Made by a program: the position numbers and the translations under genes
IMG/VR virus record: IMGVR_UViG_3300020042_005969
Span: 1 to 30,909 of that record
DNA from: a virus
Taxonomy: Duplodnaviria > Caudoviricetes
DNA length: 30,909 bases
Strand: one strand, 5' to 3'
Notes under the pieces: generated by a model
What the model saw: the letters and a program-made list of their open reading frames with translations, nothing else
Database searches by the model: none
Told to the model about the DNA's origin: nothing
Part shown: piece after piece, positions 1-30,909 of the stretch
How positions within the stretch are numbered: the stretch's first letter is position 1
Layout of the letters: each line of letters begins with the position of its first letter

Positions 1-1077
1 GTACCAGACGCCCCATGTGGTGCAGGCGCTGTAGTCGGATGTGTTCTTGGTCTCAAACGCCGTATCCCAGCTCTGGAGGATGTATTCGCACTTGGGCGGG
101 TCTTCGGGCAGCCAAATTCGCCAGCTTTTGCGGGAAATCAACGCCGAGTTGTCCAATGTTGGCTGTTGCATGTACTGGGCGTTCCAGTACCGGGGCTCAA
201 TGCTGGCTTTGGTGGTCTTCAGGGACTCCAGCGTCCACTGCTCGGGCCAGAGGGACTTCTCCTGCGGGGTATCTTCGTTCAGGATGGCCGGGAGTTCGAC
301 GATTTCCCACGGCAGGGAGTCAGGATTCTTGGTTTGGTACGTCAGCAAGCGCCCGGTCAGGTCGAGCAGCGACCAACGGGTCATCACAATGATGATTGCC
401 CCTCCGGGCATCAGCCGTTGCAGCGGCCCGGTCTGCATCCACGACCACGCAGTGTCAAATGCAAGGCGGCTGTTGGCTTTTACGTCTTGTTCTGAATGCG
501 GGTCATCAATAACGAATAGATCAGCGCCGCGCCCAGCAAGTGCACCGCCGACACCGGCGGCGTAGTACTGCCCACCGGCCCCGGTTGACCATTTACCGGC
601 TGCTTTTTGATCGTCTGCGACCCTTGTGTCAGGGAAAATCTCATGGTAGTCCTCGCTGTCCAACAAATTTCGCACCCGACGACCGTAATCCTCCGACAAA
701 CCCGCCGTGTGGGTCGCCATGATGATCTTTTTCTCGGGGTATTTGCCTAAAAAATAGGCAGGAAACAGGTATGAGCTGAATTCAGACTTGCCCATGCGGG
801 GTGCGATGTTGATGATGACGCGTTTTTTGCGCCCCTCAATCACATCCGTGAAGATTTTGGCCAGCTTGCGGTGGTGTGCGCCGATTTTGAAGCCCGGATA
901 GGTGGCTGTGGCAAAGCCCAGCATGTTATGTTGCGCCGCAGCAAGCGAAACACGCTTCTCCTGAACCTCCAAGTCGCTGAACAGCTCCATCTTTTCTTGG
1001 AGCGTCATGGTCGGCAGCGCCTTCATCAACGCTTCCAGCTCTTGTTTGTTAAGGGAGGTGAGGATGTCAGGGTTCAT
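1..1077 (-). CDS. terL: Terminase large subunit (3'-partial, continues beyond position 1)
   Basis: Hand translation from ATG at 1077: MNPDILTSLNKQELEALM...RVIINIAPRMGKSE (Walker A)...GRGADLFVIDDPHSE (Walker B)...IIVMTRW (motif III)...WNAQYMQQP...ILQSWDTAF...DYSACTTWGVWY (start of RNase H-like nuclease). No stop before window edge, hence absent from the ORF track. Confidence 0.96.
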   Translation of the reverse strand, partial: MNPDILTSLNKQELEALMKALPTMTLQEKMELFSDLEVQEKRVSLAAAQHNMLGFATATYPGFKIGAHHRKLAKIFTDVIEGRKKRVIINIAPRMGKSEFSSYLFPAYFLGKYPEKKIIMATHTAGLSEDYGRRVRNLLDSEDYHEIFPDTRVADDQKAAGKWSTGAGGQYYAAGVGGALAGRGADLFVIDDPHSEQDVKANSRLAFDTAWSWMQTGPLQRLMPGGAIIIVMTRWSLLDLTGRLLTYQTKNPDSLPWEIVELPAILNEDTPQEKSLWPEQWTLESLKTTKASIEPRYWNAQYMQQPTLDNSALISRKSWRIWLPEDPPKCEYILQSWDTAFETKNTSDYSACTTWGVWY

Positions 1078-1639
1078 CGGCAAGAACGGCTTCCTGTATA
1101 TCGACCACGCCCATGAACCGATTGAGTTTTTCCTTGATGCGCTGCTCCAACTCGGTGTCGGTGAGCGATTCCTTTTGGACTTCAATCTTGTCAGTGAACA
1201 GTCCCACCTCGGTCACCTTGCCAAGTAGGCCGAGCGCCTTGAGGCGGATGTTCGCGTTGGGGTTTTGGGTTTCTTCAACCAATTTGGCAACTGTGTAGCC
1301 GCGCAGCTCTTTGGCTTGGTTGACGAACTCCCAGTCGTATGCAGTCAGCATGCCCACTAAATGTTGCACCGCAGCAGGGGTCTTGACCTGTGCCAGCGCA
1401 GTGTGGGTAATTTCTTCCGGGGATGCAGAAACAAGATTTGCAAAAGTCTCTTGGGCGGCTTTGGTGTCAAGGGCGGTGGCCAGCGCTTTGCTGTCTACCG
1501 CACCCATCTTGGTGAGCCAGTTGGTGGTATTGATTTTGGCGTCGAGTAAAGACGCGGGGTCGGCGTTCTTTGCCGCTGCCACGGGGCGTGGGCGGTTATC
1601 AAAAATTTCCGGCTCAAAATCAATCAGGTGTTCAAACAT
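1067..1639 (-). CDS. terS: Probable terminase small subunit
   Basis: 190 aa helical protein directly upstream of and overlapping terL; RLKALGLLGK...VGLFTDKIEV segment typical of podophage TerS. Confidence 0.7.
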   Translation of the reverse strand: MFEHLIDFEPEIFDNRPRPVAAAKNADPASLLDAKINTTNWLTKMGAVDSKALATALDTKAAQETFANLVSASPEEITHTALAQVKTPAAVQHLVGMLTAYDWEFVNQAKELRGYTVAKLVEETQNPNANIRLKALGLLGKVTEVGLFTDKIEVQKESLTDTELEQRIKEKLNRFMGVVDIQEAVLADEP

Positions 1640-1648
1640 GCGTAGGTG

Positions 1649-1677
1649 TTGCGGCCTCGTTCGGCGCAGTGTATACT
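1649..1677 (+). promoter_or_regulatory. Sigma70-like promoter driving the small RNA
   Basis: TTGCGG (1649-1654), 17-nt spacer, TATACT (1672-1677). Confidence 0.6.
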
Positions 1678-1708
1678 AGATCGCGGTAGGTGTGCAACTC
1701 TTGTGCAT
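1676..1708 (-). CDS. Possible 10-aa leader ORF MHKSCTPTAI upstream of terS (alternative reading of the same DNA)
   Basis: Minus strand reads AAGGAGAAGCAA-ATG CAC AAG AGT TGC ACA CCT ACC GCG ATC TAG, with a strong SD. Confidence 0.3.
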   Translation of the reverse strand: MHKSCTPTAI

Positions 1709-1773
1709 TTGCTTCTCCTTGGTAGCTAACACTACTTTTAAATCCCCGGCCTTGAACACCGGGGATTTTTTTT
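1684..1773 (+). ncRNA. Putative ~90-nt small RNA with anti-SD/anti-start-codon seed
   Basis: Lies between a promoter and an intrinsic terminator, no recognisable plus-strand gene; contains GCATTTGCTTCTCCTTG (1705-1721). 5' end estimated from the -10 box. Confidence 0.5.
1740..1773 (+). terminator. Rho-independent terminator
   Basis: AAATCCCCGG-ccttgaaca-CCGGGGATTT, running into a T8 tract (1766-1773). Confidence 0.85.
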
Positions 1774-1940
1774 AAAATTTTTGCGGCCTGCCTGTTTTTT
1801 AAGCAGGGGGTGGGGTGGCTTTGTCTAAGGTTTTACAAAGTTTGCTTTGCGTGTGGGGAATAGTGTTTATGGCTACGACGCATCGCGTGCTCCACAAGGG
1901 GTGATACCCCGGTGGTGGGGTCGCTAGGGTGTCTGCTACC

Positions 1941-1970
1941 CTGCATTATTTACACCCCTTGTGGTAAAAT
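1941..1970 (+). promoter_or_regulatory. Extended -10 promoter for the early arm
   Basis: TGgTAAAAT at 1962-1970, ~85 nt upstream of the first plus-strand gene; -35 poor. Confidence 0.6.
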
Positions 1971-2017
1971 ACAGTTGTCGATGCGGTAGGGATTCCCTCT
2001 ACAGCAGGCCGACATAT

Positions 2018-2036
2018 GTGTTGCACTGTGCAACAC
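2018..2036. repeat. Class A palindrome, copy 1
   Basis: GTGTTGCAC-T-GTGCAACAC, just upstream of SD GGAG of gene 2056. Confidence 0.9.
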
Positions 2037-2055
2037 TTTCTTACTGGAGAAACCT

Positions 2056-2460
2056 ATGACTAAGTTCAACAAGACCGCCCTGTTCGCAGCCCTCAACAAG
2101 TTCGTGGACGACAAGGTCGCTCTCATTACCTCCGTACGCAGTGCGGGCTACAAGACGCTAGAGGAAGCCCGCCCCGATGTCATGGAATGGGTGTGCACAC
2201 GGGTTAAGGGTGTGTCAGTGGTCACACGCGGCTCGCAGGTGGCGTTCAAGGGCGACAAGGCGCAGTGCGGTAAGGCTCGCACTGCACTGCGGGACATCAC
2301 GCTGAATCTGCAAGGCACTACGCGCCGCAAGGCCGCAGCCGCTGCTGCACCGAAAGAAGACCACAAGCCCGCGCCTATGACCAAGACGCAACGCACCGCC
2401 CTTGAGTTGGCCATCGCCGCTTTCGGTAGCAAAGCCAAGCTGTTGGCCGCTCTGAAGTAA
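2056..2460 (+). CDS. Hypothetical early protein (134 aa, Ala/Lys-rich)
   Basis: GGAGA SD, coding-like codon usage, first gene after the promoter. Confidence 0.85.
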   Translation: MTKFNKTALFAALNKFVDDKVALITSVRSAGYKTLEEARPDVMEWVCTRVKGVSVVTRGSQVAFKGDKAQCGKARTALRDITLNLQGTTRRKAAAAAAPKEDHKPAPMTKTQRTALELAIAAFGSKAKLLAALK

Positions 2461-2464
2461 ATCT

Positions 2465-2479
2465 GTTGCACTGTGCAAC
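2465..2479. repeat. Class A palindrome, copy 2
   Basis: GTTGCAC-T-GTGCAAC, 4 nt after the stop codon at 2460. Confidence 0.9.
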
Positions 2480-2486
2480 GCTTTTC

Positions 2487-2517
2487 CATGCAAGACCCCG
2501 AGGGCGGGGCTTGTGTG
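2487..2517 (+). other. Intergenic RNA hairpin with G-U pairs
   Basis: CATGCAAG(A)CCCCG-aggg-CGGGG-CTTGTGTG. Confidence 0.55.
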
Positions 2518-2554
2518 GTGTTTCTTTTATTGTCAACCCAACCTTGGATACCCC

Positions 2555-2737
2555 ATGAACAACACCATCTCCCGCGCAGCCCGCACGCTGTGCCACAACC
2601 ATCACCACATCCTGCCCCATATTGAAAGGCGGTTCCTGCCCGCCATCGCCCGCGCATGGGCAAGGCAATTCGGCATCCCCAAACCCGTAATGCTGCGGGC
2701 TATGGCCCGGTATGCGCGGCTACACCACAGCGCCTAA
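2555..2737 (+). CDS. Hypothetical protein (60 aa, MNNTISRAAR...)
   Basis: ATG at 2555 after GGA; fills the space between intergenic elements. Confidence 0.65.
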   Translation: MNNTISRAARTLCHNHHHILPHIERRFLPAIARAWARQFGIPKPVMLRAMARYARLHHSA

Positions 2738-2787
2738 GCAGGGCTTTCTGCAAGCGTAGCGTGCTGCGCTTGCGGGGCAATCCTGCC
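2738..2787 (+). other. Long intergenic RNA stem-loop (candidate RNase III site)
   Basis: TTCTGCAAGCGTAGC-gt-GCTGCGCTTGCGGGG pairs throughout using G-U wobbles, closed by GCAGG/CCTGC. Confidence 0.6.
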
Positions 2788-2794
2788 CATTACC

Positions 2795-2809
2795 GGGACA
2801 ACTTGTCCC
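2795..2809. repeat. Class B palindrome, copy 1
   Basis: GGGACAA-C-TTGTCCC upstream of the SD of gene 2830. Confidence 0.85.
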
Positions 2810-2829
2810 ACCTACCACTGGAGAATCCT

Positions 2830-3027
2830 ATGACACATATCGCCAACCGCACCCACGCCACCAACCCGTTCACCCGCGCAACTCTGACTGTGTACCCTGT
2901 GGGTACATGGCGCAACGAGCGCACCAAGAAGGAAGTGAACCAAGCTCTGTACTTCTACCAGTGCGGGGCTGACCGATACACAGTGACTGTGTGGCACAAG
3001 CCAAAAGCCAAAGTTTCTACACACTAG
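2830..3027 (+). CDS. Hypothetical protein (65 aa, MTHIANRTHATNPF...)
   Basis: GGAGA SD before ATG 2830; the longer upstream start in the track crosses non-coding hairpins. Confidence 0.75.
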   Translation: MTHIANRTHATNPFTRATLTVYPVGTWRNERTKKEVNQALYFYQCGADRYTVTVWHKPKAKVSTH

Positions 3028-3070
3028 GCTTATCTACAGGAAAATGCCTAAAAAAGTGGCATTTTCTACA

Positions 3071-3361
3071 TATCCGGTTTATCTATAGCGTGGACACACT
3101 TTCGGACACGCTAAGTCGTTGATTCATAACGAGTATCGGCGCAGTACTCCAGACTATATATATAAATATAATTATTAAGATAAGTAAGTATGTATCTCTC
3201 CATATACCCACAAGCTCCGGCTGCTTTGCTTGCCCTTCCTTCCTTTGGCGTATTAGTTCCTCCCAAAACAGGGACTTTCTGGAGTACTGCGGCGTTTACC
3301 CTTGCGAATCAAGGACTTAGCGTGTCCAGCACCACGACACGAGATATAGATAAACCGGATA
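3071..3361. repeat. Large imperfect inverted repeat with two IHF-consensus sites around an AT-rich core (origin-like element)
   Basis: Arms 3071-3153 and 3278-3361 share TATCCGGTTTATCTATA, GGACACGCTAAGTC(g/c)TTGATTC and CGCAGTACTCCAGA; WATCAANNNNTTR at 3112-3124 (-) and 3307-3319 (+); AT run 3155-3190. Confidence 0.85.
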
Positions 3362-3372
3362 CCCCTACCATG

Positions 3373-3403
3373 TCTACAGAAAAAGGTGTGCAGAATGTAT
3401 AAT
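3373..3403 (+). promoter_or_regulatory. Promoter upstream of gene 3448
   Basis: Perfect TATAAT at 3398-3403, 44 nt before the ATG; -35 not canonical. Confidence 0.55.
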
Positions 3404-3415
3404 AGCGTTGAAAGT

Positions 3416-3430
3416 GTTGCACTGTGCAAC
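3416..3430. repeat. Class A palindrome, copy 3
   Basis: GTTGCAC-T-GTGCAAC between TATAAT and the SD of gene 3448. Confidence 0.9.
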
Positions 3431-3447
3431 GCTAACGGAGACCTGAA

Positions 3448-4248
3448 ATGCCCAAGCTATTGACCCGAACGCCATTTCAACGCCGCGTCGAAGAACACGC
3501 TGCCATCGTCAAGAACACAATGCGAAAGGTGAAGATAAAGGACACCACACATAAAAACTTGTGGCGCGAACTGGTGCACCCGCTACGCCGTGAGCGTGCC
3601 AAGGTGCAGACCAGCATCGACTACTACGCCCGCAAGCCGGACGCTGACCCCTATCAGCGCGACACAAACGCCGCCTACCTTGCCCTGCTCATAAAACTGG
3701 AGGACAAACTCGTGGCATGGCAGACGCTGTACGAAAACCACACGCCCAAGCAAATGGCACTTGAGAAGGGCATCGCCAACCACGGGACGCACTGGTCTGA
3801 CTGGATACCCACGCACATACGCGACCACTTTGTGGCAGCGTACCAAAACATATCTGCAACCCGCAAAAGCGGACGAGCCCGCACCCCGTTCGAGCGCACC
3901 CCTACACCGCCTAAACCCAAGCGCCCTCGACGAATGTCAAAGACCCCAACCGGGACACGCTGTCCCACCCCCATCGAAGAACTACGCGACCGCATGAAGG
4001 CACTCGACAACGAGATGCTAACCACCACAGACCCACACAGAAAGGAGGAGATACGACAGACCATCATCAACCTACGCACAGAGCAAGACGAGTTACGCAA
4101 GGTACGCGCTCGCCGCAGGGCATCCGCATACTACCTTGCACAGAAAGAGAAACACGCAGGGATAACAAAGAGAGTTAGGGAGAAACTGAAGGGGGTAGAC
4201 GGTCTACCCCCTCATCAACCACATGGAGAAACTTATGAACAGAACTGA
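3448..4248 (+). CDS. Basic hypothetical protein (266 aa), probable nucleic-acid binder
   Basis: GGAG SD; Arg/Lys-rich, GTHWSDWIP motif, Pro linker, coiled-coil C-terminus. Confidence 0.85.
   Translation: MPKLLTRTPFQRRVEEHAAIVKNTMRKVKIKDTTHKNLWRELVHPLRRERAKVQTSIDYYARKPDADPYQRDTNAAYLALLIKLEDKLVAWQTLYENHTPKQMALEKGIANHGTHWSDWIPTHIRDHFVAAYQNISATRKSGRARTPFERTPTPPKPKRPRRMSKTPTGTRCPTPIEELRDRMKALDNEMLTTTDPHRKEEIRQTIINLRTEQDELRKVRARRRASAYYLAQKEKHAGITKRVREKLKGVDGLPPHQPHGETYEQN
4190..4212. repeat. Class C palindrome, copy 1
   Basis: AGGGGGTAGAC-G-GTCTACCCCCT, inside the 3' end of gene 3448 and upstream of the SD of gene 4235. Confidence 0.9.
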
Positions 4249-4414
4249 AACAACCTTGTATGCAATCGGCAACGCGAGCCTCGCGTGTGCCGTCCTCTTC
4301 GTCTGCTGGGGCAGCGAGGGGTGGGTATTCCAAGCGGGCATCCTGTACGCAGGCGCTGTGTTTGGCAGTTTGGTAACCGAAGCCCTTAACTACAAAGAAG
4401 GAGAGACAGCATGA
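4235..4414 (+). CDS. Small membrane protein (59 aa, two hydrophobic segments)
   Basis: GGAGA SD; ATGA overlap with next gene. Confidence 0.75.
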   Translation: MNRTETTLYAIGNASLACAVLFVCWGSEGWVFQAGILYAGAVFGSLVTEALNYKEGETA

Positions 4415-4794
4415 AAGCAGACATCAAGAGCAAGTGGGTCGCCGCACTACGCAGCGGTGCGTACGCGCAGACTACAGAAGTACTGCGTAACGGCAACGGG
4501 TACTGTTGCCTCGGTGTCCTCTGTGACCTGTACTCCCGCGAGACGGGCGTGGAGTGGTATGTGCCAAATGACTACGACGACTGCACCATGCATGGACACG
4601 ACGGCACGCTGCCCGAACAGGTGCGGATATGGGCGCAGATTCCCCACGACGTCGGCGCGTATGTGGCGGTGAGCAAGCGCTACGACGAGGGCGAGGACAC
4701 GATTGTTGACCACAGCTTATCGCTCACAGAACTGAATGACTCGTGGGAATACAACTTCCACCAAATCGCGGATGTCATCGAGGAGCAACTGTAA
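4411..4794 (+). CDS. Conserved phage hypothetical protein (WVAALRSG..Q / YCCLGVLCDL type)
   Basis: Recurrent phage motif set KWVAALRSG, CCLGVLCD, LND...FHQIADVIE; strong SD. Confidence 0.88.
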   Translation: MKADIKSKWVAALRSGAYAQTTEVLRNGNGYCCLGVLCDLYSRETGVEWYVPNDYDDCTMHGHDGTLPEQVRIWAQIPHDVGAYVAVSKRYDEGEDTIVDHSLSLTELNDSWEYNFHQIADVIEEQL

Positions 4795-4802
4795 AGGAAT
4801 CA

Positions 4803-4821
4803 GTGGGACAACTCGTCCCAC
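4803..4821. repeat. Class B palindrome, copy 2 (followed by hairpin GTGACTG-cggct-CAGTCAC)
   Basis: GTGGGACAA-C-TCGTCCCAC (one mismatch), 8 nt after the stop at 4794. Confidence 0.85.
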
Positions 4822-4872
4822 CAAACCGTGGTGACTGCGGCTCAGTCACAAACCAACCTAGGAGAAATCAAA

Positions 4873-5049
4873 ATGCAACAAGCATATAAGTTCACGCGTA
4901 TCGTTCCCCGTGATTCCAATCAGCGCACCCGCTTCATCGCGGTGCAGTATCTACGCGTTCCCCGCACCATCATCTACGATGCAGTCAATACCCGCTGCCG
5001 TACTACCTACGGCGTTATCACTGATGATATTTGGGAGTGCATGAGCTAA
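4873..5049 (+). CDS. 58-aa ORF, possibly the frameshifted N-terminus of the amidoligase
   Basis: AGGAGA SD before ATG 4873; overlaps the next ORF, which is in the -1 frame. Confidence 0.55.
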   Translation: MQQAYKFTRIVPRDSNQRTRFIAVQYLRVPRTIIYDAVNTRCRTTYGVITDDIWECMS

Positions 5050-6584
5050 GCCTCCCTGCCAGCGCGGGCATCGGGCCGAACACCCATGTGCTGGCAGACA
5101 TGAGTGAGCAGGAGTTCTTCCTACTCGCCCACAGCGATTACGCCAATGTCATGGCAAGGATGCACTGCACCCCCGACAGTTCAATCATGCAAGACCGGCG
5201 TTGGGAGCGTGTGTTCATGCACCGGTATGACAGGATGGTAGGTCTTCCACCAGCACTGCCAAGCAACCACTGCACTATCAGCGGGCGTTCGGTATCGCCG
5301 GGCGTGTATATGCGACTCAGGAGACACCGCAAGGTGTTGGCTACTGCTATCGCTGCGCGTGATGCGGGTGATGTGTTCGACTGCTTGCAGTCTATGCTCG
5401 ATGTGTTTGGCGGCGGTAACACTTACATAGTTGAGCGTGCAATGGATGCCATCAACGACATGGACTGGGTGGGCGACAACATTATCCTCACTGACTGCGG
5501 GCATCTTTCGTGGAATGACGAAACGACTACTGTTGAGGGTGAGCAGTGGTGTCAGTCATGCTTCGAGGATGACGCTGTGTATGTTGAGCACCGCGATCAG
5601 TATATGCGGCGCGACAATGTGTACGAGCACAGCGATGGCAACTACTACACCTACGAGGAGGATGAGGAGCTGGACGAGGACGAGGACGAGGACGACGACG
5701 AGCCTACGCAGTTGATGGGTTACACCACCAATGTGATGCGCTATGTGTTCAGAGATGACAGCATCAAGTCCAGCCCGTTCGGTAACTTCCTGATGGGTGT
5801 TGAGTTGGAGATGTGTTCGGGTTCGCGCAGCACTGTGGACAATGCTGTGCGTGATGTGGTGTCGCAGTTGGGCGATGGCTACTGCGTGTGCAAGTCCGAT
5901 GGTTCCTTGCCCGATGACGGGCTGGAGATTGTCACTGCGCCGCGTGGTCTTGCCGAGCATATCGAGCGCTTCAAGAAGTGGAACATCAACACCTCGTATC
6001 GTGCGTGGAACAACAATCGGTGCGGTATGCATGTCCACATCGACGCCAATGCGTTCAGCCAGTTGACGCTGGGTAAGTTCCTCATCTTCATTAACACCGA
6101 GGACAACAAGGACTTCATCCGCAAGATAGCTGGCCGTCATCCGGCTATCGACAACCAAGCGCAGCGGTACTGTGCGATGGAGGGGCAGGAGCAGTTGACC
6201 AATCCCAAGCAGGCACTCAAGGGCAAGGACAGCAGTCGCTACTACATGGTGAACCTCGCCAACCTGACCAGTGCAGGGGCTGTGCGCTTGGGTCTGCCTG
6301 ACTGGAAGTTCTCCGGCAAGTACAACACTGTGGAGTTGCGTATCTTCCGCGCCTCGCTCAAGAAAGAGCGTCTGCTTGCACAGTTGGAGTTCACCCATGC
6401 AGCTGTGATGTTCGTGCGCGCTGCGTCCTACCGTGAGCTGACTGGTGGGGCGTTCGTTACATGGCTCAAGAAATACAGCGTCCTGTATCCGCACCTCGCT
6501 GCGTGGTACGGCGTTGCGCCCATCAAGAAAGCCAATCCCAACACGACAGTCGTCGTGTCGTCCGATGAAACTGTTTCCGCTTAA
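5031..6584 (+). CDS. Putative amidoligase (COOH-NH2 ligase, Amidoligase_2-like) with N-terminal Cys domain and acidic linker; start uncertain
   Basis: Motifs GVELE, KSDGSL, GLEIVTAP, CGMHVHI, RYYMVN, TVELRIFR; upstream CGH/WCQSC and EEDEELDEDEDEDDDE. Confidence 0.9.
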   Translation: MGVHELSLPASAGIGPNTHVLADMSEQEFFLLAHSDYANVMARMHCTPDSSIMQDRRWERVFMHRYDRMVGLPPALPSNHCTISGRSVSPGVYMRLRRHRKVLATAIAARDAGDVFDCLQSMLDVFGGGNTYIVERAMDAINDMDWVGDNIILTDCGHLSWNDETTTVEGEQWCQSCFEDDAVYVEHRDQYMRRDNVYEHSDGNYYTYEEDEELDEDEDEDDDEPTQLMGYTTNVMRYVFRDDSIKSSPFGNFLMGVELEMCSGSRSTVDNAVRDVVSQLGDGYCVCKSDGSLPDDGLEIVTAPRGLAEHIERFKKWNINTSYRAWNNNRCGMHVHIDANAFSQLTLGKFLIFINTEDNKDFIRKIAGRHPAIDNQAQRYCAMEGQEQLTNPKQALKGKDSSRYYMVNLANLTSAGAVRLGLPDWKFSGKYNTVELRIFRASLKKERLLAQLEFTHAAVMFVRAASYRELTGGAFVTWLKKYSVLYPHLAAWYGVAPIKKANPNTTVVVSSDETVSA

Positions 6585-6608
6585 TCAATCTATCCAAGGA
6601 GAATTACT

Positions 6609-7697
6609 ATGTGCTTAATCATTACCGGTGCTTCCAACAAAATCCGTTCTACCCTGCTCGACACGGCGGGTATGCTTGCCAATATCTACACCGGCAACGC
6701 CGATGGTATTGGGTTCATGTACGGCACGAAGGACGGCCTCAAGGTCAGCAAGTTCTTGCCCAAGTCAGAGAAGGATGCACGCGCTTTCATCCAGCGCTTG
6801 CCCACCGATGACCGCGATGTGGCTATCCACTTCCGCATGACCACGCATGGCGACACCGACCTCATCAACTGCCATCCTTACGATGTTGTGCCGGGTTGGA
6901 TTGCCATGATGCACAACGGCATCCTGTCTATGGGTAACGCCGCAGACACGTCCAAGTCCGACACATGGCACTTCATCAGGGACTACCTCAACGGGCCTGT
7001 GGAGAAGCACCCCGAGCTTATCTACGAGGAGCAGTTCCTCACACTACTTGCTGACTACATCGGCAACAACCGCTTCGTGTTCATGAACGGCGAGGGGCGT
7101 ATGTCCCATGTCAACTTCAGCCAAGGCATCGAGCACGATGGTATGTGGTTCAGCAATACCTACGCATGGACACCATCCATGCTCATCCCAAGCTACAAGA
7201 GTCGGTATGCCAGCTATGCCAAGTACAGCGGTTACAACGCGACAACTTGGGACGACGAGGACGATGGGCAGTACTACGGCAACAAGTACAACGGGCGCAC
7301 ATACCCGTTCACCAGCCCTACCAAGGCCAACCCCAGCGCACACAGCCTTGGGTACAACGAGCGCGACTACGAGCCAGCCGAGGAGGGTGAGTTCGTTGAC
7401 GTGAACTACATACTTGAGCTGCTGATGTCTGCGGACGTGGACGAGGTGACCGAATTGCTTGCCCACTCAACCGAGCAGATTGTCGAGATGACCTTTGACG
7501 CGCTGCGTCCGGTGGCTACCCAGTACTCCAACGCGGAGGATTTGCGGGGCATACAGAAGGCTGTGTTCGAGATGGTGCTGGACGAGGACACCGATGCACT
7601 CATCAACTACTGCAAGTCAAGCTACACCGCACCGCAGATTGCGGCGGAGGTGATGTGCTACTACATCGACTGGGTTGACGCTGAAGTTACCCAGTAA
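6609..7697 (+). CDS. Class II (Ntn) glutamine amidotransferase
   Basis: N-terminal MC, NADGIG, HFRMTTHG, NCHPY, MHNGIL, SDT, WFSN; adjacent to the amidoligase. Confidence 0.93.
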   Translation: MCLIITGASNKIRSTLLDTAGMLANIYTGNADGIGFMYGTKDGLKVSKFLPKSEKDARAFIQRLPTDDRDVAIHFRMTTHGDTDLINCHPYDVVPGWIAMMHNGILSMGNAADTSKSDTWHFIRDYLNGPVEKHPELIYEEQFLTLLADYIGNNRFVFMNGEGRMSHVNFSQGIEHDGMWFSNTYAWTPSMLIPSYKSRYASYAKYSGYNATTWDDEDDGQYYGNKYNGRTYPFTSPTKANPSAHSLGYNERDYEPAEEGEFVDVNYILELLMSADVDEVTELLAHSTEQIVEMTFDALRPVATQYSNAEDLRGIQKAVFEMVLDEDTDALINYCKSSYTAPQIAAEVMCYYIDWVDAEVTQ

Positions 7698-7704
7698 TCA
7701 AGTT

Positions 7705-7727
7705 TGGGGGTAGATGGTCTACCCCCA
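7705..7727. repeat. Class C palindrome, copy 2 (may also act as a terminator)
   Basis: TGGGGGTAGA-TGG-TCTACCCCCA followed by TTTTT and then SD AAGGAG. Confidence 0.85.
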
Positions 7728-7745
7728 TTTTTAAGGAGAAAGTAA

Positions 7746-7955
7746 ATGACTGTGTTGACTGGTAATCAGATTGAGTTTGCGCGGCTGCTCACGCTACGCA
7801 AGATGTTGAAGCTGGAGATGTACGGCATGACGCGCAGGGGGCGCAGTGCGTACTCGATACTGAAGAAGGAGCTTGGGCTTACGGGCAACAAGCAGCGGGT
7901 CTATGACCAAGTGTGTGCCATGTGTGATTCCGTTTTACAAGGAGAGACAGCATGA
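7746..7955 (+). CDS. Hypothetical protein (69 aa)
   Basis: AAGGAG SD; LKLEMYGMTRRGRSAYSILKKELG. Confidence 0.82.
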   Translation: MTVLTGNQIEFARLLTLRKMLKLEMYGMTRRGRSAYSILKKELGLTGNKQRVYDQVCAMCDSVLQGETA

Positions 7956-8224
7956 AAGTATTTGTATTGGTAGGTGACATCGAGTTCATTGATGGCACAG
8001 CGTATGTGCGCAGGATTGAGTATGGGGCGCATATCAGTGACGGGGACTTGGGTATTGTCTGCCTTGGCCGTGACTACATACTGCCGCACTACTACAAGGG
8101 GCGAATCGTGTTCGACCAGTACCACGACGAGGATTGGCACACCAACAGGGACATGCTCATCGAGAAGCTCGACCGCGAGGAGATGGAAGAAAAGATACAA
8201 GCAAGGAAGGACGCCGACTATTAA
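7952..8224 (+). CDS. Hypothetical protein (90 aa)
   Basis: AAGGAG SD, ATGA coupling. Confidence 0.8.
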   Translation: MKVFVLVGDIEFIDGTAYVRRIEYGAHISDGDLGIVCLGRDYILPHYYKGRIVFDQYHDEDWHTNRDMLIEKLDREEMEEKIQARKDADY

Positions 8225-8248
8225 AACCCTCGTACCCATAAAAATAAG

Positions 8249-8289
8249 TTGTCTACGAGTAGACAAACAGGGAACTTTCCGTGTATCAT
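8249..8289 (+). promoter_or_regulatory. Promoter with palindromic operator over the -35
   Basis: TAGACA (8260-8265), 18 nt, TATCAT (8284-8289); TTGTCTAC-GA-GTAGACAA at 8249-8266; A-rich upstream tract. Confidence 0.6.
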
Positions 8290-8320
8290 TTAATCGTGTT
8301 AACTAAAACTGGAGAAGTAA

Positions 8321-8902
8321 ATGCCTGATATCAAAACAGCACTGGCCACCGCCCTAAAAGAGTGGGAGCCGCCCACAGAGGGAACGGTCATAGCGCCCGC
8401 AGCCCCTGCACCCACGCCCAAGCCCGCGCCTCGGCCCAACATGACCCGCGACACCTTCGCTATGGTTCGGGACAACCCCGGCATCACACGCGCAGACGCA
8501 ATGGCGCGGCTGGAGGCTATGGGCCACAAGCCCATCTCCACATCGACCACCCTGTATCAAATGGTCAGAGCCAAGATGATTGACGAGGTGGACGGGGCAC
8601 TCTCAACCAAGCGCAAGAACTACACATCGCTGACCCATGCGCTGGAGAAAGCACCCAAGGGCAAACGCAAGACTAGGGTGCAGAAGCCCAAGGTTATCGA
8701 AGCCGCGCCCAAACCGCAGGCTACCCACGCTTGGGTTGCACCCGAACCGCAGGCTGCACCAGTCAAAACCGCACGCACGCTGATGGAAGAAGACCGTCAA
8801 CGGGTGTCAGACGAGATTGACAATTGGCTCAACAGCGTGACCTTGCGTTACGCCAGCCTCGTGTACGAGCGCCTGCACTACATCTTTGGAGCACAACGAT
8901 GA
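8321..8902 (+). CDS. Putative winged-HTH DNA-binding protein (193 aa)
   Basis: TFAMVRDNPGITRADAMARL...STTLYQMVRAKMI pattern; GGAG SD. Confidence 0.7.
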   Translation: MPDIKTALATALKEWEPPTEGTVIAPAAPAPTPKPAPRPNMTRDTFAMVRDNPGITRADAMARLEAMGHKPISTSTTLYQMVRAKMIDEVDGALSTKRKNYTSLTHALEKAPKGKRKTRVQKPKVIEAAPKPQATHAWVAPEPQAAPVKTARTLMEEDRQRVSDEIDNWLNSVTLRYASLVYERLHYIFGAQR

Positions 8903-9096
8903 ACGGCGTACCACTGCGCCTCGCGGCACAAATCCACAACGACTTGCAAGACCTGACCTTCGCGCTGGAGTACACCGAGCAAGGGGCGCGTACCCATGTG
9001 CCTGAGCGCATCCAAGAGTACATAGGCAAGCTGTTGCTCAACGCGCAAGCCCTGCATGACACACTGAAAGGAGAGACCCATGCGACTACTAGCTGA
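8899..9096 (+). CDS. Hypothetical protein (65 aa)
   Basis: GGAG SD, ATGA overlap with the previous stop. Confidence 0.72.
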   Translation: MNGVPLRLAAQIHNDLQDLTFALEYTEQGARTHVPERIQEYIGKLLLNAQALHDTLKGETHATTS

Positions 9097-9217
9097 CTTC
9101 TTCGCACTGGTGGGGCTTGTCTCCACCATCATCGTGGTGGGGTTCTACATGGGCTACACCACCTATCAACCCGAGTGCAGCATGTGGGTCGCTGCGCTTA
9201 CTAAGGAGTGCAAATGA
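9080..9217 (+). CDS. Small membrane protein (45 aa, MRLLADFFALVGLVSTIIVVGFYMGY...), not in the ORF track
   Basis: AAGGAG SD; single hydrophobic helix; ATGA coupling to next gene. Confidence 0.72.
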   Translation: MRLLADFFALVGLVSTIIVVGFYMGYTTYQPECSMWVAALTKECK

Positions 9218-9582
9218 CAATGAGAGACCTTGACCCCGAATTTTACGAATTGGGGTTCACGATGCGTGTGCTCAACTGCTTTCGGGCTGAAGCAATTTTG
9301 TCCATCAGGCAACTGCTTACTTACTCAGAGCAAGAGCTGAACAAGATTCCAAACTTTGGGCGTAAGTCAGGGCGGGAAGTGGTTGAAGCGTTGGAGTCAC
9401 GGGGATTCAAGCTGCGCGACCACAACACACCGCCACCATTAAGACCGTTGGAGCAAGCCAAGCACCATCTTGATATGGCTGCGCTAGCGTTTGCCCGAGC
9501 AAATGAAGAGATGCACAAAGCATTTGGCGAGATTACCCGCGCTGAAAACGCATACTACAAACGGAGCAAGAATGAACATTGA
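9214..9582 (+). CDS. Stand-alone RNA polymerase alpha-subunit C-terminal domain homologue with helical tail
   Basis: ELGFTMRVLNCFRAEAILSIRQLLTYSEQELNKIPNFGRKSGREVVEALESRGFKL aligns with RpoA CTD (LELTVRSANCLKAEAI...[27 protein letters not shown]). Confidence 0.9.
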   Translation: MTMRDLDPEFYELGFTMRVLNCFRAEAILSIRQLLTYSEQELNKIPNFGRKSGREVVEALESRGFKLRDHNTPPPLRPLEQAKHHLDMAALAFARANEEMHKAFGEITRAENAYYKRSKNEH

Positions 9583-9880
9583 AGAACTGAGAATCCCCCG
9601 TGCCCGTAACACTGACCCTGTTACGTCCCATGCTGCGGCTGACGCCGTTGACTTCGCTGGCGCACACTACAAGGCCATCTACGAAGCGCTGCTCCTAGCG
9701 GGGCCGAGTGGCAAAGACCGCATTGCAGACTGGGCAAACCTTGACCGGTCTCAAGTAGCGCGTAGGTTGGCAGAGATGCGCAGGATGGGCATCGTGGTGC
9801 TGACCGGAGAACTGGTGATGTCCCGCTCGAACAGGTCTGAGCGGGAGTGGCAAGCAGTAGAGAAGAAGGAGCAAGCATGA
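9572..9880 (+). CDS. Winged-HTH protein with ARxTDPxTSHxAA N-terminal motif
   Basis: RARNTDPVTSHAAA, HTH ...QVARRLAEMRRMGIV, wing SNRSEREW. Confidence 0.8.
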   Translation: MNIEELRIPRARNTDPVTSHAAADAVDFAGAHYKAIYEALLLAGPSGKDRIADWANLDRSQVARRLAEMRRMGIVVLTGELVMSRSNRSEREWQAVEKKEQA

Positions 9881-10089
9881 AAGAAGATATGACCCAACAA
9901 GAAATCAAGGTATCAAACGTATGCGGGGTGTGGAACACGCATCCGCATTGGTCTGCACTGCATTGGGGTAGCGGCGTAGACGCAGGGGTGAAGCGTCTGG
10001 AACTCATTGCAGAAGACTGGACGTTCACATTCAAAACCGTGGAGCAGAAGTTTTCTGCGTTGAATTTACACAAGAGGTATGGGCCATGA
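9877..10089 (+). CDS. Hypothetical protein (70 aa)
   Basis: AAGGAG SD, ATGA coupling. Confidence 0.7.
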   Translation: MKEDMTQQEIKVSNVCGVWNTHPHWSALHWGSGVDAGVKRLELIAEDWTFTFKTVEQKFSALNLHKRYGP

Positions 10090-10202
10090 ACGACGATGAC
10101 GAAGATTTTTTTGTTGACGCGCTGAAGACCATCATCGGGGTGATCTTTGTGGTGCTGGTCGTGGCGACCGTTGGTGCTGTTATGTGGGAGGTGTTTGCAT
10201 GA
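10086..10202 (+). CDS. Small membrane protein (38 aa, MNDDDEDFFVDALKTIIGVIFVVLVV...), not in the ORF track
   Basis: GAGG SD, ATGA overlaps at both ends. Confidence 0.72.
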   Translation: MNDDDEDFFVDALKTIIGVIFVVLVVATVGAVMWEVFA

Positions 10203-10435
10203 CTGAGCCCTACGGGTACTGCATGCAAGGGTGCAGGTTCATCTTTGGTGAAGGCAAGTTTGAACTTAGTTCCGCTAATGGTAAGTTGTTTGCAATTTAC
10301 CTTGAGCCAACGTATGAGGGGCAAGAGCCGTTTGCTTGTATTAGCCCAAGTTCAGGACTGTATCTGTTCTATTTAGATGACCTGACAAAACACAACTTAG
10401 CACTTGTATACAAGGAGAAAGCAAATGAAGACTGA
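10199..10435 (+). CDS. Hypothetical protein (78 aa)
   Basis: GGAGG SD before ATG 10199. Confidence 0.72.
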   Translation: MTEPYGYCMQGCRFIFGEGKFELSSANGKLFAIYLEPTYEGQEPFACISPSSGLYLFYLDDLTKHNLALVYKEKANED

Positions 10436-10937
10436 AGAAGATGAAGCCTTTGACGACCTTGCAAAGAAGCAGGGTGACTGGGGCGGTGGGTTTCCAGCTA
10501 AGCGGCGCATGGCTGTGGACAAGTTGCAGGAGCCTATTTACAAAATTACTGTATTTGACAACGCCCATCCGAAAGGAATACCACTTGAAGATTGGGTGCA
10601 GCCGGTGTCGTTTCCATGTTGCGGGTATACAGTCAAATGGAATCAAGGTGTTGTGCAGTGCCATATGTGCGGTCAGGTTTACACCGTAGTACAGCCAGCG
10701 CAGGAGTCAGCAAGCTATTTGCCCGCGGTCTTGAGCGCATTTGGCCCGGATGCAGGCATTTCGCTTGACCAAAAAGCATGGAGTAAGTTGCACTCTGCCA
10801 TTAAAGCAGCCTTGGCACAGCAAGCGCAGGAGCCTGTGGCGAGGGAATGGAACTTCTGCGAACGCTGCGGTAAGCGCACAAAGGACACGACCACCATCCA
10901 CACCTGCACACCACCACAGGAGAAGAGCAATGATTGA
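10425..10937 (+). CDS. Mosaic hypothetical protein with Cys/His zinc-ribbon modules
   Basis: AAGGAG SD; FPCCG...QCHMCG and WNFCERCGK...IHTC. Confidence 0.8.
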   Translation: MKTEEDEAFDDLAKKQGDWGGGFPAKRRMAVDKLQEPIYKITVFDNAHPKGIPLEDWVQPVSFPCCGYTVKWNQGVVQCHMCGQVYTVVQPAQESASYLPAVLSAFGPDAGISLDQKAWSKLHSAIKAALAQQAQEPVAREWNFCERCGKRTKDTTTIHTCTPPQEKSND

Positions 10938-11097
10938 AGAAGACGACGACATTCAAGACTACAAGCGCCCGTGGGTAGGGCTGACAGATGAGGAGATTGA
11001 GGGTTGTGTACACCATGTAGATGATGAGGCTGTATTCGGGCTTCCTGATTTTGCCCGTGCCATTGAGCAGTTGTTGAAGGAGAAGAACAATGAATAA
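10930..11097 (+). CDS. Hypothetical protein (55 aa, RPWVGLT type)
   Basis: AGGAG SD; ...FARAIEQLLKEKN. Confidence 0.8.
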   Translation: MIEEDDDIQDYKRPWVGLTDEEIEGCVHHVDDEAVFGLPDFARAIEQLLKEKNNE

Positions 11098-11302
11098 AGA
11101 CGAAGCATTGCAGATGTGCCTTGAGTACATTGAGACAGACGCGCATGAACGTAAGCATGTGCGCCATGCCATCAAAGCAGCATTGGCACAGCCAGCGCAG
11201 GAGCTTGTGGCGAGGGAATGGAACTTCTGCGAGAGGTGCGGTAAGCGCACAAAGGACATGACCACGATTCACACATGCACACCACCACAGGAGGGCAAAT
11301 GA
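11090..11302 (+). CDS. Hypothetical protein with CERCG..HTC zinc module (70 aa)
   Basis: AAGGAG SD; C-terminus paralogous to gene 10425. Confidence 0.8.
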   Translation: MNKDEALQMCLEYIETDAHERKHVRHAIKAALAQPAQELVAREWNFCERCGKRTKDMTTIHTCTPPQEGK

Positions 11303-11472
11303 TTGAAGAAGACGATGACATCCAAGACTACAAGCGCCCGTGGGTAGGACTGACGCAGCAGGAGGTTGACGACTACTGGGACTGGGAAGATTGGCAGACA
11401 GGGGCTGGCCGCTCAACCATATTGGAAATGGTTAGGGACATTGAATCTAAGTTAAGGGGTAAGAACATATGA
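11299..11472 (+). CDS. Hypothetical protein (57 aa, RPWVGLT type)
   Basis: AGGAGG SD; N-terminus paralogous to gene 10930. Confidence 0.8.
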   Translation: MIEEDDDIQDYKRPWVGLTQQEVDDYWDWEDWQTGAGRSTILEMVRDIESKLRGKNI

Positions 11473-12605
11473 TGGCTATAGCTAACTCCATTGCGGATTC
11501 AGTGCGTCAGTTTTTGGACAAACTGTTTAAACGGTTTCGCGTTCCAGTCTCTGCCGTAGTCTTGGAAGTCCCACAAGCAGAACCACCGCGCAAACAGCGC
11601 AAGTACAACAAGGACAAAACAAAAACATTTTCTGATTTGCTGGACAACTTGGAGTACACGTTTAACTGTGTAAAGCTACCAACAATGAAAGAGTCATGGC
11701 TTGAAAGAGACTCTATTATTGGGTTGAAGAAGATTGGGATTCATGTGCCAAACCCGTGGAATGCAAGAATGAATCATAAAGATTCAAAGGTTGATATAGC
11801 AAAACCACTTCCTGCCATTATGTGCATTTCTACCGCTACGGCAAATACCATCAATACCAAAAAATACTTATATCCAAAGATAATATTTGCGGTTAAGCTA
11901 AAAAAACTTCCGTGGCATGTGGCAAAAAAATCAGGAACACCCTATCAATTTGGCATGGCATGTGATTTAGATGATAAACTTTTTTGGATTTGCATGTACA
12001 TGACTGTAAATAAATCAACAGGGGAGATACAGTTTTGTGATGAATTAAGGGTCAAGGCACATAAAATTAACCGACAAAAAACTTTTTACAGTAAGACATG
12101 GAGTGGCCCATCGTATCTTGAAGATGTTTTGAGGACAGTAGAAGAAAATAAAAATCTTGCCAAGAATTTATTTGTTGCTATGCATGACTGGTGGTCAGAA
12201 CGAGATGCGCGTTGGAATGTTGTTGTTAGAAAGAATGGCGACCGAGTTACTTTCGGGGTTGATAACAGCCAGACCCCGTATTACTTTAAAGACAGAGACA
12301 AGAGCATCAAGACGGCAACAGGTCAGACCAAGAAGATTGTCCACTACGTCAAAGAACACGACAGAAAAATTAACGACAAGACAACTGTGGTGAAAGAACA
12401 TATACGGGGGCTTCAGGACTTTAATTGGAATGGCTACAACTGTCTAGTTGTGTCACCCAAACTCCAAGCACAAACATCAGCAACCTTTACAATTCCTGCC
12501 GGTGATGATGACTCGGAACCAAGCAATGTGGTCTACCTTAGTAAGGTTGGCAAACTGTTGGCAGACTTAGAAGAAAAGCGCATACCAAAGAAGAGGTCTG
12601 CATGA
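11469..12605 (+). CDS. AT-rich hypothetical protein (378 aa) with HxVxxHxR...VxxHxRG motif
   Basis: Long ORF; IVHYVKEHDR...VVKEHIRG. Confidence 0.88.
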   Translation: MMAIANSIADSVRQFLDKLFKRFRVPVSAVVLEVPQAEPPRKQRKYNKDKTKTFSDLLDNLEYTFNCVKLPTMKESWLERDSIIGLKKIGIHVPNPWNARMNHKDSKVDIAKPLPAIMCISTATANTINTKKYLYPKIIFAVKLKKLPWHVAKKSGTPYQFGMACDLDDKLFWICMYMTVNKSTGEIQFCDELRVKAHKINRQKTFYSKTWSGPSYLEDVLRTVEENKNLAKNLFVAMHDWWSERDARWNVVVRKNGDRVTFGVDNSQTPYYFKDRDKSIKTATGQTKKIVHYVKEHDRKINDKTTVVKEHIRGLQDFNWNGYNCLVVSPKLQAQTSATFTIPAGDDDSEPSNVVYLSKVGKLLADLEEKRIPKKRSA

Positions 12606-12682
12606 CCAAATGGGACAATTTTATAAATTGACACCATCAAGAAATGGGTGGTTCCTCACGGAGAATACACAGGAGAACGCAA

Positions 12683-12889
12683 ATGATTGATGACAAAGAG
12701 CAGATAGACAGGATGAAGGAAGCTTTAGCCAAGGCCATGAAGCGTGTTCCTGAGTCTGTGGCTAACGGTAGCTACCAACGGGCTGTTCAGTACAAGTCTG
12801 ACTACCTCAAGGCACAGAAGATTCTCAACAAGAAGACACCCAAAATCAACGAACTAGGAAGTGCTTTAAACACTATGAAACATGACTGA
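12683..12889 (+). CDS. Hypothetical protein (68 aa)
   Basis: AGGAG SD before ATG 12683. Confidence 0.75.
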   Translation: MIDDKEQIDRMKEALAKAMKRVPESVANGSYQRAVQYKSDYLKAQKILNKKTPKINELGSALNTMKHD

Positions 12890-13088
12890 ACAAATTATTG
12901 ACTACGCACTTCCCTGCATGAAAGCAGAGCAAGCCCTGAAGGATGCACACAACGCATTCATTGAGAACAAGCTGGACTTGGCTCTGACCCGCACGATGGA
13001 TGCAATCATTGACGTACGACTGATGTATGCCGCTCTGCGTCATGCAAAAGAGACCTCTACTGTTTACACGGAGAACAAGAATGCTTGA
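12882..13088 (+). CDS. Hypothetical protein (68 aa, IDYALPCMKAEQALK)
   Basis: Overlap-coupled in the operon. Confidence 0.75.
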   Translation: MTEQIIDYALPCMKAEQALKDAHNAFIENKLDLALTRTMDAIIDVRLMYAALRHAKETSTVYTENKNA

Positions 13089-13332
13089 ACCTAGATACCG
13101 GCAGATGCTCATGGACTCAGTTGACTCCAAGAGGATTGAAGAGAAGGATTATGTTTTGGAGAACCCGAAGCTTGAGGCGACTATTAAGCTCATCAAAGCT
13201 GAGTGCCCTGAGAAGTTTCACTCTGACCACTCTATTGAGGAGAGAACTTTTTATGATGAGCCAGCCGCTCCTCGGGCTCCTGTTCGCAACTCAGGGTTTA
13301 TTCGTCCTATGCCTAAGCGAAATCGCTATTGA
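13081..13332 (+). CDS. Hypothetical protein (83 aa, ...ECPEKFH...)
   Basis: GGAG SD before ATG 13081. Confidence 0.75.
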   Translation: MLEPRYRQMLMDSVDSKRIEEKDYVLENPKLEATIKLIKAECPEKFHSDHSIEERTFYDEPAAPRAPVRNSGFIRPMPKRNRY

Positions 13333-13610
13333 TGAGGTACAGCAAAATCAAACCAAACCTGCGGGAGATTCTGCATGGTTATGAAGATGGTTTAACCATC
13401 AACGATTTGGTTGTGAAGACGAGTCTTGATGGTAGTAACTTGAGGCGTGTTCTTGCAGACATGGATGATGTTTACATCGACAGGTGGTCTGTATCTCAGT
13501 ATCAAAGGCCAGCCCAAGCCGTGTATTGCATAGTGAAGATACCTGAGGATTGCCCCAAACCAGCAAAGGAACCAAATGAAAAGAGAGCTTATAACCGAAG
13601 AGTCCGTTGA
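13332..13610 (+). CDS. Putative winged-HTH protein (DGLT...YIDRW type)
   Basis: LREILHGYEDGLTINDL...NLRRVLADMDDVYIDRW...AVYCIV. Confidence 0.72.
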   Translation: MRYSKIKPNLREILHGYEDGLTINDLVVKTSLDGSNLRRVLADMDDVYIDRWSVSQYQRPAQAVYCIVKIPEDCPKPAKEPNEKRAYNRRVR

Positions 13611-13857
13611 GGCTCTTGTAAAAGAGATGGATGAGGACGACAGGAACTACCTCTCCATATACACACACATGATGATGATGGCTTTTGCAAATAGAGGCAA
13701 CGTCAAAGTTGCGATTATTTTTGACACTGATGATTCATCAGGTGTTGCAGCTATCAACATGACCAGCGAGGAAGTTGTAAGTGCTCTTGAGAATGCTCAC
13801 AAGCATCTTTATGAAGTGATTACTAGAGACATGCCCCCCAAGGGAATGCTCAACTAA
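13576..13857 (+). CDS. Hypothetical protein (93 aa)
   Basis: AAGGA SD. Confidence 0.78.
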   Translation: MKRELITEESVEALVKEMDEDDRNYLSIYTHMMMMAFANRGNVKVAIIFDTDDSSGVAAINMTSEEVVSALENAHKHLYEVITRDMPPKGMLN

Positions 13858-14057
13858 TGAATGAACACGACGAAAACCTCAGAGACCTAGCGGCTATGTT
13901 CGCTATGTGCGGTTTGGTGATGCGTAACGGCCCTGATGCTAGTACTCTCTCTAAAGCGTTTGAAATTGCGGATGAGTTCATGGCTGAACGTTTAAACGTT
14001 GGTCATGGCCTAGTGTCTATCAAACCCGCCAAGGCAAAGCGTGACGTACAGAAATGA
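13857..14057 (+). CDS. Hypothetical protein (LRDxxAMxAMxG...ADxxMAER type)
   Basis: LRDLAAMFAMCGL...AFEIADEFMAER; TAATG coupling. Confidence 0.8.
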   Translation: MNEHDENLRDLAAMFAMCGLVMRNGPDASTLSKAFEIADEFMAERLNVGHGLVSIKPAKAKRDVQK

Positions 14058-14063
14058 CAATCA

Positions 14064-14342
14064 ATGCATAGCAAAAACCTAACCAAACGGGACAGAGAGC
14101 ATTTATTGCAGGTGAAGTCTTTGTCTTGCGGGGTATGCGGTGCTAGTGCGCCAAGTGATGCACATCACATTGAACAAGGACTGCATTTCATATGCATACC
14201 GTTATGCAAGGACTGCCATCAGGGCTCACACAATGGAATACATGGACGCAGAGCAATGTGGAGTGTGCTAAAGAAGACGGAGCTTTCCGTCCTCAATGAC
14301 ACAATCAGTAGATTGCTTACGGTCGGGCCATCTTCTGCATAA
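14064..14342 (+). CDS. HNH-type / Ref-like zinc nuclease
   Basis: CGVCG...DAHHI...CIPLCKDCHQG..NGIH. Confidence 0.8.
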   Translation: MHSKNLTKRDREHLLQVKSLSCGVCGASAPSDAHHIEQGLHFICIPLCKDCHQGSHNGIHGRRAMWSVLKKTELSVLNDTISRLLTVGPSSA

Positions 14343-17300
14343 CCTGAATTTCACTGGTCAACGCATTTTGCGTCTTGTTAATTTCGTCTAGCATCATTCG
14401 CTTCTCCTCTGCGGGCATCGGGGTAGAACGAATCATTGCAGCCTGAGCACTGAGCTTCTGCATCTGCTTGTCCACTGAGGATACGTAGCCCCTCATCCCG
14501 TACATCGATATGTTCTTCTCAATGTACCCCTGAAGTTCAGGACTTCCCTGTTTTGAAAGCAGATTGACTGTACGTACAACTTGGTCAACCGAATTTTTTA
14601 GGTCGTAGAAATCACTTACCTGACCCCTTGCTTCAGGGTCAAGCAGAAATCGTCTTATCACAGCAGTCTGTTCAAAGCGTTGAGATGCCTTGGGGTTATC
14701 ACTACCTGCGCTAAATACAGAATCCATTACATTCGCTAGGTACATGCCCATTGTTCCCGTGTAGCCCTTGTACACATGGTCAATCATTATGGGAGACATG
14801 CCAGTCTGCTTACCAAGGAACTCTGCAATCTTCGTGGTCTTCTCGTTGATTTGAAACTCAGGGGCAATGTTTCCCATTGCTTCGCCCACAATGGGACGCT
14901 GTGTAAACACCGAGTAGTTGTACTGAGCTTCCAGAAGTGGAGCAATAGCTTGGGGCACAGGGTTAAACGCAAAGGTGGACAGCAGGGCTCTCTGCATGGA
15001 GTCGCCCAACTGTTTTGATGTGTCTGTTCCGTAGGAGTAACGGTAGATACGTTCTGGGATAGTTTTAAACAGAACCCCGACCTCAAACGGGATTGGCAGC
15101 TTGATGCCAAGACTTGGTATGAGCCAGTTGTTGTCCTTGGTCTCTTGTTCCTGTTTCTCGTAGTCAGGGTCTCCCATGATTGCTGCGGCGTACATAGTAC
15201 TCAGGGCCATCATAGTTGCCCCACGAATCAACATAGCCTTCTGAACCTGCTTCTCGTAGGCGGTCGAGTTCTTGTCATAGAAGGGTCGGATACCTGCACG
15301 GAAGAACACATCCAGACCTTGGACACGGGCGTTCAAGAACGGGATGGCAGCGGCTGCAATACGCACTATGGCAGAGCGTCCCTTGCGGTTGAAGTTCAGC
15401 ACCTCTACCGCCCGACGTATAGCCTCTGCCTCGTTGCCAGTTTCCTTCAGGGTGGCTTCGTAGACAGCCATACGCGTTGCAGCATCGGATGCCTCTGTTC
15501 CACGCTCAAGGAATCCCCAGACATTTGCAAATGGTTTAAACAGTTGCTCTGACTTGGTCTGAGTTCCGGTCTTTTTACGGAGGTCTGCGGCGAAAGCTTC
15601 TGCTCCGGCTTCCACGTTACGGGAGTATTCGTATCCACCGATTGCACCTGAATTTAGCAGTGCTTGATAGACCGGAGAGCGGTTCATGATTGCAGCGCCA
15701 AAGTTCTTGACGGTGGAGATGACGGGCTTGATGTTTGCACCGCTGGTGACGTAAGCGGACAAGGAGTCACGCATCATGTTGGCAAGCATGAAGCCGGGGT
15801 CTTTGGTGACCAAGCTTCGGAGCAAGTCTGCTGGCGCTGAAAGAATGCTGAGGAACGGCAACTCAGGCAGGTTTAAACTGCTGACAGCCTCAATGAAGAG
15901 TTTGTCTGCACATTGATAGGACACCTTCTTGCCATTCTCCAGAATGGTGATTGTGTCTGGCGCAGAGGCGACCGCAGGCAACTTCGTAACCATGCCCAGC
16001 ATCATTCCATTCTTCACAGCCTTCTGGGCTGCAAGATTCTTCATGCTGGATTGGATGGCAGCTTGAGTGTTGCGAACGATGGTCTCAAGGTAGTCCTCAA
16101 TAGGAGCATCGCCCTTGCCTTTTAGGGTCTTGGGAGGTTTGACACCGCTGATGCTTTGGTAGACGCTTGGGCCAAGCGTTGTGCGCCCATCCATCTGACG
16201 GTACAGGGGGATGTAGTCGGAGTACTTCATAAACTCAGCGCCTGCCGCTGGGGTAATCACACCAGCATCAACTTGCAACTTGACCAGCGCGTTGTTGTAC
16301 TTAATCCAGTCCTGCTGGACGGTAACAAACTCAGGGTACTTTTGGCTTAGGGTCAGGGCATCCTTGATTTCTGCGGGGGTCAGCAACTCAAAGCGACCCT
16401 CACGGTACAAACGGGTTCCCCGTTTAGCTGCACTCCAAATCTGGTACAGCCGGTAGATGTCAGGGTCACCGCGACTGGCTAAAGGAGAAAGGATTTCTAG
16501 AACGCCTTTGACTGTGCCGTTTAAATTGTCAACGGTGACATAGCCGTTCTTCAGTACTGGAGCACCACCCATGCGGTCGCCAACGCCCAATGCAGACGCT
16601 GTAACACCAGCAGCCATGTCAGAGTTTAAGGAGGCCCAGTGTGCGCTTTGGTCTGCAAGTAGGTCTATGCCACCCATCTGCTGGGCAACCATCTTGTCGT
16701 AATCGTTTAAACGGTTATAACGGTCAAAGAAATTTTGACGGAAATAGCTCCATGCCTCTGGTGCTAGAGCATTTATGACGCGCTCCGCAAAGCCTTTGGT
16801 CTCCCGTGGGGGAGTGACCCTGTTCATGGTCGCCAAGATGGCTGCACCATTGGGCATGTTGCTCAGGTCGTTCTTGACGTTAGTGCGTAGGCTCTTACGA
16901 ATATCAGGGTTGTTGATATCGTATGTACCTTCATTGCCGGTGGCAGACTTGAGTTGGTTAGAGTCATAGACTGCTAGGTTCTTCTCGTTGCCCTGCTTGA
17001 TGTAGAAGCTATCAAACCCAGCAGCGCGAATTGCATTCTGCACTCGGTCAGATTCCAGTCTAGCAACATTGTTAGCAAGGCTATCTGTGGTTACATCCTT
17101 CAGGCCAAGTTCTTTGATGTGGTCTTGATTCTCGTAATCAAAAGGCCGTTCAGCCCTCACAAACACCGGCATGATGTTTTTACCGGAAGCAGGGAATAGT
17201 TTGTCGGCTGCGGTCTTTAAAAAATCGGAAGCCTCTCCCGTTGGGTTAGACGATTTGATTTCTTTAATGAGACCGGAAGCTTCTTTGGAAAAGCCGTAGG

Positions 17301-20300
17301 AACTCTTAACGTCTGCAATAGCTTGAGCCCTAGACTTAGCCAGCTCCTGTGGGGAGTAGCTTGATAGCTGACGCTCAAATGCCTTGTACCCTGCCGCTGT
17401 TTCTGCATACTCATCTGCGAACTGAGGACTGTCCGTCAGGAAGATAGCCCCGGCTTGCTTAGGTTTAAACGTAGTAATGTCTTGGGCTGTCCCGTGGTAC
17501 ATGACCCTCGGGTTGCCGTCTGCATCAACTATCTTGCTGTCGCCAAAGAACCGTTTAAACTCAGGTGTATCTGGTGCTGTGCGAAGACTGGCTCTGGTAA
17601 CCGGTGCTTCTGGCAGGCTTGGAAGTTTGTTTACAAGCGGGCTCTTTTCTGAAAGGCTGCCCAGCTTCTGCTTGGCATTCAAGGTTCCGATGTACTGAAG
17701 CATGGGCGCATCAACCGCCTCATCGCCCGTCAATGTAAACGCTACAGGCGGCAAGGAGGCCTTCTGGTCAGCAAAGCCGCGTTCTTTCAGGGCGACATTC
17801 TTTACCTCGGGGCGGAAGTTCTGCCATGCATTCTGTGCCCGTGTCTCGTTAGTCAACGCCCAACGTGCCAATGGGTCAGTGGTGGTTGCCATGTGGTTCT
17901 TCCACGCAGCAAACTCACCCTTAGGGCCAAACTCTGTATCGCTCAGGTTGTGGGCAAAGTAATCGTGTACAGCCCGCAACAGGTCGTTGTACAACATTGT
18001 TTTACCGTTGATGTCCTTCATACCGGAATCACCAAGTAATGGGTGACCGGTGAAGTCCACACCCTCAGGCCCGAATGTGTTGGCATCCGTCTTGAGAACC
18101 TTGAAGGTGTTGTTTAGGCTGACATCCTTGCGCATCTCTGCGCTGTTCTTGTAGATGTCAATGTAATTCTTGTTCTCGTCAAATTTGGGGTCAGTCAACT
18201 CTACCTTGATTGGTAAAGCCTCGTACTGACGTTTGACTTCCTTCGCAAGAGCCTCGTATGCATTACGCACAATAGGCTTCTTGAGGTCGTTCTTGGGCAG
18301 GGCCTGAAACACATCCTTGAGGACGGTTTGCTCTTGTACCTGCGCTTTGGTTAAAGCTTTCTGCTCAAACGCCTTGATTGGATGGCGAGTGAGGTACTCC
18401 CCGATTATTCTCGGGGTTGCTTTGTCTGAGTCCTGCTTGGGACGAACGATGCCACTGATGTCAGCGTATCCGAGTCTTGCCCCATATCCTCGTCCGTAGA
18501 CTGCAAGACGTTGTGTTTGGAATTGAAGTCTGCCGTCATCTGCTCCATAGCTTTCATAAATTCCCTCGAGCTTGCTGAGGAATTCCTTGTATCCTGCTGT
18601 GTCATTCTCTTCTCCTTGTACGTGATATGCGGTTAGGTCTGTTGCTGAAACAGAGAAACCTTTAAGTCCTGCGTTGTTGACGATATCAACAATGTCCTGC
18701 TCCGTCAATTCTTTTTGAAGCTTGACCGTGTAGACAGGGGTTGCGTATGTTCCATCGCCAAAGTCGTGACCAACCTTGTATGCGGTCTTAGTCCTGACGT
18801 GGATTTGCTCTTGGTTGAAGTTGTCAGCAAACTTGGCAAGTGCGGCTAGGACAGCGGCATTGTCTGATTCCTTGAACCGTACTTGTGCCACGATGGCTGG
18901 CTCACGGTCAGACTCGTACACACCCTTCACACCACTGACAGTAACTCTAGCGTTTGTCCCGCTCAGAAGGTGCTTCAGTGTGCTGGCTGCAACATTCTGC
19001 AACACAGCATAAGCCTCTGCATCACCGTTTAAAGCACGAGTGTGCAATAGGTCAAGGCCCGGAATGCTCTTTGTCACAGCAGACAGGTTGACGATTGCCT
19101 TATCGACTAGCTCTTTTCCTTTACGCAGTCGGACTCCACCTTCTGGTGTAAACGACATGTCAAAGCTACCGCCACCGTCTTCTACGAACTCACCCTCACC
19201 GGAGCTAAACCAGTCTGGGCGGTCTGCTCTCTCACCAAGAGCTTCAATGTTTCTGCGTGTCTCATCAAAGGATTGCTCACCTGTGCGGAACTTAGTCCAC
19301 TCGGCACGGATGGGCTTCTTAATTTGATTCTTGATGTTCTCGGGGAACATGCCACGGACAGCTTCCCATGTGATGGATTGCATCTCACGGGGTTTCAGTC
19401 CTACCTGTCTAGCAGCTTCACGGTACGCATCTGCAATCAAGCCGTAGGTTCCGCCAACACCAATCTTGGTGTTCTTGCCAATGCCACCAAAGTTATCCAG
19501 CACCTCGGGGTCTGAGCCAGCCAATGCTTCATACAGGCCAGCAGCCACTGCATGGGTGTCAATGGTGACATGACCTATCGGGCTGTTTGGTGAAACGATG
19601 TTGTTGTAGAAGGAACGAATCTTGTGCTCTTCTCCAAGCTGTTGGCTGATGTTTTCACGGCTTGGGTCGCGGAAGATGCTGACGGTCTTCTCAATCGGGC
19701 TGTAAGTTGACCACATCATGGTGGCTGTCTTGGCTGCACCGGTTTCTTTGTCAACGTTCTTGTTCATCACAAAGCCACCGAACCCACCCTCAGGAGTAAC
19801 GATACGGTACTTGCGGTCATGGAACGCTTCGTCGTAAGCGCGTACAAACGCAGCAGCGTCCTTGACGCTCATGTCTTTGAGCTTGACTTGCCTACGGCTC
19901 ATTTCTGAGATTCGTTTGTCAAAGAAAATCTGCCGCTTCTCACGGTCTTTCCTGTCCTCTGCCTCGTTGATGTAGCTACGTGCGTAGTCCATCATCTGAG
20001 GAGTCCAAGTGGCATCACCGTTGTTGGTCAAGATTTCAATCGCCCGTTCAGCCATTGAGACGTTCTGGAACCAATCTTTCTGCGGAGACATGGCAGCCAA
20101 GATGCCTGAGACCTGTTCCTTGCTCATGTCATACCGAGCGCCCAACTCAATGGCTATGCGGTTTGCCCCGTCATACCAAAGCTTGCTGCGCTGACGCACA
20201 TCCTCAGGCACACGGTTGTACAAGTGCAGGAGGTTGTTGACAATGTTGTCTTTGAACACCTTGATGACATCTTCATCCTTGGTGTTCGCTGGGATAAAAC

Positions 20301-23300
20301 CATACGACTTGATGGTCTCAATCATGTTCTTCTCTAGCTCAGGGTTCTGAGCCATCGATTCACGTACTGCCGCCTCATCGATAGACAGCATGTCTGTCAG
20401 CGGGTCATACAGGCGGTTCTTAGCCTGAGGGTTCTGTGTGGAGATTTCAGACTCATCCTTGACCGCCTTGCGGACTAGGCTCTTCTTAGTCTCTTCAGTT
20501 TTCTCAGCAGCCTTGGTAGCCTTCAACTCACCACGCTCCACCTTACCGAACACGTCGTCGGCTGTCTCGTAGCCTGCACCTGTAAACGCAGAGCGCAGAT
20601 TGCGGAAGAACTTACGCATGGCATTTAGAAGCTGTGCAAACAATCCCTTGGGAGCACCGTTTACATCAAAGTCTGCAAACGCGTCAGCAATAGCTTCCTC
20701 ACGTACAGCGGCGCTGTCGTTGGCGTACAGGTTCTGGTACGCATCAAAGCGAGACTGCTGCCCCTTCTGAAGAGGCTGTCCGTCGATGTTGCGCTGCTTC
20801 AGGTACTTGTTAATCCATACTTTGTCCGCTTGGTTCTCCAGAACCTTCCACTGACCGGGCGTGAAGAAACCCAAGTCCTTGAGGCCGTGGATGGACTCAT
20901 GGCGCAGGACACGAACGGGGTTGTTTGCATCTAAAGCAATCTTGATGGTGCTGGCTACGTAGGAGCCCTCGTCCTTCATGCCCTCTTCAATCTTGAGAGC
21001 AACATCCCCAAGACCAAACTTACGCAGCATGGGCAGAAGCTGACCCTGTAGCTCTTCCGCTTTGGGGTTTACTTTGGGCTCTTCCTTTACCTCTGGCTCT
21101 TTCTTTACCTCTGGCTTTTCCGCCAAGAAAGGCTTAGGAGGATTCTTCCGGCGCTCCTGCTCCTTCTTTAAACGATTGGCAAAGCCCGGTGCTTTTGTCT
21201 GGCCTGCAAGTTCATTTAAACGTTTAGCAGGCAGGTTCTCAAGGGCATGCCTTTCAGCTTCCTCTCGTGTGTCAAACGACTTCTGACTTACTCCCGGTTC
21301 TTTGACAGTGAAGACCTTCTTGTTACCAACTCTGCCGGTGGGGTTGACCACAACAGACTGCTGGAGCATGTCTCTTTGTTCGTTTAAACGTTTAATGTTT
21401 TGGGCTGCGTTAGCAACTACCGAGTCTTGACGGGCGGATGCTTGTTGGTACTGCGGTGTGTTAAACAGGCCGTTAGACTCCATTGTGCTCAAGGCGCGCT
21501 GTCCTGCCGCAATGCTGGAGTTCTCTTTGGCGATAGCCTTCTCAATCTGGGCAACTGCTGGGGTAGCAGACTTGCCTAGGCTTGCTGCCTTTGCAGCAGC
21601 GTCTTCCTCGTTCTCTGTGAAGTACAGACGCTTGTCACCACGCATGACGTTGAACCCAGTCTTCTCAGCGGGCGCAGCGCCTTCCTCAATGTTGAACTCT
21701 GCCTGTGGGCCCTTGGCTTGCAGGGTTACATTACCATCGCTTGTAAGGTCAATGTCACCCTTGCGATTGGCATCTTGAAAAAGAATCTTGATGTCATCGT
21801 CGCTTTTAAGCTTGGCGGTCTTCTTAATAAGGCTCTGTGCCTCATCAACAGAGACAGGCTTTAGCTTTGGCTGTTGACCTTCTTTGAGATTTGCCTGCTC
21901 TTGGGCAATGGCCTCATTACGCTTGGTTACCAAGCCCTGTAGGGCGCTCACAGCAGATGTGTACTGCTCAGGGTTGTAGATGGTAGCGTTGGTCATCTCC
22001 GGGAGAATCTGCACCTCTTCAAACCTTGGCAGTTCTGCCAATGCTTTAAATGCAGAATGGAGTTGAGGCTGCGACATGCTCGCAATCTCGTTCTCGCCGG
22101 TAGCTCGTTGAAGGAAGTATTTAAACCCTGTTGTGGTGGTGTCAATGTTCTTCTGCTTGGCAACCTTGATAACATCCTCAGGGACATACTTCATCCCACC
22201 GACGTAGCCGGTCTTTGCTGCAATAAGACTGTTTAAATCAGCTTTCTCTGCGTCAGGAAGCTGGTTAGGCATTGCATTGCGGATGTCTTCAATGGAGTAG
22301 CTGTCAATCTCAGGCTTGCCCTGTTTCTTGCGGACAGAGTCCACATACTGGGCAATCTTGGGAGAGCGGCTTATTAGTTCATCCTTAGAGAATCTGCCGA
22401 CGGGGTCGTCCAAAGCATCACCAACCGTCATGGTTGGCTTCTTAGCCTGCTCTACTGCAACACCTTCTATATCAGCACCTTCCACCACCGCAGGCTCTAC
22501 CTTTGCAGGCTCTGGAAGGTTGGGTAAAACTTTGTTGTACTCGGTAGCCAACTGCTCCAACTCTGGAGTCATGGCCTTCACTTGCTCTTCAATCTGAGCA
22601 TTGTGTAAACGGTCTGCCGTCTCTGTTGCAGAGTTCTTCTGGATGTCGCGCAACTGAGCAAGTAGCTCGTTCTTACGTCCTTCTGCCGCTTGGTACTGGG
22701 TAGCTATGTTCTTTGCGTAATCAGGAGAAGATGTGTCAGGAGGTGGCGGCTGCTCCGCCTGACGGGCAACAGCTTCAGCTTGCTCCTTCTGAGCAACCGC
22801 AGCCTTGGCTCCGCTCTTATCGCCCATGCGTCCCACAATACCCAACGGGCCAAGCAAAGCCACTTGATATGCTGTTTCGCCATATTCCTTCATAGCCTCT
22901 GGGCCGGTCAAAGGAAGACCCGCCTGATACCGCTCAAGAACTTGCTGGGGAATCTCTGTGGGTATTTCACCAGCAATACCGGTCAGTGTGCCCTTGGCAA
23001 TTGTTGCAGAAATACGTTCTTTGGCAAGCCTTTCAATGGCTTCAGAACTACCTTTAGCCAAAACTTCCTCAGGTATTCCTATCAGCTTGCCAAAAATCTT
23101 ACTACCCAGCAGGATGCGGTTTGATACCACATCAAACGCACCTTGAGGGATTGCGGTTGTAGCGGCAGATTTGGTATTGATGTCAATAGGCTTACCAGCA
23201 GCTACTTGCTCTTGAGCTTGGCGCTCAACGTTACCGCCTAGTGATTGGACATAAGATGGCGCAAAAATACCAGCAATACCCCCTGCAATCCCTCCCGCTA

Positions 23301-23778
23301 TCCTGCCACGACCACCGGCAACGGAACCTAATTTTTGACCAGTTTTAGACCCCGCCAATGCACTTGCATACGAAGCGGCAAGATTAGGGGACTGCTCTGC
23401 AATAGCCAAGGGAATTTGCTTGACTGTCTCGCCAGCAGCAGACAAGAGACCATCTTTTTTGTACGTATCAAGAACTTTTTGTAAGCCAACTTGTTCGGCG
23501 TACTTCTTGTTTATTTCTTTACTCCGCTCCAATGCAGCTTTTGCCGCCTCATCGGCATCTCCAGTTGCAACTCCATAAACTGTCTTTGCAGCAGAGCCAA
23601 CTTGTGCGGTTCCTTTTTTGAGGGCCGCAAGGATTCCCTCCTTAGGAGGAGGTGGAGGATTTGCTGCTTCTGGCCTTAAAGAATATAGAGTGGCAGATAG
23701 CTGACTCTCAGAAGCACCTTCAGGAGCCTCTAAGTCGTAAATATTCCCATCAGGCGCTTGCAGTGAGTAGATAGGCAT
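14317..23778 (-). CDS. Giant polyvalent internal virion/ejection protein (3153 aa)
   Basis: Last gene of the virion module. HESIH...EEAIADAF zincin (~20520-21050); WY/SPQ/KIRSFYNN/TIDTH/QSITW domain (~19340-20230); NLSA/GVY..E/NQE domain (~18700-19100); RAVHDYFAH domain (~17750-18330); ART-like YHGT/IFLTDS/AVY (~16890-17580); LPD38-like PFLNARVQG/LPIPFEVG/PLLE C-terminus. Confidence 0.92.
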   Translation of the reverse strand: MPIYSLQAPDGNIYDLEAPEGASESQLSATLYSLRPEAANPPPPPKEGILAALKKGTAQVGSAAKTVYGVATGDADEAAKAALERSKEINKKYAEQVGLQKVLDTYKKDGLLSAAGETVKQIPLAIAEQSPNLAASYASALAGSKTGQKLGSVAGGRGRIAGGIAGGIAGIFAPSYVQSLGGNVERQAQEQVAAGKPIDINTKSAATTAIPQGAFDVVSNRILLGSKIFGKLIGIPEEVLAKGSSEAIERLAKERISATIAKGTLTGIAGEIPTEIPQQVLERYQAGLPLTGPEAMKEYGETAYQVALLGPLGIVGRMGDKSGAKAAVAQKEQAEAVARQAEQPPPPDTSSPDYAKNIATQYQAAEGRKNELLAQLRDIQKNSATETADRLHNAQIEEQVKAMTPELEQLATEYNKVLPNLPEPAKVEPAVVEGADIEGVAVEQAKKPTMTVGDALDDPVGRFSKDELISRSPKIAQYVDSVRKKQGKPEIDSYSIEDIRNAMPNQLPDAEKADLNSLIAAKTGYVGGMKYVPEDVIKVAKQKNIDTTTTGFKYFLQRATGENEIASMSQPQLHSAFKALAELPRFEEVQILPEMTNATIYNPEQYTSAVSALQGLVTKRNEAIAQEQANLKEGQQPKLKPVSVDEAQSLIKKTAKLKSDDDIKILFQDANRKGDIDLTSDGNVTLQAKGPQAEFNIEEGAAPAEKTGFNVMRGDKRLYFTENEEDAAAKAASLGKSATPAVAQIEKAIAKENSSIAAGQRALSTMESNGLFNTPQYQQASARQDSVVANAAQNIKRLNEQRDMLQQSVVVNPTGRVGNKKVFTVKEPGVSQKSFDTREEAERHALENLPAKRLNELAGQTKAPGFANRLKKEQERRKNPPKPFLAEKPEVKKEPEVKEEPKVNPKAEELQGQLLPMLRKFGLGDVALKIEEGMKDEGSYVASTIKIALDANNPVRVLRHESIHGLKDLGFFTPGQWKVLENQADKVWINKYLKQRNIDGQPLQKGQQSRFDAYQNLYANDSAAVREEAIADAFADFDVNGAPKGLFAQLLNAMRKFFRNLRSAFTGAGYETADDVFGKVERGELKATKAAEKTEETKKSLVRKAVKDESEISTQNPQAKNRLYDPLTDMLSIDEAAVRESMAQNPELEKNMIETIKSYGFIPANTKDEDVIKVFKDNIVNNLLHLYNRVPEDVRQRSKLWYDGANRIAIELGARYDMSKEQVSGILAAMSPQKDWFQNVSMAERAIEILTNNGDATWTPQMMDYARSYINEAEDRKDREKRQIFFDKRISEMSRRQVKLKDMSVKDAAAFVRAYDEAFHDRKYRIVTPEGGFGGFVMNKNVDKETGAAKTATMMWSTYSPIEKTVSIFRDPSRENISQQLGEEHKIRSFYNNIVSPNSPIGHVTIDTHAVAAGLYEALAGSDPEVLDNFGGIGKNTKIGVGGTYGLIADAYREAARQVGLKPREMQSITWEAVRGMFPENIKNQIKKPIRAEWTKFRTGEQSFDETRRNIEALGERADRPDWFSSGEGEFVEDGGGSFDMSFTPEGGVRLRKGKELVDKAIVNLSAVTKSIPGLDLLHTRALNGDAEAYAVLQNVAASTLKHLLSGTNARVTVSGVKGVYESDREPAIVAQVRFKESDNAAVLAALAKFADNFNQEQIHVRTKTAYKVGHDFGDGTYATPVYTVKLQKELTEQDIVDIVNNAGLKGFSVSATDLTAYHVQGEENDTAGYKEFLSKLEGIYESYGADDGRLQFQTQRLAVYGRGYGARLGYADISGIVRPKQDSDKATPRIIGEYLTRHPIKAFEQKALTKAQVQEQTVLKDVFQALPKNDLKKPIVRNAYEALAKEVKRQYEALPIKVELTDPKFDENKNYIDIYKNSAEMRKDVSLNNTFKVLKTDANTFGPEGVDFTGHPLLGDSGMKDINGKTMLYNDLLRAVHDYFAHNLSDTEFGPKGEFAAWKNHMATTTDPLARWALTNETRAQNAWQNFRPEVKNVALKERGFADQKASLPPVAFTLTGDEAVDAPMLQYIGTLNAKQKLGSLSEKSPLVNKLPSLPEAPVTRASLRTAPDTPEFKRFFGDSKIVDADGNPRVMYHGTAQDITTFKPKQAGAIFLTDSPQFADEYAETAAGYKAFERQLSSYSPQELAKSRAQAIADVKSSYGFSKEASGLIKEIKSSNPTGEASDFLKTAADKLFPASGKNIMPVFVRAERPFDYENQDHIKELGLKDVTTDSLANNVARLESDRVQNAIRAAGFDSFYIKQGNEKNLAVYDSNQLKSATGNEGTYDINNPDIRKSLRTNVKNDLSNMPNGAAILATMNRVTPPRETKGFAERVINALAPEAWSYFRQNFFDRYNRLNDYDKMVAQQMGGIDLLADQSAHWASLNSDMAAGVTASALGVGDRMGGAPVLKNGYVTVDNLNGTVKGVLEILSPLASRGDPDIYRLYQIWSAAKRGTRLYREGRFELLTPAEIKDALTLSQKYPEFVTVQQDWIKYNNALVKLQVDAGVITPAAGAEFMKYSDYIPLYRQMDGRTTLGPSVYQSISGVKPPKTLKGKGDAPIEDYLETIVRNTQAAIQSSMKNLAAQKAVKNGMMLGMVTKLPAVASAPDTITILENGKKVSYQCADKLFIEAVSSLNLPELPFLSILSAPADLLRSLVTKDPGFMLANMMRDSLSAYVTSGANIKPVISTVKNFGAAIMNRSPVYQALLNSGAIGGYEYSRNVEAGAEAFAADLRKKTGTQTKSEQLFKPFANVWGFLERGTEASDAATRMAVYEATLKETGNEAEAIRRAVEVLNFNRKGRSAIVRIAAAAIPFLNARVQGLDVFFRAGIRPFYDKNSTAYEKQVQKAMLIRGATMMALSTMYAAAIMGDPDYEKQEQETKDNNWLIPSLGIKLPIPFEVGVLFKTIPERIYRYSYGTDTSKQLGDSMQRALLSTFAFNPVPQAIAPLLEAQYNYSVFTQRPIVGEAMGNIAPEFQINEKTTKIAEFLGKQTGMSPIMIDHVYKGYTGTMGMYLANVMDSVFSAGSDNPKASQRFEQTAVIRRFLLDPEARGQVSDFYDLKNSVDQVVRTVNLLSKQGSPELQGYIEKNISMYGMRGYVSSVDKQMQKLSAQAAMIRSTPMPAEEKRMMLDEINKTQNALTSEIQVMQKMARP

Positions 23779-23790
23779 GAAATTTATTTA

Positions 23791-26436
23791 CTATTGAGGT
23801 CTGACATTCACAACTTTTGCATTTGGAAGTACAGAAGATGCTCCGCCTCCCTGACCGGCGAACTCTGGGTATGTTGCATTAATTGCTTGCAATAGGTTAT
23901 TAGCTTCTTTTGGATTTATTAGTTGAAGTATTTTATGTTTTGCAATAGCGTCTAAATAATCTTTTGCTCTTGTTGCTTGAGTGGCAGCATTTCTTGGTTC
24001 GGCGGAAACACCTGCGGCATCAACTCTTGCACCTGCCTGTACGCCCGCTACATTTTCTCGGGTTGCGCCTTGCAACTCAGCTATGTACCTTTTTACATCA
24101 GCATAGTTTTTGGTTTCAAAATAAAGTTTCATGGCTGAGGCGTAATCAATACCCTTCTCCTGCATGAGTCTGTTAATTATGCGCTCTGCTTCTGGAGTGT
24201 TAATGGCTTGAGTAAGTGCTGCTGTGCGCTCTTCTTTCTCACGCTCACGTTTAGCTGCAAGTGTGGCAACACCGGCAGTGCCTAGGTTCTCCATTGCATA
24301 CTGAGACTTGCCAGCAAGCAGATTGAATCCAAGGTTCAGCCAGTCATCGCTAGTAAATCCTTTGGTGGCAGCAGACTTAGGAGTCTCCTCTTTTGCCATC
24401 TTGATAATTTCTTGGGGAGAGCTTGGCGGTGCTGGGTATCTGCTTTGCAAACTGGCTATTTCACGGGCTATGTTATCTTCTTGTGGGGCTGGCTCCGCCC
24501 TCTCCGTAATTGGATACCTACGCTGTAGATTGTCTCTTTCACGGTCTATGTCATATGGCACATCCACTGGAACAGCTTGCTCCGCATTGCCTGTTGACAG
24601 ACCATCTCCAATTACATTAACTGCATTATTAAGTCTTGTTGCATCAATAATAGCATTGGCGGGTTTAATAACTTGATTGAGCTTGTTAGCTTTTTGGGCT
24701 GCATCAATAGCATCAAGACCTCTTTCAGCACCTGTTGCTAATTTGGTCTCTTCTGCAATCTTTGCAGCATTGACCGCAGCTTGCTCATCAGCTTTCAGGT
24801 TCCGAAGTGCTTGTGCATTTCTGGCTGCTGCAAGTTTTTGATTCATCTCAACAGCGTCAGCACCAAGAGGATATGTTCTACCTGCATCGTCAACCTTGCT
24901 GACAGCAGGTGCAGAATTTTTAGCAGCACGAGCAGCCGCAACCTGTTGATTCATCTTTACTGCTTCTGGGCTAAGAGGGAACCGTGTCCCCTGAGAAGTA
25001 AGACCACGCTTTGCTTTTTCTGCATCAGACAGAGCCTCTAGTCCTACTGTAGGCTTAGGCGGCACTGGGACTGGAGTGGCAAGTCCACGACGGATTTTTT
25101 CTTCATCGGACAAGGCATCAACACCACCCCGTGCGGTAGATACAGGGGGAGAGAGACGTACATTGGCAACTTTGGCGGCAGCAGCAGCGGCGGCTTCATC
25201 TGCTTGAGCAATTTTGGCAAGCCTAGCGGCATCCGCTGCTTTGTCAGCAGCAGACATTGCCTTGGGAATTCTGAAGGGGCCCGTAAATCCTGCTGTTGCA
25301 TTCAGAGTGTTAGAAGCGTTCCGCTGAAACTCTTGGCTCAGTCCAGCATTACTAGCCGCTCTTTCAAAAAACCCACGGGTATCTTCTACAGGCAATCCAT
25401 TGGGGCCAATAAACTGTTCTCTAGGAGCAATCCGTTCGCCAACACTTCCCATGCCTTCATATATTCTTTTGAGTTGGCCTAACACGCTGCGGTCAACTTC
25501 TCCTGTCGTTCCACTTTCAGGTACTTGAGCACCTCCGCTTGTTCTAGCCGGTAGCGGGTATCTTGCTGAAGCCTGACTTTGCGGGGCAGCTTGAGGAGTT
25601 ACTTGTGCTGGAGCTTGTGGAAGCTCTCCCGCATTGGCAGAAGATATGATTGAGTTACCACCACGAGGTGCTGCTGCAACTTGACCAGTGATTGGCCTGA
25701 AACTAGCCATGCGCTTGGCAACATCATCGCCATATTCTAAAGTTGTTGGGTAGTCTGGATTCTTTGGGTCAGCTACTGCAATGCCTTTTCTGGCTTTGTC
25801 TAAACCACCGGGGCCACCATAATAATATGCACCAGCAAGTCTAGGGTCTCCGCCAGCCAGTTTATAACCTTGACTGGCATAACGAATTCCAGCCCGCATG
25901 TTGTCTAGTGCGTTGTCAATCTTCATACCGGGAGATGCAACAGATTTAAACGTTTCCGGCAGTATCTGCATCTGACCAACTGCACCACGATTGGAAGTGG
26001 TTGTGTTTGTCCCGCTTCCAGTTTCCTTGCTATAGATGGCTTTTAGAAACGCTCGACGGATAGGGTCTGTTACGCCTTCCATATCCAGTGCAGTGTCAAA
26101 GCTGGGTTCAGCCTTTACTTCTTTGCCATCTTTAAACGCAACAATCCCACCGGTTGCCATGCCACGCATATTGGGTGCAGGCAAGGCTCCAATGCCTTGC
26201 TGCTCTGGAAGAACGCTTTGCTGAGGAACGTCCATTTGAGCAATAGCTGTATCAGCTACCTTGGGCTGCTGCTGCGCCTGCTGTTGACCTCCTGTGCGGA
26301 TTTCTTTCCTGCGATTGGATTCGCTGATAGCCAATGAAACTGTGTACGGGTCATCCCTGTGCATCTGAGCAAATTGCTTCAGCGCTTGGTCTGGCATCTT
26401 TGACAGACGGGAGGCGATTTGATTTACGTTCAGCAT
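23791..26436 (-). CDS. Internal virion protein with lytic transglycosylase (SLT) domain (881 aa)
   Basis: AIYSKETG (catalytic Glu), SNRGAVGQMQILPET, NMRAGIRY, AGAYYYGG. Confidence 0.88.
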   Translation of the reverse strand: MLNVNQIASRLSKMPDQALKQFAQMHRDDPYTVSLAISESNRRKEIRTGGQQQAQQQPKVADTAIAQMDVPQQSVLPEQQGIGALPAPNMRGMATGGIVAFKDGKEVKAEPSFDTALDMEGVTDPIRRAFLKAIYSKETGSGTNTTTSNRGAVGQMQILPETFKSVASPGMKIDNALDNMRAGIRYASQGYKLAGGDPRLAGAYYYGGPGGLDKARKGIAVADPKNPDYPTTLEYGDDVAKRMASFRPITGQVAAAPRGGNSIISSANAGELPQAPAQVTPQAAPQSQASARYPLPARTSGGAQVPESGTTGEVDRSVLGQLKRIYEGMGSVGERIAPREQFIGPNGLPVEDTRGFFERAASNAGLSQEFQRNASNTLNATAGFTGPFRIPKAMSAADKAADAARLAKIAQADEAAAAAAAKVANVRLSPPVSTARGGVDALSDEEKIRRGLATPVPVPPKPTVGLEALSDAEKAKRGLTSQGTRFPLSPEAVKMNQQVAAARAAKNSAPAVSKVDDAGRTYPLGADAVEMNQKLAAARNAQALRNLKADEQAAVNAAKIAEETKLATGAERGLDAIDAAQKANKLNQVIKPANAIIDATRLNNAVNVIGDGLSTGNAEQAVPVDVPYDIDRERDNLQRRYPITERAEPAPQEDNIAREIASLQSRYPAPPSSPQEIIKMAKEETPKSAATKGFTSDDWLNLGFNLLAGKSQYAMENLGTAGVATLAAKREREKEERTAALTQAINTPEAERIINRLMQEKGIDYASAMKLYFETKNYADVKRYIAELQGATRENVAGVQAGARVDAAGVSAEPRNAATQATRAKDYLDAIAKHKILQLINPKEANNLLQAINATYPEFAGQGGGASSVLPNAKVVNVRPQ

Positions 26437-26444
26437 GATTTGCC

Positions 26445-27980
26445 TTACATTTTACTTAGAGCCAACTCAACCAATCCACCGGTTTTTTTGGTTGTAGTGG
26501 TTCCGCCAAACAGACCCTGAGACAGGGCCCCAAGTCCAGCAACTTGACTCAATGTAGAAGGGGGAGCCTGATAAACAGACGTTCCTAAATTGGAAGTTGG
26601 AGTCCCACGGATGATGTCCGACATGAAATTAAGCTGCTTGTACGGATTGTTCTGTTGGTTCAAGAAATCTTGATACTGCTGGCTCAGAACGTTTTGGGTT
26701 TGCTGTTGTTGCTGACCACCAAATGCATTCTGAATGCCCAAGGCATTGGCCTGTTGCCCGTAGATGTTCTGTCCCACAGCGCCAAGGTTGCTCATACCCT
26801 GCATACCGGCTTGAAGGCCCTGTAGACCAAGACCCGCACCATACTGGCGCGACTGCTCGTTAAGCTGGTTGGCTGACTGCCCGTACTGAGCGCCTAAGCT
26901 TGCCGCTTGTAGGTTCTGGCCTGCGTTGAACTGCCCCGCTTGGTTCTGAGCGGCTTGATTAGCCAGCGCGGTCTGCTGATTTAGCTGGCCTTGTTGCAGC
27001 CCAAACTGGCTCTGCGTCTGCTGGTTAGCCAGAGCAGCTTGTAAAGCCTGTTGTGCGTTTAAACCTTGCGTTTGTAGTTGTGCAGCTTGATTCTGCACAT
27101 TGGCCTGCTGTTCCGCAGACAAGTTAGCCAGCGAGGTTTGTAGCCCTGTCTGTGCGCCAAGCTGCTGAACACCAAGTGCTGCGCTTAGGTTTTGTCCGCC
27201 CGTGGTGAGCCCTGCCTGCTGGTTTGCCTGTTGTGCTGCCAAGCGGGCCTGCTGTTCTGCGTTGAACTGCTGCTGCGCTTGCTGGTACGCAGCTTGGGAG
27301 CCCTGCGCTTGGATGTCGCCCATCTGCTGACTTAGATTGCGCTCACGTTCCGCCCGCATGATGGCATCACGACCCCCGCCAAAAGCTCCGGCTTGCGCCG
27401 CCTGTGCCTGCTGTTGCGTACCTTGAATACCCGACTGGCGTTGTGCTTCGCGCTTTTGGATGTCCACCACGCTCTGCATGTACGGAGACATGTAAGCATC
27501 TGCTGCACCGGGCTGGGCAAAGCTTTGTGTGTTTACACGTTCAGCAGGCCCCATCTGAAAGTTTTGCAGACCGGGGTTGTACCCAGTTTGCGCCGTGTTC
27601 ATCATTGGCGCGTTGTATTGCCCTGCACTAACCATCGGGGCGCTGTTTAAATTTGTATTTTGCGCAGTCTGTGCGCCGTAACCAATCCCCTGTGGGTTAA
27701 ATTGATTGCCGTAGTTGCTTGGGTTGTATCCGGTGTTGGCAGCCCTGTTTGAATAGTCAAGCAGTCCTGATGCCGCATCAAGGGATGCCCCGGACGGGCC
27801 CAACTGTCCAGCGCCAATAAACGACTGTTGCTGTAATGGATTGAACTGAGCAATCCGTTCTTGACCGTATGTTTGATACGGAGAACTGGTGAGTGCTTCA
27901 GCTTTACCTAAAAGGGTCTGAGCATAGGGAGCTACTTCAGGTGCAAAACCTACCGAGTTGATGTATGTTGCGTCTGCCAT
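26445..27980 (-). CDS. Gln/Ala/Gly-rich DNA ejection (pilot-like) protein (511 aa)
   Basis: YMSPYMQSVVD, AGAFGGGR, repeated ANQ motifs; position among ejection genes. Confidence 0.8.
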   Translation of the reverse strand: MADATYINSVGFAPEVAPYAQTLLGKAEALTSSPYQTYGQERIAQFNPLQQQSFIGAGQLGPSGASLDAASGLLDYSNRAANTGYNPSNYGNQFNPQGIGYGAQTAQNTNLNSAPMVSAGQYNAPMMNTAQTGYNPGLQNFQMGPAERVNTQSFAQPGAADAYMSPYMQSVVDIQKREAQRQSGIQGTQQQAQAAQAGAFGGGRDAIMRAERERNLSQQMGDIQAQGSQAAYQQAQQQFNAEQQARLAAQQANQQAGLTTGGQNLSAALGVQQLGAQTGLQTSLANLSAEQQANVQNQAAQLQTQGLNAQQALQAALANQQTQSQFGLQQGQLNQQTALANQAAQNQAGQFNAGQNLQAASLGAQYGQSANQLNEQSRQYGAGLGLQGLQAGMQGMSNLGAVGQNIYGQQANALGIQNAFGGQQQQQTQNVLSQQYQDFLNQQNNPYKQLNFMSDIIRGTPTSNLGTSVYQAPPSTLSQVAGLGALSQGLFGGTTTTKKTGGLVELALSKM

Positions 27981-27989
27981 TTCAATTCC

Positions 27990-30509
27990 TTATGCTGGAA
28001 GGTGACGAGCAGCTTTGCTGTTTTTTGCCACTTGCTTCTTACCGACGGTCTTTCGGCGACCGGCTTGGATTCTGTCCATCATCTTGTACAACTCACGAGC
28101 TCCTGCGTCAGTAGAACCGTTGCCAAGTTCTGACACGATTCGCGCAGGAATCACAAATTCGCCATCTGCAAGGCGGGCTGGCTGACCCCGACCAATTGTA
28201 GCTGGGATAGAGTCAGACACACCATCTCCGGGGCCCTTGAGCAAGCGCCCGCCATCGGAGTAGGAACCGAGGTTGTATTGGTGCGTTAGGGCGGCTATGC
28301 CGCCGTGAGCCATGCGTTGGTCAAACCGACCGTGTTGTAGGTAACCACCTCTGGCATCACCACGGTCACTATCATTGCTATAACCTCCACTCTCACCACC
28401 GCCGCTGCTTTCGCCGCCGCCATAACCGCCTTGACCGTCGTGTGCTGCACCCGGAGAGCTTCCTACATCTTGACCATAGCCTTGTTGTCCATCGTGTGCT
28501 GCACCGGGAGAGCTTCCTACATCTTGACCGTAGCCCTGCTGCCCATCGTGTACACCTCCATAGCCGCCTTGCCCCTCATGGGCAGCGCCGGGAGTCGTTC
28601 CTACAGGGTTAAAATCCGGAGTCCCCGGCCCCATGTTGTACGGGTTTGGTGTGATACCTGTGGGATATCCGCCAAAAACGTCTGCCTCAACATCAGGTGT
28701 GACTGGAGTGCGCTCATACCTTGCTGGGCCACCTGTGCTGCTTTCTGGCCCAAAGTAGTCTTGTATTTTGTCGTAGGCAAATTTAAGCGGGGAGGCAATC
28801 AGCCCCACCACATCTTGTGCTATTGCCGCGTTAGGGTTTTCTAACCGCCACGCTTCTCTTTCTGCGGGGCCCATTGCTGCCCACTGGGCGCTAAAACTGT
28901 TAGGGTCTTCAGGCTCATTGCGGTCACCACCCCCGCCACCACCCACATCTCGCACTGGTGCTTCAAACACAGGTGGTGCAATATCTACGGGGGTTATAGG
29001 GTCAGGAATAAATTTGTACTGTCCTGTTATAGGGTCAAACTCATAGCGACCTTTACCCGTTTTGGGCTTGTTTGGGTCAGGTTGCATTCCGTCTTCAGGA
29101 ATTCTGGGCTGCATTCCCGGCGGGAATGGGCGGTTGGGGTCGTATGGGGGGTATTGCCCACCACCGCTTGTTGGATTCACGCCCATCAGGTAGTTGTACG
29201 CATCGCGTGAAGCGCCATACATATTGTTTTCTGGCGGCGGGGTTGTCGGCCTAAATAAAGATTGCCGGTCGTACCTACCAAGGTTAGATTGGGGGTTTAA
29301 TCCATAAGAAAACATAGATTGACCCGGAGGAGGGGAAGAAGATATAGGCGGGTTGATTGGCCTACTTTCTTGCGGAGGCACAGATTGGCCCGGAGGAGGG
29401 GAAGATATAAATGGGTTGGTTGGCGTATTTTCTTGCGGGGGCACAGATTGGCTTGGAGGAGGGGAAGAAGATACGGGCGGGTTGATTGGCGTATTTTCTT
29501 GCGCTAAACGCCCCAAGTAAGACTCATACGCCCTGTCGTTTTGCCTACCCAAGCTCCCTGAGCCTACCGACCCAAAGTATGGGGAGTCGTACATGTCCGA
29601 CGTACCAATCATGCCGAACGGGTCATCACTACTGTTCGCCTTCAAATAAGCCTTGTATTCGGGAGATTCAAAGTACGCGTTACCCGGCCCTACTGCGGGA
29701 GAGGGTGTTGCACCCGCATAACCACCACGAGCCAAAGCCACCAAGCCACCGTTTGCAGCGGAGTAGGGGTCACCGGCTGTGTAGAAATCATTGAAATACC
29801 GGCGCTCCCCAGATACAGGGCCTGCGTATTCCTGTTGAGGGTATGTCTGCTGCCGTGAGAACGTTTGAGGACGAATCATGCCCCGGTTGGGTGCTGGAGT
29901 GGCGGTTTTTACATTCTGGTCAGCCATGATTGCCGGTGCTGCTGCGGCAAATGCAGTTCTTGCAGCGTTTAAACCACTACCACCACCAAAAGAGGTAATA
30001 GCCTCCATTGGTTTATTTGCAAACATATTGCCAAATTTACTAGCACCTTCGCCCACAGCGGTTTTGTAAGCGTCGCCTTTTAATGCAGTCATAGCTGCTT
30101 CTGATGCGGGGGTTGTTGCTGTTGCTGCTGCTCCCTCCCCCACCAAACCCATACCTGCAAGACCTCCAACCATACTGCCACCGCCCCAAGCTCCTAGACC
30201 TGCCATCAAGCCCTTGCCCAAGTCTTTGGAGTCCAGTGCAGAAATGCCACCGACAATACCAGCCGCCATCATGGGGGTGATTGCGCCGCCGCTGAAGTAA
30301 GTAAGCCCCGCCCCTGCAATGGTGGGAATAAGGCTGTCCAAAAATCCTGCTTCAGGCAATCCTGTATCGGGGTTTACAGTTAGTTCTCCGCCATGTTTCT
30401 TTGCAAGTGCTTGCAATCCCGCCACTTCCCGGTTGGACATGTGGACGAGGGTCGAGTCTGGGCCACGGCCCTTTTGGGCTAGGTGATTGGCAACAAGTTG
30501 AAGGCTCAT
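27990..30509 (-). CDS. Virion/ejection-associated protein (839 aa) with conserved ends and low-complexity middle
   Basis: N-terminal GRGPDSTLVHM...TVNPDTGLPEA; C-terminal GPGDGVSDSIPA...ARLADGEFVIPA...GNGSTDAGA, motifs I recognise from podophage structural modules. Confidence 0.85.
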   Translation of the reverse strand: MSLQLVANHLAQKGRGPDSTLVHMSNREVAGLQALAKKHGGELTVNPDTGLPEAGFLDSLIPTIAGAGLTYFSGGAITPMMAAGIVGGISALDSKDLGKGLMAGLGAWGGGSMVGGLAGMGLVGEGAAATATTPASEAAMTALKGDAYKTAVGEGASKFGNMFANKPMEAITSFGGGSGLNAARTAFAAAAPAIMADQNVKTATPAPNRGMIRPQTFSRQQTYPQQEYAGPVSGERRYFNDFYTAGDPYSAANGGLVALARGGYAGATPSPAVGPGNAYFESPEYKAYLKANSSDDPFGMIGTSDMYDSPYFGSVGSGSLGRQNDRAYESYLGRLAQENTPINPPVSSSPPPSQSVPPQENTPTNPFISSPPPGQSVPPQESRPINPPISSSPPPGQSMFSYGLNPQSNLGRYDRQSLFRPTTPPPENNMYGASRDAYNYLMGVNPTSGGGQYPPYDPNRPFPPGMQPRIPEDGMQPDPNKPKTGKGRYEFDPITGQYKFIPDPITPVDIAPPVFEAPVRDVGGGGGGDRNEPEDPNSFSAQWAAMGPAEREAWRLENPNAAIAQDVVGLIASPLKFAYDKIQDYFGPESSTGGPARYERTPVTPDVEADVFGGYPTGITPNPYNMGPGTPDFNPVGTTPGAAHEGQGGYGGVHDGQQGYGQDVGSSPGAAHDGQQGYGQDVGSSPGAAHDGQGGYGGGESSGGGESGGYSNDSDRGDARGGYLQHGRFDQRMAHGGIAALTHQYNLGSYSDGGRLLKGPGDGVSDSIPATIGRGQPARLADGEFVIPARIVSELGNGSTDAGARELYKMMDRIQAGRRKTVGKKQVAKNSKAARHLPA
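28420..28600 (-). repeat. In-frame 54-bp repeats (HDGQQGYGQDVGSSPGAA)
   Basis: Two full and two partial copies. Confidence 0.9.
29319..29503 (-). repeat. In-frame 63-66-bp repeats (QENTPINPPVSSSPPPSQSVPP-like, x3)
   Basis: Three degenerate copies visible in DNA and protein. Confidence 0.9.
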
Positions 30510-30518
30510 AAATAGTCC

Positions 30519-30909
30519 TTAGACGGCGGCTATAGGAAGCGCGGAGACAAATGACATTGTAGCTACCACAGACTGCGTGGATGGCTTGGTTGGGCTACCT
30601 GATGCAGCAAGATGCTGGATAGAAACGGCTGTGTTGGGTATAGACCAGTAAATCTCTACGTAGTCATTTGCCTCCATATACAGGAAGTAGTTCCAGCCAA
30701 CAATTGCATGCCCGTCCGTTCCGGCATGCCTGTTTGGGATAGATACAAAACCTGTTGAGCCAGAAATATCTACGCCGTTTTGCTGTAACCAGATGTAAAC
30801 GTCTTGAAACGCAGTATCGGTGTTTTGGAACTGTGTGCTGAACTGCAAGTTGTATATACCGGAATTTGCCACCGTGATTTTTGAACTTGCAATGCTGACA
30901 CCGTTGGCA
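30519..30909 (-). CDS. Virion/tail protein, beta-sandwich C-terminal domain (5'-partial)
   Basis: Frame open to the window end (ANGVSIASSKITVANSGIYNLQFSTQF...DYVEIYW), C1q/TNF-like strand pattern. Confidence 0.75.
   Translation of the reverse strand, partial: ANGVSIASSKITVANSGIYNLQFSTQFQNTDTAFQDVYIWLQQNGVDISGSTGFVSIPNRHAGTDGHAIVGWNYFLYMEANDYVEIYWSIPNTAVSIQHLAASGSPTKPSTQSVVATMSFVSALPIAAV

Follow-up and report, generated by a model that had tools for sequence, protein, structure and literature searches.

The DNA analyzed here is a 30,909-nt stretch from an IMG/VR virus record (IMGVR_UViG_3300020042_005969; Duplodnaviria, Caudoviricetes), referred to below as the window. It is a phage fragment, ~50% complete, with terL at its left end (gene 1-1077, identified by a family match) and an arm of small plus-strand genes that diverges from it. 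A predicted small-RNA gene lies back to back with the gene for a 190-aa protein upstream of terL, and the features of this locus are as follows.

1067..1639, minus strand: gene for the 190-aa protein, which overlaps terL and lies directly upstream of it; putative terS, from position alone
1649..1677, plus strand: predicted promoter of the RNA, with -35 element TTGCGG (1649-1654), 17-bp spacer and -10 element TATACT (1672-1677)
1668..1697, minus strand: predicted leftward promoter, with -35 element TTGCAC (1697-1692), 18-bp spacer and -10 element TACACT (1673-1668); start near 1661
1684..1773, plus strand: small non-coding RNA gene, ~88-90 nt, ends predicted from the promoter and terminator
1685..1713, plus strand: hairpin P1, whose 3' arm CAUUUGCU is the part of the seed that pairs with the spacer and start codon
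1714..1720, plus strand: single-stranded linker UCUCCUU, the complement of a GGAGA-type ribosome-binding site; predicted toehold
1721..1736, plus strand: hairpin P2, variable in sequence, with its pairing kept
1740..1773, plus strand: intrinsic terminator, hairpin P3 and U run, from sequence and fold

A preliminary description of this DNA had proposed a promoter (TTGCGG-17-TATACT), a 17-mer seed and a strong terminator, and we found all three, at 1649-1677, 1705-1721 and 1740-1773 (hairpin and U run), respectively. Folding of the window RNA gave the three hairpins with a free energy of -31.1 kcal/mol (z = -3.7), and 0/200 shuffled sequences were equally stable. In the predicted fold, the seed segment 1705-1713 is buried in P1 and only UCUCCUU (1714-1720) is unpaired; two thirds of the originally proposed seed are therefore hidden because they lie inside P1. 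Judged by sequence features alone, the RNA matches the general kind of Hfq-dependent trans-acting sRNA in having its own promoter, a U-tailed intrinsic terminator and an exposed seed. Sequencing data in the form of contigs (seven runs filed as metatranscriptomic and one unlabelled run) included pieces that map to gene 2056 and to the 190-aa gene. Two contigs run through the promoter into the RNA gene: X8 (depth 64; 1544-1727), which comes from a relative, and X1 (1514-1763), from a run that is probably DNA. No contig was confined to the RNA, and contigs give neither strand nor ends, so these data are neutral on transcription.

To follow the locus across relatives, as the preliminary description had suggested for the region upstream of the putative terS, we gathered loci via the 190-aa protein of the window and that of a relative at 53% identity. 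The -10 box, the seed and the U run were present in 153/153 of these loci with enough upstream DNA (six further loci were too short upstream and are outside this count). A DNA pattern scan that ignored the protein returned 119 loci, 113 of which adjoin a 190-aa-type gene in the same arrangement. We estimate that ~430 stored IMG/VR stretches match a narrow pattern, and 3498 proteins are related to the neighboring 190-aa protein. After exclusion of three chance pattern matches (L139, L152, L220), 143 distinct RNAs of 60-128 nt (median 89) were analyzed. Three helices are predicted in 140/143 variants, UCUCC is unpaired in 137/143 (mean unpaired probability 0.98 in 54 variants), the plus strand is more stable than the minus strand in 142/143, and the seed core is identical in 104/143. 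The covariance model matches once per phage record. Among 21 records selected by their helicase, 16 had no model match, all of them <80% complete, and the near-complete ones were 3/3 positive. A short variant of ~60-70 nt occurs in three loci (L207, L236, L239), where P2 is missing and the seed UUGCUAUCUCC is followed by a second UUGCUUC.

The pairing was examined in two alignments. In a MAFFT alignment, which was not fitted to the structure, pairing cells made up 82%, compared with 75% when shuffled and 40-55% when slid. RNAalifold reported no structure on the MAFFT alignment because the stems are out of register there, and in its place base pairs were counted for one named structure. In a model-fitted alignment of 77 distinct rows, which leans towards the structure, 15/23 pairs vary on both sides, including 5/5 pairs of P2. 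The 3' UUGCU of P1 is nearly fixed and its 5' partners alternate between A and G or U and C; such a fixed strand with switching partners is a sign of additional pairing with something else. Judging from these comparisons of sequence, the RNA gene is real and widespread in a large family of uncultured phages.

The promoter region is conserved on both strands. The plus-strand promoter was not listed by a consensus scanner, and its -35 element has 3/6 consensus bases. A plus-strand TTG stands 17 or 18 bp from the -10 box in 102/105 distinct protein-selected relatives (the -35 of L026 reads TAG). On the minus strand, the key bases of the -10 box are kept in 103/105 distinct relatives and the -35 TTG 18 bp away in 91/105, and these -35 bases are conserved although they are paired in some RNAs and part of a tetraloop in others. 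From this we infer one symmetric bidirectional promoter that would drive the RNA rightward and the terminase operon leftward from ~1661. Within the spacer (1655-1661), C, C, G and T at -17, -14, -13 and -11 from the -10 box are conserved at 97-98%, which exceeds the needs of sigma-70 and makes a binding site for a late activator or a part of the terS leader possible.

The label terS given earlier to the 190-aa gene fits its position upstream of terL, with no family or usable fold behind it: the protein belongs to no family and matched nothing in annotated phages, and its AlphaFold model (pLDDT 50) was unusable. The further proposal that the RNA is antisense to the terS leader is unsupported, because the conserved leftward promoter would start transcription near 1661 and the two transcripts would not overlap; the predicted interaction is also weak (-3.5 kcal/mol). 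An operator-like palindrome, GTTGCAC-N-GTGCAAC, stands three times before early genes of the window (2018-2036, 2464-2480, 3414-3430), and a half-site overlaps the leftward -35 element. A similar palindrome lies within 4 kb of the RNA in 18/21 records, mostly in 2-6 copies, with lineage-specific arms (GTGACAC, GGGTCAC, GGGTCAG), which suggests a putative co-evolving repressor or activator. Separately, a gene-free stretch at 3071-3361 holds nested long inverted repeats (50-nt and 17-nt arms, AT-rich core), a candidate replication origin or genome-end signal.

All nine plus-strand initiation regions that had been listed as complementary to the RNA were located where the preliminary description placed them. 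The main predicted targets in the window are the following.

8311..8324, plus strand: best predicted window target, with 14 contiguous pairs at the translation start region of gene 8321 (193 aa)
10411..10427, plus strand: predicted target at the start region of gene 10425; seed duplex -23.8
9203..9216, plus strand: predicted target at the start region of gene 9214, which encodes an RNA polymerase alpha-CTD-like protein
7733..7748, plus strand: predicted target at the start region of gene 7746; from duplex and whole-RNA prediction
12671..12685, plus strand: predicted target at the start region of gene 12683; from duplex and whole-RNA prediction

When the 34 called genes of the window were ranked by seed duplex, the top eight initiation regions were all in the plus-strand early arm, seven of them from the original list. 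A minus-strand site at ~14410, in frame inside a gene for a 3153-aa protein, scores level with the best targets; this gene (14317-23778, minus strand) encodes a polyvalent protein with LPD38, DUF7178 and ART-PolyVal domains. With the whole RNA folded, 8321 is clearly the best target (-16.2 kcal/mol net, predicted), and it is the single window site with a long unbroken match. Two relatives with the same seed (G003, G017) keep GGAGAAG(C/T)AA ATG at the equivalent gene. Under the same prediction 10425 is bound through the linker only (-9.7 kcal/mol). Opening of P1 is predicted for the sites at 9214, 7746 and 12683 as well, and most other window targets would use the 7-nt linker only. The product of 8321 had been called a wHTH regulator; Pfam, PHROG and PDB gave no match, and the Atlas gave a weak lead to TrmB (score 0.83; the family is on 33% of members). 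The gene at 9214-9582 encodes a stand-alone phage alpha-CTD-like protein (PF03118, E 8.6e-16; nine relatives found), possibly a transcription decoy.

The strongest target evidence comes from an SNF2 helicase (PF00176), whose gene is outside the window fragment. The helicase site forms 10-16 contiguous pairs with the seed of its own genome in 21/28 genomes (G060, at 22 bits, was left out of this count as doubtful and resembles a reversed ribosome site). The mean run is 10.7 compared with 8.3 for permuted partners (0/20000 permutations), and with one genome per seed class (13 classes) it is 10.2 compared with 7.8 (0/20000 permutations); the genomes are related, so these and all other co-variation p-values overstate independence. 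Single changes can be followed on both sides. The sister genomes G005 and G007 are distinguished by a single base that is inserted in G007, in the seed as well as in the helicase site. The seed of G056 has CUGCU in place of UUGCU, and GGAGAAGCAG stands before two of its genes and in 0/36 other records; in G046, UUGCU is replaced by AUGCU in the seed and the site reads GGAGAAGCAU. Matched changes of seed and site are spread over several lineages of the helicase tree. Several of the co-varying helicase sites lack a full GGAG, and the match is therefore no by-product of the Shine-Dalgarno (SD) sequence.

The fit is incomplete. Seven of the 28 helicase sites are mismatched (G023, G024, G026, G028, G029, G031, G038); four of these genomes (G023, G026, G028, G029) have other sites with 13-17 pairs, and the remaining three (G024, G031, G038) have no site with 11 or more. 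In seven of 37 records, some of them fragments, no early site reaches 11 contiguous pairs, and G007 carries six GGAGAAAG(C/T)A sites that mismatch its own seed at one place. Beyond the helicase, the three best sites of a genome fit its own seed better than other seeds (10.26 vs 9.39, p = 0.004, 14 seed classes), and AGCA follows GGAGA as the spacer at 24/242 sites, where two kinds of shuffle gave 3.3 (maximum 10) and 10.0 (maximum 22). Typically, two to nine genes per genome match at the spacer and start codon. The co-variation in several lineages, with 21/28 helicase sites matched, bears out the original proposal of a plus-strand sRNA complementary to the initiation regions of the phage's own early genes, and as comparative support for a set of targets it is unusually direct.

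A broader bias concerns GGAGA, the complement of the linker UCUCC. With gene starts taken from a simple in-house caller, GGAGA stands at normal spacing before 298/590 early-arm genes (on the RNA strand) and 32/404 late-arm genes in 21 records; the counts are 239/499 and 30/357 for distinct sites, and 108/203 and 12/110 by protein family. GGAG sites continue with A in 71% of early and 32% of late cases. Sixteen further records, counted on the RNA strand, have GGAGA at 276/581 genes. In a complete genome, the first arm encodes DNA polymerase, exonuclease, helicase and primase, and the second arm terminase, portal, capsid and tail. As controls, two phages of Comamonadaceae hosts that are unrelated to this family had little GGAGA and no clear bias (3/20 vs 3/22 and 3/27 vs 0/19). 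The distantly related phage DSL-LC04 has the same bias (17/42 vs 3/42) with no match to the covariance model of the RNA and only a weak look-alike, implying that the GGAGA bias may predate the RNA or be independent of it. The early arm also has the stronger SD sites overall, with a median of -8.0 compared with -6.1 in the late arm. The bias is compatible with our model but is no proof of it.

From the sequence evidence we consider it likely, at a probability of about 0.72, that this conserved three-hairpin sRNA acts in trans on early and replication genes of the phage itself, pairing with their ribosome-binding sites and blocking translation. The RNA might instead mainly silence host mRNAs with GGAGA-type sites, as a host shut-off factor with the phage targets secondary. 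No other part of the RNA is as exposed or varies as little as UCUCC, late genes avoid GGAGA, the Betaproteobacteria toxic sRNA family RF02278 begins with UGUCUCC and aligns weakly (21 bits), and one such RNA, ncS27, slows growth when over-expressed, according to the accessible part of PMC5688073. Host targeting does not predict the observed changes of the seed in step with the helicase site and other early sites of the phage itself, and we regard this explanation as unlikely. As to the host itself, a genome scan returned one 4.9-kb MAG contig, probably a binned piece of phage, and one weak match, and a search for relatives of the alpha-CTD-like protein indicated no host.

Slightly less probable still is a role in superinfection exclusion or in a dormant carrier state, with the seed variants acting as immunity groups in the manner of c4 of P1 and P7. 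Seed and target do vary together between lineages, the promoter looks constitutive, and P1 and P7 are set apart by 4 nt that differ in c4 and in the c4 targets (PMC5320573). However, a search of 13 near-complete genomes for integrases of the tyrosine type, the one type covered, found none; the RNA is tied to the terminase promoter; and most seeds are common to distant lineages (the same core in 104/143), a poor fit to immunity groups. The lysis-lysogeny decision suggested at first is less likely for the same reason, as 0/13 near-complete relatives have a tyrosine integrase. We largely reject the caveat of the preliminary description, that this is simply a minus-strand RBS. A wider form of that reading, in which the stretch controls terS through such a site and a short ORF or leader, or is a DNA element of the promoter, with an incidental likeness to other sites, we consider very improbable: AAGGAGAAGCAA ATG does open an ORF of 10 codons that is in frame with the 190-aa gene and CAT is kept in 99/143 variants, but the ATG is absent in 22/54 variants and any start codon in 12, ORF lengths vary between 1 and 230 codons, the plus strand is favored by folding, by G-U pairs and by the U run, the predicted leftward start is downstream of this site, and the co-variation with a gene 14-17 kb away is left unexplained.

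A full-text literature search found no description of this RNA. Rfam at the gathering cut-off reported nothing in the window or in three control phages, and the C4 antisense RNA model (presumably accession RF01695) gave no match at gathering and none among the matches to E 5. The nearest parallel in action is the c4 RNA of P1 and P7, which the accessible parts of PMC12197685 and PMC5320573 describe as phage-encoded, 77 nt long and made of three stem-loops. Our RNA resembles it in its three stem-loops (~89 nt), in trans pairing at the ribosome-binding site of the phage's own mRNA (predicted here) and in the co-variation of RNA and target between related phages. As far as those excerpts go, c4 pairs via two loops, a' and b', whereas here the loops are variable and the linker and the P1 3' arm are conserved; c4 is cut from a precursor by RNase P, whereas this RNA has its own predicted promoter; and c4 targets an antirepressor operon in temperate phages, whereas this RNA matches many early and replication genes in phages without a tyrosine integrase (13/13 near-complete genomes). 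No antirepressor was found among 60 scanned proteins of one relative (G004).

The second parallel is RF02278, double-hairpin RNAs such as ncS27 with many predicted targets at start regions (PMC5688073, in the portion accessible). According to that portion they likewise carry UCUCC in unpaired form, as a complement of ribosome-binding sites, ahead of a hairpin and a U-run terminator. The RF02278 covariance model scores 21 bits here, below its cut-off of 50, and similarly weak matches occur in 13/14 control genomes. Unlike RF02278, this RNA has an extra 5' hairpin that hides the complement of the spacer and AUG, and it is a single-copy phage RNA that co-varies with phage genes; RF02278 has three to five homologues in Burkholderia chromosomes, compared with one model match per phage record searched here. 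VpdS of VP882, sar of P22, OOP and aQ of lambda, and PAK_P4as15 are likewise phage RNAs that regulate phage genes post-transcriptionally, but each is either a cis-antisense RNA of a single gene or an Hfq sRNA of a temperate phage, and the accessible text of PMC12197685 describes none of them as reading an arm-wide ribosome-site motif. In the IMG/VR catalogue of structured RNAs (PMC10690425), the seed string is absent from the tables searched, and an unannotated listing elsewhere in the catalogue is possible. In its predicted action, the RNA works like c4 and the Burkholderia toxic sRNAs, and it is a member of neither family. Intergenic UGUCUCC followed by a terminator was also seen in DSL-LC04 (L123, ~27974-28060, minus strand; 25 bits to RF02278) and in P26218 (L328, 1-80, plus strand). 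Both look-alikes resemble the host toxic sRNAs, and anti-GGAGA RNAs may be more common in such phages.

Pairing over the SD sequence and AUG blocks translation initiation. In the mechanism that we propose for the phage RNA, the UCUCC linker would dock on GGAGA-type sites, which stand before about half of the early-arm genes and fewer than one in ten late-arm genes. The linker would serve as a toehold, and strand displacement into P1 would separate strong targets from weak ones: where the spacer and start codon also match, pairing would enter P1 and produce a 10-17 bp duplex over the site and AUG. Such full-duplex targets would be the SNF2 helicase most consistently and, in the window, the gene at 8321. 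Because the symmetric promoter is common to the RNA and the terminase operon, the RNA would be made together with the packaging genes, its level rising with genome copy number. It could then act as an early-to-late brake that damps the replication genes as packaging begins and lets the virion-building genes escape. The late timing is something we infer, since the promoter resembles an ordinary sigma-70 promoter.

More tentatively, and with a probability that we would put well below even, the system may amount to a ribosome-site code in which GGAGA marks early genes and many host genes and is purged from late genes, so that a terminase-linked RNA shifts the translation of the cell away from early and host mRNAs to late ones, and a toehold-gated tier shuts off the replication helicase, passing the DNA on from replication to packaging. 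Early-to-late switching in lytic phages is usually attributed to transcription, through sigma factors, anti-terminators and phage polymerases. If our reading is true, these phages would have a translational version of the early/late switch that reads a motif common to one genome arm. The natural compensatory pairs of seed and target make the idea testable by simple reporters, with phage culture unnecessary, and the stem-gated design would be a natural model for tunable multi-target riboregulators.

Follow-up and report, generated by a model that had tools for sequence, protein, structure and literature searches.

The palindromic octamer GTTTAAAC is strongly enriched in the window, by which we denote the whole 30,909-nucleotide stretch of viral DNA analyzed here, and in relatives of this freshwater phage contig and in cultured phages of different hosts the word goes together with a gene for an SprT-like protein with a predicted C-terminal zinc ribbon. 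We judge it probable, if some way from certain, that the palindromes are selected sites likely bound by the ribbon of this small SprT (Spartan)-like metalloprotease, which many unrelated phages carry as well, and that the left arm of the window is a different phage that was joined on in assembly.

Enrichment and conservation of the palindrome

Ten exact copies of GTTTAAAC were found in the window, each where the preliminary description had placed it, and every copy lay inside a gene, four in the Phe-Lys frame and six in the Leu-Asn frame. By comparison, 100 dinucleotide shuffles gave a mean of 0.50 copies (largest 2) and an order-3 Markov model gave an expectation of 0.85, in keeping with the earlier estimate of less than one copy by chance. 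The preliminary description had named Markov and codon-shuffle comparisons as the way to probe a selected site, which the lack of an excess over codon-preserving shuffles would speak against; an excess was present in both, with codon-preserving shuffles of 13 right-arm genes yielding 0.62 copies on average and at most 4 (n = 1000, none with 5 or more). In these right-arm shuffles, GTTTAAAC ranked first among the 256 palindromic 8-mers (z = 12.2, with the next at 3.8), and among all enriched 8-mers of the right arm it ranked second, behind CGTTTAAA, which overlaps it. Across the window, TTTAAA occurred 26 times versus 3.8, while the majority of 6-bp palindromes were depleted (GATC, 6 versus 94).

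Near-copies were indeed numerous, as had been noted: 23 one-mismatch copies were counted, 20 of them beyond 11.4 kb (among the positions originally listed, two were off by a single base and are corrected here to 25944 and 27645). The right arm also holds 6 copies of ATTTAAAC, 5 of GTGTAAAC, and 4 of CTTTAAAC, each in excess of the codon shuffles, and this spectrum of variants matches that of three relatives, G006, G007, and G008. The flanks of GTTTAAAC displayed a weak C/G bias.

The first copy (11525..11532, Phe-Lys) lies near the 5′ end of a 378–amino acid (aa) cargo gene (11469..12605, + strand), which occupies a variable slot and for which the Atlas lead is AcrVA2-like (28% of cluster members). 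The second (13990..13997, Leu-Asn) lies in a 66-aa early gene (13857-14057) and is exact in G006, L402, and L424, the three relatives that are syntenic across the surrounding block (12683..14342, + strand), which comprises an HNH-like gene besides small early genes. Six of the ten sites fall within a giant gene (14317..23778, − strand) for a 3153-aa polyvalent protein (LPD38, ART-PolyVal, and DUF7178), the C-terminal part of which is 82% identical to G006. These are 15534..15541 (Phe-Lys; exact in G006 and L402 only), 15871..15878 (Leu-Asn; exact in 10 of 16 aligned SprT-lineage loci and in 0 of 5 outside the lineage), 16705..16712 (Leu-Asn), 17463..17470 (Phe-Lys), 17553..17560 (Phe-Lys; exact in 11 of 15 aligned SprT-lineage loci), and 21382..21389 (Leu-Asn). 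The remaining two lie among the genes for an 881-aa SLT protein and for 511-aa and 839-aa products (23791..30509, − strand; likely ejection proteins): one in the 511-aa gene (27057..27064, Leu-Asn), missing at the aligned place in 5 of 5 other genomes, and one in the 839-aa gene (29967..29974, Leu-Asn), missing in 6 of 6. As a background, arbitrary aligned 8-mers were exact 2 to 7% of the time. The notion of a selected, dispersed protein site put forward in the preliminary description was thus supported, as the excess survives codon shuffling and most word-rich kin preserve two of the sites without a mismatch; its other suggestion, a host-like genomic signal, fared worse (see below), so that the proposed role is supported in part.

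The word follows an SprT-like zinc-ribbon gene

The nearest kin of the right arm, G006, carries 23 copies of GTTTAAAC in 48.8 kb together with an SprT-ribbon gene (E = 1e-91), and G007 and G008, with 54 and 35 copies, both carry this gene as well. A motif scan returned 14 word-rich loci, 12 of which contained the gene, with a ribbon by itself in a further locus (E = 4e-4), and all 80 loci found via the gene were enriched in the word; these 80 and 14 loci all belong to one phage family and are therefore not independent. Among 19 records outside the SprT lineage, none had the gene, and they held 0 to 5 copies of GTTTAAAC.

The same association was observed in cultured phages, for which 11 records were hand-picked from 164 matches: In eight of the nine ribbon-bearing phages tested, GTTTAAAC or GTGTAAAC was among the top three 8-mers. 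Counts of GTTTAAAC were 6 against 0.51 in Bas97, 7 against 0.12 in Mica, 16 against 0.20 in Pan1, 17 against 0.52 in R5C, and 8 against 0.99 in Alexa, while GTGTAAAC was used by Percival (14 against 0.30), JackieB (41 against 1.62), and the Cluster AZ phage Emotion (17 against 0.30), the latter using it in place of GTTTAAAC. The word was absent from LK3 and Epa43, where the cysteines are missing from the protein tail, and from Brahms, where the ribbon is divergent. Three further records with the gene (G009, G010, and G012) had 2, 0, and 5 exact copies of GTTTAAAC and favored ATTTAAAC, GTGTAAAC, or ATGTAAAC.

A copy was located at most 150 bases upstream of the gene in six of eight cultured phages (about 1e-7 if independent), and in five cultured phages copies recurred every 4 to 6 kb through coding DNA. 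In the freshwater family, the density was low just upstream of the gene and peaked 750 to 1250 bases up, and G006 had no copy within 400 bases before it. The window itself encodes no such gene or ribbon, so that for this DNA the link between word and gene rests on its relatives: Profile searches for SprT and ribbon gave no match in the window, and its CxxC proteins at 10425-10937 and 14064-14342 gave no ribbon or SprT profile score. A literature search for GTTTAAAC returned no description of the site in bacterial or phage genome papers, and for GTGTAAAC with phage none was relevant by title among the matches listed.

A candidate reader and its possible roles

The word-linked protein models as a zincin followed by a C-terminal zinc ribbon. 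An HExxH zincin motif is present in the G006 protein and intact in 41 of 43 nonredundant freshwater homologs, and the G006 protein model reached a pLDDT of 92. The best folds for residues 1-128 were SPRTN (6mdx; Z = 8.1, rmsd 3.0, 95 aligned) and Wss1 (Z = 7.8), a level that unrelated models also reach. The SprT-like Pfam match was weak (E = 1.6e-4, below the cut-off), the best Foldseek match had E = 7e-3, and a sequence search of solved structures gave nothing under E = 0.17. Modeled alone, the ribbon gave a poor fold (pLDDT 55), with Atlas matches below 0.9.

The protein is about 40% identical to the family in Cluster AZ Arthrobacter phages, whose SprT-like protease, as described in a preprint (10.1101/2025.05.26.655371), combines an HExxH domain with a small tail; section 14 of that preprint predicts this C-terminal domain to be DNA-binding. 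The preprint also reports that a truncated SprT-like gene goes with clear plaques, in a pair that differs at three other places, and that the immunity repressor of the Cluster AZ phages is unidentified. In its main text, GTGTAAAC and GTTTACAC occur 0 times, and the site is not named.

These observations suggest a scheme in which the SprT-ribbon protein, encoded in the early operon, would be the first to be produced and would bind the palindrome via its C-terminal ribbon, probably as a dimer. The promoter-side copy would then set the level of the protein by autoregulation, while intragenic copies would extend its action over the entire genome, where it would most likely serve as a roadblock or repressor controlling lytic growth and superinfection; the protease domain may act on proteins met on that DNA. 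Such an arrangement would resemble the stoperators of Cluster A mycobacteriophages (L5-type repressor), where, according to passages of PMC9283540, at least 20 copies of a short site, some at promoters, are read by one phage protein; here, 10 dispersed copies were found in the right arm and 23 to 54 in G006-G008. The same passages also mark differences, as stoperators are asymmetric 13-mers oriented with transcription and placed in short intergenic spaces, with a monomeric helix-turn-helix reader, whereas the present site is an 8-bp palindrome, inside genes in 10 of 10 cases, and its putative reader is a modeled zincin with a zinc ribbon.

The same reader might instead serve mainly for protection, with the sites anchoring an active Spartan-like protease against host defense or silencing proteins. 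The intact HExxH, the nearness of the fold to SPRTN and Wss1, and the regular copies through coding DNA are all consistent with this, as is the statement in the preprint (10.1101/2025.05.26.655371) that Spartan proteases clear DNA-bound proteins. Yet G007 lacks the HExxH and keeps the most copies (54), and the promoter-side copy in most cultured phages fits regulation, which leaves protection as the main job rather unlikely. SPRTN and Wss1, both DNA-dependent proteases, are recruited to DNA-protein crosslinks (10.1101/2025.05.26.655371) and are not known to be recruited to a sequence. As a bolder and rather unlikely generalization, phages may tag their own DNA with an 8-bp coding palindrome at which a docked, sequence-specific Spartan-like protease cuts any protein loaded on the tagged genome, a self-addressed and DNA-anchored protease that may have spread among phages of many bacterial phyla.

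Under the preferred reading of a likely ribbon-bound site, the palindrome provides a candidate DNA site for an unexplained gene that is widespread in phages and carries no annotation beyond “SprT-like protease.” Should binding occur, the protein would be a new sequence-specific reader with sites held inside genes by codon choice, and the word-gene pair is directly testable in cultured phages of laboratory Escherichia coli (Bas97) and Arthrobacter (Cluster AZ).

Two phage lineages in one contig

The absence of GTTTAAAC from the first 11.5 kb, which had been pointed out before, was borne out: Bases 1-11,524 hold none of the ten copies (P = 0.009 if uniform). This edge coincides with a change of lineage, as the contig is made up of two lineages joined at about 10.7 to 11.5 kb. 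The left arm (1..10700), with partial terL, terS, and early genes, belongs to a PolA lineage and is 82 to 95% identical to L447 across 1 to 8 kb; its kin have a PolA module but neither the SprT-like gene nor the enrichment (0, 1, and 0 copies in L447, L448, and L449). The right arm (11160..30909; 19.7 kb) belongs to the SprT lineage, whose members have a primase-helicase module, the SprT-like zinc-ribbon gene, and mostly tens of copies of GTTTAAAC. In the join zone (10700..11480), the best match changes from left kin to right kin, and two near copies of shared small-gene modules are found at 10789-11000 and 11160-11369. L424 and L425 also have the 881-aa, 511-aa, and 839-aa genes in linkage with the giant gene. 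The closest relative for the 511-aa and 839-aa genes is G005, where GTTTAAAC occurs once, a point against the proposed explanation.

The window, with completeness estimated at 50%, contains neither PolA/SNF2 nor Toprim-DnaB/Sak/RusA, one set of which is present in each relative that reaches far enough, and the 12683..14342 block abuts the giant gene without a replication module between them. Since the window lacks both modules as well as the SprT-like gene, the contig is probably an assembly chimera, with a word-free left arm from a different phage. The right-hand parent would then have carried the reader gene in its early arm, as G006 does, and this arm would have been lost.

Alternatively, the contig could represent a genuine recombinant from which both replication modules and the reader gene have been lost; the sites would then be relics or would be read by the protein of a co-infecting phage. 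Both lineages share small-gene modules (77 to 90% DNA identity), capsids (82 to 90%), and site avoidance and could therefore meet in one host. Such a genome would, however, lack both replication sets, and upstream in L424, a strain close to identical to the right arm, the gene order is still that of G006, so we regard a recombinant as unlikely. Public contigs at 95% likeness left 10720-10803 uncovered in three of four runs, a hole that proves nothing, and no piece across the join was present among the matches listed.

For an assembly chimera, a sharp edge in word density can serve as a flag in viral contigs. The gap is uninformative on DNA entry or translocation, since the stretch belongs to another lineage and the early arm of full SprT-bearing kin is site-rich; a reading in terms of entry order was rejected. 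We also discarded the impression that the word is private to this contig, which arose as none of 114 terL/511-aa relatives of at least 9 kb (of 162 loci) had more than 2 copies; it is misleading because terL is a left-arm gene and the 511-aa gene fails to resolve the two lineages.

Host signal and composition

A host-derived signal, reflecting a methylase, a repair pathway, or a DNA-binding protein, would have a precedent in HIP1 of cyanobacteria, an iterated 8-bp palindrome that occurs within coding DNA in several frames and is a feature of the host chromosome linked to host methylases. Both arms do carry a strong host-driven word bias, with GATC, CCAGG, and many 6-bp palindromes near zero. 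But the left-arm kin L447-L449 share this avoidance of restriction sites without the word, and, unlike HIP1, GTTTAAAC tracks one phage gene across hosts, word and gene being shared by phages of four proteobacterial genera (Escherichia, Burkholderia, Acinetobacter, and Dinoroseobacter). We therefore consider the host-like signal of the preliminary description very improbable. Matches to metagenome-assembled genomes (7 contigs in 7 unrelated bins) were uninformative on the host.

Lastly, an artefact of composition or amino acid content, which the slightly higher A+T content of the right arm (44 to 52% G+C versus 54% on the left) might favor and which had already been thought an unlikely cause, is refuted with near certainty by the gene-wise codon shuffles and by codon-pair counts, as TTT-AAA encodes 10 of 17 Phe-Lys pairs and TTA-AAC 12 of 39 Leu-Asn pairs, although TTA makes up 51 of 614 Leu codons.

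Selection on the palindromic octamer

All ten exact copies of the palindromic octamer GTTTAAAC that the preliminary description had counted by eye were recovered at their places in the window, against 0.50 in dinucleotide shuffles, and the core TTTAAA occurred 26 times against 3.8 expected. Apart from this core the window shuns palindromes, in keeping with the avoidance previously ascribed to phages (GATC: 6 versus 94 expected). As had been claimed, every copy lies within a gene and in one of two frames (Phe-Lys in 4, Leu-Asn in 6). When codons were shuffled within each of the 13 right-arm genes (1000 rounds), the octamer appeared 0.62 times on average and at most 4 times; ATTTAAAC (6 copies), GTGTAAAC (5), and CTTTAAAC (4) were likewise above these shuffles, and none of the remaining palindromic 8-mers came near that excess. 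The codon shuffles thus bore out the proposal of a selected site: the octamer is real, and selection acts on it at the DNA level.

Two positions are individually conserved. In the lineage that carries a SprT (Spartan)-like gene, 10 of the 16 aligned loci hold an exact copy at 15871, versus 0 of 5 loci outside it, and 11 of the 15 aligned loci hold one at 17553; arbitrary aligned 8-mers are exact in 2-7% (distant loci), 14-31% (near loci), and 81% (the near-identical locus L424). The other sites turn over, with 15534 gone even in L424. For the 511-aa and 839-aa genes, the closest counterparts are those of G005, a relative with one copy of the octamer; none of the other genomes compared has either gene's site at the aligned position.

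The octamer accompanies a SprT-ribbon gene

No enrichment was seen in loci recruited via terL or the 511-aa gene (0 of 114 loci of at least 9 kb had more than two copies). A motif scan of 5 of the 64 parts of the viral collection returned 125 stretches, 124 of them scored, of which 14 were rich in the octamer: 12 of these encode a protein of the HExxH plus zinc-ribbon family, 1 a lone ~55-aa ribbon, and 1 neither. Conversely, loci found by the gene were enriched in 80 of 80 cases. Because all of these loci belong to one freshwater family, the link within them is confounded by ancestry; the pairing does come here with a within-family control, and all 19 records examined from outside the SprT lineage (12 of these at least 90% complete) lack the gene. 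Some gene-bearing relatives prefer other words: ATTTAAAC in G009 (34 versus 5.2), GTGTAAAC and GGTTAAAC in G010, and ATGTAAAC in G012.

The lone ribbon, at 2211-2396 of locus L213 (19 sites in 6.9 kb), resembles the SprT tail, which suggests that the ribbon may be the reading part of the protein. A LexA-like DNA-binding gene directly precedes terL in the SprT lineage (L201, 2166-2429; E 2e-11), and its product is a possible partner or substrate.

The link extends to cultured, unrelated phages, of which 164 records carry the gene and 11 were examined. GTTTAAAC was among the top three 8-mers in Bas97, Mica, Pan1, R5C, and Alexa, and GTGTAAAC ranked first in Emotion, Percival, and JackieB; neither word stood out in Brahms, whose ribbon is divergent, or in LK3 and Epa43, where the cysteines are missing from the tail. 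Six of the 8 positive phages have a copy no more than 150 bases ahead of the gene, and in Bas97 and Mica this copy directly follows a -10-like hexamer; such upstream placement in six of eight is expected by chance at ~1e-7 if the phages, only partly independent, are treated as independent. Judged from sequence, this is the pattern expected of an autoregulated DNA-binding protein.

Two lineages joined in one contig

Profile searches found no SprT-ribbon gene anywhere in the window. A search with the giant gene (14317-23778) brought up far nearer relatives of the right arm (11160-30909): G006, whose small early genes are syntenic with the window, has 23 copies of the octamer, G007 has 54, and G008 has 35. 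All three carry the gene, and their TerL proteins share just 46-48% identity with that of the window. Over 1-8 kb, the left arm (1-10700) is instead 82-95% identical to L447, and L447, L448, and L449 have 0, 1, and 0 copies. Left-arm kin run on into PolA, a PD-(D/E)XK nuclease, and a SNF2 helicase. In right-arm kin, Toprim-DnaB, RusA, and Sak precede the small genes. The window has neither the PolA-type nor the Toprim-DnaB-type set. Palindrome-avoidance profiles agreed at 0.79 for the left arm and L447, 0.82 for the right arm and G006, and 0.48 between the arms.

The window therefore joins two lineages, and we consider it likely to be an assembly chimera: the best match changes sides at ~10.7-11.5 kb, the site of two near copies of shared modules. 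Since public contigs bridge 11407-11915, 12455-12718, 13982-14620, and 13985-14427, the right arm is coherent from ~11.4 kb. A real recombinant genome appears improbable. The density boundary is probably an artefact. Full SprT-bearing kin have abundant sites in their early arm, so entry order does not account for the gap, which is uninformative about DNA entry or translocation. The proposed host-like signal is not supported: since both lineages share capsids (82-90% identical) and restriction-like avoidance (GATC, CCAGG, and CTGCAG in the nearest kin of both arms), their hosts would seem similar, yet the octamer is restricted to carriers of the SprT module.

A candidate binding protein

The model of the G006 protein is confident (pLDDT 92), and its residues 1-128 match SPRTN (Z 8.1), abylysin (7.9), and Wss1 (7.8), although scores of this size are also attainable with unrelated models. 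We favor, with some reserve, a reading in which the ribbon would bind the octamer, the protein would act as a dimer and autoregulate its own gene, and the bound sites would serve a genome-wide repressor or roadblock role. The main rival, a protective DNA-anchored protease, seems rather unlikely; HExxH is kept in 41 of 43 homologues, and the G007 protein lacks it, yet G007 has the most sites. For a SprT-like protein, the main text of a Cluster AZ preprint predicts a DNA-binding tail and reports clear plaques for a phage whose gene is truncated and turbid ones for its near twin; that text gives no DNA site, and the supplements could bear on repeats (10.1101/2025.05.26.655371). The autoregulatory repressor or roadblock would work like a stoperator array, but three defining features of such arrays (PMC9283540) are missing, so we do not class the pair as a stoperator system. 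Our literature searches, largely confined to journals available without subscription, found no published description of the site.

Gene content and other repeats

The window is an entire, linear IMG/VR record (50% complete by CheckV), and its DNA is present in freshwater sequencing runs. It carries partial terL and terS genes (TerL 42-49% identical to HTVC023P, HTVC027P, and DSL-LC04), an early gene run on the plus strand up to 14342, and converging minus-strand genes, among them one for a polyvalent protein of 3153 aa that bears LPD38, ART-PolyVal, and DUF7178 domains. This giant protein (14317-23778) has an HExxH motif of its own and two DUF7178 stretches. The phage protein encoded at 9208-9582 contains the C-terminal domain of RNA polymerase alpha (E 8e-16). 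The 378-aa gene at 11469-12605 occupies a variable slot, with an AcrVA2-like Atlas lead (score 0.94, 28% of cluster members); in G006 the slot holds a metallophosphoesterase, also with a site. Within 5037-7697, an amidoligase gene adjoins a likely class II glutamine amidotransferase, and L213 has a similar pair.

The near-palindrome TGTTGCACTGTGCAAC precedes three left-arm early genes (2016-2039, 2461-2484, and 3412-3435), related 8-mers head the list in L447, and it probably serves the PolA lineage as an operator or promoter. Short hairpin-like palindromes recur upstream of early genes (4191-4211, 7706-7726, and at 2796 and 4803; GGGGGTAGA..GTCTACCCCC and GGGACAACT.GTCCC). At 3104-3327, a 50-base inverted repeat flanks an A+T-rich core with TATATATA, an origin-like arrangement; TATATATA is enriched in several terL relatives. 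The relative G001 encodes a Tet/JBP-like oxygenase (L375, 2981-3781; E 1e-12), possibly for base modification.

Follow-up and report, generated by a model that had tools for sequence, protein, structure and literature searches.

The stretch of DNA analysed here, referred to as the window, is a linear, 50%-complete IMG/VR contig of 30,909 nucleotides from a member of the Caudoviricetes, in which no capsid or portal gene was identified. On the minus strand an open reading frame at 14317..23778 encodes a giant protein of 3,153 aa with the Pfam domains DUF7178, ART-PolyVal and LPD38. In the order of translation the chain contains a zincin-type motif read from the sequence (H960-E-x-x-H964 with E1028 downstream; 20599..21051, limits approximate), the DUF7178 domain (19348..20253; Pfam E 1.3e-29; phrog_3842) and, just downstream of it, the module that is the subject of this study. 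This is followed by a conserved unnamed domain, the ART-PolyVal ADP-ribosyltransferase-like domain (16924..17571, start approximate; PF18760, E 4e-19) and the LPD38 domain (14665..15171; PF18857, E 1e-35), all on the minus strand. As several disparate domains are joined in one chain, typical polyvalent ones included (LPD38, ART-PolyVal, HExxH), the protein belongs to the phage polyvalent proteins as defined by Iyer et al. 2017 (PMC5512222).

The neighbouring gene of 881 aa (23791..26436, minus strand) bears a lytic transglycosylase (SLT) domain (PF01464, E 2.6e-6) and gives PHROG matches to lytic tail proteins, a setting that fits a block of ejection genes; the two genes beyond it gave no family match in Pfam or PHROG. 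At 26445-30509 on the minus strand, a Gln/Gly/Ala-rich protein of 511 aa and a Pro/Gly-rich protein of 839 aa show short internal repeats and match no family; they are candidates for further ejected proteins. Elsewhere on the contig, a phage gene encodes an RNA polymerase alpha-subunit C-terminal domain (9208-9582, plus strand; PF03118, E 8e-16) and an amidoligase (PF12224) adjoins a class-II glutamine amidotransferase-like gene (5031-7697, plus strand). The GC content falls from ~55% in positions 1-10000 to 43-45% around 11-14 kb (11000-14000), where numerous small genes on the plus strand run towards the end of the giant gene.

The HExxH motif of the giant protein occurs in 61 of 82 module homologues compared to 5.5% of shuffled sequences. 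The region around it is without a Pfam match, and from its sequence the domain is a candidate processing peptidase. The DUF7178 domain adjoins the module in only 21 of the 82 homologues. It contains a T-I-D-T-H stretch which we take to resemble the catalytic motif of helix-hairpin-helix DNA glycosylases. DUF7178 also occurs together with the unnamed domain, and without the SAM-lyase unit, in E3 gp205 (one protein) and in Rizal gp101/gp102 (adjacent genes).

For the region between DUF7178 and the unnamed domain, a SAM-lyase-like domain had been proposed at 18700-19110. We find that this interval comprises unit 1 and the first part of unit 2, whereas the conserved module continues to ~18454. Unit 1 (aa ~1555-1664; 18787..19116, minus strand) is delimited as a predicted SAM-lyase-fold domain by AlphaFold2, structure search, hhalign and conservation. 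A linker (aa 1665-1677; 18748..18786, minus strand) with D1675-G1676, of which D is kept in 102 and G in 101 of 104 homologues, leads to unit 2 (aa ~1678-1775; 18454..18747, minus strand), which is ferredoxin-like in the AlphaFold2 two-unit model.

Unit 1 has the predicted order beta-alpha-alpha-beta-beta-alpha-beta and carries S1566, G1619, Y1621, E1626, Q1656 and E1657. The motif stretches are IVNLSA, beginning at aa 1562 of the reading frame (19095-19078), VKGVYESDREPAIVAQV, beginning at aa 1617 (18930-18880), and LAKFADNFNQEQIHV, beginning at aa 1647 (18840-18796), each on the minus strand. By in-register alignment and conservation, G1619-x-Y1621 and E1626 (18901..18924, minus strand) correspond to G56, Y58 and E69 of Svi3-3 and to G55, Y57 and E68 of T3. 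The pair Q1656-E1657 (18808..18813, minus strand), likewise conserved, is equivalent to Q104/E105 of Svi3-3 and Q94/D95 of T3. The order SA/GxY/E/Q(D/E), which the original prediction had given for the T3 family, agrees with the T3 gp0.3 record (S16-A17, G55-x-Y57, E68, Q94-D95). The loop between Tyr and Glu is 6 residues shorter in unit 1 than in T3 and Svi3-3, and the residue matching Ser50 of Svi3-3 by spacing is variable in the family.

Conservation was assessed in 104 non-redundant homologues with <60% identity. Retained are G1619 in 103, Y/F1621 in 101, E1626 in 103, S/A1628 in 103 and Q1656 in all 104 sequences; the position after Q1656 is E in 59, Q in 14 and D in 4. Within the family, where identity falls as low as ~35%, no residues vary less than E1626 and Q1656; H1660, near the C-terminal edge of unit 1, is nearly invariant as well. 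As to the Glu of the motif, E1626 is of the catalytic type (103/104), while a Glu directly after the Tyr is variable (10/77). Y1621-E1657, the match of the Y58-E105 hydrogen bond in Svi3-3, ranks within the 40 strongest covarying pairs. The signal is weak, and the alignment of 104 sequences is too shallow for a contact map. The loose pattern SA/GxY/E/Q(D/E) occurs once in the real protein and is present in 37 of 500 shuffles, so that the motif by itself is only a lead and not significant. Its significance derives from the match to PF23780, the profile-profile E-values, the structure search and the conservation.

PF23780 matched unit 1 with E 0.0025-0.0056 and 17-18 bits, below its gathering threshold of 28 bits. 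By Pfam's own rule unit 1 is therefore not a member of PF23780 and represents a distant subfamily. The same profile matched 7 of 28 and 20 of 48 family members (best member E 2e-4), and each other Pfam family was matched by at most one member of the module family. When unit 1 was compared by hhalign with an 11-sequence alignment of the T3 family, E-values of 2.3e-4 to 2.7e-4 resulted with G, Y, E and Q in register; shallower T3-family alignments gave only E 0.05-0.6. In a control with windows along the protein, unit 1 scored E 1.7e-4 and the next best window 0.02, with a profile obtained for 24 of 26 windows and profile depths that differ. Of 164 proteins searched with the T3-family HMM, 86 had a reported stretch; in 45 of these the best one lay in unit 1, compared to 3.6 expected by length, the sequences not being independent. 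With the module or its alignments as queries, HMMER recovered no lyase from the PDB sequences; matches to flavodoxin, myosin and kinesin, at E 0.016 or worse, were set aside as fortuitous. Unit 1 shares 15% sequence identity with Svi3-3 and 6-7% with the SAM-AMP lyase.

AlphaFold2 predicts a ferredoxin-like fold for unit 1 alone (pLDDT 91) and two units of the beta-alpha-beta-beta-alpha-beta type for the whole module (pLDDT 88, pTM 0.83). The likeness to SAM-lyase structures anticipated for aa 1555-1700 was borne out: among 48,161 PDB chains, unit 1 ranks the SAM-AMP lyase 9GAB first (Z 9.2, rmsd 2.9, 98 residues aligned) and Svi3-3 6ZM9 second (Z 8.5, rmsd 2.9, 95 aligned). T3 7OCK lies outside the top 50 for unit 1 alone; for the two-unit model, 6ZM9, 9GAB and 7OCK take ranks 2, 5 and 6 (Z 6.3-6.8). 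CutA and MgtC follow behind the lyases for unit 1 at Z ~8.0, and the margin of the lyases over CutA is ~0.4-1.1 Z. After re-ranking of the top 1,000 chains from Foldseek, the first four are lyases (Z 9.4-9.8); in Foldseek's own order DUF3240 and GlnK stand just above the lyases. Since the lyases come out on top with PII-like folds close by, the structural comparison argues well for the PII-like class and to a modest degree for the lyases within it.

With the two-unit model, the Foldseek PDB search gave generic tandem ferredoxin folds and no lyase among the matches listed, and efflux-pump porter domains (Z 6.4-7.0) were read as a common arrangement. A search of the Atlas with unit 1 returned nothing, and no paper naming the protein of entries 9LQD and 9LQE was found. 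Taken together, predicted fold, in-register profile match and the near-invariant G, Y, E and Q uphold the proposed SAM-lyase-like domain. On fold, profile and residue conservation we consider the homology of unit 1 to SAM lyases highly probable, and it is probable, with less assurance, that SAM-type chemistry has been preserved.

Unit 2 lacks the G/Y/E/Q set and has conserved residues of its own (Y1718, R1757, Y1761, G1762). It does not match the T3-family profile (E 0.28), and as unit 1 and unit 2 show no sequence similarity (E 0.15), a duplication is not supported. Both units are found in 164 of the 165 homologues of at least 1,500 aa; the exception starts inside the module, its N-terminus being cut. 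The 40 strongest covarying pairs also include H1660-Y1718, again a weak signal. In Svi3-3, two subunits of the trimer contribute to the active site, as described by Guo et al. 2021 (PMC7877911). Together, the fixed co-occurrence of the two units, their confidently predicted joint model and the weak covariation suggest that unit 2 likely stands in cis for the neighbouring subunit of the known lyases. For a giant protein present in few copies, a partner supplied in cis would be a gain.

The region aa 1547-1786 has 76 homologues with 37-97% identity in proteins of 1,992-3,976 aa. At E up to 0.001, a module profile matched at least 261 clusters (50% identity), and 150 of the representative matches were listed; the counts that follow rest on 217 matches. 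From these, 165 are at least 1,500 aa long and 164 of the 165 cover the whole module. A further 34 short matches begin or end inside the module or extend into neighbouring domains and look like fragments. Among the matches listed, small free-standing relatives amount to only three proteins, on contigs of ~1 kb. The module matched none of 50,697 annotated phage records, hence no cultured carrier was found there. In 14 proteins that were scanned, the domains around the module vary widely (InPase, zeta-toxin, MuF-C, glucosaminidase), as would be expected of a mobile module.

Distant two-unit structures occur in other large phage proteins (TM ~0.5, 10-16% identity), several of which are annotated with InPase, RelA/SpoT or LPD domains. 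In BFVD, the two-unit model retrieved stand-alone proteins of 216-320 aa from Bodo saltans virus, Fadolivirus, Yasminevirus and Klosneuvirus, with TM by query of ~0.4 and E 1e-5 to 1e-2.

The unnamed domain behind the module (aa ~1830-2011; 17746..18291, minus strand) is phrog_3170-like, has no Pfam family and contains H1938-D1939-x3-H1943, E1955, H1962 and E1978. Judged by these residues it is likely a metal-binding, metal-dependent enzyme. Of 82 non-redundant giant proteins, 69 have this HD-x3-H domain starting at most 150 aa behind the module and 12 are without it. Conversely, it occurs without the module in Rhodococcus phage E3 gp205 (annotated as structural protein) and in a Bxz1-like mycobacteriophage gp102. 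Among 8 phage proteins examined from the HD-x3-H group, 7 have no detectable module, one of these being Rizal gp101, which is itself without the domain. Podoviridae ctQRb9 (UOF81042, 4858-5700) has a candidate distant two-unit module ahead of its HD-x3-H domain, a weak match (E 0.02-0.04) with Asn at the position of the catalytic Glu. Relatives of this candidate module are found in MW202640 and phage zth2-2. The HD-x3-H domain is also present in giant proteins of the cultured cyanophages MinM2 and Mel-JY33.

Polyvalent proteins have been predicted to be injected and then cut apart by zincin domains, as stated by Iyer et al. 2017 (PMC5512222). Proteomics of phi24B virions finds gp47, an LPD38 protein of 2,811 aa, which its authors propose as an ejection protein, according to the preprint (bioRxiv 10.64898/2026.04.10.717836). 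By analogy to gp47 in virions, and from the LPD38/ART-PolyVal polyvalent class together with the neighbouring lytic transglycosylase gene, the 3,153-aa protein is likely a packaged internal virion or ejection protein.

We lean, by a modest degree, towards a reading in which the module (aa ~1555-1775) cleaves SAM, the virion-packed protein being injected with the DNA and blunting SAM-dependent defences before phage gene expression. By comparison with Svi3-3 and T3, SAM would be bound at its amino-acid end by E1626 and Q1656, with Y1621 stacking on the sulfonium, and its cyclisation would yield methylthioadenosine and homoserine lactone. Unit 2 is predicted to pack against unit 1 and likely does so in place of a neighbouring subunit. 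With unit 2 in this role, a single chain would be functional once it has unfolded and passed down the tail, and the HExxH domain could free the module by cleavage. A lower SAM concentration near the entering DNA would then weaken type I restriction or BREX.

The cellular SAM pool is taken as 0.18 mM. Svi3-3 turns over 9.5 times per second, as reported by Guo et al. 2021 (PMC7877911). At this rate, with this pool size and resynthesis ignored, an assumed 3-12 copies would turn the pool over in 16-63 min in a 1-fL cell and in 1-6 min in a cell of 0.05-0.1 fL. In comparison, T3 SAMase reaches ~10,000 copies and also inhibits MetK, as described in a preprint (bioRxiv 10.1101/2023.02.27.530186). With slow turnover by few copies, bulk SAM depletion is doubtful where the host cell is large; instead, the enzyme may act locally, in small hosts, on a scarce substrate (SAM-AMP), through cassette chemistry or at a late stage. 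More tentatively, the module might be a single-chain SAM lyase, threadable through the tail, in which unit 2 replaces the neighbour subunits, and might form together with the HD-x3-H domain a mobile cassette for SAM or a SAM signal that acts in the first seconds of infection.

Among other explanations, the module could bind or use SAM in a three-part cassette with the HD-x3-H domain, for sensing or for passing on an aminocarboxypropyl group or product, with no drain on the pool. The position of the HD-x3-H domain at most 150 aa away in 69/82 proteins is far tighter than that of DUF7178 (21), ART or LPD38, few injected copies suit a local reaction better, and ctQRb9 offers its candidate module, with Asn for Glu and a weak match, ahead of an HD-x3-H domain. 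We nevertheless regard this as unlikely, since the module keeps the full lyase residue set, 12/82 module-bearing proteins do without the HD-x3-H domain, and 7/8 examined phage proteins of the HD-x3-H group (with Rizal gp101, lacking the domain, among them) have no detectable module.

Still less probable is a SAM-AMP lyase, an injected anti-CRISPR against the signal of type III (CorA-linked) systems like the candidate AcrIIIB4. The C. botulinum SAM-AMP lyase is the top structural match of unit 1, and a scarce signal would suit few enzyme copies. According to Chi et al. 2025 (PMC12255297), this enzyme shares E71 and Q108 with the SAM lyases and differs in the T-loop, and only E and Q are structurally conserved in it, whereas the module keeps the GxY of SAM lyases. 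Moreover, the Z-scores of both enzyme types are within ~1, and the identity of 6-7% compares to 15% for Svi3-3.

Equally improbable is an active SAM lyase that acts late, during bulk synthesis of the giant protein, and leaves progeny DNA unmethylated, instead of acting at injection. Far more copies would be present late than per virion, but fusion into a protein of 3,000 aa would be needless for such a role, and among the matches listed only fragments, no free-standing subfamily member, were found. A generic ferredoxin/PII-like structural domain or dead relic without SAM chemistry, to which CutA/PII close behind the lyases (Z ~8) and the sub-threshold PF23780 score would point, is the least probable explanation, given E1626 and Q1656 as the most invariant residues down to ~35% identity and a T3-family profile match specific to the unit 1 window. 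A PF23780 scan of the contig gave no candidate for a further lyase; as it also missed the module's own domain, it is too insensitive to exclude a second one.

In the known cases, SAM lyases are early-expressed counter-defence enzymes, so that entering DNA is exposed until the lyase is made. If the favoured reading of injection and SAM cleavage is true, a virion-borne lyase would close this gap before expression, and the repertoire of polyvalent proteins gains a predicted enzyme class. The two-unit module offers a compact construct of 220 residues suited to direct testing with published assays. It also raises a quantitative question: could a handful of injected enzymes be effective via local depletion, in very small hosts, or through a scarce SAM-derived signal? 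In the largely open-access literature searched, no publication was found that places a SAM lyase within a virion or polyvalent protein. The terms 'lyase', 'SAMase', 'AdoMet' and 'S-adenosyl' are absent from the main text of Iyer et al. 2017 (PMC5512222).

Similar to unit 1, Svi3-3 (6ZM9, 6ZNB) and T3 gp0.3 (7OCK, 8BB1; PF23780) are phage-encoded, with the ferredoxin-like core predicted for unit 1 and with G-x-Y, Glu and Gln-acidic residues in register. In Svi3-3, G56, E69 and Q104 are the only strictly conserved residues and Y58, E105 and S71 lie at the site, according to Guo et al. 2021 (PMC7877911). The preprint on T3 SAMase describes E68Q/Q94A as inactive and the enzyme as a dimer when free and a monomer on MetK (bioRxiv 10.1101/2023.02.27.530186). 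In contrast to T3 gp0.3, an early protein of 152 aa, the domain is here located inside a protein of 3,153 aa. The module differs from T3 and Svi3-3 in its shorter loop, in an additional helix that follows strand 1 and in the second ferredoxin-like unit, and no match to the N-terminal MetK-binding tail of T3 aligned in it. Svi3-3, for its part, may come from a larger protein.

The SAM-AMP lyase of CorA-linked type III CRISPR (9GAB, 9GAD), the best structural match of unit 1, has Glu and Gln in common with it, E71 and Q108 corresponding to E1626 and Q1656 when mapped through Svi3-3. That enzyme is trimeric, stand-alone and SAM-AMP-specific, whereas the module is a domain of a giant protein. The PII/GlnB-like superfamily (GlnK, CutA, SbtB) shares the fold class (Z ~7.5-8.5), with ~80-84 residues aligned compared to 95-99 for the lyases and no sequence-profile support seen. 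With the polyvalent proteins described in PMC5512222 and with phi24B gp47, the host protein shares its giant multidomain build, LPD38, ART-PolyVal and HExxH, and probably a virion-type gene block. In comparison to these systems the enzyme kind itself is known, and what sets the present case apart are the two-unit form, the size of the family and the linked HD-x3-H domain.
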